Shown here: piece by piece, positions 1 through 59,238 of the stretch
How positions within the stretch are numbered: position 1 is the stretch's first letter
Layout: the number at the start of each line of letters is the position of its first letter
Source of the DNA: an uncultured virus (IMG/VR IMGVR_UViG_3300037067_011443)
Lineage: Duplodnaviria; Heunggongvirae; Uroviricota; Caudoviricetes
Length of the DNA: 59,238 nucleotides
Direction: 5' to 3' (one strand)
Virus record (IMG/VR): IMGVR_UViG_3300037067_011443
Position numbers and translations under genes: made by a program
Notes under the pieces: model-generated
The model's input: the letters and a program-made list of their open reading frames with translations, nothing else
Told to the model about the DNA's origin: nothing
Database searches by the model: none

Positions 1-176
1 GACAGGAAATTGCTAGAGGTACAGCAGATTATGGAATAAACTGGAAATTTACAGAAGTTAGTAAGGATGAATTCTTAAAAATAGTTGATGCTGATAATAT
101 GATAACTTGTATTAAAACTAAATCAAACAAATTTATAGAAGTTGACAAAAACGATATATCAAATTTTATAATCTAA
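1..176 (+). CDS. hypothetical protein, 3' part (truncated by window start)
   Basis: Open frame 3..176 (QEIARGTADYGINWKF...NFII*) ending TAA at 174-176. Confidence 0.6.
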   Translation, partial: QEIARGTADYGINWKFTEVSKDEFLKIVDADNMITCIKTKSNKFIEVDKNDISNFII

Positions 177-697
177 AAAATCAAATTTAATCTATCCATA
201 TTGGAATATTTTATAGGCTAGTAAAACTAGCAGAGATGGAGTGTATAAAATGTTATCAGATAATGAAAAACGTGACAGAGGTTTAGTTAAATTTAATGAA
301 CTATCAGAAAAGGCACAAAAAGAAGCTTATGAACGGTTTGCATGGGATTTCGTCAATAATTGTTGGTCAAATAGAACTAAAGAAGAAAATATGTTGTTAA
401 TAGAAAAACACTGGTTTACCTTAAATGGTGGATTATTTTGCGGAACTAATTAAAATTTTATGGTTATGCTTAAACTATAAAAGCATGGAGGTATAATATG
501 GCTAGAGGATTTACAACATTTAAAAAATATGCAATTACGCAAGGTGTCCATAATGGACAAAATACGTTAGAGGCTTTACGATTGGTATATGAGCAAAACA
601 AAGGCAGCAAATGGGATACAATAATTAAACTATTTAAAATGCAAGGACAACTTAATTTTTTAGAGCAATATAATAAAGAGATGGGATACAAATAAAT

Positions 698-726
698 TTG
701 ACAATTATTACAAGATAGTATATATT
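698..726 (+). promoter_or_regulatory. sigmaA promoter
   Basis: TTGACA (698-703), 17 bp, TATATT (721-726). Confidence 0.75.
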
Positions 727-732
727 TATAAT

Positions 733-834
733 GTAAGTTGTCGCTGATATTATTTATCAGTGTTGGATTGAAATATTAATCTATTGTATAGTAATTATAC
801 AAGTGAGAGAGCTACTTTAATTAGTAGCTTTTTT
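733..834 (+). ncRNA. candidate structured small RNA (three hairpins plus intrinsic terminator)
   Basis: Follows the promoter at 698 with no ORF or RBS. Stems 742-749/755-762, 766-771/776-781 and 784-790/796-802; terminator AGCTACT/AGTAGCT (810-829) plus T-run. Confidence 0.6.
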
Positions 835-1596
835 ATTGTCTTAAAACATAATAATAAGTACATGACATACTATAAATATTAGTTTATCTAGTAATTATAA
901 CTATATTATATAAATTATAATATATTAACTAAGATTTATAATAAACAATAATAAATATATGATCTAGTAAATAAATAAGTATATATAATTACTAATACTA
1001 GATAAAACATAGTAACTTAATATGATTTAATACATACTATATAACCATGTATTAATACATATCAAACATAGTAAATTAATATATTTTATTAAACTAAAGT
1101 ATATTCAATATTTACGATATAATTTTAAATTGGTATTTAAAAATAATCAAATTGTACATAAATATAAACAATGAATATTTATTCACACAAATGTATAAAT
1201 ATAATCCTAAATCATCACACTATTATAAAAATAAATGCAATTATAATTGTAACGCTCTAAAATCAATTTTAAGCCATTTAATTGATATTAATATAATATG
1301 TAGGGTATCGAAGATAAATCAATCCTAATCAATTCGACATTATTCAACATGACTATCGCCTCCACTTTATGCATAAAAGCAGGGTAATTTTAGGGTTTAC
1401 TCACCACTTATATTATAGTAAACGGCTATAATATTGTTATATCAATGGTTATAAGGTATTTAGATTTATAGATTAATGTTTATACATTAATAATAAAATA
1501 AATTGAGCAATAAATGTATTGACATATTGGTTAATAGGGTATAATATTAATATTGTAAACAGATAAAAATTGTATTAAAAAGGAAAGCGTGATATT

Positions 1597-1926
1597 ATGA
1601 AAGTAAATATATACTATAAAGGGAGTAGACAATTGAATACATTCACAATAAATAATGTAACTTATTGTATTAAAATTTCTGAACATGCTGAATTAAGATT
1701 GAGCCAAAGAAAGCTAGATTTATTTAAAATTGTGGGAGCAATATTAAGCCTTGGAGAAAACAAAATTAAGAATTATAGCAACACTAATAAGGATATATTT
1801 ATAATGGATAATACAAATAATTTTAGTGTTGTATGTTACATAAAAAATTACACTATTATGATTGTAACTGTATTAAATAAAGCAGATTGTTACGTTCGTG
1901 AGGGAACAGACGTTATTAATTTATAA
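1597..1926 (+). CDS. hypothetical protein, DUF4258-like (HAxxRxxQR motif)
   Basis: ISEHAELRLSQRKL motif and C-terminal IVTVL; promoter at ~1519. Confidence 0.4.
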   Translation: MKVNIYYKGSRQLNTFTINNVTYCIKISEHAELRLSQRKLDLFKIVGAILSLGENKIKNYSNTNKDIFIMDNTNNFSVVCYIKNYTIMIVTVLNKADCYVREGTDVINL

Positions 1927-2236
1927 TATTGACAGGGAGGTCTTGAGCATGAAAAAATATATAATTGCTGAAATTGAAAATAGTTGTACTAATAGAATTG
2001 AAAGAAAACATGCAACCATTATTTCAAGGAGTTTTAAAGAAGTATCAAATACTTATAGATTTAGAGGTAGACAAAAAGGTTATATAATATATTGGGATAT
2101 TGAAACCGAAAGACATTATGCAGTTTTAGATAATGCAATAAAAAACTAATTTCATGCACAAATATTTATTGACAATTATATTAATAACGATTATACTTAT
2201 ATTAGTTACTTATTAAAATAAAAGGCGGTAAACAAA

Positions 2237-2773
2237 ATGATTAAAATGAAATCTTTTAAAACTGAATCAGCTATAAATGTACATAGTATAAAAACAATAA
2301 ATAAGTTAATCAACAATGATGAGAACAACGTTTCCGATGATTTTAACGGAGAAGCTATAATTGCTAACGATGATATTATTATTACTTTGAAATATATGGA
2401 TATTATCAATAAGGGCTTTTATACATATATGAGAATTGAAGATGTTAAAAATAATAAGCATTACTATTTTAATGAGCATGGATTAAATACAGATATAATT
2501 TTTATGATTGAAGATTATATTAAGCAGATAAAAGCTGAACTAATAAACAATAATTTAATTGATTATCATATCAAAGCAATTGGGAATGAATATAATAATG
2601 TTAATATTATTATTTCTGATATAAAAGAAATTGACCAATTAGCTTTTGAAGCTGAAGAAGGATGGACAGACACAGACAAAATTAATACTGTTACTCTATT
2701 TTGTGAATTGTTAATACAATATGAAGCATTAAATAGCAAACTTAAGAAATTAGAATCTGAATTTAAAAAATAA
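2237..2773 (+). CDS. hypothetical protein
   Basis: 178-aa ORF; RBS AGGCGG; promoter TTGACA-17-TATACT at 2169-2197. Confidence 0.7.
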   Translation: MIKMKSFKTESAINVHSIKTINKLINNDENNVSDDFNGEAIIANDDIIITLKYMDIINKGFYTYMRIEDVKNNKHYYFNEHGLNTDIIFMIEDYIKQIKAELINNNLIDYHIKAIGNEYNNVNIIISDIKEIDQLAFEAEEGWTDTDKINTVTLFCELLIQYEALNSKLKKLESEFKK

Positions 2774-3527
2774 TATATAAGGAGTTGTTACAATGTGTAA
2801 GCCACAAACTAGATTTGAGTATAAAATTACCTTTGATGCTGATATCAAAAAAATTCCGGTAATTATCAATAAAATCAATGAAATACTATGCAATAGCGAA
2901 TTAAATGAACATATCACCAATATTGAGCCAACCATAACTATCATTGATAATTAATTATACTATAAAATATAACTTTCATCAAAACTGAAAAGAGGTGAAA
3001 AATATGCAACCATTTAAATGTCCAAGACGTAAAATGAAATAGATATAAAAAATGTATATACTTCTTATCTGCATGGTGAAATTATAATATAGAACTGGTA
3101 TTTTAAGTACTGTAAATTATTAACAATATCAAATAAAAAGGAGTGATTGCTAATGACTGGTAAAAATCTAGATATATTTTTAAACAACTTAAAAAATAGG
3201 TTAAATATAGCAATAAAAGAAGGAATGACATAAGAAGAAATCAAAAAAGAAATTGACCATGCAATTGGATATCAATTTGCACAAATAGAAGAAATTAAGT
3301 AATACATGAAACAGTTTCGCATTTCCTTATAAGCATTGATATTAAAGGGTTATAAAGCAATTAATACTGGACAGGATTTTAATGTTTTCATAGTTATAAT
3401 AAAAGCCGAACAGGAGTATTAAAAAATACTTCTATTTTGCTTTGTGTTTAATAAAATAAAATGTTGACAACTAAAATCATAGTGTGCTATAATGAATTAT
3501 ATCATTAATACATAGGAGGTCAACACC

Positions 3528-4205
3528 ATGACACAAAAAGAAATTAAGGAATTAAAAGAGTTTTGGAGCAGTAAAACACTAGGAGAAGTAAAAGGTTTAT
3601 ATAGTGAAAAAATGAGAATCTATAATCTGCATCAAGAAAGTATTAGAGAGAAAGCACAGGAACTTGTTAACCTTGATTTTAATAATAAATACTATGTTGA
3701 TAAAGCTAAAAATTTAATGAATGATATTAGTTTTTATAAATCCTATATAGTAGATGAAGAAAAAGAACTAAACCTTCTAAAACCTATATTAGATAAAAAA
3801 GAAATTGAAGGTATTGACCAAGCTGAATACGAAAATTATATAACTGGCAATATCAATATTCAAATACTAATTAAGGAAGTAAATGATTTAAAGCAAAATT
3901 TTATTGACAATGGTAATCAAGTAATACAGTACTACAAAGAAAAAGACGAACTAAAATCAATAGTAATTATTCTTACAGAGGAAGAAACAAAAGAAATGTA
4001 TGATATGATGTTAAAAGAAACAATAATGATATTAAAGGATAGAATCGGAAATATTGAAAAAGTTGATTATTTAAGAACAAATAATAATAAAGGTTTAGAC
4101 GGTAGATATATTGGCGAAAAAGGAACAATCACAATTAATACAATTCTTGCAGGCGGGTATAATATTCAAAAACTACATTACAGAACTTTAATATATAATA
4201 ATTAA
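3528..4205 (+). CDS. conserved phage-type hypothetical protein
   Basis: Own promoter (3464-3493), RBS and terminator. C-terminal TILAGGYNIQKLHYR motif that I recognise from phage hypothetical proteins. Confidence 0.7.
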   Translation: MTQKEIKELKEFWSSKTLGEVKGLYSEKMRIYNLHQESIREKAQELVNLDFNNKYYVDKAKNLMNDISFYKSYIVDEEKELNLLKPILDKKEIEGIDQAEYENYITGNINIQILIKEVNDLKQNFIDNGNQVIQYYKEKDELKSIVIILTEEETKEMYDMMLKETIMILKDRIGNIEKVDYLRTNNNKGLDGRYIGEKGTITINTILAGGYNIQKLHYRTLIYNN

Positions 4206-4229
4206 GAGAATCCGAAAGGGTTCTTTTTT
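4204..4229 (+). terminator. intrinsic terminator
   Basis: AGAATCC-GAAA-GGGTTCT followed by T-run. Confidence 0.75.
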
Positions 4230-4909
4230 CTTGTATATAATCTGTTACCAGTGAGCCTATATATTACCCTTTAAATGCTCATATCCTGCAAAGTGTTATA
4301 ATTGTACTAGTAAACATTCTACACGCTTAGAAACGATTATAGACGTTATAAATAACGGTACAAATTATTTTATTAAAACACTTGTATTCTGTTTTGTAGT
4401 GTGATAATATGTACTTAGTTCTTAAATCAAATACATATTTTCTAGGAGGTAATTATGTTTAATTTAGAATTATTAGAAAAGGCACAGAAATTTAATGTAA
4501 ATATTAATACATATAATAATGCTATAAATTGGTTGAAAAATGTTAATGAAATAAATTTAAGTAATGATATTGACCGAAACAATTTAGTTCTTTTAGATAA
4601 ATTAGAAAATGAAATAAACCAAGCGGAAATTAATTGGCTAAAAGCAAATAAAGATAATTTATTATTTGATGTTCAGTTTGAAGATAAAGGTTATGTTTTT
4701 GTAGATGTTTTAGAAGTCTATGATAATAAAAATAATAAAGTATATGAACAATGGTTTTACGGGGATGGAGAATCTCAGGAATTTATTGATATGATTTATG
4801 CATAGAACATGCATTTGGTTATAAAATAATTTGTATAAACACTTGCAATTATATTAATAACGTGTTAGAATTAGTTATGGTTATTAATACATATTTGGAG
4901 GTAGACAAA

Positions 4910-5446
4910 ATGACAAATTTAACACAGAGAGCAGGAGAAATATTAAGGACTTTTGAAAAGAACGGAAAGCCATATAAAGAAGTAATTGAAATTTGTTCTA
5001 GATGTGGAGGTACTGGAAACTATTCATATAATCAAAAAGATGGTACTTTGTGTTATGGTTGTAATGGTCAAGGAGTTCAAAAAATTGAAAGAAGAATTTA
5101 CACCGATAAAGAATTAGTATCACAGGAAAAAGCAAAGACAAAAAAGGTAGCTAAGAAAGAAACTGAAAGACTTGAAAAAATAGCCAATGCAGAAATTGAA
5201 AAACAGAATAGAGTAAACGAGTATATACAAAATAATCCAATTACTTATATAGTAGTTGATAAAGATAGCTACAATAAAAAAGAAATAATCAAAGCTAATA
5301 AATATAAATGGATGACTTGGCACTGGGTAGGACATAAAGAAATTGAAGGTATAGAGACAATGGCAATTGATACGAAAGACGTTATAAACGAATATGGATA
5401 TATTATAGACACAGCAATTAATGACAAGGTTAAAGGATATAAATAA
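4910..5446 (+). CDS. DnaJ-type zinc-finger hypothetical protein
   Basis: CSRCGGTG and CYGCNGQG repeats; ATG at 4910 follows GGAGG. Confidence 0.65.
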   Translation: MTNLTQRAGEILRTFEKNGKPYKEVIEICSRCGGTGNYSYNQKDGTLCYGCNGQGVQKIERRIYTDKELVSQEKAKTKKVAKKETERLEKIANAEIEKQNRVNEYIQNNPITYIVVDKDSYNKKEIIKANKYKWMTWHWVGHKEIEGIETMAIDTKDVINEYGYIIDTAINDKVKGYK

Positions 5447-6358
5447 ACAAAATAAATGAGGTTAGAAGGGTGTAAAAGCACTTCTAATTCATAATATAAA
5501 ATGGAGGTTATTATAATGGATAAAACAAGTTATTGTACTCAGTGTACGGCTGAGAATGGTCAAGAAGGTGATTTTGGATTTACAGGAGTTTATCCAACTA
5601 ATTACATAAGGACTACACCAATATTTAATGATTTAGGCGAATTATTTATGTATTTTAAGGAAAATAATATAAGTTATAGATAATATGATAGAATGATGAT
5701 TTTAAGTTAATGTTAAATTTTAGGAGGAAATTATAATAATAAATGTAGATAAAATGAATGTAGAACAAAAAAAAGCATTGAGCGACTACCAATTTTTAAT
5801 TGGTCAAATGAGAGTATCTGGACACAATATAGAAACCCTCGATTTAACTGATAACAAACGAGTTAATGATATGAATAAATTTTATAATGGTTTGTTTACT
5901 AATATAATAGAATAATTTAAATTGCTTGTTAATATAAAACAAGTACTGAGTATTATAATTTAAAAGGAGGTCAAAATTTATGGATGAATTAATTCCAATG
6001 AACGAAAGTGAATATTTTGATTTATTTTTTGATAATGTAGAAACAGAACAATAATAAATATAAAAAAGAGTATAAACATTATTGAAATAAATTTATGGAG
6101 GTAATTTTATATGCATGATATTGACTATTTACTTGATAATATGACATGGAAATCCAAGGAAGAATTAGAAAAAGAAAATAAATAATAAATATTGTTTGCT
6201 GATATGAAGCAAGCGACAAGCGTTATAATCTTTATTTGATAAAATAAAAGATGTGTCAATAAATTTTAAGAATTACTATTGACAAATTATATTAATATCT
6301 CTATAATGAGAAGTATCAGCAATACGGATAATAAAATAATTAAATGGAGGGCATGAAA

Positions 6359-7528
6359 ATGATTAAAAAAGCAAATATCCAGTGGTCGGCTAAACAATTA
6401 GTTAAAATGACTGAAAAGGGTACAATCAATTTTGATAGTTCCGTACAGCGTGGTCTAGTTTGGGATAGTGATAGAAAAAGTTTACTTATACATAGCATGA
6501 TAGAAGGTTATCCGATTCCTGCATTCTTTGCAAGTAAAGATGAAAATGGTTATGATATGCTTGATGGAAAACAAAGGTCAAACGCAATAGCCGACTATAT
6601 CAATAATAAATATAAGCTTACTAACATTCCAGAGATTACTACCGAAACTGAAATAATAGACATTAACGGCTTAACATTTTCAGAACTTACAGAGGACTTA
6701 CAGGACAGTATAAAAGATTATAGCCTTACTGTTTACTATTTTGATGGTATCACAGAGGACGAAATCACAGAGTTGTTTTACAGGCTGAATAATGGCAAAC
6801 CATTAACATCTATAGAGTTAACAAGAGTTAAAGCAAAGTCAATTGATAAAATAAAAGAAATCGGCAGGCATGAACTATTTACATCGGCATTGACTGAAAA
6901 AGCAATCAACAAATATACAAATGAAGATATAGTTATTAAAAGTTGGGCATTGTTGAACGTTGAAAATCCAAGCTTTGAAACTAAAAATATTCGTCCTATT
7001 ATAGAATCAGCAGAAATCACAGATGAACAAGCCGAAAATATTAAGTTAGCTTACACTAGAATATTAGACGTATACACAGACGTTAAAAGTGTAGACGATA
7101 AAGAAAGTAATAAAATTGCGAAACGAATTATTACACGTACTCACTTATTATCTTTAGTTCCAGTGGCACTAAAATCTATGGATAAAAATATAAGTGTAGA
7201 AGAGTTCGGCGAATTTGTACATAGTTTCTTTAGTGGTAAAAAATCTGCAAGTATTAATGATATTTATAATAATGCATCTTCAGCACATACATCTAATGTA
7301 GATAATGTTAATAAGAGAATCACAGCAATTACACAGGCTTATAATACATATTTTAAATTAGATGTAAAAGAAGTAAAAGCAGATACTATTGTAGAAGTTA
7401 AACAAGAAATTAAACCAGTTACAAGAAAGTTAGAATTATTAGAAAATGATAATTGGGAAGATGGTTATAGTAATAATAATATACCCAATAGCATAATGAA
7501 TAGCTATAATAGTACTATGGCAATATAA
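6359..7528 (+). CDS. DUF262 (ParB-like/GmrS N-terminal) domain protein
   Basis: QRGLVW, DGKQR and FYRLNNGKPL motifs; promoter TTGACA-17-TATAAT at 6279-6307. Confidence 0.85.
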   Translation: MIKKANIQWSAKQLVKMTEKGTINFDSSVQRGLVWDSDRKSLLIHSMIEGYPIPAFFASKDENGYDMLDGKQRSNAIADYINNKYKLTNIPEITTETEIIDINGLTFSELTEDLQDSIKDYSLTVYYFDGITEDEITELFYRLNNGKPLTSIELTRVKAKSIDKIKEIGRHELFTSALTEKAINKYTNEDIVIKSWALLNVENPSFETKNIRPIIESAEITDEQAENIKLAYTRILDVYTDVKSVDDKESNKIAKRIITRTHLLSLVPVALKSMDKNISVEEFGEFVHSFFSGKKSASINDIYNNASSAHTSNVDNVNKRITAITQAYNTYFKLDVKEVKADTIVEVKQEIKPVTRKLELLENDNWEDGYSNNNIPNSIMNSYNSTMAI

Positions 7529-7916
7529 TATTTAGTCAACTATGCAGTAAAATATATACTACATAAAATATAATATAATTGGAGGTTAGATATTGCATGC
7601 ATCTAAACCAAACAGACATTGACGAATTAGTTGAACAAGTTTTACAGGAGCAAGCACAAAAAGCGCAGCATAGTTAATACATAATAGTAAGTAATATTAA
7701 AAATACAGTCTATATAGGCTGTATTTTTATTTGTAGCTGATTTATTTATTAACATGGTATAATTAACCTATCAAATAAATTACAGGCTTATAACGTCATA
7801 TATAACTTTGCAATATTAGTAAGTATTATTTTATTAAAACATATTGTAATTACTCATATAATGTGTTAAGCTTGTATTGTAATTAATACATATTAAACTA
7901 CACAGGAGGTACTACA

Positions 7917-8294
7917 ATGGATATACATACTTTTATAGATACCAATAAGGATAAATATTCAAAGTGGCTACAATCTATGTTCCCTCATGCTTATCCAGTA
8001 GTCTGTGATACTTCATCTGATATTTTAGCATCTTATTTAATAGCTAACTTTACCAACAATAATATAAAATTTGTACAAGGTACGTTTGATAATAAATATC
8101 ATTATTGGATGGAGATAGACAGCGAGATACTTGACTTTACAATAGTACAGTTTATCAGTGATTATGATGTATCCAAGGTATTTATTGATGATATGTATTA
8201 TAGTAGTTATACAAGAGTTAAAGAATATGAGCCTAGCTTTATAGATAGTAAGTACATAAATGATTTTGATAAATATTTAGATAATTTAAACTGA
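7917..8294 (+). CDS. putative transglutaminase/papain-like fold protein
   Basis: Cys (VCDTSS), His (HYWME) and Asp (ILDFT) in catalytic-triad-like order. Confidence 0.45.
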   Translation: MDIHTFIDTNKDKYSKWLQSMFPHAYPVVCDTSSDILASYLIANFTNNNIKFVQGTFDNKYHYWMEIDSEILDFTIVQFISDYDVSKVFIDDMYYSSYTRVKEYEPSFIDSKYINDFDKYLDNLN

Positions 8295-10143
8295 TAATAA
8301 AATAAATTAAATATAAGTATTGCAATACTATAAATAGTGTGTTATTCTTAGATTAACAAATTACATAAAGGTACTAAGTGCCTAGAGGGAGCGTAAAAGA
8401 TGAATAAAGAAAAATACGAATTAATAATGCAAATTACAAAGAAGGCTGATGAAATGGGTTTACTATGGGTATAGCCTAAACAGGCTATATTAAAACACTG
8501 GTAGCCGTTCCAAAGTCGGCACAGAATAGGAGAATAAAACATTATGAATTTAGAAAAGGGAATTGACCTTATGTATAAATATGGTTCAAAAACTGAAATA
8601 GAAAATCAAAATAAGAATATCTATGTAATTACGATTAAGTTTAAATACGAATCAATAAAAGTATCAGTAAATGAGCCAACTATTGACGGATTAATTAAAT
8701 TAATTCAATCAGATTTACATGATTCGTATTCTAAAAAAGATGATATACCAGTAACTTTTGAAGAATCAAAAAGTAATGACAGGATAAAAGTATTTAAAGT
8801 AATTGATGAGCCTTTTGGTATGTATTTTTTAAATGTTGTAATTGACCAAAAACCATTATTAATATTTTAGTGAATGAATAGTAAATTTGGTAACATTTAT
8901 TAAGGACAATAAAATAATATTAAGGAGAGTGAATATAATGTTAAATTTAAAATGTAAAAAAGAATTTGCAGTAGATGTGGAACAGTACGGAATTGATTTT
9001 TTAGTTGGTAATATATATAATGCAAAGCATGTAAATAATAATTGTTATTATATAACGTCTGAAAGTGGTTCTGATGTTGAAATGAATCAACAAGAAGTTA
9101 AGGAACACTTTACATCTACAATCTTTTAATAATGCAATAGAAAGCAAGTTTTATCATAATGTTAAATTATAGGAGGTTATATTATGAGTTATCAATTAGT
9201 AAAAAGAATCTCATTTAAAAAAGACGGAGTTTATTTTTCAGCTTGTAGTAATAATGTTATACCAAAAAATTATTATTCAGAAAAAAGTAAATATCATAGT
9301 AAGTTATTAGAATCAGAGGGAAAAGAATCAGTAATTAAAATAATATTATGGGACTTTATTTCTGGAAATTTTCAATCATTAGGCGATAATGAAAATATAA
9401 ATAAATTTTCTAATGTAGCTAAAAAAGTAAAATTAACTAATAAATATAATGAACTAAGTAATATTTATTGGGAATGGGATAACATTAAAAGAAGTATTGA
9501 AGAAAAGGAAAAGTCAAAAGAAGAAATACAAGAGTTATTATTTAATGAGTGGAATCAATAAAATAATAGGAGCGTGGCAAAATGAAATTATCTGAATACA
9601 TAGAAAATAAAAAAGTTGAACTAGTAGCCGTAAATAAATTTAAATCGGTAGAATTTAAAAGGCTAGACAATTGCCAAGTATCACAATTTATGCATTCTTG
9701 TATACTGGATTTTACGGATACAAAAATTGATACGTCAATTGAGGTTGAAGAGTTTGACCGCACCAAGTTAGGCAATACTAAAATTGATTGTATTGAAATA
9801 ACTTTTAATGTAGTAAAGCCAAGATGCAGAAAACCAGAGAGCCTAAGAACGTATGTTAAAATTAGTTAAGGGAGGGTTAATAATAATGGATATAGATAAA
9901 ATTATTGAAAGTTTACCTTTTGGTACAGGTAATTTAGGATTTAGTAATGTAGTTGGTCATGCGTTTTTTACTTCATCTTTAAGCGACAAGCCTTATTCAG
10001 TAAAAGAGAATAAAAACGATAAATATAAATATACATATACAATTGCAGGATTTCCAGTTATATTAGGAATCAGAGAAGCAATTGATAACTGTAAAGAATT
10101 AAAAGTAATATCTGATACACATATAGCAATAATATTCTAATGT

Positions 10144-10177
10144 ATAGAACGGTTTAGAGCCGTTCTATTTTCTTTTT
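10144..10177 (+). terminator. intrinsic terminator
   Basis: ATAGAACGG/CCGTTCTAT stem followed by T-rich tract. Confidence 0.8.
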
Positions 10178-11837
10178 ATAGCCATTTATCAACATATTGT
10201 ATATAATTACATTGTCGGAACTGGTAGAGCCTTAAAAACGATTCTATGACGTTTATATATTTGTATAAATTTATATTAATAATTGCTTGACATGGGGATA
10301 TAATAAGAGTAATATTATATTAACAAGTATGTAATCAATTATTAAAAGGTGGTGTTTACAATGTTAAAAGCTAGTGAAAGATTGTGTTCCTGTGGTTGTG
10401 GTCAAATTATAGATTTAAAGCAAAGCAATTACATAGTCAAGGAAAACACTCACAGAAATAATTATTATGTTAGTAAATACCATTTACCAGAAAACTACAA
10501 AGGTATTGAAGATTGGTCAATTGAAAAAGGAATGTTTAAAGAAGTTAAAAATTGTGATTAATTTGTAGGAGGTTATAAAAATGAAAATACAAAGAGTTAA
10601 AGAAATTTTTCAAGATTTGTTTCCTAAAAAATGTAGATGTGGAAGAAATGCAGTAGTTATAAATAAAACATATAAAAACGAAAAGATATATATGTGTTCA
10701 TATTGTTTAAGGTCAATAAGATTTAAAGAAAAAGAGTTTTTCAAGTCAATTCTTCCTTATGGAAGTAATAAATAAAAACAATATAAAATTGTCTTTTTAT
10801 GCACTTATTTGTCGAAAGATTTATATTGTATGTTTTATATTTTTATAATATTTGAGAAATAAAAATTTAGAGTAATAAAAACTAAGGAGGGTTTTAAAAA
10901 TGGATATTATGGATATTATAGAGTTTAGGAAATTTTTAAAGGAACAAAATTACATACATTTTGAAGCAAATCACAGCAGAGAACAAAAAACAGAATTTGT
11001 AATAAAAACTAATATTAAAAATTTGGTTGAAATAGTTGTTTTTGAACGTGCTGATGCTTTATCTAGTTTAAATATGACAAAAATGTATGTTTGCCATACT
11101 GATAGTTATTACAATATGATTAGTGATACTGTAAAAGCAGCATTTGAAGCTAATCAATTTTATTCTATTAGTATATGGCAGGGTGATAAAGAATTTATTT
11201 TACCAGAAGGAAGAAATATATAAAATCATAGAATTCTGCTTTCATTTGGTTTTAAAAAATAATTAATTATAACTAGGAGGTTATTTTATTATGAAAACTT
11301 GGATGGGAACTATTAAAAAACAAAATAATATTGATTTAGAAAAGGCTTTTGCGGTTGTAGTTAAGACAGGTAGGACAATGTTTGATTTTGAAGTTTTTAA
11401 CAAACAGGATTTTGGATTAATTGGAAATAGAGAAATAATAGAAGCATGGTATTAAAATAATATATAATGATGAAATCAGCCTTTTATGTTGAAATTTGTC
11501 GAAATGTTTTTAACAATAATTCTTAGTTTTTAAGAAATAAGTATTGACAATAGAGAATTTAACCTTTATAATAAGAAATATCAAGAGAAGTTAATAAAAT
11601 AATTTAATGGAGGTTGTTTAATATGTTTAGTGGAATAATGGAGAGAATCAACAAGATAAAGAAATTATCAGAAGGAGAAAAGGCAGAGCTAAAAGAATCA
11701 ATATATTATCACCATGATACATGCAGAATTTATTTACTTGAGAATCCTAATGTATCAATAGTTATAAGAAATTCTTTAGAAGATAGAATGATAATATTAA
11801 GTCAAGCACTTGACAAATTGAGATAAGGGCGAATAAT

Positions 11838-12050
11838 ATGGACTTAGGAAAATATATACTATCTTTACTTAATGAACAGGGCAGGTCGCAAACATGGCTT
11901 GCCGATAAACTCAATATTAATGTAAAAACATTTTCAGGCAAGTTAAAAAGAAATAGCATTACAGGCGAAGAAATTTTACAAATTGGTTACTGGTTAAATA
12001 TAAATTTAGATGAATTAAAAAAGGAGTGTATCAATTATGGAAAGAAATAG
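11838..12050 (+). CDS. XRE/Cro-like HTH protein
   Basis: SQTWLADKLNINVKTFSGKL helix-turn-helix pattern. Confidence 0.75.
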   Translation: MDLGKYILSLLNEQGRSQTWLADKLNINVKTFSGKLKRNSITGEEILQIGYWLNINLDELKKECINYGKK

Positions 12051-12822
12051 TTTAACACAGAATTTAATGGATGAAGTATACAGTAAATGGAATACAGAAG
12101 AATGTAGAAGCATGAAAAGACTAGAAGTAATTGAAGAGTTCTTTACACTATTGCATAGGGTAGCCGTACAATTTGGAAATATGAATTATCAAGTAAATAA
12201 CGGTGGTTGGTCACAATGGCATGGAAATGGTTATGACGAAGATTTAGAAGATTTAATAGAATATGCTAAAAAAGGAACAGCACAAGGAATTAAATATTTT
12301 GATGCTTTGTTACAAATATTAATAGATATTGAATCACTGGGAGAGCCTAGCGACTATGATAATACAGAAGATTGTGAATGTTCAAATTGTGGTGGAACTG
12401 GCTATATAAATTTCTATGATGAAGACGAAGAAATTGAAGAAGAATGTCCAGAATGTTGTGGTGATGGAACATGGGAAGAAGAAACAAAAGGAGAAGAAGA
12501 ATATTGCTCATTACTCAGCGAATTTGATGATAAGTATTATGATTTTAATGAAGAAGAATTAATTGAATCATTTAATGAATTTTTAAATAGGTTTAATGAG
12601 GAAGTCAATATAAGTGACATTAAAATAGTATCAACTAAAAAACCTAGGTGTAAACTTGTTGGAACAGATAGCAATGTATTTAGTGTTATTGTAAAAGTTA
12701 GAAGTGTTTTGTCGGATGCAGGATTAAGAGAACAAGCACAAGAATTTTCTAATAAGGCAATGAAACAACATAGTTATGATGATGTATTAAGTTTATGTTT
12801 TGAATATGTTGAAGTATGTTAA
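12037..12822 (+). CDS. DMP19/DUF4375-like acidic protein with inserted zinc finger and extra C-terminal domain
   Basis: YQVNNGGWSQW (DMP19-like NGG motif); CSNCGGTG and CPECCGDG; very Asp/Glu rich; C-terminal KLVGTDSNVF...SYDDVL module. Confidence 0.6.
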   Translation: MERNSLTQNLMDEVYSKWNTEECRSMKRLEVIEEFFTLLHRVAVQFGNMNYQVNNGGWSQWHGNGYDEDLEDLIEYAKKGTAQGIKYFDALLQILIDIESLGEPSDYDNTEDCECSNCGGTGYINFYDEDEEIEEECPECCGDGTWEEETKGEEEYCSLLSEFDDKYYDFNEEELIESFNEFLNRFNEEVNISDIKIVSTKKPRCKLVGTDSNVFSVIVKVRSVLSDAGLREQAQEFSNKAMKQHSYDDVLSLCFEYVEVC

Positions 12823-12828
12823 AAGTTG

Positions 12829-12853
12829 AGCCGTATTTATTACGGCTTTTTCT
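12829..12853 (+). terminator. intrinsic terminator
   Basis: AGCCGTA/TACGGCT stem plus T-run. Confidence 0.8.
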
Positions 12854-15086
12854 TTGTCTACAGGTGTCACAGTGATGTTTTATATCCAGTATAGTAATAC
12901 AACTATATATTCAACAATAATAAACGCTCACAAAGGATTACAGAGCCTTGTAATTATGTATAGAATTATTTTAATAACCTATTGCAATCTATCCTAATAC
13001 ATGGTAAAATAAATTATAGATTTCGGACGGTGGCGTGTGAAAAATCATTTAACGAGCCATAAAATGAATATATGATAAAATAATAGTTCTATGGCTTTTT
13101 ATTTTCTAAAATGCTTGACAAAATTATATTATTAATGCTATAATAAGTTATATTAATAAATAAGGAGTGGCGAACATGAAGCAGATAAGATTATCTAATG
13201 AAATTATGACACAAATAAACACTGGAAAGATTAAAGCCGTTGAGCTAGTAAGTTACATATTAAAAACAGTTACAGGAACTAGCACCGCAAAGGAATTGAG
13301 TAATACAGGGTTAAAGGATATTAGTTTTGATGGAGAATATGCAATAAGTGGAGCAATAGACACAAGAAACAAAACACTAAACTTGATATTCTAGCAGGGA
13401 ATATTCCCTGCTTTATCTTAATAATATAATACATATGGAGGTTTTAACATGAGTAAACAACAAACATTTATAACTAAGCTAATAGACGAAAACAACAAAA
13501 TGATTGACTTTGAAAGATGGGCAGATAAAAGAATTAAAACCGTTGAAAGTAAGCTAAAAGAATTATATACAAGATATTATGGCATATATAAAAATAATAT
13601 TGAAAAATCAGAATACATAGTAATATATGAAACATTAAATAATAACGATATAGAAGTAAAACGTATTAATATAAAAGAGTTTTTAAGTCTTGCATAATTG
13701 CAAGGCTTTTAGCTTATGGAGGGTAAAATATGAATATAGAAAAATCATGTAAGAATTGCCGAGAATGTGTCCTGCAACAACAATTTACATATAATATTGA
13801 ATCTGATGTTTATTGTCTTGGTGAATCTGGATTTATTGAAGAAATAACAAAAGAATATTTAAACATTACAGAAACATTAGAGTATATGCAGGAACAAGGC
13901 TTTATAAAAAAGAATGTTAATATTAAGGAATTAGCCGAAAATGATAATATGTTAAACTTGTTAGTTGAGCAAATAGGAAACGCTGTATATTCCTTTTTAG
14001 TTAGGCAAATAAAAGGAATTAAAGTAAATTTAAAACCAGTTGATAGTAATTTTTGTTGTAAGTATTGGAGGTAAATAATATGTTAGTAATTATAGGCATT
14101 ATATTTTTATTGATATCATATATAGTTTTAAATTTTGCTTGTGCTTTTTGTGTACATCATATAGATAAACCAAAGAGAAAAGGTTTATATTCTTATTTTT
14201 TAAAATTATTAAATAAACGGCTAAATGATGAAGATGATTTTCAAAAATTAATGTTTTCGTGGGTTATTTGTATGCAAGGAATAATATTTTTAGGACTTGG
14301 CATAATCTTTATATTTTTATATATTATGACTATAGCACAATCTATATATATTTAAAACATTATGATTCCAGTATCACAAACCAACCGCACAGAATCGGCT
14401 ACAATCTATTTTTATGTACAGGGTAATACAGTTACATTAGTTGATATTGCATAGGCTTAAAATGGCTTATATATGATATTGAAAAAACACAATTTATATT
14501 AATATACTATTGACTTATGGGGATAATAAGTATAATATTATATATAGATAGTAGTTATAAAATAAATTTAGGAGGTACTTTACTATGAAAAATAATTTAA
14601 CTTATGAGGTAGTTAGCTTATTAAAACAACGTAAAATCTTAGAAATATTAGCGAAAAAAGAAATTGAAATTAATAGATGCTTTACTAATGAGGAACTAAA
14701 AAGATTTGAAAATCAAATTAATATAGATAAAAATACTCGAAAAGAAATTGATTTCTTAAAAATATGTATTTTGGATGAAGTATTAATAACTATTAATAAT
14801 ATAAAAAATAATATACTTAATAGTGTAAAAAATAATCAAATAAGCAAAGAATCAGCACAATTTTTATTAAAGGAATTAATTGGAATGCAAAACAAAAGAA
14901 CTAAGGAATTGCAATCTATAAAAAAGGATTGAGCCGAAAGGCTTTTTTCTTTTATGCCACAGAAAGTATATTTCATTCAGAAAATAAAGTTTAATTAATG
15001 TGAAAATTAGTATTGACAGTATGAATTTATGGGTATATACTAAGTACATGATAACAAAATAAATATAAATGAGGGAGAATAATAAA

Positions 15087-16346
15087 ATGGGTAATTATTT
15101 ATTAAACAAGGAAACACAAAAAATTGAAATGCACTTTGAAAAATCAGAATATCAAGCATTAACAGAAGAACAAAAGAAGGAAATTAAATCAACATTTTTA
15201 TGGTCAAATTATTCTAAAGCATGGGTAAGTCGTTCAATACATTATCATTACAGAGCTGAAGAAATAGCTAAAAAATTAGGTTTAGAAAATGCTGGAAGTG
15301 TTGGTGAGAGATTAAGTTATTCGGAAGAATTAGAACGCAAAGTAGAAAAAGCAGAAGTGAGAGCAGAACGCTATGAACAATATTCAGAAAATGCAGAAAA
15401 GAGAGCGGAAAATTTGCAATCCGATTTTAATAAATATCGTAAAGATTGGTCATGGTTGACACAGCCAATTATTGCAGGGCACGCAGGAAGTCAAGCGTTT
15501 GGAAGACACAAAGCCAAAGTAATGGCACGTTATGAAAGAGGCTTTGACGAATACAAAAAATCTGAATATTATCAAGATAGAGCAGCAACAGCAAGAGCAA
15601 CAGCAGATAATGTAAAATTAAAAGACAAAGTTTATTTACATAATAAAATAAAAGAGTGTAACAAAATGCTTAAAATGTATCAAGAAAATATTTTAAAATA
15701 TGAAGAAGCTTTATATAAGATTCAACAAGGTGAAGTTTTAAAAAATAGGTCTGGTGATATTTTAACGGAAAAATTAATTGAAGAACGCATAACAGATAGA
15801 TTTGAAAAATATGAATGGGAACATGATAAACTTGAATTCTTTGAAAATTGTATGAATGAATTAGGTGGAGTACAGTTTTCAAAAGATAATATAAAGGTCG
15901 GTTATATTGTTAATATGAAAAGATGGGGAAAATGTGAAATTGTTTCAGCGGGTTCGATAAATGTCGGTTTTAAAATATTAACAGGAGGTGCTTTTGGTGG
16001 TATATTAACAGACCCATATGAAGCAATAACAGAAATATTAGAAGCTAAAGAAGTAAAACTGGAAATTGAAAATCCTTATAAAATAGGTGATATTCTTTGT
16101 AAACATTATGGAATGGACACAAGCAACAAAGTTTATAAAGCATATCAAGTAATAAAAATTACTTCAACTGGTGTTAAATTGCAAGGAATAAAAGTTGATA
16201 ATGGTATACCAATTAAAGATAATTTCACCGAAGAAAAGCCAATACAAAAGAAAGTTTCTAAAAGTAAATTTTCTGATACGGTCGGAGTTTGGTTAGATAA
16301 TTGGCAATTAAATAAGTATTCTCTAATAACAGAGAAAGCAGTATAA
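15087..16346 (+). CDS. DUF3560 domain protein
   Basis: RAERYEQYSENA...QPIIAGH...YYQDRA pattern; promoter TTGACA-17-TATACT at ~15013. Confidence 0.75.
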   Translation: MGNYLLNKETQKIEMHFEKSEYQALTEEQKKEIKSTFLWSNYSKAWVSRSIHYHYRAEEIAKKLGLENAGSVGERLSYSEELERKVEKAEVRAERYEQYSENAEKRAENLQSDFNKYRKDWSWLTQPIIAGHAGSQAFGRHKAKVMARYERGFDEYKKSEYYQDRAATARATADNVKLKDKVYLHNKIKECNKMLKMYQENILKYEEALYKIQQGEVLKNRSGDILTEKLIEERITDRFEKYEWEHDKLEFFENCMNELGGVQFSKDNIKVGYIVNMKRWGKCEIVSAGSINVGFKILTGGAFGGILTDPYEAITEILEAKEVKLEIENPYKIGDILCKHYGMDTSNKVYKAYQVIKITSTGVKLQGIKVDNGIPIKDNFTEEKPIQKKVSKSKFSDTVGVWLDNWQLNKYSLITEKAV

Positions 16347-16447
16347 CAGCTATTATTTATTCTTCCAGTACATTACTATTAATATAATTAATGTACTGCA
16401 TAGAGTTAATAAAACTCAAAAATACATATAACAGGAGCGTGTATATT

Positions 16448-17224
16448 ATGATGAATAAAATTGAGGAATTTGCAAGACTTTTAGAAAATGACCAAATTGA
16501 TGACTTAAAAAGAAGTGATTTAAGTTGTGATTGTAATATATTAAATTGTAAGGTATCAATCAAAACAAAGAAAAAATATACTTGCGTTGATGTCGGTGGT
16601 TCTGGAAAATATATGATTGACAATGAAACAGGCGAGATTTTTGGTATTATGGGATATGGTAAAGTAAATAAAAAACATGTATATGGAACACTTGATACTA
16701 TATATATGTATTACTGGGGCAGATATGCAGCAATACAATCAAAATCAGACCGTAACCCGTATATAACAAAGCTAATGTCTTCTATTGGTATATTAACAGA
16801 ACGTGGTTTATCAATTGATGAGAATGGTAAGTTATATGGTAAAGAATATGGAGAAAAAAAGATACCAGAACCTCCAAAAGCAGTAAAAAGTTTTATAGGT
16901 AATAAATATGAAGAGTTAACAAAAGACCTATTACAAGCGAAAATATTAGCAATAGAAGAAGCTTCAAAAGTTGACGATTCGGGAACTTGTAATTTAGATG
17001 GTATATTTTTAACTCTTAAAGGATTTAATGAGGAAAGCACAGTACAGGCAATAAAAAATAGTGGTTTAAGTGGATTTTTACGAAATGCTCAAATATTCGG
17101 AAAAGGTTATTTAATTGGGCTTGGAGTCGGTCAAGCGTATAAGAGAGAAAAAGCAGCCGATGCAATGTATAATTATTTAGATAGTTTAGGATATGATGTA
17201 TCGCATTGGTGTCAAATAGATTAA
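16448..17224 (+). CDS. hypothetical two-domain protein
   Basis: Long ORF with AGGAG RBS; N-terminal YMIDNETGEIF and C-terminal DDSGTCNLD modules. Confidence 0.65.
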   Translation: MMNKIEEFARLLENDQIDDLKRSDLSCDCNILNCKVSIKTKKKYTCVDVGGSGKYMIDNETGEIFGIMGYGKVNKKHVYGTLDTIYMYYWGRYAAIQSKSDRNPYITKLMSSIGILTERGLSIDENGKLYGKEYGEKKIPEPPKAVKSFIGNKYEELTKDLLQAKILAIEEASKVDDSGTCNLDGIFLTLKGFNEESTVQAIKNSGLSGFLRNAQIFGKGYLIGLGVGQAYKREKAADAMYNYLDSLGYDVSHWCQID

Positions 17225-17623
17225 CAAAATAGCATATAACAGCATAACAGCGAGGGTTGTGGGCATTCACATAAAATGCCCATTCAATATAAATATAATA
17301 TATGGAGGATATAACAATGGCAAATAATACAATGATAAAAGTATCAAAAGTGAAATGGGATTCTATTTCCAATAACTATAAAGGTATGTGGACAAGAGAA
17401 CTGAAGGACAATGGATGGCAACCAGATTTACCAGAGGAATATATAGGAAAATGTACAGTAATGAGTGGTTGTATATCTAATGAATTAGGAAGCTTATTAA
17501 CAGAAGGTGTACATTTTGAAATAGTTAACTAACTCTCTATAATAGCCATCCTTATAGACTTCAAGGGAATTTTAATAATACTAAATAACATAATTCATAA
17601 TATATTACGGAGGTATAACAGAA

Positions 17624-19252
17624 ATGATTATAGGTAACAAGGACTTTTACCCAACGCCATCACACTTAATACAAAAGATGCTTAGTAAAATTGATTTTAG
17701 AATGATTTCAAATGTACTTGAGCCTAGTGCTGGTTCTGGAAATATAGTTGATGCAGTAGTTGACAAATTTAAATATTCTCATTCGAATTATAATAAAGGA
17801 GCAAAATGGGATATTGATTGTATTGAGATTGACGAAAATTTAAGATATATATTACAGGGTAAAAATTATAGAGTTATTCAAGATGATTTTTTAACTTTTA
17901 ACACCTATAAAAGATATGACTTAATTGTTGCAAATTTTCCATTTAGTGAGGATGATAAACACTTACACAAAGCATTAGACATTCAAGAACGCACAGGAGG
18001 TTATATAGTTTGTTTAATTAATGCTGATACATTAAGAAATCCTTTTAGTAACAGCCGTAAAGATTTGTTGCGTAGGTTAGAAGAAAATAATGCTGTAATA
18101 GAATATATAGAGAATGCATTTATGGATGCAGAACGAAAAACTTCTGTAACAGTAGCTCTTATAACAATCAATATTTCTGAAAAAGAGTCTATTAGTAATA
18201 TATATAATGACTTAAAAAAAGACTATACAAATAGGGAAGAAAAAGAGTATAACAATAACGATATAGTAACTAATGACTTTGTAAAAAGTATTGTTCAACA
18301 ATTTAATTTTGAAGTTGAATTGGGTATGAAACTTATAAATGAATTTAATTTTATGTCATCTAAAATGTTAAAAACATTTAAAAAGGAGCATAACAGTGAT
18401 AGTGTTTTATCTCTGAACTTTAATGAGTATGATGGTAAAAAGGTGACATTAAATGAGTTTATTCAAAAAATTAGGTTAAAATACTGGACTACACTATTTG
18501 AAAATAAAAGCTTTACAGGGTTATTAACATCTAATTTATCAAATGAGTATAAAGAAAAAGTTCAAGAATTACTTGATTATGATTTTTCAGAATATAATAT
18601 TTACTCTATTAAGCTTGAAATGAATAAAAACATGTTACAAGGTGCTGAAAAATCTATATTAAATTTATTTGAAAAATATTCAAATAAATATCATTGGTTT
18701 GATGAATGTTCGAAAAATGTACACTATTATAATGGATGGAGAACAAATAAATCCTATGTTGTTGGTAAAAAAGTAATAGTTCCATGTAAGATTTATATAA
18801 CAAATGACAGTAAATATGTAGATTGTGAAAGAGTATTGTATAAAAAAATAGATGGAGAAATTGAAAGTTTAATTGATACTGAAAAATGTTTTAATTATCT
18901 AGATGGAGGAATAACAGAAGATATAAGTATCCAAGAAGCTTTATCCCATGCAGCAGAAATTGGACAGACTTCAAAAATAAAATGTAAATATTTTAATCTT
19001 ACATTTTATAAAAAGGGAACAGTACATATTGAGTTTACTAATCTTGATTTATTACAAAAATTTAACTTATATGGTTCTCAGCGTATGAATTGGCTTCCAC
19101 CATGTTATGGTAAAAAAGCATATAAAGATATGACAACAGAAGAAAAGACAGTTATAGATGATTTTGAAGGAGAACAAAGCTATAATAAAGTAATGGCAAA
19201 TAAAGAATATTACATAGTAGAAACATCAAAATTACTAATGTTGGCAAATTGA
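17624..19252 (+). CDS. DUF4942-type SAM-dependent DNA (adenine) methyltransferase-like protein
   Basis: DFYPTP, LEPSAGSG, motif IV ANFPF (instead of NPPF); C-terminal FYKKGTVHIEF...WLPP. Confidence 0.8.
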   Translation: MIIGNKDFYPTPSHLIQKMLSKIDFRMISNVLEPSAGSGNIVDAVVDKFKYSHSNYNKGAKWDIDCIEIDENLRYILQGKNYRVIQDDFLTFNTYKRYDLIVANFPFSEDDKHLHKALDIQERTGGYIVCLINADTLRNPFSNSRKDLLRRLEENNAVIEYIENAFMDAERKTSVTVALITINISEKESISNIYNDLKKDYTNREEKEYNNNDIVTNDFVKSIVQQFNFEVELGMKLINEFNFMSSKMLKTFKKEHNSDSVLSLNFNEYDGKKVTLNEFIQKIRLKYWTTLFENKSFTGLLTSNLSNEYKEKVQELLDYDFSEYNIYSIKLEMNKNMLQGAEKSILNLFEKYSNKYHWFDECSKNVHYYNGWRTNKSYVVGKKVIVPCKIYITNDSKYVDCERVLYKKIDGEIESLIDTEKCFNYLDGGITEDISIQEALSHAAEIGQTSKIKCKYFNLTFYKKGTVHIEFTNLDLLQKFNLYGSQRMNWLPPCYGKKAYKDMTTEEKTVIDDFEGEQSYNKVMANKEYYIVETSKLLMLAN

Positions 19253-19287
19253 TACTACATAATATATAATATAGTTGAGGTGAGATA

Positions 19288-19551
19288 ATGAATACTCAAG
19301 CTGATATGTTAAAGTTAATAACAGACTATAACAATCAAGACCGTAAGATTATAAAGGATAATTTAAAGCGTATAATGTGGAAGCAGAGTATCAAGCCATC
19401 AGATGTGATGAAATTAGGATTTGGTAAAAATAACGTATATCAATGGACTAATAGTAAAGCAAATAACATTCCTATGTTTGAGCAAGCCTTGACTATAGCA
19501 GTACATTTTAAATTTGATGTAACAGAACTATATAATAGCAAGGTTTTATAA
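19288..19551 (+). CDS. HTH (XRE-like) protein
   Basis: KNNVYQW...IPMFEQALTIA...DVTEL pattern. Confidence 0.6.
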   Translation: MNTQADMLKLITDYNNQDRKIIKDNLKRIMWKQSIKPSDVMKLGFGKNNVYQWTNSKANNIPMFEQALTIAVHFKFDVTELYNSKVL

Positions 19552-19681
19552 CAGCCAACATTATAAGTATCAGCGAAATTTGAAAATCCACTATAACAGC
19601 CGTAGTTTGATAGCTCAGTGATTTTTGAATATTCTGTATAACAGAACGTAAAATAAGTATCAACGATATTTATAAATTTGT
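19547..19681. repeat. three degenerate tandem 45-bp repeats
   Basis: TATAACAG starts at 19547, 19592 and 19637, each followed by N12-13 and TCA(A/G)(C/T)G...ATTT; a related copy lies at 17538. Confidence 0.75.
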
Positions 19682-22394
19682 GAAAGTTTATATTGACAGT
19701 ATTAATTGTAAGGTATATACTATAGATAGTGGTTAGTAAGTAATTTATATTAATAATTGAAAGGTGGTTTTAATATGGCAGATAACAATAAGAAGTATGG
19801 AAGACTTGTTTCAGATGAAAAATATATTCAAAGTGTTATTGAGGATATGCAATACAATATTGATAATCATTATAAAGGAACTAGTGAATATTCAGAAGAT
19901 GGAATGAAGGAAATTATCTCTGATAAACTTGATGATTTAGGAATATATCCAACAGATATTGATTATGTTTTTTCAGAATTAAAATTTTAATAAATTGGTA
20001 ATATTTAACATGTTATGAAAGTTGAATTTTATGTGGTTATTTAAGGCTTGAAAGCCTAGAAAATGGAGGGTTTGAAAATGAGATTATACGTTTTTACATT
20101 AAGATGGATGGATGATGAAGCAGATACTTATATAGTAATTGAAGCAAATACACAGAAAGAAGCAGAAAAAAAACTTAAAAAAAAGCTAAAAGAAAAAGAA
20201 TATCCAATAGAATTTGAAAAATATAATTGCAAAAAATTAAATCTTGAAGATGGATTTTGTATGATTAATTAAGATTAAATTAATATTTGAGGCTGAAAGC
20301 CACTAATAAGGAGGATTTAAAAATGAAATGTGAAAAGTGTGGAAAAGAAATTCAAGCAGGTGAAAAATATTATACTGCTATTGGAGTTATTCAATGTGAA
20401 GATTGTAATACAAAGAGTAATGGAACTGTTAGTTTGGATTTTATTATTGATAAAATTAAGAATAAAACAGAATCTAAAATACCAGTTAACCATGAAGCAA
20501 TTAAAAGAATTGCTGATGAAATTAAAAAGGATAACGGTTTAAAATAAATATTACAATTCATCACAATATTTTAGAGAGGTAGTGAGCATATGGCAGTTAG
20601 AAGACAGAGAGCCACAACATCAAAAGAAATAATGGAAAAAGATATAAATATAGCAATAAAGAAAGCAAAACAACGCTTCAGATACTCAAAAACATTCTAT
20701 ATTTTAGATTATAGCAATAATGAAAATGAATGTTATTTTGCTTCTGGCTATCCTGATATAGATAAGATTACAAAGCAGGAAGTGTATAAGGAAAAATGGG
20801 TGTTTAATATTGATAATAAAAGATGGGATAGTATATAAAAGGTGGAATTCATAGTAAGTGATTAAAAGGAGGTAAAAAATGGCTAAATACATTGATAAAA
20901 AAGGAAATAAAATAGAAGCTGAATTATTTGTAGAAGGTATGGAAAGATGTTATTCTTTACGTATTAGTGGTGGTTATGGTTCGGAATGGAAAGAGTTTAA
21001 AACAAAACAATCTGCATTAGATTTCATTACAAAAAATAAGGGGGCTGAATATCTAACCAAAATGGGAAACCATTATTTTGATGCTAATAAAATTAAGTAT
21101 AATTTATATATAGGTATAGATGAATTTGTTGTGGATGATTTTGAACAAGATTATATAATTAAATATTCTGATAGTATATTAATTAAAAGTAAAAATGCAT
21201 TTGAAAAAATATATAAGTCAATGTTATAAATTAAGATATTTAAGTCATAATTGGGAGGGTATTTATGAAATTATATGTATATGAAATTGCTCTTTATAAA
21301 GAAGATGCACAGATACAAATTAAAGCAGTTACATGTAGGGAAAGAAAAGTAGATTATTTTTCTGAAAATTATATGTTCATTTGTAGTGAAGAAAGAACTA
21401 ATGGTGGTTGGAGTGTTTCAAAAAAAGATATAAAAGAGAAAAAAGTATTTTATAATAATAGAGATGTTCCATATTTTATATCATTAAAAAATACTGATAT
21501 AGAAATAGCAAAACCATTATTAATACCAAAAGTAATAGAAATAATTGAAATAGAAAAAGAAAGATTACGAATAAAAGAAGTTATATTATCTAATTTATCA
21601 AAATGATGATATAACAAGGTTTCTGTGTGCAGTAAATAAATGGAAGGAGTAATATTATGAATAGTAAGACTATAAAAACAAAAATAACTAAACTATTAAA
21701 AGCAAATGGATTTGTTAAATCTGAGATAAAAAAAGATTGGCATCATCCAAAACGTAAATCGGCAGGATTTGAATATTTTGAATATGGATGTAATGGTCTA
21801 GGGTATTATATTCCAGAGAATGTATTTGAAGAAATAGAAAAGAAAAAGTTTGAAAAAGAGAAAGTTGATGCAATGTTTAAAATATTAAATAATACTGACT
21901 TAGCACAATATTTAACTAAGTATGAATTTAGTATTACTTGGAGCATATGAAGATAATAAACCATAATAAAGATATTTATATTAAGGAGATATGTATGTTT
22001 ATTAAAATAATAAAAGAAAAAAGAAACTTAATAAAGGAATTTATGAAAGAACACAAAGAATATTTACCTAAATTTTCACCACAAGGTCAACCTTTAAAAT
22101 GGAGAATCTTTGTTTATCAAGATGGTGAGTATGATATTTATACTGGTAAACAAAGTGGAAATTATAAAGTAGGTATAAGTCAGAAATTGCCGTATGGTGG
22201 AGTTACATGTGACCCACAAGTTTATACATATAACATTAAGAATAAAACATTAGAAGAAGTACATGGATGTCTTTGGCAATAATTTTTAGCATGAATGTAT
22301 AATTTTGTCCACAAATTATTTTAATAATGTATTGACATGTCAGTTAACTAATGATAATATAATTGTATAATACATTTGAAAGGAGTAATCAAAC

Positions 22395-22556
22395 ATGATT
22401 AGAAAAGAATGTATTCAAATAAGAATAGAAGAAGATTTAAAAGAAAAGGCTAATATATTAGCCAAAAAGAGACATACAAACATAAGTGAGATGGTTAGAA
22501 ACTATCTAGAGAGCGAGGTAAACAGTACATATGGGTTACAAAACAACGGAGCATAA
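22395..22556 (+). CDS. ribbon-helix-helix (CopG-like) protein, 53 aa
   Basis: MIRKECIQIRIEEDLKEKANILAKKRHTNISEMVRNYL; RBS AGGAG; promoter at ~22332. Not in the ORF track. Confidence 0.7.
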   Translation: MIRKECIQIRIEEDLKEKANILAKKRHTNISEMVRNYLESEVNSTYGLQNNGA

Positions 22557-23491
22557 GAAAGCTTTAATTAAGTTAATAAGAGAAAAGAGAATGATTTTAC
22601 AGGTAGATGCAGCAGAAAGAATGAACAAAGAAAGTATTAATGATACGGCTAGAATATTAGCGGAGCAGGGTAAAATTAAGCGTCAGAAGGTCAAAGTAAG
22701 AGGTAAGGTTGGCAATCTTACAGACCAGTATCTACTATATAATAATGATGTAAAACAGGCTGAAATATTGAAATATGAAAAGGAATTAATTAATAGACCA
22801 TATGATAGCCCATTGAGTAAAAATCATTGTTATAAGAAGATTGAACAACCTGTAGAACAAGAAATAAAAAGAGGTAGGGGGTAGACCAAAAAACAAAAAA
22901 TTACCGAATAAAATCTCTGAACATATCTCTAATAATTTACTTGAACCTGAAGACAAATTAAAAGTAATATTTAATTCTATGAATCCAAAAACACTTGTAA
23001 TAGAAGAAACATATATTAATAATGATAACATAAATGATAATAATACTATGGTAGTTATAGATAATAATATAATTCCTATTTATGATGTTAATGGTGAAAG
23101 AATTGTAAATGCAAGAGAATTGCATGAATTTATGCAAGTGAAAGATAAGTTTGCAACATGGATAACAAGAAGAATAGAAAAATATAAATTCACTGAAAAC
23201 CTAGATTATAAGCACATTTCGCAAAAATGCGAAACGTCTACTGGGTTTACTACACGCAAAGAATATTATCTAACAATGGATACTGCAAAAGAAATTGCGA
23301 TGGTAGAAAATAATGAGCGTGGAAGATATATAAGAAAATATTTTATTGAAACTGAAAAAAAGTTTAAACAGCAGAATATTGAACAACCAACAAATAATAT
23401 TGAAGCACTTAAAATCATTGTAAATGTTCTTGAAGAACATGACAAAAGATTATTAGCAGTTGAGAACAAATTTAAGTTATTAGCACAATAA
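22531..23491 (+). pseudogene. AntA/AntB antirepressor with AT-hook, split by a +1 frameshift
   Basis: Removing one G from the G5 run at 22877-22881 fuses 22531..22884 with 22979..23491 and creates KRGRGRPK. The 3' part has VNARELHEF...EYYLTMDTAKEIAM...IRKYFIETEK. Confidence 0.7.
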
Positions 23492-23656
23492 AAGTTTTGA
23501 CGGGTTGTACTTAACAATTCGTCACCATATAAAAATATTTCTGTTTAATAATATAATTTATTTACAATTACCATTGACAATAAAATGATTGTTTGATACA
23601 ATGTATACATCAAGTAAGTAAAACAAATAATACATATTGAAAGAGAGGATAATATT

Positions 23657-24184
23657 ATGAAAATAATTAAAATTGGACGTANNNNNNNNNNTATTGACAT
23701 TTTACAACAGGCTATAAAAAATTCTACAAGATGGTCAGAAGTTTGTGACAACTTAGGTTGGAATTCAACGGTAAGAACTACTTTAACAGTTTTAAGGAAA
23801 AAATCTGAAGAGTTAGGTCTTGATATAAGTAATATTATCTACAAATATACTAAAAATGAAAATTATGATGAATCAGTTAAAAATAGAACTAAGACGTTTG
23901 ATATTGAACTAGTTAATCAAGCCTATTATGATGCAATTGAAAAGAAGTTTGAAGGAAAACCTCAAAGTTGGCTAACTTATAAAGTTGATTGTGGCGGTAT
24001 TCTTGAAAATTTAGGCAATAAAGATTTTGCAACAATATCACTTAAAGATATAGAAAATTATGCAGGTAAAAAGGATAGTGCAATTCTTCATATTAGGTCA
24101 ATGATGGTAACAACAGTTAAACACAATGTAAACAATGCAGTTGAAAAAGTTAGTAAAGAAATGTTAATATCGTTAATAGGATAA
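23657..24184 (+). CDS. hypothetical protein spanning an assembly gap
   Basis: Ten Ns at 23682-23691, so true length is unknown. Confidence 0.5.
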   Translation: MKIIKIGRXXXXIDILQQAIKNSTRWSEVCDNLGWNSTVRTTLTVLRKKSEELGLDISNIIYKYTKNENYDESVKNRTKTFDIELVNQAYYDAIEKKFEGKPQSWLTYKVDCGGILENLGNKDFATISLKDIENYAGKKDSAILHIRSMMVTTVKHNVNNAVEKVSKEMLISLIG

Positions 24185-27100
24185 GGAGCTGATATTATGG
24201 TTTGTTCATGTTGTGGTCAAGTTATAAAAGAAAATAAGGTACATAAAGAAATTATTCATCCAAAACAAACAAATATAATTGAAAAATGGTTATATAATAC
24301 TAATAAAATAATATGGGAATATAGTAATATGTATTTTAAAAGAATTGCATGGCAACATCCTTTAGATATTGCAAAAACAGAAATAAAAATAAATAATTTT
24401 TATTGTGCTGTAAGAGTTCACGTAATAAATGAAAATATTAATGGCAGAATATACATTAGAACTATTATAAATGAACGTAAAAAATGCTTAGAAACGATTG
24501 AATTAGATGGTATAAATGATATAACAACTGATAAAATATGGGATATGATTAATGATTGTATTATAAATTATAGAAATGTTTTATGTGGCAATTAACAAAA
24601 TTTAAAGGAGATGAATTTTTTATGTTTGATAAGATAGAAAAAGTTAAAGTAATAAGATTAAAAATAGATACATATTTAGGCTTATGGAATCAGACAGTAT
24701 CATTAAAAGGTTTGATTGGAAAAGAAGGAATTGTAATTAATATATGGGAATCAAAAAATTACTCAATTGAATTTGAAGATAATGAAGCACAATGGATAAG
24801 AGACCAAACAGGAATACTTATTCCACATGATTATTTAGAATTGGTTACAGATGATATATATTTACAAACACTTTTAAACAAATTCAATCAATATAATAAG
24901 GGACATCGAGATAATTTTGTACATGAGTATTATAATGATATAGAAAATTTACTTAAAAAGTATAATATTAATTTTTAAGCATTATAAAAATAATTTGTAT
25001 TTACTATTGTATGTTAGAATAATATTTGGTATAATATAGTAAAGAGATGAAAGGGTTTTGACTTATGAAAACATTTATTAAGTATAAAGGAACAGAAAAC
25101 TTAAACGGTACTTTTGTAACAGACGATTTAACTATTAATTTAATGTATGAACTTATTAAAATTTCTCCAAAAGGGGCTGTCGTATTTATTATAAATGACA
25201 AAGGTATAGAAGAATCATATTCTTCACAACTATTTGAATAGTAATTAGGAGGGGTTTAATTATGAAACCAGTTAAAGAAGTTAAAATTTTTACTGAAGGT
25301 ATATGGAATATGGCTGAAGTTATTACTGATGATGGAATGGTTAAAGGGAATTGGAATGAGTTAAATTTTAGAAATGAAGTGTTAGGTGCTAATAATGGCT
25401 GTACTCATTTTAATGACCAAAGAAATGATGCTTATTTTAATTATGGTTATTATTAAATAAATTATAACAGGAGGATATATTTATGAGAAAAGAAACTGCA
25501 ATTTCAAACGGTTTTGTTTCGATAGGGAGTATTGATAAGAATATAGAATGTTTGTGTAAACTTGATACAGTTGATGGAGAACAATTTGTTAAGTACATGC
25601 ATTTTCTTGAAGATGGAAATTCAATAAGTGGAGTTCAAATTGTAACAATAAATGAATTAAATATATTTGGAAAGATGAGAGATGTATTACTAAAATTATA
25701 ACAATATGGCTACTAATAGCTAGAGGGAGATTATTATGACTACAATGTTTTTATTTAATAGAATGTTAGCACCACATATAGATGGAACTATGATGAAATT
25801 ACCTGAAGATTTTGACAATTATAATCCAGAAGAATTTCCACATTTTCATGTATTTTTATTGTTGCATATAGCAACACCTATAAATCCTGCTGAATTGAAA
25901 GAAAATGCAGATATAATAGCTAGAATTAGCAATGAAGATATTAAAGAAGTTACGCTTGAACAACTAGTAGAAAAAGGATTATGGATAGAGAATAATTCTG
26001 TTTTAGTGTAATAATTCATATAGTGAATAGAATGAAAATTTGATGGTATTGGAGGGATAAGAATATGTTGGAAGAAAAAGATTTGGAAAAAATGATTGAA
26101 GAATATTTAATTACTAATTTAAGAATTGATAAAAAAGAATTTGGTAGTAATTATGGTTCAAGACCATATATCGAAATTCAATTAAAACTTGGAGAAAAGG
26201 AAATCTCAAGTATATATGTTGATTTATAATAACAGCATGAATACATGATTTGGTCATGATAAGGAGGAAATATATGAAAAAATATATTAGTTGGATTTTT
26301 GATAATTGGTACGGTTTATTATCAATTGGTTTTGGTATTTATCTAATGTTCACAAAAGAATGGAAAACTGGTGGACTATATTTATTTTTCTGTGGTTTCT
26401 TTATGATTACAAGAACTAAAATAAATAAATTAGAATATAGAATAAAAGAGTTAGAAGATAAAATGAGATGAAATGAGATGAAATAGTGGTTTTAAGTGGT
26501 TATTTAAATTGGAAAAGGAGGTAATTTTAAATGATATTAAACACAGGAAAGAAGACTAAAAAAGGTCAAGAAATTAAAGTAGGTGATATTATTAAAGGTA
26601 GTAGCACTCACCCTAGTGTAGTATGTATAAATACTAAATATCCATATATGGGCGAATATGTAACAGTATTAATCGATTATGAAACTATTCAAGATATTAT
26701 GGGAGAAGAACGAAAGTATAGATTAAAAGAAGGATTCACATTCCCACTTGATGAAATGATTAATTCTTGGAGTGATTTAGAGGTTATAGGGAATATAATA
26801 ATACAATGATATTTGATTGAAACAGTAGTTCCATTTAGTTATTAAATATGCTAAAATTAAGTTAAATAATAATTAATGGAGTATGCTTAATGTTAATAAC
26901 GAATCCAACAATTAAAGGTAATAAAGCGTATTTAATTTGTTTCACATATATGAAAATTAAAACAAGTGAAAGAAAGCATGAATTTATCATTATTCATGCA
27001 AATGATATTAAACAAGCTAAAGAATTTTTCTATAAGATGTTTATAGAAGAATATTGGATGTTTCAGATTATTGCTATAAAATTAATGTCTGAAATTATTG

Positions 27101-28803
27101 ATATAAAGGAATTTTACAGGTTAAAGAGAAGTGAGAAAACAAAAAATTAGAATTAAACATATATTTATTTACACCTAAAGATATTAAAATAATTTATATA
27201 AAACACTTGATATATTATATTAATAATGATATAATATATTATAAAATAAATTGAGAGAAGGTATTACATATGTTATTAACAAATTTTTTTGATTGGGATT
27301 TACCTATATATAAAGAAGCAACAAAAGTATATGGAGATAAAACATTATACATAGATAAGAATGCATATGGTAGAAATGGTGTAAAATTAGAAGGTCAATA
27401 TGCTTTAAGAACTAATATGAGCAAAGATAGGTCTGACTTTTGGGAATTATTCCGTAGTATTCAAAAAAAGAAGGGAAATTATATTCATTTAAATGATAAA
27501 AAAGGTCAACCAATTTTTGAGAATAGTGTTATAGGATTAAGATTATTAGATTCTAGCGTTTATACTGACAAAGTTAGACCACAATATAATTTAGAAAATC
27601 ATTGTTATGAATTTATTTCAATTATTAATAAAAGTACTTTTAAACCAAATGAATATAATAAATATTTATGTATTGATGATTTATATGGTTGGGGTAGTAC
27701 ATTTGAAGTAATTGAATAACAAAATAAAGAAAGGTTTCATAACATATTAAAATAAGTGGAGGAATAACTATGAGCGTTATAAGAAAACAAATAATTGAAA
27801 TGATTGAAAATCAAGTTGATAATAATATAATAATGAGTACATTACTTCTTAATTATACATATGAAGATTTATTTATGGAGTTAAAGGACGATGGAGAAGA
27901 ATTAGTTGAAAGTATAGTAACTTATAAAGAAGATGTAATGTCTACTTCAGAATGGTTTCTAAGTGCTTTGAGCTTATTAAAGAAGCAAGTAGATTCTAAT
28001 AATGAATATTTTAAAGACATTTCTAAGCATGATATAATATGTAGTAGACAACATTTTATGAATGAGCATGTTAAATTGTCTAATGAATTATATCATCTTA
28101 AAAAGGATTTTGAACAGCTTGAAATGGATAAGCGAGATTTACAGCTTAAACTGGTAAAGTCTAGGGATTGTTTAAAATGTTATGGTTGTAAAGATGATAC
28201 TTGTATTAATAACATTTGGTATAACAGGGAGAAGGTGTCTATATGAACAATTTAGAATTATTACAGCAAGAAAACGACCAATTAAAAGTTAGATTAGCAG
28301 ATATTGTATTTTATGCAAAAGGCATTATAAGAGATAGTAATGAGAGAGATAAGGTTTTTATACAAGCTGAAGATATTATAACCGTATGTGGCAACGTAGG
28401 CGAAATTAGGTCACAATATTTAGTAACTGAATTAAAGAGATTAAAAAGACAAATATCAGAACAGAGTGATATTATTAATAGTTATAGAAATAATTGTGAG
28501 GTAGAATAATGAAAGGTTTAACAATGGCTTCTGTAAATGGAAATGAAATAGATAAAACAGTTCGTTGCCAATTTTGTGGTAGAGAAATGCGTCAAGGTAG
28601 TAGTCGTTTAGGTTCTGGTGTTAACACTTTGAGTTATTGGTGTGAATGTGGAACAGCAGCAATGTTTTCACACAGTTATGAAAAGAAAATAAAAGAGATA
28701 GAAAGTACATTTAAATTTGAAGATTGATACCAATGATAGATTTCAAAACGATATAAGTTTATGGTATAATTATTTCAAAATACAATTTTAAGGTGGTTTT
28801 ACT

Positions 28804-29121
28804 ATGTTAGGAAATAATATCAAACAACTTAGAAATGATTCTAATTTAACTATTAGAGAGATATCTAAAAAAATGGGAATTAATCATTCTACTTATGGTA
28901 TGTATGAAACTTGCAGAAGAGAACCAGATTTTAAAACATTATGTAAGATAGCTGATTACTTTAATGTAACTACTGATATGCTACTAGATAGGACACAACT
29001 ATCACAAGAAAATAATTTTGAGTATATAGAAGTATTTAAGAAAGCAAAAAAACTTAATATTACTGCTTTTGAACTTGAAACATTTATAAATATGTTAGTT
29101 AGATTAAAGTTTAAAAAATAA
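28804..29121 (+). CDS. XRE-family transcriptional regulator
   Basis: IKQLR...TYGMYETCRREPDFKTLCKIADYFNVTTDMLL. Confidence 0.9.
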   Translation: MLGNNIKQLRNDSNLTIREISKKMGINHSTYGMYETCRREPDFKTLCKIADYFNVTTDMLLDRTQLSQENNFEYIEVFKKAKKLNITAFELETFINMLVRLKFKK

Positions 29122-30406
29122 AAAATTGAGGTGACATTATGGAAAAACAATTAACTAACAAATGGAAAGAACATATAAGAAAAATGGTTGAATATTCTAA
29201 AAAAGCAAATAAATTAAAAGATGAGTTAGATGAATATTTAATTAGTAAAGGATTTACTAGTGAAATATATGAAACAACAATGTTTGAGGACAGTATTATT
29301 GATTGTATGATACAACAAGGGGATTGGGAAGATTTAATTGATGAAATAGAATTAGAAATGAATGAGTTAAGAGATGAAAAGTTTGAAATAATTGCACAAG
29401 AAAGAATCAGACAGAATCAGAAACATAATATTCAAAATATAGATGAAGGATTAAATGGTTGGTTATCTCCTTTAGGTATATTTTATCAATGTTCTCAATT
29501 TGATTTTGACAATTATTATAGAACATTACTATTACTAATTAAAGAAAACAAATATGGAGATTTAGTTGAAGAAGATTTACTTTATGATAATGGTTGGATT
29601 AATTTTATTAGTAGTAAAAGAAATAACGAGGAATATGTGTTTTTTAAACCAATGGGTAATCTTAATCTGAGAGTGACTACCGAACAAGTTGAATTCATTA
29701 ATCAAAATTTTAATGATTTAACTTCAGAACAACAAGCTATGGCAAAAGTAATTATAACTGATTATATTTAATTTGCTATAGAAACGATATTTTATCAACA
29801 TTTTGGAAGGGAATTAGTATGCAGATAAAAATTAAGAAAAGAACTCCATATAGAAGAGATATTGAAAGAGAAATTAAAATTGGAGAAATTCATGATATTA
29901 CAGAAATAAGACCTAAGAACGGAAATTTGCAATCCAAAGCATATTTCTTTATGGTTGATGGTAGAGAAAGAATAGTACTAGATAGTGATTGTGTAGTAAT
30001 ATAGAATAGGAGTTATTTTAAATATGGCAGATTTAAATATATATTATCACAAACAAACAAATTCATGGTGGATTAATAAAGAAATGGATGGGTTTACTTT
30101 CAAAAATTATGTTATCGAAAATCCTGTTGGTCTAGGTAGAATTGAAATGAATACTAATAATAAGTTAGAAATTACAGATTTATATGAAATTGATTCAGCT
30201 TTTATACCAAGTCATATAAAAAAGTTAAATGGTATTACAGAAGAAATAGAGGAAAATGGATTAGAGAATGCTGTAAAAGTTTCAGATAAAGAGTTAAAAG
30301 ATTTGCTAAAATAGTTTATAGAATGGTTATTTGGTTTTGTTTTTATAAAACTATATGGAATAAATTACAATGTTAATGTATTATTAATATGAAAGGGATT
30401 AAAAAT

Positions 30407-30700
30407 ATGTTTTTATATGTGGATGATATAAGAAATCCTATATCAAATAGTTGGAATGTTGCAAGAAATTACAGAGAAGCTATTACTTTAATTGAAAATA
30501 ATAATATACAATTTCTTTCTCTTGACCATGATTTAGGAGAAAGGAAAACTGGATATGATATTGCTAAATTTATCGTTGAAAAAGGTATTGAGATAAAACA
30601 AATTAATATTCATTCTGCTAATCCTGTTGGTAGAGATAATATTATACAATTGATTAAGCATTATTTTCCTAATACTGTTGTAACATGCGATAAAATATAA
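30407..30700 (+). CDS. cyclic-phosphate-processing receiver domain protein
   Basis: LYVDDIR, SLDHDLG, TGYD and IHSANPVG motifs. Confidence 0.8.
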   Translation: MFLYVDDIRNPISNSWNVARNYREAITLIENNNIQFLSLDHDLGERKTGYDIAKFIVEKGIEIKQINIHSANPVGRDNIIQLIKHYFPNTVVTCDKI

Positions 30701-30744
30701 TATAGCTTAAAATGCGAGTTTTATGATTTTTGGAGGTTTGAGTT

Positions 30745-31141
30745 ATGAAGGTTAAAGGTTTAAAAAACGAGTCTATAAAACATAATATGGCTTTTTCATG
30801 GTCAGGAATTATCAATACTAAGTTAAAAGAAAACATTGAAAAAGATGATTTTAGACATAAAAATAAAAGTAATGATTGCTTAGATATTAGATTATCAGGT
30901 AGCTTTGAAAGTAAAAAATAATGAACCAATTGTGAATTTTAAGCTAATTGGAGATGGTTATATGAAAACATTTAGAGATGAATATCTAAAATTAACAAAT
31001 TGTGTATATGGAGAAGTAATAGCCATTGACCAACTTGATAATGGAACTATTGTAAAACAAATAAATGATTATTTAGATATTCATGATAATAAATTTTCTA
31101 TTGAGCTATTGATGTTTCCAAATTGGGCAACAAAAAAATAA
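30745..31141 (+). pseudogene. hypothetical gene split by a +1 frameshift in an A6 run
   Basis: ATG at 30745 after GGAGG; frame stops at 30919-30921. Deleting one A from 30913-30918 joins it to the 30905..31141 frame. Confidence 0.6.
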
Positions 31142-33264
31142 AGTATACAAAATTGGAAATGATTATTATACTCATATTAGAATTAAAAAGTGATAGAAGA
31201 CGGATTTGATGTTATAAGGGAGAAATATTATGATTACAGGTTTAGAAATTAATAGTTTGAGTAAAGAAAAACTTGAAATGCTTGAACTAACAAAGAATAC
31301 AATAGTATTGTTTAATAGTTTTGAGTTAAAAAATAAGTTTGTACAAGAATTTTCAAAAATACAAAATGATGAAACAAATAGTGATGATAATAGTATTTGT
31401 TATTGTACTATAATTGATGATGATAAGGCTTCAGAACAAGACCATAAAGCTGATATAAAGACTAATATAATTTATATGCCTACATCTATTTTTACGGTTG
31501 ATAATGAACAGAGGTTTGTATTTACAACAGAAGCTCCATTTGTTTTACAATGTAATAATCCATATGATTTATGGTTTTGCGATACTAATAATGAAAATGA
31601 AATACAGTTGTATTCTTTAGTTGGATTTAAGGGATATAAAGAAGCATGGGGAGATGGTGTTGATAATATATATAAGAATGTAATAAATGGTAGATATGGC
31701 TGTTATGAAGGATATGGTAGATAATAGTATAGAAGATGCATTTTATGATATTAATGGAGGTATATAAAATGAAACTAAGCCCTTTAAACGAACAAATGTT
31801 AAGACAATCATATCATACTTATAGAATAGGGTTTTATCTTGATAAAAGTGATATTCTCGACTTATCAGAGCCTATGAGTTTTGAAGAGTATATTAAAGAT
31901 ATTATTTAATAATACTGTTAATAAAATAAATTTAAATAATTATTGACTTGGTATTTATAAGATGCTATAATATATTTAAGGTAATAAATTACATATTAAA
32001 GGAGTGTTGAGAGATGAAAAGAGATTATATTAGAGAATTTGTAGACATTGACGGAAGAATGATACCTTATAGAATTTTTACTGCTACAGTTTATCTTGAA
32101 GAAAAAGGTTATTTGGAAGAAGAAATAGAAAAGATGTTTGAGGAACAATATGAAATGTGTCAAACATTAAATCAGATAATTGCTTTAAAACAATCATGTT
32201 ATTTATTAAGACATACATCATATAGTTGTAATAGTTTATCAGAAAATTTATTTAGTTTAAAACTAAGATTAATAAAAGAATTAAAGGATAAATACAATTT
32301 TGAATTTAATGAAGACTTAATGGAAAACGATGGAACAGATTATTTAGGATGAGATAGATGAGTGATTTTATGTACAAGTGAAAGGAAGTATAAATAAATG
32401 AATCAAAATGATTATGATAAAATTGTCGATGAAATTTGTAAAAAAGTAGTAGAAAAAAAGTATGAATGTAGAATCTTAATTAATTGTGAACATAAGAGAT
32501 GGAGTTGGGAGAATAGTTGTAATCTTTGTGGAATAAAAAATATGGATTGTATTCATATTAAAAAATAGCATAAAAATATAGTTTCATAATAAAAAGGAGG
32601 ATGGTAAAAATGAACGATAACACATTCTTAGTAACATTTCATGATAATGAATTAGGTTGCTATTCTTACAACTGGTATAAAACAGAAGAAGAAATGAGAG
32701 AAGATATAGATAAGCATCCAGAGTGGTCAGATTTTGAAGCAGGAGAAATATTAAGAGTTAGAGAAATTGAAATATAGTTTGTTCAAAACGAAGAATTTAT
32801 AACATAATGGGAGGTTTATTGTGATAACAGAACAAGATAGAATTAATATGTATGGAAATATGACTGAAGAAGAAATTAATTTAGTTTATAAACAGCAAGG
32901 TAATTATAGAGGTTGGATTTGTGCTTTTATTGGTGATGGTTCGGTGATTATGCAGAAGAAAAACCATGAAATAAGAGCACATAGAGGATGGGAATTTAAA
33001 AATTGGATTCCTGAATGTTGGATAGAGTTAAAAGAAAGAATTGATAAATTGGAAAATTGACACAGAATTTTAATTAGATGCAGATAGGAGATGTATTTAT
33101 GGGGAATGAAACTTCAATAAAAAATAATAATGAAGAATTAGACATTAAATTGACAAAAGCAGAGATATTTAAAATACAAACTGCATTACTATATTGGAAA
33201 TCAACTAAAAATAATGGATATGAGCCATTGTACATTAAAATTGCAAATCAAACAAAAATTTGTT

Positions 33265-34559
33265 AAATCGTAATTTGATTATTAACCGCCGAAGAGGCAG
33301 GAGGAAAAAGTATGGAAACGACACATATAGTTGTTAAAAAGGCTGACATAGAAAAATATTGTACTGAGAAACAGAAGGAGCAATTAGAGGAAATACTTAC
33401 AAGTGTAATGAAAGGCAGAACCCAAGAAGGGAAAATTGGAGTAAACCATTATTGTATATGCAATATGGATGAACCATATGCACAGACAGTGTTAAGCATC
33501 CTTCGTTATGAAGAAGCTACAGGCGAAAAGTTTGGAGGCATTGAAATTAGAAGTTCGGAACAGCAAGAAGCACATGAGAGTAGAATGAGATATAGCTCAG
33601 ACGATAATTTCTTTGATGAGGAGTATAGTTGAAATCGTGATATAAGAATAATAGGCATCATAAGTCGATTACGAACGAGAGGAGGTTAGTAAATGTACGA
33701 TAGAGAACAAATTTATGACGAAAAAATCAGTCCTTTGATGACAGAAATAATTAAAATTTGCAAAGAAAATGACATTAAAATGGTTGCAGACTTTTATTTA
33801 AGGGAACCAACGGAAGAAGAAAACGAATTTCACTGCACAACTGCTATAAACGTTGGCGAGAATACAAGCGAAAGACTAAAAGATTTAATCAGAGTTATTT
33901 ATAATGGATACGTGGTACAAAAACCTTATTATTCTGCAATGACAATAACAAAAGGTTAGTCGCAATATTATTAGAAAGTGAGGTGCATAATTATGGTGAA
34001 AACAAAGGAAAAGACAAAATGCCCATATTTTGAAGCATTATTCGGTTATCCAAAAAGATATGGAATAACATGCTGGATTCCAGAAGAAGAAAAATGTACA
34101 GGGTTGGATTTTCCTAAACATGCTAAAGATAAAAGAGATAAGCATTTTAAAGATATTTGCTGTGGAAACATTTTCTATATGTGCAGTTGTTATCCTGTCA
34201 AATACCCTAATGGATGGCTGCATCCAGAGGGAAAGTTTTTTCAAACACCCTATTGCCAACATGGACAAGTAGCTATGTGGTTAGAAGAAAAGTTGGAGCT
34301 AAAACCACAATTTAACGACTATGAAACTATTGTTCATGGCGAAGAGCTGCTAGAAGTTCTTGGATGGATAAAAATATATTCAAGTCCTTCAGGAACGGAT
34401 GGACACATATTTATGTCAGGCAGAATAGGAAGAAGAGAAAGAATAACTGGTAAGCAAGTTGTATATCTGGAAAGTATAAAAGACAAAATGATTGGTTCAC
34501 AACTAAAAGATTACACTAATCTAATTGGAAGGTGTGAAACAGCTTAAATCGTGATATAA
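33265..34559 (+). repeat. second gene-boundary motif (AAATCGTGATATAA and variants)
   Basis: Exact 14-mer at 33632 and 34546; variants at 33265, 33957 and 51243. The four copies in this span overlap a stop codon; 51243 lies just after one. Confidence 0.6.
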
Positions 34560-34610
34560 ATAGAAGATGTATTAATTTATTTATTTTTATTAATATAAAA
34601 GGAGCGATAC

Positions 34611-34865
34611 ATAATAAAATGTCAAAATTGCAATTCAGCAGAATATATAGATGGGTTAGATACTTGTATAGAATATGGAGTTAAGCACAGAATTTATATA
34701 TGTCTAACGTGCAATGATATTCATACTGAGCCTATTTTAAGTAATCACAAACACGACAGACTTAATAAGACTAAATTTAGCGAATGTACGGCTGTCCTAG
34801 CCACTATATGTATTATATTCTATATTGTTTCTTACTTAGATAGATTCACAACTATATATCGTTAA
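34611..34865 (+). CDS. zinc-ribbon protein with hydrophobic C-terminus, ATA start
   Basis: AGGAG RBS then ATA ATA AAA TGT CAA AAT TGC; CxxC...CxxC; open for 84 codons. Not in the ORF track. Confidence 0.45.
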   Translation: MIKCQNCNSAEYIDGLDTCIEYGVKHRIYICLTCNDIHTEPILSNHKHDRLNKTKFSECTAVLATICIIFYIVSYLDRFTTIYR

Positions 34866-34945
34866 CTATTAATAATATAATTATTGCATATTTGGTAAAT
34901 GTGTGCTATGATTATATTATTCTATTTTTGGAGGTAATTACATAT

Positions 34946-35851
34946 ATGATTAGAAATATTGGTTTCTGTTGTATGTCAAAAAAATGTAATACATATTATA
35001 AAACTTTTAGGTTAGCATCATTTAGTGAACAACGGCTATATTCAACAGTTATACATAATGTACAAGAAACAGAACGTACTATTAAACAATGTATATTAGC
35101 TGACTGCTATATGTTTAGACTAAGCTCTGATTTAGTACCATTTGCAAGTCATGAGGTTATTAAGGGTATAAATTATATTAATTGGATTAATTTAGATTTG
35201 AAACGTATTGGTAAATTAGCAAAGGATAATAATATAAGATTGAGTATGCATCCATCTCAAATGTGTGTATTAAGTTCACCTAGTCAAAATGTGGTTAAAA
35301 ATTCAGTTAAAGATTTAATATATCATTACAATATACTTAATACAATGAGTATAAAAGGCGATATCGTCATTCACACTGGTGGAGTATATAGAGATAAGGT
35401 TTCTGCAATGAAAAGGTTTATAAAGATATTTAAGAAGCTACCAGAGCCATTACAAAATAGTATAGTGTTAGAAAATGATGATAAGTCATATACTATTAAT
35501 GATGTAATGAAAATATATGAGTATACTGGTTTGAAAATTGTACTTGATTTGCATCATCACTACTGTAATAATAATGGTTCTAAATTAGATATTAAGAGTG
35601 TATTTAATACTTGGATTCAAACTAATAGTATTCCTAAAATACATATTAGCAGTCCTAAGAGTTCACAAGAGTTTCGTAGTCATGCTGATATGATTGATTT
35701 TAAGTATGTAAAAAAGTTTATTGACAAAAATGATAATAAATATTTATATGATATTATGATTGAAGCAAAGTCTAAAGATTTGGCAGTAGAGCAATTTAAA
35801 ATTGATTATAAGAATAATAAAATAAATTTTGATAAATGTATTGCAATTTAA
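34946..35851 (+). CDS. uvsE: UV DNA damage endonuclease UvsE
   Basis: FRLSSDLVPFASH, RLSMHP, IHTGG, LENDD, LDLHHH, KIHISSP, HAD and MIEAK.KD motifs. Confidence 0.93.
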   Translation: MIRNIGFCCMSKKCNTYYKTFRLASFSEQRLYSTVIHNVQETERTIKQCILADCYMFRLSSDLVPFASHEVIKGINYINWINLDLKRIGKLAKDNNIRLSMHPSQMCVLSSPSQNVVKNSVKDLIYHYNILNTMSIKGDIVIHTGGVYRDKVSAMKRFIKIFKKLPEPLQNSIVLENDDKSYTINDVMKIYEYTGLKIVLDLHHHYCNNNGSKLDIKSVFNTWIQTNSIPKIHISSPKSSQEFRSHADMIDFKYVKKFIDKNDNKYLYDIMIEAKSKDLAVEQFKIDYKNNKINFDKCIAI

Positions 35852-38027
35852 AATCAAGTATGATAATATGTATTCATAAAATAAATTAAAGATTGGAGTA
35901 CATAATGATTAAATATTTAAATATTTTAAGGAATTATTTCATAGACCAAAATTAGTTTTTACAGATAGAGTAGATGGAATCTATATTACATTTGAGTAAG
36001 GAGTTAAAATTATTATATGTACATAACAAGAGATGATAGCAAGTCACCAGTACAAGATTTTTTAGATAATGTAACTCTAAAGTTAAACAGTAAGTTGTTA
36101 GCTGAGGCTGAAGAAAAGAATGGTATAGTAGTTGGATGGAATATAATACAAATTAAAATAAAATAACAGAAGAAGATATTTCATAAAAATATTAATTTGA
36201 AATTACTTAGAATATTTAGTATAATATACAAAACCAAAAAAGAGAGAAGGTTTATTTATGGTTGATTTTAGAAATATTTATAAAGATGTAATAAATAAAA
36301 TATATAATAATAAAACAAATTTAAAGTTAATAGAAGAATTTGATTCTAATGATTTAATTCAATCTGGATTAAATCAAATGAATTACATGGATTCTTTATC
36401 TTTTATAGAACAAATTATATGTTATAATAATATTTTAATTTTATTAACTACTTATGGACAATATTCTTTAACTAAAAGATATAATTATTCATCTTTATTA
36501 AATATAGATTGTATAAATGATGAAGATTGGGAAATTGGTTATGATGATTTTGAACAAGATGTAGAAAATAAATATATTTATGTTAGCACATATATACGTA
36601 ATATAGAACTTAATGGTTGGTGTCATTTAAAAATATTATCAAATGAGTTTGTAAAATATTTAGATGATGGTGGAGATATTACTATTTCAGAAGCAATGTT
36701 GAAACCTAAAACTAGAGCAAATGCTAAAGATATAAATATTTCAAAATTCTGTGAACATGTTTATGAATATTGGGATGTTTTTAAAAATTGGATAGTTCCA
36801 GATTATATGGAGGAATTACCTAATGATTGGGATAATTATAGTTTTATGAAAATCAAATTTATAATTAATAGAATGATGCAAATAGAATAACATGATAGAA
36901 TACTTGTTTCGTAGAAAGTGTAAAAATGGAGGACAAAATGAAAGGAATTAAAATATCAGAAAGTGATAGATGTCATGGATGTTTTTTATCTCCTAGATGG
37001 TTTGTAAAGATTATAGATGGATATTATAGATGTCCAGAGTGTAAAACACTATATAACAAGGTACATAACGGAATATATAAAGTAGTCGAAACGAAATAAG
37101 TGTTTTAACTTAATAAAAAAGGAGAATAATTATATGGATATATTAACTCAAGTACTAGATAAAATAGAAAAAACAATTGAAGTAGGTAGTATGCTGAATT
37201 TATTTGAGGTAGGTTTAGCCTTAAAGGTATTAGAAGATAGACTTTGGAGTATTGATGACACTTTAGCTCAAAGATGTAATAATTTGCAACACAAGATTTT
37301 TGGCGAATAAATAAAGAGGTGATAAAAATGAAAAAGATATTAGGTATTATGTTAGGAATTTGTATAGTAATAGGTTCAGCATATATGAGTTATATGTTAG
37401 GAAGTAAAATTATAGCTGATTATTATTTATATGGCACATTAGGAGTTGTTATAAGTTTTATAGTAGGTGTGATATTATTTAGCATAGTAATAGCTATTGT
37501 GTCAATAATTTTAAGAAAAATAAATATAAAAATAACTTAGAATTCTGAATCTATCCACTATTAAAATAAGTTTAAGGAGGCTAATTTATGATAAGAGACC
37601 CTATGTTAACCCAACAGGCAATATACATGTATAGAACATATCTATTATCCTTTAGTATGGATGATATTATAGATTGTAAAATATTATCTTTTGATGATTG
37701 GGTAATTAAAAATAAGATATTTGAAGAATATTGGAATAAGTGAAGGGAGATAAATTGATGAGAATTGAATTAAATATACAATCAGATAATCATAATTTAT
37801 ATTGTGAAAATAAAATACTTTTTTTTGAATTTTTTAATGATGGAGGAATTCGTGAAAATCATGTTTGGATAAATATAGATGGTAGAGAAGTTTCTGTAAA
37901 TAAAGATGAGTTAAAGAAAGTATTATCAATTCTTTAATAAGAAACAAAAACAAAATGTTATAAAAATCCTATTCCATAGTGTTTTATTAATAAAATAAAA
38001 TTATATAAGAAAGGCTGTGTAGTTAAA

Positions 38028-38462
38028 ATGTGTAAAGCTAAAAATTATTTAAATCAAATGCAAGAAATAATACATAATATTGATGAGGATTTTCAGTTTT
38101 ATAAAGCTGAAGAATATAAATTAAATTGTTTACAATCTGATTATCTTCATGCAATTGAAGCTACTGACAAGTTTAGTGCTTGCGAAGGATATAAATTAAC
38201 CAAAGAATTGCATAATTTAAGAGTTGAACGAAGAAATGTTAAAAATGAATTATATGCAATAGAACAATTTAGAGGAATGCTAGGTAACTTTAAAAAATCA
38301 ATATTATCTTATTCAGGAACATTAGAGAAAGTATTAGAAGCACAAACCAATGCAGTATATGAACCAAAATGTACTGAAAGTAAATCTATATATGAATTTG
38401 AAAAAATGATTAAAAACTTCAGAAATAAAAATGCAATGCAGAAAAAATATAAATATATGTAA
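38028..38462 (+). CDS. conserved phage-type coiled-coil hypothetical protein
   Basis: LHAIE...EGYKL...LRVERRNVKNE...YEP pattern. Confidence 0.6.
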   Translation: MCKAKNYLNQMQEIIHNIDEDFQFYKAEEYKLNCLQSDYLHAIEATDKFSACEGYKLTKELHNLRVERRNVKNELYAIEQFRGMLGNFKKSILSYSGTLEKVLEAQTNAVYEPKCTESKSIYEFEKMIKNFRNKNAMQKKYKYM

Positions 38463-38475
38463 AGGAGAAAATAAA

Positions 38476-39057
38476 ATGAGTATAATTATGTGTAAAGAAA
38501 AGATTAAAGAAACAAAATTAAGACAGGCTGAATGGCTTAATAATCAAGTTGTAACCGAAATTTTATTAATAAGTATAAAATTATCAAATCCAATACATAA
38601 ATTTGCTAAAACTGATTTAAGCAAGGAAATAAACAGGTTAAAAGAGAATGTAAATCCAAAAATAATAAATCCAATTGTAGTAAAATATAATGAAAAAGAT
38701 AATAGATATCACCTTATAAGTGGATTAAAGGGATATCACTTAGTTAAAGCAATTCATCAAGAATATATTCCTGCTATAATAGTAGATTATGATAGATATG
38801 AATATTGCAAGCAAGTTGGAATTAATGATAAATTAAAATTTGGATGGCGTAATATAAGCAGTATTATAATTCCTACCAAGTTTATTAATAATGGTGTATG
38901 TGAATGGAAGATACAAAAATGTATTGATTATTATAATAAGTACGAAAAGATGGATAAACCAGTTATATTGAGAAATAGAGTATGTTTAGATGGTTATAGT
39001 AGACTAGTAGCTAGTCAGCATCTTGGACTAGATAGAGTATTTGTTCAATATATATAA
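38476..39057 (+). CDS. protein with tandem ParB/Srx-like domains
   Basis: PIVV...YHLISGLKGY and PVIL...LDGYSRLVA motifs. Confidence 0.6.
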   Translation: MSIIMCKEKIKETKLRQAEWLNNQVVTEILLISIKLSNPIHKFAKTDLSKEINRLKENVNPKIINPIVVKYNEKDNRYHLISGLKGYHLVKAIHQEYIPAIIVDYDRYEYCKQVGINDKLKFGWRNISSIIIPTKFINNGVCEWKIQKCIDYYNKYEKMDKPVILRNRVCLDGYSRLVASQHLGLDRVFVQYI

Positions 39058-39086
39058 ATATTTGTAAATTTATTTTAATAATTCAC

Positions 39087-39115
39087 TTGACATTTAATCT
39101 TAGATATTATATACT
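39087..39115 (+). promoter_or_regulatory. sigmaA promoter of the mazF-TPR-peptide unit
   Basis: TTGACA-17-TATACT; TTATTTTAATAA at 39070-39081 just upstream; TACAT at 39145 in the leader. Confidence 0.75.
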
Positions 39116-39193
39116 ACTAATATAGTAATTATATTTAAACTATATACATACTAAATTTTATATTAGTAAATTTATAATAAGGAGTTAAAGTTA

Positions 39194-39763
39194 ATGAATA
39201 TTTTCAAAGGAGAAATTTGGAAAGTTAATTTATCAGATAAAATAAAAGAAGGTGTAAATACACAACGACAATTAGGGGTTAGACCTTGTTATATAAGTTC
39301 TAATAACTTGTATAATAAATATAGCCCTACTGTACAGATAATACCGTTTACGTCACAAGAGAAAAAATTTAGTCCAGTACATGTATATATACCTATGTCA
39401 TGTGGATTAACAAAAGTATCAACAGCATTAGTAGAGAAAGAAACTGACATTGATAAAACTGATTTAATTGAAAAAATTGGCGAATGTTCTATAGAAATTC
39501 AAAAAGAAATTGAACGAGCAATACAAAAACAAAAAGGTATGGTTGAACCATTTGATATTTATAGAGTTAAAAAACTAACAAATGCTATTATTCAAGTTTA
39601 TAAAAATAAAGAGTTAGATACTAGTGGATTAATTAAATCAGCATTACTTGATGAATTTAAATGGTATTGCGGTTCTTATGGTTATGATTATAAGCTTATT
39701 TTTAATAAATACAAGAACAACTGTAAAATTGAAAATAATGTTAGAAAACTTATAGCAATTTAA
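39194..39763 (+). CDS. mazF: PemK/MazF-family endoribonuclease with ~70-aa C-terminal extension
   Basis: KGEIWKVNL...QLGVRP...NKYSPTV.IIPFTS...HVYI...GL..VSTALVE...IDK..LIEKIG; the catalytic Arg and Thr positions appear retained. Confidence 0.85.
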   Translation: MNIFKGEIWKVNLSDKIKEGVNTQRQLGVRPCYISSNNLYNKYSPTVQIIPFTSQEKKFSPVHVYIPMSCGLTKVSTALVEKETDIDKTDLIEKIGECSIEIQKEIERAIQKQKGMVEPFDIYRVKKLTNAIIQVYKNKELDTSGLIKSALLDEFKWYCGSYGYDYKLIFNKYKNNCKIENNVRKLIAI

Positions 39764-39791
39764 ATAATACTTTTGTGGGAGGTTTTTTATT

Positions 39792-40400
39792 ATGACTACT
39801 CAAGAGAAAAAAGAGTTTATTAATGACATTTATAATAATAAAAATTATATAAAGTGCCTACAGGAATGCTTAAAGTTAGTAAAAATAATAAATAAGAATG
39901 ATATCTTTAGCTATGATATTTTATTTTACTTATATTATCGTATAGCAATTGTATATTCGATGCTTGGTAAATATAAATTGTCTTTAAAATATATAAAAAA
40001 ATCAAGAATGTATGCAGGAAATAGTGAAGATATTATTTTAGTTGATTGGAATTATTCTTATTGTTATTATAAGATGAATGATATAAAAAATGCTATAGAA
40101 TATATAGAAAAAGCAATACATGAATGTTTAGTAATCGAATCAGAATATTTATTATACGGAGCATTAATTCATAAAGCTTTATTAACAAATGATGAATTAT
40201 TAATGTTAGAAAGTATTAATAATATACAAATATTTGAAGAAACTGATAAAAAAATGGATGAATATAATACTGATTTATTTATGTTATATTTAAATAGTAA
40301 TAATATAGTAATGGCAAAACGAGTATTAAATAATATAAATACAATTTCTATTAAGCAAGTTCTTATTGAAAAAATATATGAATGTATTGAAAATATATGA
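39792..40400 (+). CDS. short TPR-like helical protein (RRNPP-like receptor candidate)
   Basis: YYRIAIVYSMLGKYKLSLKYIKKS and YSYCYYKMNDIKNAIEYIEKA are TPR-type repeats. Confidence 0.7.
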   Translation: MTTQEKKEFINDIYNNKNYIKCLQECLKLVKIINKNDIFSYDILFYLYYRIAIVYSMLGKYKLSLKYIKKSRMYAGNSEDIILVDWNYSYCYYKMNDIKNAIEYIEKAIHECLVIESEYLLYGALIHKALLTNDELLMLESINNIQIFEETDKKMDEYNTDLFMLYLNSNNIVMAKRVLNNINTISIKQVLIEKIYECIENI

Positions 40401-40463
40401 AAATATTAGTTTTTATATATTAATGCATTTTAATATAAATATAATTTAAGGAGGTAATTGATA

Positions 40464-40553
40464 ATGATTAATATGGTTACTAATCTTGCGCCACCTGCAC
40501 CAGCTCTTGCACCCCCAAGTCCAAATGAAACAACAATATTAAAGAAAAAGTAA
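40464..40553 (+). CDS. 29-aa Pro-rich peptide MINMVTNLAPPAPALAPPSPNETTILKKK
   Basis: Strong AAGGAGGT RBS; internal LAPP(A/S)P repeat; locally GC-rich codons; followed by a strong hairpin. Not in the ORF track. Confidence 0.7.
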   Translation: MINMVTNLAPPAPALAPPSPNETTILKKK

Positions 40554-40566
40554 GATTATGTTTATA

Positions 40567-40588
40567 GGAAGGGGAAATACCCCCTTCC
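40567..40588 (+). terminator. GC-rich stem-loop after the peptide gene (terminator or stabiliser)
   Basis: GGAAGGGG-AAATAC-CCCCTTCC; weak U-tract. Confidence 0.6.
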
Positions 40589-40624
40589 ATATATTCTATT
40601 AAAAAATTTAAGGGATTATATAAT

Positions 40625-41356
40625 ATGAATAAATATACAGAGCAATATTTTTCAGATTTAAATATAGTACATTATTATGCTGACGCAACTAAAAATATAG
40701 GTATTTGGAATTCAGAAAAATATCTTATTGAGCAGTATATAACAAAAGATTCTAATATATTAGACGTTGGTTGTGGAACTGGTAGAGTAAGTTTTGGATT
40801 GTATGAAGAAGGCTATAAAAATGTATCAGGAATCGATTTATCAGAAGCAATGATAACACAAGCTATAAATATAAATAAATCTAAAGATTATAATATAAGT
40901 TTTAAATGTGAAAATGCAGAAAATTTAAGTTTTAAAGACAATAGTTTTGATATGGTTATTTTTAGTTTTAATGGATTTTGTACTATACCAAACAAAGATA
41001 CTAGGTATAAAGTTATGAAAGAAATAAATAGGATTTTAAAGCCTTCTGGAACGTTTATTTTTATGGCTGATGACCAAAGATTAAAGTCAAAATATAAATG
41101 GTATTGGAATATAGAATTATCTAAATGGGCAAAAGCAAAACAAGACAAACGGATTTATGATTTTGGAGATTTAATATTTCTTGATAATAATATTGAAGTG
41201 TTTTTTCATTTCTTTGGTAAAGAGGAACTTATAGAGTTATTAAATAAATGTGGTTTTAAATTAATAAAGAATATATCTTTAAAAAGGTTTAAAGAACGAA
41301 AAGAAGTGTTAGAGTATTGTCCTTATGGTAGGTTTTGGATTGCACAAAAAATATGA
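40625..41356 (+). CDS. class I SAM-dependent methyltransferase
   Basis: ILDVGCGTGR, GIDLSEAMI, AENLSFKDNSFD, RILKPSG. Confidence 0.9.
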   Translation: MNKYTEQYFSDLNIVHYYADATKNIGIWNSEKYLIEQYITKDSNILDVGCGTGRVSFGLYEEGYKNVSGIDLSEAMITQAININKSKDYNISFKCENAENLSFKDNSFDMVIFSFNGFCTIPNKDTRYKVMKEINRILKPSGTFIFMADDQRLKSKYKWYWNIELSKWAKAKQDKRIYDFGDLIFLDNNIEVFFHFFGKEELIELLNKCGFKLIKNISLKRFKERKEVLEYCPYGRFWIAQKI

Positions 41357-41530
41357 TTATAGTTAATATTAAAATTTGATTACAACAAGCATCAATATAA
41401 GATTTAAGTACTATATAATATAGTTATTAAGAATCATTTAATAATGAATTGTCGAATATATATAGTTATAGTCGATATGTTTAAATTGTATTGTTAACAA
41501 GTATCATGTATGATTAATTTATAGAAACTA

Positions 41531-41580
41531 TTGCAAATCTCAACGAATGGTAATATACTATTTTTAGAACACATGTTCTA
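41531..41580 (+). promoter_or_regulatory. sigmaA promoter with LexA/DinR (Cheo) SOS box
   Basis: TTGCAA (41531), 17 bp, TATACT (41554); TAGAAC-ACAT-GTTCTA at 41565-41580 matches GAAC-N4-GTTC over the +1 region. Confidence 0.8.
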
Positions 41581-41595
41581 TTTAGAGAGGAGAAA

Positions 41596-41919
41596 TTGTT
41601 TATGAAAACTACAAATGCAATGAAAGGGGAAAATAATTTTAAGGAGGGTACTGAAACGGATAATATTATTGTAATAATGGACAGTGTAAATAATTATGTT
41701 GATAAAGATTCTTTATTTATAGACAAAAAACTAAGAATAAGATATGTTTCATCCTCCACAATACTAAATGGATGTCATTATTTTACTAGCATTAAAATAG
41801 CTAATCAACATTTAGAGATACTACATAAGTTAAATAAAAAATATAAAACTAATTATTCTTTTAGAATAGAAAGTATAAATTATAATGATATAATTGAAAA
41901 AGAATTAATTTATACTTAA
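41596..41919 (+). CDS. hypothetical protein, predicted SOS-inducible
   Basis: GAGGAG RBS; directly downstream of the LexA box. Confidence 0.65.
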   Translation: MFMKTTNAMKGENNFKEGTETDNIIVIMDSVNNYVDKDSLFIDKKLRIRYVSSSTILNGCHYFTSIKIANQHLEILHKLNKKYKTNYSFRIESINYNDIIEKELIYT

Positions 41920-42019
41920 AAATATAAATTTCTGTTGACAATATGGTATGCAATTCATATAATATTACATATATAATAATTATATATTAAATAAGATTAT
42001 ATGAAGGTGAGGTATTACC

Positions 42020-43360
42020 ATGTTAAGAAACAGAATAGAATTAGAAAAAGAATTAAATGAGATAATAACTATAAATCAAGATTTAAGGGTAGCATCTAAT
42101 GCTATTAAAAATTTATTTATTGAAAAAGGTATATCTGTAGCAGAGTTTAATGATATTTGGACTAAACGAAAATCATTAAATGATATAGATATGCCTTCTT
42201 TATATGTGCTTACTAAATCATTATTTGAAATTACTCAAAATAAAAATATAAAATTAGAAGATTGGTTTACTGAGGTTGAAATTAGAGATGGAAATAATTA
42301 TGTTAGAGAAATATCTGAAGAAGAAAAAATTGAATATCCTATTGTTATTAAAAATGTTTTAAAAGGAAAAGAAGACCAATATATGGCATATATTCAAGGA
42401 AGCTTTATTAAATTGTTATTTTCTAGTGGTAAAATTCCATATAATTTTGATACACAGCGAAATCCAAAGATAAAAAAAGATGAATCCGATGAATTAATAA
42501 AAACAGCTAATATTAATCCTGAATCTGTTATGGAAATAGCCAAAGAAATGGATGATAAAACTTTTATTACAAATTGTATTACTTTAAATATTTTACAAGA
42601 TGGTACTGAGAAGTTTGAATATAATTCAAAAAGAGAATTGATTATATATTCTGGACAAATAAATCCTATTGATGGGTTTCATCGTATTCAAGCAATGTTA
42701 GTAGCATTAGCGGAAAATCCTTCTTTGGAGTATATTACTGAAGTTCGTTTCACTCATTGGGATGTACAAAAATGTAGAAATTTTATTTTTCAAGAAGATA
42801 AGAGAAATAAGATTGACAAACGATATATGAATAGTATTATTAATGTTAGTAAATGGGGTAATAAAGTTATTAGTTCATTAAACGAAAGTAATTCTGATAT
42901 TAAAGGAAAAATTGTTACAGATATAACTTATATTATAAAAAATAAAGCTTTAACAATGTTTGATATAATGTCAAATACTATTGATGAACTTTATGAAATA
43001 AAAACAAATAAAGATATGTTAGATTTATCAAAATGGTTAGGAACATTCTTTGACCAAATAATTGGTTCGTATCCTGATGAGTTTCTTAGTGAAATTGGAG
43101 AAACAAAATTAGTAAGTGTTATTAATATGCCATTAACATTTGTTGGATATTTAACATTATCTAAAGTTTTACAAAATGAAAGTAATTGGGAAGACAAATT
43201 AGGTGAAATGTTAGATAGATTAGATTTTAGTATAACTAATCCTCAATGGGATAAATTAGGTATTATTAAAAATAATAAAGCAATTTTGACATATTCAAAA
43301 CCAGCTATGACTAAAATAATCAATTTTTTTGAGAAAGAAGTAGGTATTATTAATGTATAA
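42020..43360 (+). CDS. DndB/DGQHR-domain protein, SPbeta YopQ-like
   Basis: YNFDTQR, ITLNI, IDGFHR and FIFQE motifs; size and position directly upstream of the MrpR-like gene. Confidence 0.75.
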   Translation: MLRNRIELEKELNEIITINQDLRVASNAIKNLFIEKGISVAEFNDIWTKRKSLNDIDMPSLYVLTKSLFEITQNKNIKLEDWFTEVEIRDGNNYVREISEEEKIEYPIVIKNVLKGKEDQYMAYIQGSFIKLLFSSGKIPYNFDTQRNPKIKKDESDELIKTANINPESVMEIAKEMDDKTFITNCITLNILQDGTEKFEYNSKRELIIYSGQINPIDGFHRIQAMLVALAENPSLEYITEVRFTHWDVQKCRNFIFQEDKRNKIDKRYMNSIINVSKWGNKVISSLNESNSDIKGKIVTDITYIIKNKALTMFDIMSNTIDELYEIKTNKDMLDLSKWLGTFFDQIIGSYPDEFLSEIGETKLVSVINMPLTFVGYLTLSKVLQNESNWEDKLGEMLDRLDFSITNPQWDKLGIIKNNKAILTYSKPAMTKIINFFEKEVGIINV

Positions 43361-44369
43361 TGAGGAATTAAAAAAGAGATATTTATCATCGTCAATATAT
43401 GATAGTAAAACTCAAAAAACTTATCTTTCTGATTTAAATCGTATTGGTGAATCTGAAGATTATTTTAAAAAGGATTTATTTAATTTCACATATGAACAAA
43501 TTGATGAAGCTTTAAAAGGTATTCAATTTAAAAAACAATCTTCAGTGGAACGAGCAGTTTCTACTTATAGAATGTATTCTAATTGGGCAAACCAAAATGG
43601 ATTTGTTCCTTCAAAAACTAATCTATGGGAACTATATACTATGGAAAAATTATCACAGTATGTTTGGGAGTATGCTTTAGATAATAGTTTTATAACTAGG
43701 GAACAATTATTTAATGATATTATTTCTAAAGTTGAAAATCCTTTAGATTATATTCCTACACTATTAACTTTTGAAGGTATTTATGGTAGGACTATGGACG
43801 AAATGATAAATTTAAAATACAAAGATATTAATTTTAAGACGGGTGTTGTAAAATTAACTAGTAACTCAGGAGAGCAAAGAAGTATTATTTTAAAAGATAA
43901 AAGAATACTAAATCTTATACAAGATGCAGAAATGGAGACCACTTATTATGCAGATAATGGTAGGTCTGAAGGATTTAATGCTAAATCAAGTATTATTATG
44001 ACACCTTTCGTAATTAGAAAAACTACTTTAAAAAGTATTATAAAATATGCCAGTAATGATGGTTTGTTTTATGGAAATGAAAAAGTTGGAGTAATGACAA
44101 TTGAAGCTAGATTTGCAAGAATATTTCGAGGATATAGACATCCAAATCCCAATAAATGCAAAGCACCTTTTGTTGAAGGATTTTCTTTCTTAAATGCAAC
44201 TAATATATTTAAATCTGGATATTTTGATTATTGTTTAAATATAGAGAAAGAAAAAGGAGAATTAGAATTTAAAGATTTTGAATTAGCTTGTGTAAGATAT
44301 GGTATTAGACCTGTCTTAGCATCAACATATAAAAAGCAATATTTAAATTGGAGAAATAGGTTAAAGTAA
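43353..44369 (+). CDS. MrpR/YopR-like lytic-cycle repressor (tyrosine-recombinase fold, probably catalytically inactive)
   Basis: MYNEELKKRYL...E.YF.KDLF.F; FEGIYG...EMINLKYKDI lacks the first catalytic Arg; NIFKSG replaces HxxR; overlaps the YopQ-like gene. Confidence 0.75.
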   Translation: MYNEELKKRYLSSSIYDSKTQKTYLSDLNRIGESEDYFKKDLFNFTYEQIDEALKGIQFKKQSSVERAVSTYRMYSNWANQNGFVPSKTNLWELYTMEKLSQYVWEYALDNSFITREQLFNDIISKVENPLDYIPTLLTFEGIYGRTMDEMINLKYKDINFKTGVVKLTSNSGEQRSIILKDKRILNLIQDAEMETTYYADNGRSEGFNAKSSIIMTPFVIRKTTLKSIIKYASNDGLFYGNEKVGVMTIEARFARIFRGYRHPNPNKCKAPFVEGFSFLNATNIFKSGYFDYCLNIEKEKGELEFKDFELACVRYGIRPVLASTYKKQYLNWRNRLK

Positions 44370-44827
44370 ATTGAGGTGAATAATTTTGGAAATAAATAAT
44401 GAAATAGATTTAATAAAACATCTTGATAATCAAAGAAATTTTATTCTTTTTTATTTTAAAGAGACAATGACATTAGGTTATCAAAGAAACGAGAATAAAA
44501 AATTAGCTAATACTTTGGAATGTATAGAAAATTTATTGTTTAAGTTAACATTCTCAAATCTCAAACGCTTACTTTCAGAGTCTAGTAATAGAAGACTGAA
44601 AGAAATAGTTAGTGGAGAACAATTATTAATAGATATTATTAATTTGCCATTTGATTATAGATTGATTATTGATATGGAAAACATTGATGATATAGATACT
44701 TCTAACGCACTAGTATTCAAAGCTGTAAATAAAAAGTATTGTATGTTCAAACATAAGAATTATTGTAATAAGCAAGGTTTAGAATATGTGCGTGGGAAAT
44801 GGCAAAATATATGAAAGGGGTAAGATT

Positions 44828-45247
44828 ATGAATTTTGGTGAAAAATTAGAAATGTTAAGAATTAAATCAGGATTAAATAAAAAACAACTTGGAGAAAAAG
44901 TTGAAGTAGCTGCTGATACGATAAGTAAATATATAAAAAAAGAAACTGTAGAAGGAATTGATGCAATAGTTATAAAGAGAATTGCTGGTTTTTTTGGAGT
45001 TTATGTTGATTATCTGACAAATAATACTGAAAGTTTACTTATTGATATTCAAAAAGATGATTTAAATTATTTACACTGTGAAGAAAAAAACGATATAGAT
45101 TTAGTTAATTTTGTTAGTGAATTTAAGTATTATATAGAAACTTTAAATTTTGTTTATAACTCATCAAAACTAGAAACAGAAAAGAAGAAATATATAATAG
45201 ATTCATTAGGAATTGGATTAAAACTATTAGAAGAAAATTCTAAATAA
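44828..45247 (+). CDS. XRE-family transcriptional regulator
   Basis: FGEKLEMLR...LGEKVEVAADTISKY...IAGFFGVYVDYL. Confidence 0.85.
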   Translation: MNFGEKLEMLRIKSGLNKKQLGEKVEVAADTISKYIKKETVEGIDAIVIKRIAGFFGVYVDYLTNNTESLLIDIQKDDLNYLHCEEKNDIDLVNFVSEFKYYIETLNFVYNSSKLETEKKKYIIDSLGIGLKLLEENSK

Positions 45248-45265
45248 TAAAAGAGGATTATTATC

Positions 45266-45649
45266 ATGGGTAGAAAATCAAAGGAATATAGTAAAGAAGA
45301 ACTTATAAATAATTTAAAAATTAAATATGAAGAATTGGGTAAAAGACCAATTATGGCTGATATGTCTAATCCTTTTCCCTCGGCATATTTAAGAGTTTTT
45401 AAAACTTGGCGTAATGCATTAAAAGAAGCCGGATTAGATAAAGCTACAATAAATAAAAAGACAATTCTTGAAAATATATTAACAGGTGAAAAATCAAGGC
45501 TCAGATATAATAAGTGTATATGTTGTGGACAACCTTCAAATGGATTAATTATGAAAGGTAATCAAGTTAGAAGTGCATTTTGTAAAAATTGTTATATAGG
45601 AAAACTAATTGAATTACCTAAAGGTCAACGGTTTGAATATTTTAGATAG
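45266..45649 (+). CDS. homing-endonuclease-associated repeat plus zinc ribbon
   Basis: YSKEELI...ELGKRP...YLRVFKTWRNALKEAGL; CICCG...CKNC. Confidence 0.65.
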   Translation: MGRKSKEYSKEELINNLKIKYEELGKRPIMADMSNPFPSAYLRVFKTWRNALKEAGLDKATINKKTILENILTGEKSRLRYNKCICCGQPSNGLIMKGNQVRSAFCKNCYIGKLIELPKGQRFEYFR

Positions 45650-46687
45650 ATAACTTATAAGGGCTTTATAGCCCTTCCTATATAATTAAATAAAATAGTA
45701 AATAAAGGGGATGACAAAATTGAGAAGTAAAGAGTTTAAGTTTACAAAAATAAAAAAAAGAAAGATATATGAAACATGGATTAATAAAGATTATAAATCT
45801 AAAATTGTCATATATATTCTTAAAACGCCAAAGAATTATATAAATAGTGAGTATTATCACTTCCAAATCTCAAGTACTAAGAGTTTAAAATATGATATAA
45901 GATATGATTCCATATATGATTTACAAATATTTAATACATATAATGAAGTAGAGAATGCAGTAAAGAATTGGTGGCATAAGAATTTAAAAGGCTAATATAG
46001 TCTTCTTTTTATATTTTATTGTTATTAAAATAAATTTACGTAATATATATTGACATGTAAAAGTGTATGTGATATTATGTATTTGTAAGATAAAGGTAGA
46101 TACATAAAAAGTGCAGCAAATTGGAATTTTATAATAAGTGGAGGAAGATAAATGAAAGAGTTAATTGTTAAGGGTAAAGCAAGTCAATTAAATGGATTTG
46201 ATTGGGAGTTTGTAACAAGCGAAAAAAATTACTCATCAGATATATTAGTTGGAATTGATGAATTACTTGTTAGTAACAATATAGTAGTTATTGATAATAA
46301 TGAAGAAATTGAAGTTGTCATTAGATTTAAAAACAGATTATAAATTCTGTGTTTTGAGTAAAGTTAAGGAGGGTTGTAATTATGAAACAAATGCCTAAAG
46401 GTATTAAAGACAAACTTAGAAGGTTATATAATCTAAAAGAAAAAGCTCAAGATTTAGAATTTATTTTAAGCGCTGATTTTCAGAAATATGGAATAGATAT
46501 TAATGATTTATCAGCTATGGGTAAGGGAGATGTGCAGACAGAAGCATATACTTTTATAACTTATGCTGAAGGTGATGTTGAAGAAAGTATTAATATGATT
46601 GAAAAAGTGTTTTTACATTATGCAAATAATAAAGAAATAACTGAATGAAATTAACCTTTCATAATAAATTTAGAGGAGGATACATAA

Positions 46688-47239
46688 ATGAAAACAAAAG
46701 ATATTCCACAATTAATTACTGATGGAAATTGGGAATGTGATTTTACATTAAAAGATTTAGTTAATAGAATAGAAGAGATGCAAGTCGATAATAAAAGGTA
46801 TAAAAAAACATTAGAAATGAATCCAGATTTTCAGAGAGGACACGTTTGGACTGAAGAACAACAAACATCTTTTATTGAAAGTTTGTTACAAGGTGGAGCT
46901 AAAAATGCTAGAGTTATTTATTTAAATTGTCCTGACTGGAATAATGAAAGTAATTTATATTATCATGATTTTGTTTGTGTAGATGGGTTACAAAGATATA
47001 CTGCGATAAAAAGATTTATAAATTATGAAATTAAAGCATTTGGATTATATTTAAATGAATATGAGGATGAAGAAATATTCCATGGAAAGAGTTTTTATAT
47101 GAGATTAAATATTAATCATCTACAAACTAGAGCTGAAGTGTTAAAATGGTATTTACAGGTAAACGATGGAGGTACACCTCATACTAAAGAAGAAGTTAAT
47201 AAAGTAAAAAAATTATTGGAGGAAGAAAAATGCAAGTAG
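46688..47239 (+). CDS. stand-alone DUF262 domain protein
   Basis: MNPDFQRGHVWT, VDGLQRYTAI, VNDGGT. Confidence 0.85.
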   Translation: MKTKDIPQLITDGNWECDFTLKDLVNRIEEMQVDNKRYKKTLEMNPDFQRGHVWTEEQQTSFIESLLQGGAKNARVIYLNCPDWNNESNLYYHDFVCVDGLQRYTAIKRFINYEIKAFGLYLNEYEDEEIFHGKSFYMRLNINHLQTRAEVLKWYLQVNDGGTPHTKEEVNKVKKLLEEEKCK

Positions 47240-49293
47240 GAAATAAGGTTTGGATATTTGATAGTAATAGAAGGAAATATGAAGATGATAAAGGTAATAA
47301 ACTTGATAGATGTTGGTACAGGTATCATTTCACTGAAAAATATATTATAGGAGAAACTACACAAAGTTGGATAGTAGGATATAAGAATAACTCAGTTGAT
47401 GATAGGTCTAATTATAAAGTAAATAAAAAGACATTAAACTATTCAACTACAAATTTAGTAGCTCATGATGGGAAACTATATATATCAGAAGAAGAAATTA
47501 ATGAAAAATGTTGGCTTAATGATAATAAAGGAAATATACGTGAAAGAGTGTCAAGATGTTCTGATTATGAAAAGTTAAAGAAAATTGAAGAAATTTTAAA
47601 TAGTTGATATAAAAATTGTTCTATTATGTTATACAAAGGGAGTGATTGTTATGAAAGGGGTAAGAATTAATGCAATGGCAACTATTAATCGAGGTATATT
47701 TAAAGATATAATAGGTAAGGTAATTGCTTTTGATAGTGAAAAAGATGAAGTAATAATTGATGTTGATATATATGCAAAAGTTATTATTGATTCAGAAAGT
47801 ATTGACCAAATTTAGTTATGCTTTAGAAACTATGTTTTATGTTATGTGGAGGAGTTATGGCACAGGATTGTCAAGTATTAAAAGACCAATTTAATAATAC
47901 TATTATATGTGAAAGAAATATTGGTGGTTTGGATTATTATTTTATTGTACTTCCTATGGGAGATAATGATAAAAGAAAAACTTTTAATTCATGGGATTCT
48001 GCAAAGAAATATTTAAATTCATTTTTCCCAAGGAAGAGATTAAAGTTTGAAGAAATATAACATAGATTCTTTATTCTGTTAATAAATTTAGAGAGGAGAA
48101 ATGAAAAATTTTGAAAAATATTAAAGATTATATTAATAGTATTACAAAATCTGATGATATAACTATTCACTATGGTATAAATGGCATAGATAAAGCTGAT
48201 AATATAGAAAATTTCCTTATAAATTATAGTGATATTAATGTAGATAAGAATGGTGATTGTTATAATTCAAATTATCAAATTATTTGGGGTATGTATATTG
48301 TAAAAACAAATAACTATGGATTAGTTTACTAAAAGTTCAATTAAATCTATTATTGTAATTTGAGTGAAAGGAATAAAAATATGATAAAAATAGGAAAAAT
48401 ATTTAGTGGTTGGTATGGTGGACATTATGAAGATACTGGATTATTTGAAACAAAGAAAGATGCAGAACGTGGAATAAATTGTGATGATAGACTATATGAA
48501 TTATTTTCAGAATATGAAGGGAAGAAAATTAAAGTAACAATTGAAATAGTAGAAGAATGATATAAATCTGCTATTTAATTTAAAAATTTAAAGGAGGAAA
48601 AATTATGGATACGCTACATACTTTTATGCCGACAATTGAAGTAAGTGATTATGAAGGAAAAGATATATTGACATATCAATCACTAATAATGCCTAAAATT
48701 GGAGAATGGGTTTCTTATAAGGATTCTAAAGGTTTTAATATGCAAGCTAAAATATCTCAAATTAATCATGAAATTGTGCAAGGTAATGTTGTTAATATAT
48801 GCAAAAGAATTTTTGTTACAGTAGATGATATTGAGAGTGTTTAAAGAGAGGTTAAATATGGGTAAAAATAAACCAAGACATGATCCAGACAAAAAACAAA
48901 ATAGATATAGTGAATGGTGTTCTTATGCGGAAGAGTATAGTGATGGTTCAATATATTGTGAATGTGGTTATGGAGATGCTAAAATATGTAAAGGGAATAG
49001 GCACAACTGTATAAAAGTTAAATATAAAAAACTAGCTTGTAGAAGTGATAAGCAGAAAAATGAAGGATGATATATAATGAATAGTAATGATAGAAAACAG
49101 CTTAGAAAAATATGTTGTGAAGAGCATTCAGATATTATTAAAGGTAGAAGAATGACAGATTTTGAAAGTAAAATATTTCATGGATGGACAGATATTTTAA
49201 ATGGAATAAGTGAAGAAGAATTAAACGAAATATTTGAAAGTTATATTAAAAAATGAATAAAACTTATATTCTATTATAAGTGAGGTGATTAAA

Positions 49294-49617
49294 ATGAATA
49301 TAGGAAAGAAAATTACAGAATTACGATTGCTAAATGGAATAAAATCAATTACAGCTTTATCCAAAATATCTGGATTATCACAGTCTTACATTAGTCAAAT
49401 TGAGAATGGTACTAGAAAATGTCCATTAGAATCACTTAATTCTATTTGTGAGGCATTAAATATATCTATGAGTGATTTTTTTAAAGATGCTGAATTAAGT
49501 AAGAAACAATTAGAGTATATTAACGTAATTAAATTAGCAGAATCATTTGGAATTACTACAAAAGACTTAGAACAGTTAATACAAATAATAGCTAAAACTA
49601 AAGGGTATAATGCATGA
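49294..49617 (+). CDS. XRE-family transcriptional regulator
   Basis: IGKKITELR...SGLSQSYISQIENG...PLESL..ICEALNISMSDFF. Confidence 0.9.
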   Translation: MNIGKKITELRLLNGIKSITALSKISGLSQSYISQIENGTRKCPLESLNSICEALNISMSDFFKDAELSKKQLEYINVIKLAESFGITTKDLEQLIQIIAKTKGYNA

Positions 49618-50266
49618 GAATTAGAGTTATAGAAAACTTAGATGATTGGTACATACTTAAATTAGCTATAATAGAGAAAAATTATAGACTTTATTCAATG
49701 CAATATCGTTGGACTGAATCAGAAGGCTTCCATGCTTGGTTCTTTAAAGATAATAAAAATGTTGAGGTTGTAACACACTGTAAGGAAGTACAAGATGATA
49801 TAATAGGAAGTGAATTAACTTAAAGTATATTTTAAGTCTATTACGTACCAAAGGAGGTTATATGAGTGAGATATGTCAATTGTTTGCTTGCGTTTATGCT
49901 TTAAAAAATGGATGCTCCATAAATGGTTGGATGGATAATGAGGGCGAACTAAACGGCAAAAAATGCCATTGTAACATTTATGATGTGATGTGCATAACCG
50001 CAAAATGCAAAGCTTGTGGGCATGAAGGTATAGAGGGATGCAAAAAAGTTTAATTTGTAGTTAGAAGGAGTAAGAGTATGAAAAAATGTGTTGAATGTGG
50101 TGGAATATGGAATGATAAGGAAGTAAGAGCCTATGAAATACACGTTTCCTCCAATCTTCCACCTGTTGAATATGTAGGCGATATGTGCCCTAAATGTAAG
50201 GCAAATGTAGAAGATGCATAGTTTGATTACATTAAGCCTGAAGGGCAGAAAGGAAGGAAAAATATA

Positions 50267-51238
50267 ATGCCAACTGGAAAACAAATAATAACATTACTTA
50301 AAGGAATAGCTTATAAGCAATATAAGGCAGTAAATTCAGTAGCCAATGAAATGGCTGAATACGAAAATGAAAAAGGGCATACCGAGCTTGCAGCACAAAT
50401 AAAATCTTTATGTAATATTATTACCGAAAAGAACCTGCAAAGCTTTAAGGCACTTCCTGTAGATAATGATTCCAGAAGAAATTTAATGGAGCTGAAAAAA
50501 TATAACATTCCACTGAATAAAGTTATAGTCTCAGATGCCAATATGCAAAAACTTAATAAATTCTTTATCGAGTACAATAATAGGGATTTATTTATACCTT
50601 ATGACATAAGGGCAAATCATAGACTATTATTTTGTGGAGAATCTGGATGCGGTAAAACTACATTAGCGAAAGCAATTGCAACAGAACTTAGTTATGAAAT
50701 GCTTTATGTGGATTTATCAGCGGTAATAACAAGTTACCTCGGTAAAACTTCAAACAACTTATGTAGATTGTTTGAAACTGCTGGGGAGCAGCCTTGCGTC
50801 CTATTTCTTGATGAATTTGATGCATTAGCTAGGAGTAGAAACGAAAAAGGACAGGATGTTCAAGAAATGAAACGAGTAGTAAATACGCTTCTGCAAATAC
50901 TTGATAATTTTGATAATGAAACCATAATTATTGCAGCTACAAACTTGGAGGATACAATAGACAAGGCGATATTTAGACGGTTTGATGATGTATTATACTT
51001 CAAAAAGCCTGAGAATAAGGATATTAAAAATACAATATACCTAAAAATGCAGGATTACAAATTTGATTTAGAAGTACTTTCTGAATTAGACAAACTTACT
51101 GGTCTTACATACGCTGACATAGAACAAATATGCCATACAAGTCTAAAGCACTGTATTATAAACAAGATTCCGGCTGTAACAAAAGATATATTTACAATGG
51201 CTATTGAATCTCAGAAAAGTAGGAACAAAGTCGCTTGA
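50267..51238 (+). CDS. AAA+ ATPase (type usually paired with an S8 protease)
   Basis: GESGCGKT Walker A, LFLDEFD Walker B, EMKRVVNTLLQILD, AATN, IFRRFD. Confidence 0.88.
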   Translation: MPTGKQIITLLKGIAYKQYKAVNSVANEMAEYENEKGHTELAAQIKSLCNIITEKNLQSFKALPVDNDSRRNLMELKKYNIPLNKVIVSDANMQKLNKFFIEYNNRDLFIPYDIRANHRLLFCGESGCGKTTLAKAIATELSYEMLYVDLSAVITSYLGKTSNNLCRLFETAGEQPCVLFLDEFDALARSRNEKGQDVQEMKRVVNTLLQILDNFDNETIIIAATNLEDTIDKAIFRRFDDVLYFKKPENKDIKNTIYLKMQDYKFDLEVLSELDKLTGLTYADIEQICHTSLKHCIINKIPAVTKDIFTMAIESQKSRNKVA

Positions 51239-51523
51239 ACAAGGACGTGATACAAATAGATTATGAGCAAATCGGTATTCTATCTTAATTGAAAGGAGGT
51301 TAATATGAAAAAATATATTATTGAAGACACCGTAAATCCTGAAGATGGTAAATATGTTGATAATCGTTTTAACGGTACAAATGATATAATTAAAGCTAGA
51401 AAATATAATAACTATGATGAAGCAAGAAAAGAAATACTAGAAACTTTTGATAGACCTTTTGATTTTAAAATTCAAGAAATTGTTATGAATTAGACATTTT
51501 AATCTAAGTGAGGAGAAAAAAAT

Positions 51524-51889
51524 ATGAAAAGAGATATGGAGTTAATAAGAAAAATATTATTGACTATTGAAGAAACTGATGATTATCCCATTTACAATTT
51601 AGATATTGAAGGTTATAGACCTAGTGTGGTTGAATATCATTGCAGTATTTTGTTTGATGCTGGCTTAGTATATGACTATATAAACATATGTGGGCTAGGA
51701 GATGATGATGAGTGTGAATTTGGAATTAGTAGGTTAACTTGGGAAGGACATGAATTTTTAGAAACAGCAAAAGATGATTCTAGATGGAAAAAGGCTATGG
51801 AGGTTGTAAAAGAAAAAGGCGGTAATATAACTTTAGATATATTGAAACAATTACTAATACAATTAATGAAAACCACATTTTTGGGATAA
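51524..51889 (+). CDS. DUF2513 family protein
   Basis: MKRDMELIRKILL...YH...RLTWEGHEFLE. Confidence 0.88.
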   Translation: MKRDMELIRKILLTIEETDDYPIYNLDIEGYRPSVVEYHCSILFDAGLVYDYINICGLGDDDECEFGISRLTWEGHEFLETAKDDSRWKKAMEVVKEKGGNITLDILKQLLIQLMKTTFLG

Positions 51890-52191
51890 AATGTGGATTT
51901 TAAATAATAATAAAAGGAGTTATTTAATTGTATAAAGTAATATATATATATATGATTTAGATGGTTTGAATCTTTTTTAAAAGAAGCAGACAAAGAAGGT
52001 TATAAAATAATTAGTGTTACAGAAACAGAAATATATTATACTATAATTTATGAATGTGAATAGAAACATCATTTGCTTATAAAATATAATGTATTATAAA
52101 TATAATTTTTATGCTTGACAATATTTACTAGTAAGTATATAATTGTATTATAAGGATGTTTTAATAAAATAAATTTAGAGGAGAATATATA

Positions 52192-53436
52192 ATGATTAAA
52201 AACAAAGTTAAATGTTCTTTTTGTGATAAGAACGAAGATGAAGTTATAAAATTAATAAAAGGAACAGCCGAAATATATATATGTGATGAATGTATATCTT
52301 TATGTAGTGATATTCTTGAAAGTGAGAATATAAAAAATAATTATCATAATTTCAATATAACTGACATTCCTACACCAAAGAAGATAAAAGAATTTCTTGA
52401 CCAATATGTAATAGGTCAATATGATGCTAAAAAGACATTGGCTGTAGCAGTTTATAATCATTATAAAAGAATCAATCAAAAGAAATCTAAAGATGATATT
52501 GAGTTACAAAAGAGTAATATATTAATGCTAGGAAGTACAGGAGTTGGAAAAACATTTTTAGCACAAACTATAGCTAAAATGTTAAATGTTCCTTTTGCTA
52601 TAGCTGATGCAACAACTTTGACTGAAGCAGGATATGTTGGTGATGATGTTGAAAATATATTATTAAGACTAATCCAATCAGCAGATTATGATATTGAAAA
52701 AGCTGAAAAGGGTATTATATATATTGATGAAATTGATAAAATAGCCCGTAAGTCAGAAAATCCTTCTATAACTAGAGATGTTAATGGTGAAGGTGTACAA
52801 CAAGCATTATTAAAAATATTGGAGGGAACAGTATCAAAAGTTCCACCTCAAGGTGGAAGAAAACATCCAAATCAAGAATGTATAAATATTGATACTACAA
52901 ACATTTTATTTATATGTGGTGGTGCTTTTGATGGTATTGAAACTATATTAAAAAAGAAAAATACTAAATCAAAGGGTATTGGGTTTGGTGCTGAAGTGAC
53001 AAGTAAAAATGATAATAATAGTAATGAATTATTATCTACTATAGACTCACAGGATATAATTAAATATGGATTAATTCCTGAACTAGTAGGTAGATTACCT
53101 ATTATTACTACATTACAAACTTTAGATAGGAATACTTTATTGCAGATACTAACAGAACCTAAAAACGCCATAATTAAACAATATATAAAACTATTTGAAA
53201 TTGATAATATAAAGCTAGAATTTGAAATAGAGGCATTAGAATCTATTGTAGATAAAGCTATTAATAGAAATACTGGTGCTAGAGGTTTAAGGTCTATAAT
53301 TGAAGACTCTATGAAAGATGTTATGTTTGAAGTTCCAGACATGAAAGATGCTTATAAGATTGTTATTACAAAAGAAGTTATTGATGGTACTGGAAGTACT
53401 TTAATATTTAATAAACAAAATAATATGATTGCATAG
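52192..53436 (+). CDS. clpX: ATP-dependent Clp protease ATP-binding subunit ClpX
   Basis: CSFC/CDEC Zn domain, [36 protein letters not shown] loop, GARGLR; own promoter at ~52114. Confidence 0.97.
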
Positions 53437-53448
53437 GAGGAGTATATA

Positions 53449-54000
53449 ATGGTTAATAATACATATTTTAATTCAGATAATAAAGATATTGTTGAGGATT
53501 TGTCAAATTATTTATATAAACTTATTGTAAATATAAATTTGAATTATAAAGATATAGTTATATTATGTATTGGTACAGATAGGTCAACAGGTGATAGTTT
53601 AGCTCCAACATTAAAATATAACAATACATATGTTTTGGGAAATTTAGATAATCCTGTTCATGCGAAAAATCTTGATAAAACAATATATGAAATATATGAA
53701 AAATATGAAAATCCTTTAGTGATTGCGATTGATGCTACATTAGGTGAAATTGAGAATGTTGGATGCATAAAAGCAAAATATGGTTCAATAAAAGCAGGTT
53801 CAGGAGTAGGAAAAGAATTGCCCTCAATAGGTAACATATCTATTGTAGGAGTAGTTAATTTTAATGGAGTAGATAATTTTTCAATTCTTCAAAATACTAG
53901 ATTAAGTGTTGTTATGAAAATGAGTGAAATTATTGCAGATAGTATTAAAAATGTATTAGTTAAGTTTAAGAATGATAAATTAGTAACTATGATTGCATAA
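53449..54000 (+). CDS. yyaC: YyaC (DUF1256) GPR-like spore protease homologue
   Basis: CIGTDRSTGDSL, PVHAKNL, IAIDATLG, LQNTRL. A few residues after GDSLAP appear to be missing. Confidence 0.88.
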   Translation: MVNNTYFNSDNKDIVEDLSNYLYKLIVNINLNYKDIVILCIGTDRSTGDSLAPTLKYNNTYVLGNLDNPVHAKNLDKTIYEIYEKYENPLVIAIDATLGEIENVGCIKAKYGSIKAGSGVGKELPSIGNISIVGVVNFNGVDNFSILQNTRLSVVMKMSEIIADSIKNVLVKFKNDKLVTMIA

Positions 54001-57000
54001 ATATAAAATAAATTGGAGGTTATATATTATGACAGAATATCAAAGAATAGAAAAATGTCCATGTATGAAATTAGATGGGAATAAATTAATATGTGGCAAT
54101 ATGGAAAGACATGATAGAACACAATGTTGTGAATTATATATTATAGGGTTTGATGAAGATGGATTTTTAACAGCAGTATGTGCTTATGATTGGTCTATAA
54201 TAAAAATGTATTCTGATGGAAGTTTTGAACATTGTGGTAAGTTGCAAGAAAGTTTAGCAACAATCAAAGATAACCCTGACATAATTCTTAAAAATTCACA
54301 AGTAATGACTATTTCAGAAATAAGTAAGGCTTTGGGGAAGAATATAATTGTTAGAGAACATATTGGGAAAGAGAAATATAGATATTAATATGAAATTTGG
54401 ATTTGATATAAAGAGAGGATAGAAAATTATGAATAATGAAATTAGTTCAGTAATTATGTTTGGAATATTATTTGGATGGATACCACTATTAGCATTTGGT
54501 CATGCTATATCATTCATTATAAGAGCATATAGGCATACTATAGACATCTCAGTAGAGAGTATTGTTGTGAATACTAATAGTATAGAAAGTTTGGATGAAG
54601 ATATGGTTGATAAAATAGTTTTAAATAATATAACTAAGAAGGGAGAATGATATGAAAGAAATAACAGTTTATAAATGTCAATGTGGTGAAATATATGAAC
54701 ATAAAAATCTAATTACTATATGTAAATATTGTGGTATAGAAATCTGCCCAGAGTGTGGTGGATTTGAAGATGGACTATGTTGGAATTGTAACGATGAACT
54801 TTGCAAAATAATTGATAATGTTGAAAATGATACTTTATTTGAAGAACATAGTAGACAATTAATTGCAGAATTTAAAAACAAATACAATCAAATGAAAGAG
54901 TTAGGACAATTGTTATAAAAGATTCATTTGGTTCACAAAATAATTTAGAAAGGAGTATAGATTATGATAGTAACATCATGGGTTTTATTAGTTATGTTTG
55001 CAGTTATAGGATTAACATTTTTAAGAAAAATGTTTGTTGGAAGGCTTAATAGGTTAGAATTATTTTTAATGTTGTTAAGTATTGTTGTGTCTGCTTTAAG
55101 TGCAGGAGTAATTTTTGGTGGTTTATTAAAATAGAACTTGTATTTTGTAGTGAGATTAAAAGAAGAAAGGAGTAAATTAAATTATGAACAATATACATAT
55201 TCAAATTGAAAGAAAAGAAAATGAAAATTATATTCCAGAATTTCCATTTATGTTTGTTAGTGGGTGTGATTTATATATGACAATATATGATAGTTCTATA
55301 AAAAAATATAAAGTAATCAGATTAAGTAATGGATACGTTCAAACTAATTTTGAGGGCAATAGTATAGATGAATTATTGGATTGTATTAATGATGGCAGCA
55401 ACACCTTAATGGACGTGAGTATTGTAGCAAAAGAATTAGAATAAATCATCCATTTCATGATATGGATAAAAAGGAGCTAAACATGAGTAAAAAATATACT
55501 ACAAGTTATTTAGATATATTTGATAAGTATCCAATAACAAGTAAGGAAACAGGGCTAGAGTATAGGGTTAAAATAATGCCTTATCATCAATCTATTGATA
55601 AATATTCGGAAGGTTGTATAGTTACTCTATATAAAAAGAGATTCCTTTTTGATAAAGAATTGATAAATAGATATTTTAACAACAATAATAGTAAAATAAA
55701 TATTGAATATTTATATAGTAGTGATAAAGAAACAGATTATGATTATAATATGATTGAAATGACTAGATTAATTGTTAATTTGTACGAAGAAACTATTAAA
55801 AAGAAATTAAAAAATACAAAACAAGTTAATACAGATTTTGAAGATTTTAATAATTGGAATGGTGAGGTATAAATATGAAAAAATTCAAATGTACGGTAGA
55901 AAGAACAGATGAATACATAATTGAGTTTGATGAAAATGTTATTAATGATGAATTTTTAAAAGGGTTTAGTGGTTATATTTTTCATGTAGAAGATTTAATT
56001 GATTTAGCAGAGCATATAGCACAATTTAGAGCTAGATTTGGAGAAGGTTTTATAGAGGGTATAGGTAGACCATTAGAAGATGGAGAAAGACCAGCTTTCG
56101 CAAATGAAAAAGAATTAATTAGAGCTATTAATATAAATGTAGTTAGTGAAGATAATGATATTTATGTAGCTGTTAAGGAGGAGGAATAATATGGGAGAGT
56201 TACTTACTAAAAGTGAAAATGATGAGTTAATAAAAAGAATTAATAATGGGGACACCTTATTAGGCAAAATTACAGATGCTTATAATGAAGTAGCTATGGA
56301 CTATAACAAAGCATCCAGTGAAAGAGAATCAATGAAAGTAGTTATTAAACAATTATTAGGATGGGCTAAAGAAGAAGGGTTAGATATTCCCTATGAGAAA
56401 TGGGATGAAGTTGTAGATAAAGCACATGACGATGATACTTTCTTTACTGAAATGTTAAGTTGGTTTATAGACCACATGAATGATTTTGGTGAAAATTATG
56501 GTTTAGAAATGGAGGAAAACTAAAATGGATATAAGTAAAGAATCAGGTAGAGTAAGTGCTTACAAATTAACTAGATTTATTAAAGACAAACAATTAGAAG
56601 AAACAGTATTTATACCACAATTTGAATATATTACATATGAATGTGGAACAGGCGATTTAATTGAATCAAAATTTCTATGCATTGAAGATGGATACAATAT
56701 AAGTGGATTAGCTGAATTTAACACTGAATTTGAAGCTTTACAGTTTGCCTTAGAGTATAGAGATAATTTGGAATTTTAAAATGAAAAATCAATTTTAATC
56801 ACTTTTTCAGGAGGAGGAATAAGTTATGAGACAATATTTATATATATATAATAAAGAAGATACAATCTATAGTGCAAACACATTTGCAAATATGGTCTTA
56901 AATAATGAAATTAAAAAAGATAAGTTAATAAAAATTAAGAATTTTGTATGTAAAGAATATGGTAGATTCATATTTAACAATGAAATATATAATATAGGAT

Positions 57001-58063
57001 ATAATGTTTTGAAAGATAATATAAATTATATTGCTGTATGTAAATCATGATAGAAAGTTGATTTTAAGTACTTTTAGAAAGGAGATAGTAATGGCTAGAA
57101 CTGATAACCATCAAGATATATTAGACCAATTTGAAAGTCAGAATGGTCAGCCTTGGAAGAAAGAGCAGAAATACTTCATATCCTATACCGCTTATACTGG
57201 AATAAGAACGGATTTTCTAAATAGGATTATACATACACAAGATGATATAACTGAAGATTTAATTGAAAAAATTCAAGATTCTTTATAACAATTAAATGTA
57301 AATAGACAAGAAGATTTATTTTTTGGAGTTCAAATTATTAATATAGTTAAAATATAAGAAATAATAGGAGAAAATAATATGGGAGTAAGAGCGTTAGAAG
57401 GTAATTATGATTTTTATGAATTACTACAAGATATTCCTTCTATAGATGTAGGAGCAATATTCTATTGGGATAAAAATGATACTGTATATGGTAGTGTAGC
57501 TGAAGGTTGTTTAAAACTATGTTGGACTCCTAATGGTAATTGCTATAAAGGTGAAGGAAATTGTGGTTTATGTGGTGATACTATTATTTTTCATGCAAGT
57601 GCTAGAACAAATATCAAATGGTTTAAGTTAATACAAGAATCAATTAAAATTAAAGAAAATATACCAGAAATGACAATAGGTGATATTGAAAATGAGTTAG
57701 GATATAAATTTAAACTTGTGACCAAATAACTGATTTATTACAAAAAGGAGAATAAAAAAATGAAATATAGTAAGAGACCATTGTGGAGTGATTATTGTAA
57801 AATAAAAAATGAACAATATAAAATTATTGATAATATGATTACAATTTATAAAAGAATTAGTGTATATCATCAAATTCAAATTACTAATTTTTATCAAATA
57901 CAATCAAAGAATGAAATAAACAAAGGGAATGAATTTAAAGTTGATTATGGTGATTTTTGTACCGTTCTAAAATTTCATGAATCAATGAATGGTCAAACTA
58001 TTGTAATTGAAGAATATTATGGTTGTTAAAATAAATTATAATTTTTGGGAGGATAATATAAAA

Positions 58064-59238
58064 ATGAGTAACGTAGAATTGAAGGTTAATGTTATTAACC
58101 AATTAAAATTATTAAGACAAAGTACATTTAAGGATACACTTTGTTTTTTAGATGAAGATGTACAAAATGCTCAAAGGGCAAAGGCTACAGAAGTGAGGTT
58201 CACTGTAGATAGTTATGATAATACAGTGACAATAGAAAATAATGGACAATTATTAAATAATCCTCAAGCTTTGTTTTCTATAGCAGAAAGTGAATGGGAT
58301 GAAGAAATAAAGAATACTGAGAATCCGTTTGGTATGGGTTTTTTCAGTAATATTACTGTTAGTAATTTAATACATATTTATTCAGGAAATAAGTTGATTA
58401 CATTTGATATTGAAAACATGATTAATACAAACGACACTACTATTCAAGTAGAAGAAGTAGATGATAGTTATGAAGGATTTAAAATTGTTCTTAATAATTT
58501 TGACTTTAATGTTGCTTCATCATGTGACATAGAAGAACGTGTAAAAATATTAGGTAAATATATTCATGAATTAGATATTTACTATAATGAAGTTTTACAA
58601 GAAAAGAAAGATTTATCTCAAGGGGATGATAGTTTATATCAATTATCAATCGAGGATAATGAAAACTTTAAAGGATGGATTGCTCTTAATAATAATTACG
58701 GATGGGGAGATAATCTTAATATTTTTTATAAAGGTAGATTGGTTACTAAACTAGAAAATATACCTTATCTTAAAGGAGATTTACATATAACTGATAAAGC
58801 TTTAAATTTAACTTCTCCTGATAGAAAAGACATAATAAAGGATAGTAAATTATATGCTTTTAAAGATATAGTTAAGAAATATGCAGAAAAGCTTTGTATG
58901 GAAACAATGCTAGAAGGTGAAGAAGATAGGATTAATGAATATACTAGTCCTATTAGTTATTACATAAATAAAAAAGAAATTAAAAATCTTATAAAATTTG
59001 TGACATTTAAAAGCAGTGATGCAAATGACTTAGAGTATTTGAAAGGGGTTGCTTTAGCAAAAAGTAAGAATAAAGATATTAGTAGCTTTAAAGATTATGA
59101 GTTACATTTACAAAAAGAAGCAAGTAAACAAAATGAATCTCATTTTGACGATGTTTCTTTTAAAGCGAAAATAGAAACAGAACCTAAAGAAGCAACTGGT
59201 AGAATTATACATGAAGGACATAGTTCTTATACAGAAGG
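58064..59238 (+). CDS. GHKL (HATPase_c) ATPase domain protein, truncated by window end
   Basis: ATG at 58064 after GGAGG; DEDVQNAQRA, IENNG, PFGMGFFS. Not in the ORF track. Confidence 0.8.
   Translation, partial: MSNVELKVNVINQLKLLRQSTFKDTLCFLDEDVQNAQRAKATEVRFTVDSYDNTVTIENNGQLLNNPQALFSIAESEWDEEIKNTENPFGMGFFSNITVSNLIHIYSGNKLITFDIENMINTNDTTIQVEEVDDSYEGFKIVLNNFDFNVASSCDIEERVKILGKYIHELDIYYNEVLQEKKDLSQGDDSLYQLSIEDNENFKGWIALNNNYGWGDNLNIFYKGRLVTKLENIPYLKGDLHITDKALNLTSPDRKDIIKDSKLYAFKDIVKKYAEKLCMETMLEGEEDRINEYTSPISYYINKKEIKNLIKFVTFKSSDANDLEYLKGVALAKSKNKDISSFKDYELHLQKEASKQNESHFDDVSFKAKIETEPKEATGRIIHEGHSSYTE

What the first reader, a model, noticed from the sequence alone, without database searches (positions are those of the whole stretch)
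3507..46685. MazF cleavage pentamer UACAU placed in the 5' leaders of about half of the transcription units
Seen: sense-strand TACAT (often AATACATA) between the -10 box and the start codon at 3509, 4432, 4888, 7887, 8362, 15045, 22371, 23606/23631, 27265, 31990, 34939, 35899, 39145 (mazF's own leader), 41966 (yopQ-like) and 46101. That is 15 of ~27 promoters by my count. It also lies next to RBS/start codons at 7560, 13430, 16423, 19256, 22526 (antirepressor), 34608 and 46681. Known: MazF of B. subtilis, S. aureus and C. difficile cuts UACAU. Inference: the early transcriptome is wired for one-step silencing or processing by MazF (its own or the host's), with mazF autoregulation. Alternative: the motif is part of a DNA operator.
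Basis: partly seen in the sequence, partly recalled or inferred. Interest (0 to 1): 0.85.

Follow-up and report, generated by a model that had tools for sequence, protein, structure and literature searches.

The report
MazF-type cut sites in phage leaders
In this uncultured SPbeta-like phage, a six-letter RNA motif that matches the known cutting site of the bacterial RNase MazF is concentrated at the 5' ends of its early messages, which suggests one nuclease could switch many early genes off together.

Summary
All 23 listed TACAT sites exist. With promoters called blind to the motif, 13 of 29 leaders carry sense TACAT against 3.7-4.5 expected. None of 2000 shuffles reached 13, and antisense ATGTA is in 1 of 29. 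TACAT is the top non-Shine-Dalgarno 5-mer in leaders. It ranks first among composition-matched words.

The enrichment is confined to transcribed leaders and the first 60 nt of coding regions. 11 of 14 leader sites read TACATA, the strict in-vivo hexamer of Bacillota MazF (PMC11780869).

Six of six YopQ-bearing SPbeta-like lineages over-represent sense TACATA, and five of five unrelated Bacillota phages avoid it. The phage has a 189-aa "long" MazF upstream of yopQ-mrpR, as in c-st and a metagenomic relative.

The MazF-site reading is the best explanation (about 0.6), but cleavage is untested. The phage MazF has a divergent specificity loop. The leader focus is weak in relatives, and own-leader autoregulation is not conserved. 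I rate it a new variant of the known SPbeta/phi3T-MazF link.

The parts
3509..3514 (+). TACATA in the leader of gene 3528-4205; 16 nt after the -10 of promoter 3464-3493; abuts the SD
4432..4437 (+). TACATA in the leader of gene 4455-4805; its promoter (4382-4410) scores 11.1, below my cut-off of 12
4888..4893 (+). TACATA in the leader of gene 4910-5446; 17 nt after the -10 of promoter 4843-4871 (TRTG-type -16 region)
7887..7892 (+). TACATA in the leader of gene 7917-8294; that gene has a second TACATA 7 nt into its CDS
8362..8367 (+). TACATA 14 nt after the -10 of promoter 8320-8348; upstream of a very short ORF, 182 nt before gene 8544
15045..15049 (+). TACAT followed by G, 4 nt after the -10 of promoter 15013-15041; probably at or before the transcription start; not the hexamer
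22371..22375 (+). TACAT followed by T in the leader of the RHH gene 22395-22556; the only in-transcript leader site that is not the hexamer
23606..23610 (+). TACAT followed by C, 4 nt after the -10 of promoter 23574-23602; forms a palindrome with the preceding ATGTA; probably not transcribed whole
23631..23636 (+). TACATA in the leader of gene 23657-24184, 29 nt after the -10
27265..27270 (+). TACATA between the SD and the start of gene 27270-27719; its last A is the A of the ATG
31990..31995 (+). TACATA in the leader of gene 32014-32352, 19 nt after the -10 of promoter 31943-31971
34939..34944 (+). TACATA between the SD and the start of the UvdE gene 34946-35851; the gene has three more TACATA in its CDS
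35899..35904 (+). TACATA between an SD-like GGAG and an ATG of a very short ORF; not in my objective promoter set
39145..39150 (+). TACATA in the 78-nt leader of the long mazF gene, 30 nt after the -10 of promoter 39087-39115
41966..41971 (+). TACATA 3 nt after the -10 of the yopQ-like promoter 41935-41963; probably spans the transcription start
46101..46106 (+). TACATA in the 73-nt leader of gene 46152-46343, 23 nt after the -10 of promoter 46050-46078
7560..7565 (+). TACATA upstream of an SD in intergenic region 7529-7916; no gene called there
13430..13435 (+). TACATA 2 nt before the SD of gene 13449-13697; non-promoter junction
16423..16428 (+). TACATA 6 nt before the SD of gene 16448-17224
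19256..19261 (+). TACATA before the SD of gene 19288-19551
22526..22531 (+). TACATA ending on the ATG of gene 22531-22884, inside the end of the RHH gene
34608..34613 (+). TACATA just after an SD-like sequence in intergenic region 34548-34945
46681..46686 (+). TACATA between the SD and the start of the GmrSD_N-like gene 46688-47239
39194..39763 (+). Long MazF (189 aa): PemK/MazF domain at aa 5-112 plus a conserved C-terminal three-helix domain; no TACATA in its CDS
42020..43360 (+). YopQ-like (DndB family) gene; no TACATA in its CDS
43353..44369 (+). MrpR/YopR/SroF-like integrase-fold repressor gene; no TACATA in its CDS

Best explanation
The sense-strand TACATA words are RNA sites, U^ACAUA. 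This is the strict recognition and cleavage hexamer of the canonical MazF (EndoA) endoribonuclease of Bacillota. In this SPbeta/c-st-like phage they have been kept, by selection, at the 5' ends of early messages: in the leaders of about 45% of predicted sigma-A promoters and in the first ~60 nt of coding regions.

Proposed mechanism (inferred):
- MazF activity rises in the infected cell. The source could be the host's MazF, the phage's own long MazF encoded just upstream of yopQ-mrpR, or that protein releasing host MazF.
- One cut removes the triphosphate 5' end. In a few cases it also removes the SD.
- This leaves a 5'-OH RNA that the 5'-exonuclease RNase J can degrade.
- Many early transcription units are therefore shut off together. 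This could be an early-to-late switch or a push towards lysogeny.

What is shown here by computation:
- the enrichment, its strand, its position, and the hexamer extension;
- a MazF-fold gene in the lysogeny module, and its synteny in two relatives;
- over-representation across the family, against avoidance in unrelated phages.

What is inferred: that cleavage happens, which MazF does it, and what it does to expression.
For: - Leaders: 13 of 29 hold TACAT against 3.7-4.5 expected; 0 of 2000 and 0 of 1000 shuffles reach this. The antisense word is in 1 of 29.
- Unbiased ranking: TACAT is third of all 5-mers, after two SD words (z 5.9). TACATA is fourth among 6-mers, after three SD words. TAATACAT is the top 8-mer.
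- Composition-matched control: TACATA is first of 60 A3T2C1 hexamers in leaders (10 against a mean of 1.25), first in the 50 nt upstream of starts (13 against 3.4), and first in the first 60 nt of CDS.
- Internal negative controls: intergenic DNA upstream of promoters gives 13 against 13.2; non-promoter junctions give 7 against 4.6.
- The base after TACAT is A in 11 of 14 leader sites (binomial P 0.011). Leaders are 45% A.
- In vivo, B. subtilis EndoA cuts only U/ACAU followed by A (PMC11780869, passages). The same hexamer holds for the B. subtilis, Listeria and S. aureus enzymes, and MazF is reported as fully conserved in the genus Clostridium (preprint 10.64898/2026.08.06.743204, passages).
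- In coding regions the hexamer is modestly over-represented: 44 against 32.2 with synonymous shuffles (z 3.1), with the antisense word at 31 against 32.8.
- 16 of those 44 lie in the first 60 nt (length share 0.169, P 0.0015). 11 of the 16 are in genes without their own promoter.
- Family level: sense TACATA has z +3.0 to +12.7, rank 1-12 of 60, and a sense/antisense ratio of 1.35-2.19 in the window, c-st, SPbeta, L007, Staphylococcus SPbeta-like phage and Geobacillus E3. In SPP1, phi3626, phiCD119, phi105 and phage K it has z -0.4 to -4.3, rank 49-60, and a ratio of 0.18-0.62.
- The enrichment follows the transcribed strand. Early genes of E3 and the staphylococcal phage are on the minus strand.
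- The phage encodes a MazF: Pfam PF02452 E 8e-16. The AF2 model has pLDDT 92.5. The best structural matches are S. aureus and B. subtilis MazF, with TM 0.88-0.91. The catalytic Arg-Pro and Thr equivalents are kept.
- A homologous long MazF lies just upstream of yopQ, with one gene between in c-st, in both c-st and L007.
- Literature context: SPbeta and phi3T ORFs are enriched in UACAU (10.1101/2023.04.27.537455, passages). [quoted passage not shown]
Against: - There is no cleavage or expression data. No RNA run is listed, and the host is unknown because no whole genome is held.
- The phage MazF has Arg where canonical MazFs have the loop Glu, and Lys where 64 of 69 long MazFs have Gln. Ala substitution of the loop Glu nearly abolished activity in another MazF (PMC8634880, passages). 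Its activity and specificity cannot be assumed.
- No MazE-like gene was recognised in the window.
- Predicted unpaired probability of the sites is no higher than the rest of the leaders (0.50 against 0.56, P 0.70).
- The leader focus is strong only here. In c-st it is 4 of 15 leaders against 1.6 (P about 0.05). In SPbeta it is 3 of 20 against 1.2, not significant. In L007 it is 0 of 5.
- The mazF and yopQ leaders of c-st and L007 lack the motif.
- Flanks are conserved beyond the hexamer (A at -2 in 74% of intergenic sites; TAATACAT), which no MazF rule I read explains.
- All 5 promoters with a GTGT -16 region have the motif (Fisher P 0.011), and three share TTAATACATA. Some sites may therefore share descent rather than being independent.
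- The core resembles one arm of the SPbeta SPBRE operator.
- Genes and promoters come from my own crude callers.
- The control set is five phages, some only in part, and the SPbeta-like lineages are related to each other.
Confidence: 0.6

Rival explanations
1. The motif is a DNA site: an operator or roadblock just downstream of a class of early promoters. It would be bound by the MrpR-like repressor or by one of the phage's HTH proteins.
For: - The core ATACAT(A) resembles one arm of the SPbeta SPBRE, the MrpR operator. I derived that operator from 9 of the 10 published target promoters as an ATACA...TGTAT inverted pair in the promoter spacer (PMC10516654, passages).
- The motif sits 3-30 nt after the -10 box.
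- It goes with a promoter subclass: 5 of 5 GTGT promoters have it.
- Flanks are conserved beyond the MazF hexamer.
- Because every promoter is on one strand, the strand bias alone cannot tell DNA from RNA.
Against: - Only about 9-10 nt are conserved, and there is no partner arm (ATGTA in 1 of 29 leaders). SroF/MrpR reads a 24-26 bp box as a monomer, and its box differs even between SPbeta and phi3T (10.1101/2025.11.27.690993, passages).
- A separate repeated word, TTAT[AC]TTAATAA, occupies promoter spacers. It is the better operator candidate.
- The motif is also enriched in the first 60 nt of internal genes, and across coding regions in relatives.
- Its spacing to the -10 box is variable.
Confidence: 0.12
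2. The motif is an RNA site for something other than MazF. Candidates are a phage or host RNA-binding protein acting on translation initiation regions (in the manner of T4 RegA), another endonuclease, or the seed target of a small RNA.
For: - The enrichment hugs translation initiation regions: upstream 50 nt and the first 60 nt of CDS.
- Flanks are conserved beyond the hexamer.
- The phage MazF has a divergent loop.
- Large intergenic regions could encode small RNAs. One example is a strong promoter at 698-726 with no ORF.
Against: - The top non-SD word is exactly the experimentally strict MazF hexamer.
- Unrelated Bacillota phages avoid the same sense word. That points to a widespread host factor harmful to phage RNA, as MazF is.
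- No Rfam family is found in the window.
- Antisense copies of the extended motif are rare (TATGTAT occurs 4 times in intergenic DNA).
Confidence: 0.13
3. There is no dedicated function. The count reflects duplicated promoter-leader cassettes plus AT-rich composition.
For: - Several promoters look paralogous, with shared upstream words, a GTGT -16 region and TTAATACATA.
- Collapsing them would lower the number of independent events.
- The leader focus is not reproduced clearly in relatives.
Against: - Between the -10 box and the motif the putative paralogues are not alignable, so the motif was kept while its surroundings diverged.
- 8 of the 13 motif-bearing leaders are outside the GTGT class.
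- Dinucleotide, composition-matched and upstream-DNA controls all fail to reproduce the count.
- Six lineages are enriched and five are depleted.
Confidence: 0.1

Closest known systems
Host MazEF in the arbitrium lysis-lysogeny switch of Bacillus phages phi3T and SPbeta (Guler et al.; Zamora-Caballero et al.)
   Same: The phage family is the same (yopQ and mrpR/sroF homologues). Sense UACAU(A) is in excess in phage transcripts. I reproduced this for SPbeta with the hexamer: 103 against 36.0 +- 5.3. MazF activity is tied to the lysogeny module.
   Different: In this window the excess sits in 5' leaders and 5' coding ends rather than along ORFs. The published count was made on ORFs only (methods passage of 10.1101/2023.04.27.537455). 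This phage carries its own long MazF where SPbeta has yopM-yopP, and no AimR-AimP-AimX set was recognised. The host is an unknown low-GC organism, not Bacillus.
T4 RegB endoribonuclease (recalled, not read here)
   Same: It works alike. A phage-encoded sequence-specific RNase inactivates many early mRNAs by cutting a short motif in their translation initiation regions.
   Different: RegB cuts GGAG within the SD and belongs to another fold. Here the motif is UACAUA, mostly upstream of the SD, the nuclease would be MazF-fold, and it may be the host's.
Canonical Bacillota MazF (EndoA, MazF-sa) and its U^ACAUA regulon
   Same: The N-terminal fold is the same (TM 0.88-0.91). The Arg-Pro and Thr equivalents are kept. 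The motif is identical to the in-vivo hexamer.
   Different: The phage protein is 189 aa with an extra conserved three-helix C-terminal domain. It lacks the loop Glu and has no adjacent RHH MazE recognised. It belongs to a separate long-MazF group: 67 of the 150 listed representatives were picked by me and aligned over the full length.
SPBRE / Phi3TRE operators of MrpR (YopR, SroF)
   Same: These are also repeated short elements at many early promoters of the same phage family, and the ATACA core is similar.
   Different: SPBRE lies inside the promoter spacer, is an inverted pair or a 24-26 bp box, and is not transcribed. The TACATA word lies downstream of the -10 box and in coding regions, as a single copy in the sense orientation.

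Membership tests
MazF (U^ACAUA) cleavage sites | The sequence equals the strict hexamer UACAUA on the RNA strand | tested here: met
The rule comes from PMC11780869 and 10.64898/2026.08.06.743204 (passages).
MazF (U^ACAUA) cleavage sites | The site lies in single-stranded RNA | tested here: inconclusive
   Predicted unpaired probability is 0.50 against 0.56 for other leader hexamers, n = 11, P 0.70. Transcription starts are predicted, not mapped.
MazF (U^ACAUA) cleavage sites | Cleavage between U and A leaving a 5'-OH, dependent on MazF | not testable with these tools
   No RNA run is listed. Read laying laid nothing.
MazF (U^ACAUA) cleavage sites | A UACAUA-specific MazF is present in the infected cell | tested here: inconclusive
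   The phage MazF is present but has a divergent loop. The host genome is not held. MazF is reported as conserved throughout Clostridium (preprint passage).
MazF/PemK toxin family (for ORF 39194-39763) | Profile match above the curated threshold, and a MazF fold | tested here: met
   PF02452 scores 58.6 bits against a cut-off of 23.1. Foldseek gives E 5e-12, and TM 0.91 to 4mdx.
MazF/PemK toxin family (for ORF 39194-39763) | Catalytic Arg (Arg25), the neighbouring Pro, and Thr48 equivalents | tested here: met
   R30, P31 and T53 align to these residues and are kept in 66, 64 and 61 of 69 long MazFs. Residue roles are from PMC8634880 (passages).
MazF/PemK toxin family (for ORF 39194-39763) | Loop Gly-Ser-Glu-Gln-Gly-Gly, with the conserved Glu | tested here: not met
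   The window has Thr-Gln-Arg-Gln-Leu-Gly. Only 8 of 69 long MazFs have Glu at that column.
MazF/PemK toxin family (for ORF 39194-39763) | An adjacent cognate MazE antitoxin gene | tested here: not met
   Neither neighbour has a MazE/AbrB/RHH Pfam hit. The downstream gene is a TPR protein, not homologous to the c-st neighbour. PADLOC gave nothing.
SPBRE-type MrpR/SroF operator | A 15-26 bp conserved box located in the promoter | tested here: not met
   Conservation spans about 9-10 nt. The sites lie after the -10 box and in coding regions.
SPbeta-like phage (for the window as a whole) | A yopQ-yopR (mrpR) pair, and early genes on one strand | tested here: met
   DndB-family YopQ homologue next to a gene with the MrpR_N_CB domain. 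About 28% identity to SPbeta YopQ over 97% of the length. 128 of 130 called genes are on the + strand.

The most novel reading that the evidence does not exclude
Clostridial SPbeta-like phages have brought the MazF arm of the lysis-lysogeny switch into their own genome. They carry a long MazF, with an added three-helix domain, directly upstream of yopQ-mrpR. The UACAUA words in the early leaders are its regulon.

When the long MazF acts, either as a nuclease or as a decoy that frees the host's MazF from MazE, it decapitates about half of the early transcription units in one step. The mazF-to-mrpR coding regions stay site-free.

This would be a RegB-like early shut-off built from a toxin-antitoxin nuclease. 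It would also be the missing mechanism by which MazF promotes lysogeny in this phage family.
Probability: 0.25. Interest if true: 0.85.

Novelty: new variant of a known kind. Interest (0 to 1): 0.68.

Why it matters
How MazF pushes SPbeta-family phages towards lysogeny is an open question. PMC10769878 calls the mechanism 'uncharacterized'. This window offers a concrete and testable answer: single strict MazF sites placed in the 5' leaders of early operons. A cut there would expose a whole polycistronic message to 5'-exonuclease decay.

The window also shows two further things:
- The link between this phage family and MazF extends beyond Bacillus. Some relatives carry their own long form of MazF inside the lysogeny module.
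- The same hexamer is avoided by unrelated Bacillota phages. This would make UACAUA content a simple genomic marker of how a phage relates to host MazF.

None of this has been tested at the bench.

Tried and rejected
**Searches for close relatives, to test leader conservation**
- Megablast of 35-55 kb against phages: no match.
- Viral contigs with the MazF: no distinct locus.
- Genome contigs with YopQ: none.
- Metagenome contigs: three loci. One is identical. One lacks the leader. One is only 48% identical, with 0 of 5 leaders carrying the motif.
- The word-index protein search found only the query itself.
- A 'near' search of plasmids failed on a length slip and was not repeated.

**Expression data**
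- No RNA holder is listed.

**Tests that were negative or not significant**
- RNA accessibility of the sites: no difference.
- 'Lysogeny module is site-free': the 3969-nt gap after 41966 is only the second largest in the window, and P(max gap) is about 0.48.
- Rfam: no family.
- PADLOC on the mazF-mrpR block: only a methyltransferase hit.
- RHH protein 22395-22556 as a MazE relative: no meaningful PDB sequence match.
- TPR neighbour against c-st CST028: not homologous.

**Not available, failed or not pursued**
- A PHROGs scan failed on a too-short entry and was not repeated.
- The idea of an antisense small RNA targeting the motif was not followed systematically.
- Complex prediction was not used. 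I make no binding claim.

Full report
**What the window is.** It is 59 kb at about 25% GC, and 128 of 130 called genes are on the + strand. Pfam finds:
- a DndB-family YopQ homologue (42020-43360);
- next to it, a gene with the MrpR N-terminal domain (43353-44369);
- an AntA antirepressor, UvdE, and ClpX-like and AAA ATPases;
- at 39194-39763, a 189-aa protein whose first 112 residues are a PemK/MazF domain.

YopQ is about 28% identical to that of SPbeta over 97% of its length. The MazF finds a full-length relative (31% identity, 93% coverage) in Clostridium phage c-st. The DNA occurs in groundwater and landfill metagenome runs only. No whole genome is held. So this is the early region of an uncultured SPbeta/c-st-like phage of a low-GC Bacillota host.

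**Check of the observation.** Every listed coordinate holds TACAT on the + strand. The word is not enriched in the window as a whole: 272 against 283 +- 18 on both strands. It is not enriched in intergenic DNA as a whole either: 36 sense against 33 antisense.

I then called promoters without regard to the motif. I used a weighted -35/-10/TG/spacer score and took the best site per intergenic region of 60 nt or more, with score >=12 and leader <=200 nt. This gave 29 promoters.
- 13 of the 29 leaders hold TACAT (14 sites), against 4.46 +- 1.78 in dinucleotide shuffles. The maximum was 11 in 2000 shuffles.
- ATGTA is in 1 of 29, against 3.57 expected.
- At score cut-offs 11, 12, 13 and 15 the counts are 14 of 34, 13 of 29, 11 of 23 and 9 of 16. 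Each time 0 of 1000 shuffles reached the observed value.
- A promoter-free version, using up to 50 nt upstream of 114 starts, gives 18 against 9.8 +- 2.9 (P 0.007). ATGTA there is 6 against 15.0.

**Was the motif picked after the fact?** I ranked all k-mers present in four or more leaders against shuffles.
- TACAT is third among 5-mers, behind GGAGG and AGGAG (13 against 3.57, z 5.9).
- TACATA is fourth among 6-mers, behind three SD words (10 against 1.96).
- TAATACAT is the top 8-mer (5 against 0.26).

Among the 60 hexamers of the same composition, TACATA is first (10 of 29 leaders; mean 1.25, sd 1.88). The runners-up are its own frame-shifts. Among 30 matched pentamers TACAT is first (13; mean 2.13).

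**Where the signal is and is not.**
- Intergenic DNA upstream of the promoters (24 stretches, 4212 bp) shows nothing: TACAT 13 against 13.2, ATGTA 16 against 13.7.
- The 85 junctions without a called promoter show a weak, non-significant excess: 7 against 4.6, P 0.17. One of these is the 4432 leader, whose promoter scored 11.1.
- In coding regions the pentamer is at expectation (83 against 80.1).
- The hexamer is over-represented in sense only: 44 against 32.2 by synonymous-codon shuffle (z 3.1), 23.3 by codon permutation (z 4.4), and 31.4 by dinucleotide shuffle (z 2.1). TATGTA is 31 against 33-37.
- 16 of the 44 coding sites lie in the first 60 nt (length share 0.169, binomial P 0.0015). They fall in all three frames.
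- 11 of those 16 are in the 99 genes without their own promoter.

So the word concentrates on the 5' ends of messages and of genes. A DNA operator is not expected to behave this way.

**The hexamer.** Two papers report that the enzyme is stricter.
- In B. subtilis cells, only U/ACAU followed by A is cut. The cut leaves a 5'-OH end (PMC11780869, passages).
- A 2026 preprint reports the same hexamer for the B. subtilis, Listeria and S. aureus enzymes. It reports MazF in 80% of Bacillota species, and in all species of Clostridium (10.64898/2026.08.06.743204, passages).

In the window, A follows TACAT in 11 of 14 leader sites, where leaders are 45% A (binomial P 0.011).

The three leader sites without A are 15045, 22371 and 23606. 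Two of them (15045 and 23606), together with 41966, lie 3-4 nt after the -10 box. That is upstream of the predicted start, taken as 7 nt after the -10 box. Of the 11 sites inside predicted transcripts, 10 are the hexamer. This is the strongest single point for the MazF reading, because that rule was not used to find the sites.

**Relatives and controls.** I ran the same gene caller and counts on other phages, taking as transcripts the upstream 50 nt plus the coding regions.

| Phage | z | Rank of 60 | Sense:antisense |
|---|---|---|---|
| *YopQ-bearing lineages* | | | |
| This window | +3.5 | 1 | 1.68 |
| c-st, 1-90 kb (toxin locus left out) | +3.2 | 3 | 1.73 |
| SPbeta, whole | +12.7 | 3 | 2.19 |
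| L007, metagenomic (YopQ 48% identical) | +3.6 | 1 | 1.78 |
| Staphylococcus SPbeta-like phage, 1-50 kb | +3.0 | 12 | 1.35 |
| Geobacillus E3, 91-141 kb | +5.6 | 5 | 2.00 |
| *Unrelated phages* | | | |
| SPP1 | -2.0 | 57 | 0.33 |
| phi3626 | -3.0 | 60 | 0.18 |
| phiCD119, 1-50 kb | -2.2 | 52 | 0.56 |
| phi105 | -0.4 | 49 | 0.62 |
| phage K, 1-40 kb | -4.3 | 59 | 0.18 |

All six YopQ-bearing lineages are up and all five unrelated phages are down.

The SPbeta result repeats, with the hexamer, what Guler et al. reported for ORFs (10.1101/2023.04.27.537455, passages).

Three caveats apply. The six lineages are relatives. The controls are few and partly incomplete genomes. Gene calls are my own.

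The leader focus seen in the window is weaker elsewhere:
- c-st: 4 of 15 leaders against 1.6 (P about 0.05), and upstream-50 TACATA 7 against 2.8 (P about 0.02);
- SPbeta: 3 of 20 against 1.2, not significant;
- L007: 0 of 5.

**The operator alternative.** From the ten MrpR-bound promoter regions named in PMC10516654, I recovered the SPBRE in nine. It lies in the promoter spacer and holds an ATACA...TGTAT inverted pair. This explains why SPbeta's upstream regions are rich in antisense TATGTA (10 against 2.9). One arm resembles the window's ATACAT core, which is a point for the operator rival.

Against it:
- SroF/MrpR reads a 24-26 bp box as a monomer, and the phi3T box is unlike the SPbeta one (10.1101/2025.11.27.690993, passages).
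- The window motif is conserved over only about 9-10 nt.
- It has no inverted partner.
- It also occurs in coding 5' ends.

A different repeated word, TTAT[AC]TTAATAA (10 copies), sits in or next to promoter spacers. One copy is just upstream of the mazF promoter. I consider it the likelier repressor box.

**The phage's MazF.**
- By sequence, its nearest solved relatives are S. aureus MazF and B. subtilis EndoA (E about 2e-8).
- An AF2 model built on 69 sequences has pLDDT 92.5 and pTM 0.74. It shows a MazF barrel (residues 1-114) followed by three helices (122-188).
- Foldseek's best hits are S. aureus and B. subtilis MazF, with target-normalised TM 0.88-0.91 over about 119 columns. The helical domain is unmatched.
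- The exhaustive search gave 2117 proteins at E <= 1e-3. I picked 67 of the 150 listed, about 170-235 aa long and matched far into the C-terminal part. Together with the L007 protein, they align over the full length. The C-terminal pattern is conserved; for example, Cys159 is kept in 67 of 69.
- The Arg-Pro and Thr equivalents of the catalytic residues are kept.
- The loop Glu is Arg here, and is Ile or Val in 45 of 69 long MazFs.
- The Gln of the conserved Glu-Gln pair is Lys here, as in only 2 of 69 (residue roles from PMC8634880, passages).

The protein is therefore a MazF by fold, but its activity and specificity are open.

Homologues sit just upstream of yopQ in both relatives. In c-st the order is CST027, one gene, then the YopQ and YopR homologues. 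In L007 the MazF-like ORF is 32% identical over 161 aa including the extension, it lies directly upstream of the YopQ-like gene, and a 328-aa ORF that I did not test follows. No MazE-like gene was recognised in the window.

**Mechanism proposed.**
- Shown: the placement, strand and hexamer form of the sites; a MazF-fold gene in the lysogeny module; the contrast between the phage family and unrelated phages.
- Inferred: MazF activity cuts U^ACAUA in the leader. The source could be the host's enzyme, the phage's own, or the phage protein titrating host MazE as YopM/phi3T_93 are reported to do.
- In most leaders the site is 0-40 nt upstream of the SD, so the cut would leave an intact cistron with a 5'-OH end.
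- In B. subtilis such ends are trimmed. The comparable glmS product is degraded by RNase J1 (PMC11780869, passages). One cut could therefore doom a whole operon.
- In five cases (27265, 34939, 35899, 34608, 46681) the site lies between an SD or SD-like sequence and the start codon, so the cut would remove that SD.
- The coding regions of mazF, its two downstream neighbours, yopQ and mrpR have no TACATA. However, the site-free gap is not statistically unusual.
- Whether the outcome is early shut-off or a bias to lysogeny cannot be told from sequence.

**What is known and what is new.**
- Known: SPbeta/phi3T ORFs are rich in UACAU. Host MazF, phage anti-MazF proteins (AimX, YosL) and MazE binders shape the arbitrium decision. 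The site is the hexamer.
- Not found by me in print: concentration of the sites in 5' leaders; a phage-borne long MazF as part of the yopQ-mrpR module (the c-st gene has long been annotated as MazF-like); and avoidance of the hexamer by unrelated Bacillota phages.
- I saw listings and abstract starts only from these, and read passages of the seven papers cited here. This is not an exhaustive search. The supplements of the preprints, and the published Nature Microbiology version of Guler et al., were not seen.

**Verdict.** It is a new variant of a known kind. Confidence in the MazF-site reading is about 0.6.

Noticed in passing
window 2176, 4849, 10271, 13148, 13413, 19745, 22316, 27215, 37105, 39070 (12-mer starts): A repeated word TTAT[AC]TTAATAA (10 copies with up to 1 mismatch) lies in or beside promoter spacers. 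In five promoters it directly follows the -35 box. One copy is just upstream of the mazF promoter. It is a candidate box for the MrpR-like repressor, analogous in position to SPBRE.
   Followed up: partly
window 41567-41578: This is the only GAAC-N4-GTTC match in the window (0.17 expected). It lies between the -10 box and the SD of the 107-aa ORF 41596-41919, directly upstream of yopQ-mrpR. It fits the Bacillus LexA-box consensus as I recall it. It may mark a Sar-like SOS-controlled antirepressor, as described for phi3T and SPbeta.
   Followed up: partly
window leaders near 3448, 5488, 6236, 11591, 14976, 31918, 35873, 37987, 52161, 54932: A second leader word, ATAAAATAA(A)TT, recurs mainly in leaders that lack TACATA. 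TAAAATAA is in 6 of 29 leaders against 0.79 expected. Its function is unknown.
   Followed up: no
window 39194-39763; L001 22935-23597; L007 4838-5431: There is a distinct 'long MazF' group of about 180-215 aa. It has a conserved C-terminal three-helix domain with a nearly invariant Cys and a Tyr-rich pattern. Most members lack the canonical loop Glu. It has many representatives in metagenomes, no PADLOC model hit, and no adjacent MazE in the window.
   Followed up: partly
loci L009, L010, L011, L014, L015: Five unrelated Bacillota phages (SPP1, phi3626, phiCD119, phi105, K) strongly avoid sense TACATA (rank 49-60 of 60 matched hexamers) but not its antisense. This looks like selection against host MazF cutting.
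   Followed up: partly
window 696-1596: This 901-nt gene-free region starts with a near-consensus promoter (698-726, 11 of 12 matches). A hairpin followed by a T-run lies near 810-840, seen by eye; the terminator scan did not call it. The region also has several direct and inverted repeats, including two TTAATACATA copies at 1027 and 1052. It may be a small RNA or a replication or regulatory region.
   Followed up: partly
window 22395-22884: A 53-aa ribbon-helix-helix protein (DUF6364/RHH_1) overlaps the start of a 117-aa ORF of no known family. The layout is toxin-antitoxin-like. The RHH protein has no sequence match to a solved MazE.
   Followed up: partly
L003 and L004 (SPbeta), upstream of yorE, aimR, yonT, yonP, yonX, yorZ, yosX, yopV, yopM: The published SPBRE sites share an 11-mer (up to 1 mismatch) in 9 of 10 regions. 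They are embedded in a promoter-like unit, with a TAGACA-type -35, the element as spacer, and a TATAAT-like -10. The yorM region did not match.
   Followed up: yes
L001 and L008 (c-st leaders at 43860, 57220, 79918 in record coordinates): c-st has its own repeated leader cassette of about 70 nt, shared by at least three early genes and unlike the window's leaders.
   Followed up: no
L007 about 3990-4086: The leader of ORF 4087-4284 consists largely of a long GATA tandem repeat.
   Followed up: no
window 23682-23691: A run of 10 N lies inside gene 23657-24184. This gene was left out of protein scans and coding-region shuffles.
   Followed up: no
window promoters 3464, 4843, 8320, 34884, 46050 (also 4382 and 7844): A promoter subclass has a TRTG-type -16 region (GTGT before the -10 box) and weak hexamers. 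All five in the objective set have TACAT leaders (Fisher P 0.011).
   Followed up: partly

Follow-up and report, generated by a model that had tools for sequence, protein, structure and literature searches.

A conserved intergenic palindrome of SPbeta-like phages as a putative, dispersed binding site for a protein dimer

Published work concerns DNA recognition by tyrosine-recombinase-fold proteins of SPbeta-like phages. In phi3T, the solved SroF box includes two tandem TTTTAT hexamers read out through the major groove, and SroF is bound to its own box as a monomer (bioRxiv 10.1101/2025.11.27.690993). In SPbeta, the accessible part of the MrpR ChAP-seq report gives ten peaks, all at a different element, SPBRE, and the 34 SPbeta palindromes described below are not among the peaks that it reports (PMC10516654). 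No earlier description of the palindrome was found in the literature surveyed, a survey that was incomplete.

The DNA analyzed here, hereafter the window, is a stretch of 59,238 nucleotides from an uncultured virus (IMG/VR IMGVR_UViG_3300037067_011443). Sequence similarity identifies it as an early region of an SPbeta/c-st-like phage in which both YopQ-like and YopR/MrpR-like genes are present, the first of the following two genes serving as the marker for this assignment.

42020..43360, + strand: YopQ (SroE)-like gene, DndB/ParB-Srx-like (Pfam DndB, 4.7e-11)
43353..44369, + strand: YopR/MrpR/SroF-like gene, tyrosine-recombinase fold (Pfam MrpR_N_CB, 4.8e-14)

The YopQ-like gene has tblastn matches to SPbeta yopQ and its relatives, and the gene order around it is that of c-st CST029-030. 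The YopR-like product matches phrog_5830 (integrase, 1.6e-46) and, over residues 1-223, the PDB YopR/MrpR chains (6e-11 to 3e-9). The initial annotation had stated that the window contains no intact recombinase; this holds for Pfam Phage_integrase, which had no match at E<=0.001 in the 110 window ORFs scanned, but not for the fold, given the YopR/MrpR homologue at 43353-44369.

The same annotation had listed 44 short palindromic sites with fixed spacing and differing cores. We scored them with a consensus of 12 positions (A at -1 followed by T-R-R-A-A, N6, T-T-T-[T/C/G]-[A/G]-T), with coordinates that start one base before the earlier listed starts to include the A at -1. The numbers of sites with 0, 1, 2 and 3 mismatches were 18, 16, 8 and 2 (the last being 37538 and 51267). 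The proposed leading C/G found no support, its column being mixed. A strict regex gave 21 matches on the + strand of the window, compared with a mean of 1.9 and a maximum of 7 in 100 dinucleotide shuffles. Allowing one mismatch, 58 + strand sites were found, 34 of them already listed; 45 are intergenic and 13 coding, in a window of which 20.7% is intergenic. Shuffling confined to the intergenic DNA (105 segments, 12,920 bp) left 7.74 +/- 2.76 matches (maximum 15 in 300 shuffles) for 41 observed, which implies that about 8 of the 41 are expected by chance and that the AT-richness of the gaps is insufficient to explain the motif. The spacing is specific, with 21 matches at N6 and no more than 5 at any other spacing from N2 to N12 (range 0-5), and the 6-bp cores of the 45 intergenic sites are all different. 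The sites are given below, where "listed" and "new" denote presence in and absence from the earlier list.

2138..2155, +, new motif site, 0 mismatches; overlaps stop of gene 1949-2149, TTGACA promoter-like site after
2962..2979, +, listed motif site, 0 mismatches
3089..3106, +, listed motif site, 1 mismatch
4802..4819, +, listed motif site, 0 mismatches; includes stop of gene 4455-4805, promoter-like site downstream
5688..5705, +, listed motif site, 1 mismatch
8874..8891, +, listed motif site, 1 mismatch
9137..9154, +, listed motif site, 0 mismatches
10783..10800, +, listed motif site, 0 mismatches
11228..11245, +, listed motif site, 0 mismatches
11470..11487, +, listed motif site, 0 mismatches
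13059..13076, +, new possible site, 1 mismatch
13075..13092, +, new possible site, 1 mismatch
14959..14976, +, new possible site, 1 mismatch
19532..19549, +, new possible site, 1 mismatch
20015..20032, +, listed motif site, 0 mismatches
20835..20852, +, new possible site, 1 mismatch; strong minus-strand PWM match at 20832
21609..21626, +, listed weak site, 2 mismatches
22291..22308, +, listed motif site, 1 mismatch; TTGACA promoter-like site downstream
23580..23597, +, new motif site, 0 mismatches; between TTGACA and TACAAT (17-bp spacer), operator-type placement
26027..26044, +, listed motif site, 0 mismatches
26237..26254, +, listed motif site, 1 mismatch
26478..26495, +, listed motif site, 1 mismatch
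26817..26834, +, listed weak site, 2 mismatches
29778..29795, +, listed motif site, 0 mismatches
30318..30335, +, listed motif site, 0 mismatches
30399..30416, +, new possible site, 1 mismatch; may be chance
30707..30724, +, listed motif site, 1 mismatch
31193..31210, +, listed motif site, 0 mismatches
31729..31746, +, listed motif site, 0 mismatches
32354..32371, +, listed motif site, 1 mismatch
32570..32587, +, listed motif site, 0 mismatches
35974..35991, +, new possible site, 1 mismatch; may be chance
36895..36912, +, listed motif site, 0 mismatches
37091..37108, +, listed weak site, 2 mismatches
37328..37345, +, doubtful match, 1 mismatch; starts at start codon of gene 37328-37540, probably chance
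37537..37554, +, listed weak site, 3 mismatches
37960..37977, +, listed motif site, 1 mismatch
45247..45264, +, new doubtful match, 1 mismatch; may be chance
46115..46132, +, listed weak site, 2 mismatches
46340..46357, +, listed weak site, 2 mismatches
46645..46662, +, listed motif site, 0 mismatches
47823..47840, +, listed motif site, 1 mismatch
48062..48079, +, listed weak site, 2 mismatches
48562..48579, +, listed weak site, 2 mismatches
49257..49274, +, listed motif site, 1 mismatch
51266..51283, +, listed weak site, 3 mismatches
51485..51502, +, listed weak site, 2 mismatches
51886..51903, +, listed motif site, 1 mismatch
52060..52077, +, listed motif site, 1 mismatch; TTGACA promoter-like site downstream
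54390..54407, +, listed motif site, 0 mismatches
54915..54932, +, listed motif site, 0 mismatches
55131..55148, +, listed motif site, 0 mismatches
55441..55458, +, listed motif site, 1 mismatch; right arm holds left breakpoint of L118 variant
56781..56798, +, listed motif site, 1 mismatch
57050..57067, +, listed motif site, 1 mismatch

The placement at or just after stop codons was borne out, with a median gap of 7 nt from stop codon to motif (10 nt or less in 29 of 45 sites); on the other side, the next start is a median of 35 nt away, and more than 60 nt away for 16 of 45. A site is present in 37 of the 97 gene-gene gaps at least 25 nt long. The intergenic counts per successive 5 kb (4,3,6,1,4,4,7,4,0,4,4,4) agree only in part with the sparse stretches that had been described at 12-19 and 38-46 kb. 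Most sites lie within operons rather than at promoters; four are upstream of the next promoter-like site, and 23580-23597 exactly occupies the spacer of a TTGACA-17-TACAAT promoter.

The palindrome is shared throughout a group of large SPbeta-like Firmicute phages. In the form (A)TAAAA-N6-TTTTA(T), it shows enrichment, a specific spacing and an intergenic position in SPbeta, phi3T, Geobacillus E3, Perkons, two staphylococcal-type SPbeta-like phages, pW2, PJN02 and a Brevibacillus prophage. Using the pattern read backwards as control, site and control counts were 15 and 1 in SPbeta, 16 and 3 in phi3T, 29 and 0 in Geobacillus E3, 40 and 5 in Perkons, 10 and 0 in the Staphylococcus SPbeta-like phage, 26 and 1 in phi127, 19 and 1 in pW2, and 28 and 0 in PJN02, with a weaker signal in c-st (19 and 7). 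Varying k in TAAAA-Nk-TTTTA revealed a peak at k=6 only (SPbeta 34 versus 0-3, E3 30 versus 1-8, Perkons 17 versus 0-3; at the peak, pW2 28, PJN02 31, phi127 37 and the Staphylococcus SPbeta-like phage 17). Intergenic sites numbered 14/16 in SPbeta (31/34 for the 16-mer), 32/35 in E3, 31/41 in Perkons, 35/38 in the Brevibacillus prophage and, in the same comparison, 23/24 in the window. Sites in E3 are close to the next start and those of the window close to the stop codon, and SPbeta also has sites in convergent and divergent gaps (12495, 57147, 128076). Five Firmicute phages outside the group displayed no excess (site/control 0/0, 0/2, 15/18, 4/4 and 0/0), and the MrpR_N_CB domain was absent from all five. 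Of the 25 sites in the 7-Mb genome of Brevibacillus reuszeri, 17 fall in the roughly 100-kb low-GC prophage, and no host regulon using the motif is apparent on this evidence. A 43-kb fragment (G002), mostly replication genes and rated 24% complete, has YopQ- and YopR-like genes, yet 0 sites.

The geometry noted in the initial annotation, inverted arms about a fixed 6-bp spacer, is confirmed. The SPbeta arms are longer, at about 11 bp (T-Y-T-R-R-A-TAAAA), and their 11-6-11 layout resembles a tyrosine-recombinase core site. The annotation had read the sites as recombination sites or scars of cassette capture. Cutting and rejoining at such sites by a phage tyrosine recombinase, either YopP-like or an active relative of it, so that single-gene cassettes are moved or exchanged, is a reading that we consider very unlikely, including its variant of exchange at the same site between two co-infecting genomes. 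Tyrosine-recombinase-fold genes do occur in every motif-rich phage examined, and canonical Phage_integrase-domain genes in 5/5 motif-rich relatives tested. A natural variant (L118) lacks gene 55483-55872, with a joint that recurs in run X1. Its left breakpoint follows base 55455 and falls within the right arm of the site at 55441-55458, but its right breakpoint lies at a start codon and not at a site. Between SPbeta and phi3T, mosaic-block ends fall in 13/31 site-bearing gaps versus 28/152 other gaps (p=0.008), and 10/71 are no more than 25 bp from the centre of a site; matching for gap length weakens this excess to p=0.055, however, and neither the reciprocal comparison nor the staphylococcal pair shows it (p=0.14, 0.06, 0.73), so that block ends favour site-bearing gaps in just one of four comparisons. 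The 45 differing spacers would block ordinary tyrosine-recombinase exchange between sites, and intragenomic exchange would require a mismatch-tolerant recombinase. The lack of a Phage_integrase match in the window also stands against recombination; no integron integrase, attI or attC-type structure was found, RNA folding gave no attC-like structures among the window sites, and the metagenome contigs contained no trustworthy circular single-cassette joints. The earlier reading is supported in part: the geometry, the tyrosine-recombinase-fold genes and the L118 breakpoint hold up, and an integron-type capture array is not supported. A regulatory protein-binding site fits the lineage-wide palindrome and its presence in convergent and divergent SPbeta gaps better than capture scars do.

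A signal acting in RNA, for instance in transcript processing, as a terminator or small hairpin, or as a translational operator directly preceding the ribosome-binding site, would suit the position between stop codon and next ribosome-binding site, the coding-strand bias of the window (56 + strand versus 15 minus-only PWM matches), the strand-specific G in the right arm (14/57, against 3/57 for the mirror C in the left) and the MazF/PemK-like endoribonuclease gene at 39194-39763. We nevertheless hold it to be hardly probable: the arms do not covary, the variable pair being mismatched in 21 of 45 window sites; predicted folding is no better than that of shuffles (mean MFE -1.37 versus -1.01 kcal/mol), with arms paired in 9/45; and hand counts in Perkons gave 8 G-left/C-right pairs for 8.9 expected, and A.C mismatches in 12/38 sites. 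Moreover, the site in relatives is a perfect DNA palindrome, found in SPbeta in convergent and divergent gaps too, the four window sites preceding a promoter-like site would be missing from the transcript that starts downstream of them, and Rfam had no match in the window. That AT-rich gaps and stop codons produce the motif by chance is refuted, and we assign it a negligible probability. The window has 25% GC, TAA, TAG or TGA is found in 36/38 looser left-arm regex matches, and for sites at stop distance -2 this is the real stop codon; but the intergenic shuffles and the N6 specificity argue against chance, the embedded stop does not keep one frame with respect to the preceding gene, and the motif recurs in phages of 33-37% GC with composition-matched controls near 0. 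Less improbable, though still unlikely, is an architectural site, at which an HU/IHF-type protein (phage YonN-like, host HU) or another Firmicutes-conserved protein binds or bends the palindrome and organises phage DNA without direct gene-specific control. A-tract/T-tract sequences bend DNA, an HU-family gene is present in 8/10 records tested, SPbeta YonN is 52-68% identical to its E3, Perkons and Brevibacillus prophage counterparts, and a site invariant across genera suits a highly conserved binder. Against this, phi127 has 26 sites and no detected HU-family gene, SPO1, a phage with an HU-like protein of its own (TF1), has 0 sites, Brevibacillus sites beyond the prophage are at control level (8 versus 8) with no visible host use, and base-specific TAAAA conservation with sharp N6 spacing is atypical of HU.

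Independent variation of the arms, together with negligible RNA hairpins, points to a DNA site for a protein dimer. Our preferred reading, on which belief and doubt are evenly balanced, is that the sites are putative two-fold-symmetric dimer sites, dispersed operators or roadblocks most likely bound by a YopR/YopP-family candidate. Copies of a lineage-wide core, (A)TAAAA-N6-TTTTA(T), relaxed to ATRRAA-N6-TTT[T/C/G][A/G]T in this AT-rich phage, would each be bound by a dimer that is phage-encoded or at least phage-lineage-specific, one subunit per arm, in the sole free DNA of packed early-gene arrays, between stop codon and next ribosome-binding site. Once bound, the protein would serve as a dispersed operator, or as a roadblock that silences or otherwise gates read-through transcription over dozens of small genes; the roadblock role is assumed, since most sites lie within operons and not at promoters. 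The differing placement in the window and in E3 also counts against this reading.

We infer that the strongest binder candidate is the YopR (MrpR/SroF) / YopP (SroD) family, which would serve as a DNA-binding regulator rather than a recombinase. In the window the candidate is the YopR-like protein, with the YopQ-like protein as a weaker one. YopP and YopR are the only SPbeta ORFs outside the structural and replication blocks with relatives in 6/6 complete genomes compared, and the YopR-like gene is preceded by a site at a distance of 169 bp in pW2 and 168 bp in PJN02. The TTTTAT hexamers of the phi3T SroF box also favour this reading. The monomeric SroF complex, the MrpR peaks at SPBRE and the G002 fragment with its 0 sites are counterpoints, as is the 23-30% identity among YopR-like proteins of these phages. 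SroF specificities already differ between SPbeta and phi3T, and an invariant site alongside such divergent proteins argues for a better-conserved binder; the family link may also merely reflect common descent, as the motif-rich phages all share many core genes. Should the dimer-bound sites indeed act as dispersed roadblocks, they would be comparable to the stoperators of cluster A mycobacteriophages and the KorB sites of plasmid RK2.

The palindromic site was scored in the window against a consensus of 12 positions (A, T-R-R-A-A, a six-base spacer N6, and T-T-T-[T/C/G]-[A/G]-T), and the 44 sites listed in the initial annotation showed no mismatch in 18 cases, one in 16, two in 8 and three in 2. 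The strict pattern matched the plus strand 21 times, compared with 1.9 times in dinucleotide shuffles, and allowing up to one mismatch gave 58 plus-strand sites, 45 of them intergenic in a window of which 20.7% is intergenic. When the sequence within the intergenic segments was shuffled, 7.7 ± 2.8 matches were obtained against 41 observed, so that the motif remains enriched over an AT-rich background and the palindromes proposed in the initial annotation are real. Its description of a fixed spacing around differing cores was likewise borne out: N6 gave 21 matches and every other spacing from 2 to 12 gave 0–5, and the 45 intergenic sites carry 45 distinct 6-bp spacers. The sites lie close to stop codons, as had been claimed, with a median of 7 nt from the upstream stop to the site start and of 35 nt from the site end to the next start. 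Every called gene is on the plus strand and 37 of the 97 gaps of at least 25 nt carry a site, which agrees with the earlier picture of single, promoterless, same-strand genes accompanied by sites.

Promoter-like sites were called by eye in a few long gaps only; in four of these with a σA-like promoter, the palindrome stands at the stop codon and the promoter follows (2138, 4802, 22291 and 52060). One site missing from the initial list (23580–23597) occupies the whole 17 bp between a TTGACA and a TACAAT element. Ten consecutive N stand at 23682–23691, within the gap of 772 bp that precedes gene 23657–24184. The right arm takes G in 14 of 57 sites and the left arm the mirror C in 3 of 57, an imbalance that makes the sites polar along the direction of transcription; a G-rich, C-poor coding strand accounts for it only in part. 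A second repeat, ATTATATTAATAA, occurs at 2175–2187, 4848–4860 and 27214–27226, together with about 20 near-copies (25 matches in the window at up to one mismatch, versus 6.9 expected). Its copies fall within or just upstream of TTGACA-type promoters, and it may serve this phage as an operator at promoters, in the role played by SPBRE in SPbeta. Spo0A-box-like TGTCGAA motifs are found at 10810, 11497 and 41450, two of them at most about 25 nt downstream of the sites at 10783 and 11470 and in similar contexts (TTGTCGAAA).

The 59-kb window has a GC content of 23–31% and about 130 ORFs, mostly small and without a family match. The genes considered here are the following:

6353–7528, plus strand, GmrSD_N/DUF262 gene
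15087–16343, plus strand, DUF3560 protein
17624–19252, plus strand, DUF4942 methyltransferase-like protein
30407–30697, plus strand, cREC_REC (cyclic-phosphate processing receiver) domain protein
34946–35851, plus strand, UvdE endonuclease
39194–39763, plus strand, MazF/PemK-like gene
42020–43360, plus strand, DndB/ParB-Srx-like gene, the YopQ homologue
43353–44369, plus strand, YopR/MrpR-like gene (338 aa), overlapping the end of the DndB-like gene
46688–47239, plus strand, second GmrSD_N/DUF262 gene
50267–51238, plus strand, AAA ATPase
52192–53436, plus strand, ClpX-like ATPase
53449–54000, plus strand, YyaC/DUF1256 spore-protease-like gene

The product of 43353–44369 matches Pfam MrpR_N_CB, PHROG integrase 5830 and solved chains of YopR, also named MrpR or SroF. 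Neighbouring YopQ and YopR genes with a MazF-like gene upstream place the window with SPbeta/c-st-like phages, and Clostridium phage c-st has the same order MazF–YopQ–YopR (CST027–030); the YopQ homology and this gene order together indicate that the window is an early/regulatory region of such a phage. Among the small genes, the GmrSD_N/DUF262, cREC_REC, DUF4942 and DUF3560 genes may be cargo for defence or counter-defence. A LexA-type box, GAAC-N4-GTTC, has its only copy in the window at 41567–41578, just 5' of the RBS of a 107-aa ORF (41596–41919) that directly precedes the YopQ/YopR-like pair. This arrangement is reminiscent of Sar, the antirepressor that LexA controls in phi3T and SPbeta (bioRxiv 10.1101/2025.11.27.690993). 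DNA near-identical to the window is contained in groundwater and landfill metagenome runs; no RNA run was listed as carrying the sequence, and searches of phage and plasmid collections gave no near-identical match. Relatives of the DUF4942 protein were at most 52% identical, and a search with the YopQ-like protein gave no match among genome contigs and one among viral contigs.

We found that the sites are spread more widely than the initial annotation could have known. The closest relative of the DUF4942 protein belongs to a Brevibacillus reuszeri prophage whose locus has the same motif in the same placement. In the 7-Mb genome of this organism, ATRAAA-N6-TTTYAT matched 25 times versus 8 for the control, and 17 of the 25 matches lie within a stretch of about 100 kb at 35% GC, which runs across a contig end and includes genes for YopQ/YopR homologues. 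This low-GC prophage is divided between two contigs of the assembly G001 (C18:~840000–907361 and C19:1–~45000, loci L111–L117); besides its YopQ/YopR genes it carries a MazF-like and a DUF4942 gene, and the palindrome occurs in it about 35 times. Whole phage records were scanned with the reversed pattern as control; a position weight matrix built from the AT-rich window scores GC-rich loci too highly and was excluded from cross-genome scans.

Matches to the site and to the reversed control pattern in whole records
SPbeta: 15 and 1
phi3T: 16 and 3
Geobacillus E3: 29 and 0
Perkons: 40 and 5
c-st: 19 and 7
Staphylococcus SPbeta-like: 10 and 0
Mammaliicoccus phi127: 26 and 1
B. cereus pW2: 19 and 1
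B. subtilis PJN02: 28 and 0
G002, a 43-kb viral fragment: 0 and 0

The sharp N6 spacing is shared by the window and nine relatives. For TAAAA-Nk-TTTTA, k = 6 gave 34 perfect copies in SPbeta, 30 in E3, 17 in Perkons, 28 in pW2, 31 in PJN02, 37 in phi127 and 17 in the Staphylococcus SPbeta-like phage, with 0–8 at any other k in the same genomes; these 17–37 sites per genome are overwhelmingly intergenic. In SPO1, SPP1, G, K and 0305phi8-36, five further phages of Firmicutes, the site is not in excess and the MrpR_N_CB domain is missing. In SPbeta and phi3T the arms reach T-Y-T-R-R-A-TAAAA, about 11 bp, giving an 11-6-11 site. One SPbeta copy (76171–76186; 2265–2280 of the aimR-region locus L109) lies in the aimR promoter region, ahead of the −35 element and 13 bp upstream of an SPBRE-like sequence, and both may have been present in the MrpR EMSA fragment, for which no more than a position upstream of aimR is given. 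A copy also precedes the YopR-like gene in pW2 (147595–147612, 169 bp from the start) and PJN02 (136144–136161, 168 bp), which would fit autoregulation.

The site is fully palindromic in these relatives, and in SPbeta some copies stand between convergent or divergent genes. Whether the left arm carries A or G is independent of whether the right arm carries T or C; by hand count, Perkons combines the two as G/C in 8 sites, G/T in 9, A/C in 12 and A/T in 9. Within the window the variable pair is mismatched in 21 of 45 sites, the arms pair in 9 of 45, and the mean predicted folding energy is −1.37 kcal/mol versus −1.01 in shuffles (RNA parameters). An Rfam search of the window gave no match. With neither a stable hairpin nor an Rfam match in the window, nor arm covariation in the window and the Perkons counts, an intrinsic terminator or structured RNA family was rejected. 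Half-sites that vary independently but keep a constant distance are what a dimer bound to duplex DNA leaves as its signature.

The best reading of these results is a dispersed, two-fold-symmetric protein-binding site that would gate transcription as it passes through the arrays of small early genes in SPbeta-like phages. The site is shared by phages of Bacillus, Geobacillus, Psychrobacillus, Brevibacillus, Staphylococcus and Mammaliicoccus and by the uncultured, very AT-rich relative from which the window comes, and conservation this strong argues for a conserved binder and a common control of these arrays. As a model temperate phage, SPbeta is under active study for its repression system (MrpR/SroF, SroE, SroD, arbitrium), and no description of its copies was found in the literature covered; the palindrome may already be assigned in Brady et al. 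2023 (Cell Host Microbe). Naming the binder could explain what the recombinase-like and ParB-like orphan genes do in these phages, and would show whether the weak link between sites and mosaic boundaries serves a function or is a by-product.

Tyrosine-recombinase-fold proteins bind inverted arms flanking a 6–8 bp spacer, and we infer that the YopR/YopP family of this fold (YopP is also named SroD) is the first suspect. Of the window's proteins, the YopQ-like and YopR-like ones alone are related to proteins of SPbeta, E3, Perkons and the Brevibacillus prophage. A comparison of six complete genomes showed relatives of eight SPbeta ORFs in every one; six of the eight belong to the structural or replication blocks, and only YopP and YopR lie outside them. 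YopR proteins are just 23–30% identical to one another, which counts against YopR, and the common ancestry of all these phages makes the co-occurrence of YopR and the site weak evidence. Repressors reportedly bind multiple sites in Brady et al. 2023. The solved SroF–DNA complex has two TTTTAT hexamers recognised, but SroF bound as a monomer (bioRxiv 10.1101/2025.11.27.690993), and the MrpR study reports ten ChAP-seq peaks, only at the distinct SPBRE (PMC10516654); both points count against YopR. YopQ, as SroE, is termed a second repressor (bioRxiv 10.1101/2025.11.27.690993), and was rejected as a general binder because pW2 and PJN02, with 19 and 28 sites, have no detectable DndB/YopQ-like gene. 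An HU-like binder is weakened by phi127, in which no HU-like gene was detectable. A promoter of the YonO RNA polymerase was set aside, its single start site lying upstream of yonK (PMC5467207). The LexA, CodY, ARG, Rex and ComK boxes and dif were rejected, as they differ from the site in spacing or sequence, and the one true LexA-type box in the window is separate from the palindromes.

The initial annotation had instead read the sites as tyrosine-recombinase recombination sites, or scars of integron-like cassette capture. This reading is not supported, although the geometry on which it was built stands, since inverted arms (about 11 bp in SPbeta and phi3T) around a 6-bp spacer fall within the 6–8 bp of core-type sites, and canonical PF00589 integrase-domain genes are present in all five relatives tested. 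The accompanying statement that the window holds no intact recombinase is correct insofar as none of the 110 window ORFs scanned against Pfam matched Phage_integrase at E ≤ 0.001, but it passed over the sole recombinase-fold gene, the YopR/MrpR-like 43353–44369. SPbeta MrpR retains three of seven catalytic residues (PMC10516654). Core-site partners share one overlap sequence, whereas all 45 spacers are unique. The natural variant locus L118, 99.7–99.97% identical to the window over the aligned parts, lacks gene 55483–55872: divergence begins after base 55455, within the right arm of site 55441–55458, but the sequences rejoin at the ATG at 55875, outside any site, and 37 bp with a different RBS (L118 6252–6288) stand in for the 129-aa gene and its leader. 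The presence or absence of this gene is a polymorphism among near-identical phage genomes of different metagenomes. The 55455/55875 joint is also present in sequencing run X1; among contigs of four DNA runs compared with the window (fragmentary unitigs, 80% likeness threshold), most joints have sides of 20–30 letters and are unreliable, and this one alone is independently confirmed, by L118.

Homology-block ends between SPbeta and phi3T fell in 13 of 31 site gaps versus 28 of 152 other gaps (p = 0.008), or p = 0.055 when limited to gaps of 30–150 bp. The reciprocal comparison gave 10/27 versus 33/150 (p = 0.14), and a staphylococcal pair 3/9 versus 13/136 (p = 0.06) and 3/28 versus 15/167 (p = 0.73). 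One of the two L118 ends thus lies in a site, and block ends favour gaps with a site in one of four comparisons. A conserved sequence of 16–28 bp between neighbours that are otherwise unrelated would on its own draw some crossovers and halt BLAST extension, so we read this weak signal as a by-product. It is very improbable that the palindromes are allelic crossover points for a dedicated module exchange, in which a conserved YopP-like tyrosine recombinase would recombine the same site on related genomes. Were it true, flanking modules would be swapped without flanking homology between co-infecting or resident related genomes, and the unique 6-bp spacers would be address labels preserving gene order yet permitting mosaicism.

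Compared with known systems, the sites resemble attC and pdif in following single, same-strand, mostly promoterless genes, and share the 11-6-11 layout and variable spacers of pdif, the Xer-dependent modules of Acinetobacter plasmids. They show neither a XerD-arm signature nor the alternating orientation of pdif, and unlike attC, which is 57–141 bp long and folded, they measure 18 bp, or as much as 28 bp in SPbeta, and are predicted to fold no better than shuffles. No IntI, attI or Pc is present in the window, and with the unique spacers and weak breakpoint evidence, integron-like capture is not supported. The PeSL cassettes of T4-type phages are also repeated intergenic elements of hyperplastic small-gene regions and potential crossover points for module shuffling, but they contain promoters and real stem-loops, and the sites are neither. 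The KorB operator (OB) of plasmid RK2 and parS are palindromes in a dozen or more copies from which a ParB-family dimer represses at a distance; the ParB/Srx-like YopQ/SroE gene beside YopR recalls that setting, although YopQ is missing from the site-rich pW2 and PJN02.

SPBRE and phi3TRE belong to the same phage family, with multiple dispersed sites and a repressor homologue in the window, and the asymmetric phi3T box shares the TTTTAT hexamer with the sites (bioRxiv 10.1101/2025.11.27.690993). SPBRE has about 10 bound copies, at promoters (PMC10516654). Unlike the sites, it is asymmetric, monomer-bound, of another sequence and different between SPbeta and phi3T. An SPBRE-like string derived from the sequences upstream of yopM and yopV matched SPbeta three times, with no overlap with the 34 palindromes, and identity with the SPBRE/MrpR (SroF) box was rejected on sequence. 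Stoperators of cluster A mycobacteriophages (L5, Bxb1) are 13-bp, asymmetric, strictly oriented sites that are bound by the immunity repressor and differ between immunity groups. The sites differ from them in being palindromic, with a variable 6-bp centre, and nearly invariant across host genera. Both occur in tens of copies in short intergenic gaps, mostly within operons and not at promoters, which is the functional arrangement that we propose for the sites, and the 45 intergenic sites in 59 kb form a dispersed layout of this operator/stoperator type.

What the first reader, a model, noticed from the sequence alone, without database searches (positions are those of the whole stretch)
39087..41356. 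Element-encoded MazF + TPR protein + Pro-rich peptide + methyltransferase at the position of the arbitrium locus
Seen: one promoter drives a MazF/PemK RNase with an extra C-terminal domain and no MazE, then a 202-aa TPR protein with no clear HTH, then an unannotated 29-aa peptide (LAPPAP-A-LAPPSP repeat, no signal peptide), a strong hairpin and a SAM methyltransferase. This sits just upstream of YopQ-like/MrpR-like genes. Known: in SPbeta/phi3T, aimR-aimP-aimX lie upstream of the yopQ-yopR(mrpR) repressor operon, and the decision works through the host MazEF. Inference: this is a variant lysis/lysogeny switch that carries its own MazF, controlled directly by a Rap-like TPR protein and a non-canonical, possibly methylated, peptide.
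Basis: partly seen in the sequence, partly recalled or inferred. Interest (0 to 1): 0.88.

Follow-up and report, generated by a model that had tools for sequence, protein, structure and literature searches.

The report
Phage MazF variant heading lysogeny genes
A large SPbeta-like phage of anaerobic bacteria carries its own MazF RNA-cutting enzyme with an extra tail domain directly in front of its lysogeny repressor genes, and in some relatives a small cassette (TPR protein, proline-rich mini-gene, methyltransferase) is inserted there, which hints at a self-contained version of a decision circuit that Bacillus phages run through the host's MazF.

Summary
All described features are in the sequence. 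The window is the lysogeny-control region of a ~25% GC SPbeta-like phage. The firm result is comparative. A MazF/PemK RNase with a conserved C-terminal three-helix domain ("MazF-ext") has its own consensus-like promoter and lies upstream of yopQ(sroE)-yopR(sroF/mrpR) homologues. This holds in the window and in 4 of 4 other phages where its context could be read (c-st, L002, L051, L053). The catalytic Arg and Thr are kept, and no MazE-like gene lies nearby.

The TPR protein, Pro-rich sORF, hairpin and class I methyltransferase behave as one optional cassette. The cassette is present as a block in 2 of 5 phages (window and L051, 30-43% protein identity) and absent as a block in 3 of 5. In both carriers the sORF is the only small ORF with a PPxP motif. 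It has a strong Shine-Dalgarno site and ends 13 nt before a GC-rich hairpin.

The TPR protein shows no detectable relation to AimR or Rap, has no HTH, and the peptides have no signal-like segment. This is therefore not an arbitrium or RRNPP system. All function is inferred.

The parts
38431..39057 (+). Upstream neighbour, a ParB_N-like protein of 208 aa. It is not part of the module and is not conserved at this position in relatives.
   Evidence: Pfam ParB_N E 6.9e-06, 26.5 bits against a cut-off of 26.3. The upstream genes differ in L051 (YopP-like integrase), L053 and L002.
39087..39115 (+). Sigma-A/sigma-70-type promoter-like site, TTGACA-17-TATACT, heading the MazF-ext transcription unit.
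   Evidence: 11 of 12 matches. A site with at least 11 of 12 matches lies upstream of MazF-ext in 5 of 5 loci. No transcript data exist.
39194..39541 (+). MazF-ext, N-terminal MazF/PemK endoribonuclease domain (residues 1-116).
   Evidence: PemK_toxin E 8.2e-16. AF2 model with pLDDT 92.1. Foldseek hits S. aureus and B. subtilis MazF, E about 1e-11, target TM 0.88-0.91. VIA-align Z 20.3 and 19.8. R30 and T53 align with catalytic Arg25 and Thr48.
39542..39763 (+). MazF-ext, C-terminal three-helix domain (residues about 117-189) with the motif E-F/L-K-x-Y-C-x-x-Y. Function unknown.
   Evidence: Helices at 122-137, 144-161 and 166-188. The domain is conserved in c-st, L002, L051 and L053. No shared Pfam family covers this part in 75 of 75 members. 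Only weak fold matches were found, the best being the NS1 RNA-binding domain at Z 7.8.
39792..40400 (+). All-TPR protein of 202 aa with no HTH. First gene of the optional cassette.
   Evidence: TPR_2 29.5 bits. The Atlas model has pTM 0.75 and all nearest clusters are TPR. Homologue in L051 at 29.6% identity over the full length, E 4e-19. Only 2 other relatives turned up in the 5.8-billion-protein search.
40448..40553 (+). Shine-Dalgarno AAGGAGGT (40448-40455) and the 29-codon Pro-rich sORF (40464-40553), which carries two PPxP motifs.
   Evidence: It is the only 1 of 734 small ORFs with PPxP. A syntenic 22-codon sORF with GPPTP and RPPKG lies in L051. GC is 0.38 against 0.19 and 0.25 in the flanking genes.
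40567..40588 (+). GC-rich hairpin, GGAAGGGG-AAATAC-CCCCTTCC, starting 13 nt after the sORF stop codon.
   Evidence: L051 has a 13-bp hairpin, also 13 nt after its sORF stop. Neither hairpin is followed by a clean U-tract.
40625..41356 (+). Class I SAM-dependent methyltransferase of 243 aa, substrate unknown. Last gene of the cassette.
   Evidence: Methyltransf_25 E 4.2e-24. Every NCBIfam match is below its curated cut-off. Only the SAM-binding core matches PADLOC mad2. 43% identity to the L051 homologue, E 1.7e-76.
41596..41919 (+). 107-aa ORF of unknown function, not conserved in relatives.
   Evidence: No family match. No BLASTP alignment to the L051 ORF at the same position.
41935..41963 (+). 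Second promoter-like site, TTGACA-17-TATAAT, directly upstream of yopQ.
   Evidence: 12 of 12 matches. L002 also has a 12 of 12 site before yopQ. None with at least 10 of 12 was found in L051 or c-st.
42020..43360 (+). YopQ/SroE homologue (DndB/DGQHR-like).
   Evidence: phrog_5732 E 1.5e-81 and DndB E 4.7e-11. tblastn to SPBc2 yopQ gives 27.6% identity over 97% of the query, E 6e-32.
43353..44369 (+). YopR/MrpR/SroF homologue (integrase-like master repressor family).
   Evidence: MrpR_N_CB E 4.8e-14 and phrog_5830 E 1.6e-46.
44386..45247 (+). Conserved 142-aa ORF and an XRE-type HTH protein downstream of yopR.
   Evidence: HTH_3 E 1.4e-05. Homologues sit at the same position in L003 and L053.

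Best explanation
This is the lysogeny-control region of a large SPbeta-like phage of a low-GC anaerobe.

Its conserved core is a phage-lineage-specific MazF endoribonuclease that carries an added C-terminal three-helix domain (MazF-ext). MazF-ext is the first gene behind its own consensus-type promoter. It lies immediately upstream, on the same strand, of the repressor pair yopQ/sroE and yopR/sroF(mrpR).

Shown: the architecture, the fold, the retained catalytic Arg and Thr, the absence of a MazE-like neighbour, and the recurrence of the linkage.

Inferred: MazF-ext is an active RNase that the phage expresses together with, or just ahead of, its repressor genes. It would supply from the phage genome the MazF activity that Bacillus arbitrium phages obtain from the host to restrain lytic gene expression and favour lysogeny. 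The C-terminal domain would be its regulatory handle, through autoinhibition, partner binding or RNA targeting.

The TPR protein, the PPxP sORF, the hairpin and the methyltransferase are a separate optional cassette inserted between MazF-ext and yopQ. Its peptide stays inside the cell. Either the peptide is a ligand or substrate of the TPR protein and methyltransferase, or the sORF is a cis-acting translated leader for the methyltransferase. In the leader model, a ribosome finishing the sORF 13 nt before the hairpin would stop it from folding, and stalling at the PP motifs would let it fold. The cassette is not an arbitrium-type secreted-peptide system.
For: Identity of MazF-ext:
- PemK_toxin E 8.2e-16. 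phrog_35650 matches over residues 1-176.
- AF2 model with pLDDT 92.1. MazF fold at Z about 20.
- R30 and T53 align to Arg25 and Thr48. They are nearly invariant in 75 family members. Their catalytic role was read in passages of PMC7354611.

Linkage:
- Loci found with MazF-ext queries, independently of yopQ, were c-st, L051 and L053. In 3 of 3, yopQ-yopR lie downstream on the same strand within 3 kb.
- L002 was found through YopQ and has MazF-ext about 100 nt upstream of yopQ.
- With the window, that makes 5 of 5.
- 5 of 5 have a TTGACA-17-TATnnT site with at least 11 of 12 matches upstream of MazF-ext.
- In c-st and L051 no site with at least 10 of 12 matches lies between MazF-ext and yopQ. 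Co-transcription is therefore plausible there.

Phage restriction: the C-terminal-domain profile found no MazF-linked match in 400 sampled Clostridia genomes.

Cassette behaviour:
- TPR (29.6% identity), sORF, hairpin and methyltransferase (43% identity) are present together in the window and L051. They are absent together from c-st, L002 and L053.
- The sORF is the only PPxP small ORF, 1 of 734 in the window and 1 of 147 in L051.
- The stop-to-hairpin spacing is 13 nt in both.
- There is no signal-like segment.

Literature frame:
- Host MazF promotes lysogeny in phi3T, and AimX and YosL inhibit it (PMC10769878, abstract and passages).
- YopM, encoded by the first gene of yopMNOPQR, binds MazE (PMC10516654, passages).
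- MazF spares the six-gene sro operon (bioRxiv 10.1101/2025.11.27.690993, passage).
Against: - No expression, activity or phenotype data exist for any member.
- Linkage rests on only five loci. One of them (L002) was ascertained through yopQ. The roughly 70 other family clusters could not be placed in context.
- YopQ-YopR modules exist without MazF-ext. These are the L003 remnant, the complete 172,685-bp phage behind L004 (0 matches in the whole record), SPbeta and the other listed SPbeta-like phages. MazF-ext is therefore not required by the repressor pair.
- In the window and in L002 a 12 of 12 promoter-like site separates MazF-ext from yopQ. The genes need not be co-regulated.
- The one test of 'MazF-proof' repressor mRNAs failed. 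Avoidance of UACAU in yopQ-yopR disappears under synonymous-codon shuffling (P(<=obs) 0.36 and 0.26) and is not seen in the other loci.
- Gene position next to a repressor is also where prophage defence and moron genes sit.
- The role of the C-terminal domain is pure inference. Its fold matches lie in the range expected for any small helical bundle.
- For the cassette, only two examples exist, neither hairpin has a U-tract, and nothing distinguishes the ligand, substrate and leader readings.
Confidence: 0.5

Rival explanations
1. The locus is an arbitrium-like lysis/lysogeny switch in which a Rap-like TPR receptor senses the Pro-rich, possibly methylated, peptide and directly controls the element's own MazF.
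For: - The gene order receptor, small ORF, hairpin, then yopQ-yopR mirrors SPbeta's aimR, aimP, stem-loop, yopM-R.
- The order mazF-ext, TPR, sORF, methyltransferase is conserved in L051 at 30-43% protein identity.
- TPR starts 28 nt (window) and 19 nt (L051) after the mazF-ext stop codon.
- TPR folds commonly bind short peptides (general knowledge).
- Two Atlas structural neighbours are HTH_3+TPR regulators of Bacillota, at TM 0.71-0.72.
Against: - hhalign of TPR against AimR gives probability 1.4%.
- No Rap, NprR, PlcR, Rgg, PrgX or AimR chain appears among PDB sequence matches up to E 10.
- Generic TPR proteins are closer structural neighbours, at TM 0.84-0.86.
- The protein is 202 aa with no HTH or other output domain.
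- The peptides are hydrophilic or Pro-rich with no signal-like stretch. Cell-to-cell signalling is therefore unlikely.
- 3 of 5 MazF-ext phages lack TPR, sORF and methyltransferase.
- No AimR-type family matched any window ORF of 90 aa or more.
Confidence: 0.1
2. MazF-ext is a prophage-borne defence or superinfection-exclusion gene (abortive-infection toxin). It sits next to the repressor genes because that is where lysogen-expressed morons sit. Its C-terminal domain keeps it inactive until another phage infects. It plays no part in the phage's own decision.
For: - PHROGs files both matching families under 'moron, auxiliary metabolic gene and host takeover'.
- 83 phage records carry MazF-like genes.
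- Toxin-antitoxin systems, MazEF among them, act as anti-phage defences (passage in bioRxiv 10.1101/2023.04.27.537455).
- MazF-ext has its own strong promoter-like site in 5 of 5 loci.
- No separate antitoxin is present.
- The slot between MazF-ext and yopQ holds variable cargo: CST028 in c-st, the cassette in the window and L051.
Against: - PADLOC has no match for MazF-ext.
- Morons are usually patchy. Here the same gene keeps the same place in phages whose YopQ proteins are only 25-49% identical.
- Plain phage MazF genes sit in other contexts, for example the replication region of an Agathobacter phage.
Confidence: 0.25
3. The locus is a toxin-antitoxin addiction module that stabilises a plasmid-like prophage. 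MazF-ext is the toxin. The downstream gene (TPR here, CST028 in c-st) or the toxin's own C-terminal domain is the antitoxin.
For: - A gene follows MazF-ext closely in the window, L051 and c-st.
- A ParB_N-like gene lies just upstream in the window.
- That c-st is kept as a plasmid prophage is recalled, not checked here.
- A subfamily of about 290 aa carries a conserved extra N-terminal domain of about 100 aa, which could be a fused regulator.
Against: - The downstream genes are unrelated to each other. TPR against CST028 gives a best E of 0.25.
- The downstream gene is absent in L002 and L053, where yopQ follows directly.
- No antitoxin family was detected.
- ParB_N is at the gathering threshold and is not conserved at this position.
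Confidence: 0.1

Closest known systems
Host MazEF arm of the arbitrium circuit in phi3T/SPbeta (AimX and YosL inhibit MazF; YopM/SroA-side proteins bind MazE; sroABCDEF = yopMNOPQR)
   Same: The phage family is the same. YopQ and YopR homologues are present. A MazF-type RNase is associated with the repressor operon, and the locus lies upstream of yopQ-yopR.
   Different: Here the MazF is encoded by the phage and carries an extra C-terminal domain. No aimR, aimP, aimX, yopM, yopN or yopO equivalents were recognised, and no MazE. Whether this MazF affects lysogeny is untested.
Canonical type II MazEF/PemIK toxin-antitoxin pairs
   Same: MazF fold at Z about 20, about 30% identity to S. aureus and B. 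subtilis MazF, and catalytic Arg/Thr conserved.
   Different: There is no adjacent MazE/PemI-type antitoxin. The protein has an added helical domain of about 70 aa with no Pfam family. The gene is first behind its own promoter rather than second in an antitoxin-toxin operon.
Clostridium phage c-st CST027 ('MazF-like growth inhibitor'; phrog_35650)
   Same: Full-length homologue including the C-terminal domain, 31% identity, E 9e-26. It has the same position, two genes upstream of the annotated YopQ and YopR homologues CST029 and CST030.
   Different: c-st has an unrelated 218-aa gene (CST028) in place of the TPR-sORF-methyltransferase cassette. The record's annotation names the genes but draws no link between them.
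RRNPP / arbitrium receptor-peptide pairs (Rap-Phr, AimR-AimP)
   Same: A TPR protein is followed by a short ORF and a hairpin, in a phage lysogeny region.
   Different: The receptor is half the size, with no HTH and no detectable homology. The peptide has no signal-like segment. A methyltransferase always accompanies the pair (2 of 2).
Translated leader ORFs that control a downstream gene through ribosome position or stalling (attenuation; polyproline/EF-P-dependent stalling). Recalled from general knowledge; no call tested it.
   Same: A short ORF with a strong Shine-Dalgarno site, consecutive Pro codons and a stable hairpin at a fixed 13 nt after the stop, followed by the methyltransferase start 28-36 nt later. 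This holds in both phages.
   Different: The hairpins lack U-tracts. No alternative (antiterminator) pairing stood out in the window. In L051 the fold pairs sORF Pro codons with the methyltransferase Shine-Dalgarno site, but this is one MFE prediction.

Membership tests
MazF/PemK endoribonuclease (PF02452) | MazF/CcdB-type SH3-like barrel fold and a family profile match | tested here: met
   PemK_toxin 58.6 bits against a cut-off of 23.1. Foldseek E 3.9e-12 to 9g48_A and target TM 0.91 to 4mdx_A. VIA-align Z 20.3 with rmsd 1.4 over 112 residues.
MazF/PemK endoribonuclease (PF02452) | Catalytic Arg and Thr (Arg25 and Thr48 of Bacillus MazF) | tested here: met
   R30 and T53 align to positions 25 and 48 of 4me7_A/4mdx_A. 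R30 and T53 are at least 90% conserved in 75 MazF-ext sequences. The role of these residues was read in passages of PMC7354611.
MazF/PemK endoribonuclease (PF02452) | Sequence-specific RNA cleavage | not testable with these tools
   Needs an enzyme assay. At the position where the family consensus has Q, the window protein has K82. The significance of this is unknown.
Type II MazEF toxin-antitoxin operon | Adjacent cognate antitoxin gene (MazE/PemI: AbrB, RHH or similar) | tested here: not met
   No antitoxin family matched ORFs within about 3 kb on either side, small ORFs included, nor the neighbours in c-st, L002, L051 and L053. An unrecognised antitoxin is not excluded.
Arbitrium system (AimR-AimP-AimX) | Receptor homologous to AimR (HTH plus TPR, about 380 aa) | tested here: not met
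   hhalign of the TPR profile against SPbeta AimR gives probability 1.4%. The protein is 202 aa and no HTH family matches. The TPR fold spans residues 1-200.
Arbitrium system (AimR-AimP-AimX) | Adjacent propeptide gene with a secretion signal | tested here: not met
   An adjacent sORF is present. Its best 10-aa hydropathy is 0.88 (window) and -0.97 (L051), against 2.97 for SPbeta AimP. The longest run free of charge and Pro is 4 and 3 residues, against 14.
Arbitrium system (AimR-AimP-AimX) | Location upstream of the yopQ-yopR repressor genes in an SPbeta-like phage | tested here: met
RRNPP receptors (Rap, NprR, PlcR, Rgg, PrgX) | Sequence or profile similarity to a known RRNPP receptor | tested here: not met
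   No such chain appears among the 27 PDB sequence matches up to E 10. All are generic or designed TPR, LGN or IFIT proteins. Two HTH_3+TPR clusters appear among Atlas structural neighbours but rank below generic TPR proteins. Fold-level kinship therefore stays open.
SPbeta-type repressor (sro) operon | YopQ/SroE and YopR/SroF(MrpR) homologues adjacent on one strand | tested here: met
   phrog_5732 E 1.5e-81, MrpR_N_CB E 4.8e-14 and phrog_5830 E 1.6e-46. tblastn to SPBc2 yopQ E 6e-32.
SPbeta-type repressor (sro) operon | The upstream members yopM, yopN, yopO and yopP | tested here: inconclusive
   No integrase or YopP-like family matched window ORFs of 90 aa or more at E <= 1e-5. A YopP-like integrase does precede MazF-ext in L051 and precedes yopQ in L004. 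The small proteins YopM, YopN and YopO were not compared directly.
Intrinsic (rho-independent) terminator | GC-rich hairpin followed by a U-tract | tested here: inconclusive
   The hairpin passes the scan, but its tail is ATATATTCTA. The L051 hairpin is followed by ATCATAAAATA. No transcript ends are available.

The most novel reading that the evidence does not exclude
Clostridial SPbeta-like phages have taken the MazF arm of the lysis-lysogeny circuit into their own genomes. A phage-borne MazF with a regulatory C-terminal domain is the lead gene of the sro-like repressor region and sets the balance between lytic and lysogenic gene expression. In a subset of phages its output is tuned by a private, non-secreted module. 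In that module a TPR protein reads a PPxP peptide whose level or state depends on translation (polyproline stalling) or on the co-encoded methyltransferase. This would be an intracellular counterpart of arbitrium that reports the cell's physiological state rather than phage density.
Probability: 0.12. Interest if true: 0.85.

Novelty: new variant of a known kind. Interest (0 to 1): 0.55.

Why it matters
Bacillus SPbeta-like phages were recently shown to make their lysis-lysogeny decision through the host's MazEF system. How that logic is carried into other hosts is an open question.

A phage-encoded MazF variant fixed at the head of the yopQ-yopR repressor region in distant clostridial relatives offers a concrete, testable answer: the phage brings the RNase itself. 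It also defines two new objects. One is an unstudied MazF architecture (MazF plus a three-helix domain, no MazE) with dozens of sequence clusters, found so far in large phage contigs and not in the 400 Clostridia genomes sampled. The other is a small TPR, PPxP-sORF, hairpin, methyltransferase cassette.

If MazF-ext turns out to be only a defence moron, the finding is an ordinary member of a known class.

Tried and rejected
1. UACAU (TACAT) avoidance as a sign of MazF-proof repressor mRNAs.
- The raw count in yopQ-yopR is 0 against 5.2 expected, second most depleted of all 5-mers.
- Under synonymous-codon shuffling the expectation is only 0.84 + 1.11, with P(<=obs) 0.36 and 0.26.
- The motif occurs in yopQ or yopR of L051, L053, L002, c-st, L003, L004 and SPbeta.
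- Rejected. The true cleavage motif of MazF-ext is unknown.

2. Complex prediction with the TPR alignment and the 31-aa form of the sORF: verdict 'no answer', scores 0.08 and 0.10 against a mark of 0.32. This is evidence neither way.

3. Expression. No RNA holder was listed among the sequencing runs. The four DNA runs (3 studies: groundwater and landfill metagenomes) hold near-identical contigs. The only differences are at 42104 and 44025, so no variation bears on the sORF.

4. Rfam at E <= 1 over 38000-46000: two chance-level matches, none at the sORF or hairpin.

5. The GC-rich repeat CTTGCRCCMCC occurs only twice, both inside the sORF. There is no sign of a dispersed binding site.

6. megablast of 39000-45300 against phages: no match. 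tblastn of the TPR protein against phages: no match.

7. Searches for more TPR/cassette loci.
- Viral scans with TPR alone, with the TPR alignment and with the methyltransferase alignment found nothing new.
- The metagenome scan returned the same phage (L005, 99.987% identical) and an unrelated locus (L006).
- The contigs of the TPR relatives P0002 and P0003 could not be fetched.

8. Genome searches.
- The full MazF-ext profile on 399 Clostridia genomes was swamped by chromosomal MazF (323 of 399). None of the 150 rows shown was an uninterrupted full-length match, and 218 rows were not shown.
- The C-terminal-domain profile gave 7 of 400 weak hits (E 9e-5 to 1e-3). Six lie in ORFs of about 725 aa. 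The one examined is GyrA/ParC-like. Treated as spurious.

9. Fold of the C-terminal domain: best non-MazF rows are the influenza NS1 RNA-binding domain (Z 7.8, rmsd 2.5, 68 residues), KaiA C-terminal domain and Tsi2 (Z about 6). All are below the level that is meaningful for helical bundles.

10. The first AF2 run with a 2-sequence alignment failed, pLDDT 46.8.

11. MT836918.1, listed with 90% coverage, is a high-GC contig with a plain 116-aa MazF.

12. PADLOC: only the methyltransferase SAM-binding core matches mad2.

13. Earlier findings of this scan: three look-ups, nothing returned.

Full report
WHAT IS THERE

The window has about 25% G+C, and nearly all long ORFs lie on the + strand. No whole genome is held for it.

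In 39087-45247 the sequence shows the following, in order:
- A promoter-like site TTGACA-17-TATACT at 39087-39115, 11 of 12 matches.
- A 189-aa ORF (39194-39763) whose residues 5-112 match PemK_toxin, E 8.2e-16. It matches phrog_35650 'MazF-like growth inhibitor' over residues 1-176.
- 28 nt later, a 202-aa TPR protein (39792-40400). TPR_2 scores 29.5 bits against a cut-off of 27, and no HTH matches.
- A 29-codon ORF (40464-40553, MINMVTNLAPPAPALAPPSPNETTILKKK) with AAGGAGGT 8 nt upstream.
- A hairpin at 40567-40588 with 8 pairs, 6 of them G-C.
- A class I SAM methyltransferase (40625-41356, Methyltransf_25 E 4.2e-24).
- A 107-aa ORF without relatives (41596-41919).
- A second promoter-like site with 12 of 12 matches (41935-41963).
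- A YopQ/DndB-like protein (42020-43360; phrog_5732 E 1.5e-81) and an MrpR/YopR-like protein (43353-44369; MrpR_N_CB E 4.8e-14).
- A conserved 142-aa ORF and an XRE-type HTH protein.

No MazE/AbrB/RHH-type family was hit in any ORF scanned. The scans covered the 11 neighbours, 56 further window ORFs of 90 aa or more at E <= 1e-5, and 9 small window ORFs plus 7 from relatives.

WHAT KIND OF ELEMENT

tblastn with the YopQ-like protein finds 38 phage records. All are large SPbeta-like phages of Bacillus, Geobacillus, Psychrobacillus, Staphylococcus, Mammaliicoccus and Clostridium (c-st, D-1873). SPBc2 yopQ is among them at 27.6% identity over 97% of the query.

The rest of the window holds typical accessory genes of such phages: GmrSD_N twice, AntA, UvdE, ClpX-like and AAA ATPases, DUF1256, and HTH proteins. 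No AimR-type family matched any window ORF.

THE MAZF VARIANT

With a 75-sequence alignment, AlphaFold2 gives a confident model (pLDDT 92.1, pTM 0.75).
- Residues 1-118 are a MazF barrel. Foldseek gives E 3.9e-12 to S. aureus MazF and target TM 0.91 to B. subtilis MazF-RNA 4mdx. VIA-align gives Z 20.3 and 19.8.
- Residues 122-188 are three helices.
- R30 and T53 align with positions 25 and 48 of B. subtilis MazF. They are at least 90% conserved in the family. Passages of PMC7354611 state that Arg25 and Thr48 are the catalytic pair and that mutating them abolishes activity. The enzyme therefore looks competent.

The C-terminal domain has no shared Pfam family on this part in 75 of 75 members. 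It has only weak fold matches. The best is the influenza NS1 RNA-binding domain (Z 7.8, rmsd 2.5, 68 residues), which is within the range the tool warns is common for helical bundles.

Family size and distribution:
- An exhaustive HMMER search with a window+L002 profile found 6843 proteins at E <= 0.001, mostly plain MazF.
- Among the 150 best, I picked by eye 74 of 170-235 aa whose match runs into the C-terminal domain. Plain MazFs of about 115-150 aa and forms of about 290 aa were left out.
- The strict motif [EDQ][FLIMY][KRQ]x[YFW]Cxx[YF] is in 34 of the 150.
- Cluster look-ups for 10 of them show metagenome sources, some on contigs of 63-173 kb. The only names given are 'mRNA interferase MazF' and 'hypothetical protein'.
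- A profile of the C-terminal domain alone found nothing MazF-linked in 400 sampled Clostridia genomes.
- The variant is a real family that so far appears on large phage contigs.

THE CONSERVED LINKAGE

Loci reached with MazF-ext queries, and so independent of yopQ:
- Phage c-st: CST027, 31% identity over the full length (E 9e-26). It is followed by the unrelated CST028 and then by the annotated YopQ and YopR homologues CST029 and CST030.
- L051, a 172,909-bp viral contig.
- L053, a 135,434-bp viral contig.

In all 3 of these, yopQ-yopR homologues follow on the same strand within 3 kb.

L002 was reached through YopQ and has MazF-ext about 100 nt upstream of yopQ. With the window, that makes 5 of 5.

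Each of the 5 has a TTGACA-17-TATnnT site with at least 11 of 12 matches shortly upstream of MazF-ext.

From the yopQ side the gene is not universal:
- The Anaerovorax odorimutans locus L003 has yopQ, yopR, the 142-aa homologue and XRE, but no MazF-ext. Only plain MazFs occur elsewhere in that genome.
- The complete 172,685-bp phage behind L004 has YopP-like, YopQ and YopR and no match at all.
- SPbeta has yopP at that place.

THE CASSETTE

L051 carries, in this order:
- a YopP-like integrase
- a promoter-like site with 12 of 12 matches
- MazF-ext (40% identity to the window's)
- a TPR homologue (29.6% identity over the full length, E 4e-19)
- a 22-codon ORF, MFSEEKRLGPPTPQKPRPPKGR, behind AAAGGAG
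- a 13-bp hairpin
- a methyltransferase (43% identity, E 1.7e-76)
- two small ORFs
- yopQ and yopR

c-st, L002 and L053 lack TPR, sORF and methyltransferase together. The four elements therefore travel as one block: 2 of 5 present, 3 of 5 absent, no partial cases.

The intergenic DNA of the two carriers is not alignable beyond these features, yet the features are kept.
- Both have a strong Shine-Dalgarno site.
- Both have 6 prolines, in 29 and 22 codons, where the window's long frames have 1.65% Pro.
- Both share a motif (A/G)PP(A/S/T)P.
- Both have a TAA stop, exactly 13 nt, and then a GC-rich hairpin.
- The sORF is the only one of 734 small ORFs in the window with PPxP or two PP pairs. Its counterpart is the only one of 147 in L051. 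This is well beyond chance and argues that the sORF is translated or otherwise selected.

What the cassette is not:
- The TPR profile has no relation to AimR (hhalign probability 1.4%).
- It matches no RRNPP receptor among PDB sequences up to E 10.
- Its nearest structural neighbours are generic TPR_12 domains, at TM 0.84-0.86. Two HTH_3+TPR clusters rank lower, at 0.71-0.72.
- The peptides lack any signal-like segment. Hydropathy is 0.88 and -0.97, against 2.97 for AimP.
- The methyltransferase is a generic class I enzyme. Every NCBIfam match is far below its cut-off, and only the SAM-binding core matches PADLOC mad2.

HOW IT MOST LIKELY WORKS

Shown:
- the architecture
- the fold
- the catalytic residues
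- the lack of a recognisable antitoxin
- promoter-like sites
- the recurrence of the linkage
- the block behaviour of the cassette

Inferred: the following frame comes from passages read in three papers.
- In phi3T and SPbeta the host MazF favours lysogeny and is blocked by AimX and YosL (PMC10769878).
- The first product of the yopMNOPQR operon binds MazE (PMC10516654).
- MazF is said to degrade most phage mRNAs except the six-gene sro operon (bioRxiv 10.1101/2025.11.27.690993).

Against this background, the simplest reading is that these clostridial relatives carry the RNase themselves, at the head of the repressor region. The C-terminal domain would be the point of control.

I put this at about 0.5 overall. 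The structural and comparative part is high, and the functional part is low.

The main rival, at 0.25, is that MazF-ext is a lysogen-expressed defence or exclusion toxin with in-cis control.

For the cassette I cannot separate three readings:
- The peptide is an intracellular ligand of the TPR protein.
- The peptide is a substrate of the methyltransferase.
- The sORF is a translated leader. A ribosome terminating 13 nt before the hairpin would prevent it from folding, and polyproline stalling would allow it. The fixed 13-nt spacing favours a cis role. One MFE fold of L051 pairs sORF Pro codons with the methyltransferase Shine-Dalgarno site. No such alternative stood out in the window.

EVIDENCE AGAINST, AND GAPS
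- The test for MazF-resistant repressor mRNAs failed.
- In the window and in L002 a 12 of 12 promoter-like site separates MazF-ext from yopQ.
- Only five contexts and two cassettes are known.
- There are no RNA data (see Tried and rejected).
- The host is unknown. The same phage occurs nearly unchanged in groundwater and landfill metagenome runs of three studies.

NOVELTY
- Phage-borne MazF/PemK genes are known: 83 phage records, PHROGs families, and staphylococcal phages in PMC6507118 (passages).
- CST027 has been annotated beside YopQ and YopR homologues in the c-st record.
- I found no paper that describes the C-terminal-domain variant, its fixed place before yopQ-yopR, or the TPR-PPxP-methyltransferase cassette. 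The library covers open-access PMC and bioRxiv only, and no supplements were opened.
- I rate it a new variant of a known kind.

Noticed in passing
window 39111-39142 and 41962-41993: The stretches just downstream of the two strong promoter-like sites (before mazF-ext and before yopQ) are 78% alike (ATACTACTAATATAGTAATTATATTTAAACTA and ATATTACATATATAATAATTATATATTAAATA). The yopQ one is part of a palindrome at 41954-42005. This could be a shared operator for the MrpR-like repressor, or chance in AT-rich DNA.
   Followed up: no
proteins P0006, P0010, P0014, P0028, P0033, P0037, P0049, P0062, P0080, P0088, P0104, P0116, P0119: A subfamily of MazF-ext of about 275-305 aa carries a conserved extra N-terminal region of about 100 aa with no Pfam match. 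NCBI annotates members of the same 90% cluster from an internal start, at 202-204 aa. It may be a fused regulator or antitoxin domain, or an over-long gene call.
   Followed up: partly
window 50267-51238, 52192-53436, 53449-54000: The phage encodes an AAA ATPase, a ClpX homologue (zf-C4_ClpX plus AAA_2 plus ClpB_D2-small) and a DUF1256 protein in a row. A phage-borne unfoldase could bear on the turnover of regulators or antitoxins.
   Followed up: no
window 6344-7528, 46688-47239, 22979-23491, 30389-30700, 34892-35851: Further accessory genes: two GmrSD_N-domain proteins, an AntA/AntB antirepressor, a cREC_REC receiver-domain protein and a UvdE UV endonuclease.
   Followed up: no
window 44386-45247; L003 8328-9200; L053 8068-8924: A 142-aa ORF of unknown family and an XRE-type HTH protein follow yopR in the window, in the Anaerovorax locus and in L053, at 37-43% identity. 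The conserved repressor block may therefore be four genes long in this clade.
   Followed up: partly
L003 (Anaerovorax odorimutans DSM 5092 contig, 6001-9200): A bacterial genome carries yopQ, yopR, the 142-aa homologue and XRE at 38-51% identity to the window, without MazF-ext and with a 920-aa ORF on the other strand upstream. This looks like a small island or prophage remnant rather than a full SPbeta-like phage.
   Followed up: no
window 39000-44400 in runs X1-X4: Contigs from groundwater and landfill metagenome runs of three studies carry this stretch almost letter for letter. The only substitutions are at 42104 and 44025. L005, a JGI metagenome contig, is 99.987% identical over 7425 bases.
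   Followed up: partly
L051 6260-6275 and 6350-6362: In the minimum-free-energy fold of the L051 intergenic RNA, Pro codons of the sORF (CACCUC) pair with the Shine-Dalgarno region of the methyltransferase (GUGAGGU). The z-score is -3.29 against shuffles. Pro codons are natural anti-Shine-Dalgarno sequences, so sORF translation might unmask the methyltransferase start.
   Followed up: no
window 42000-45000: This is the only 3-kb bin of the window without a single TACAT on the + strand; the other bins have 3-12. Synonymous shuffling shows that amino-acid and codon composition explain it.
   Followed up: yes
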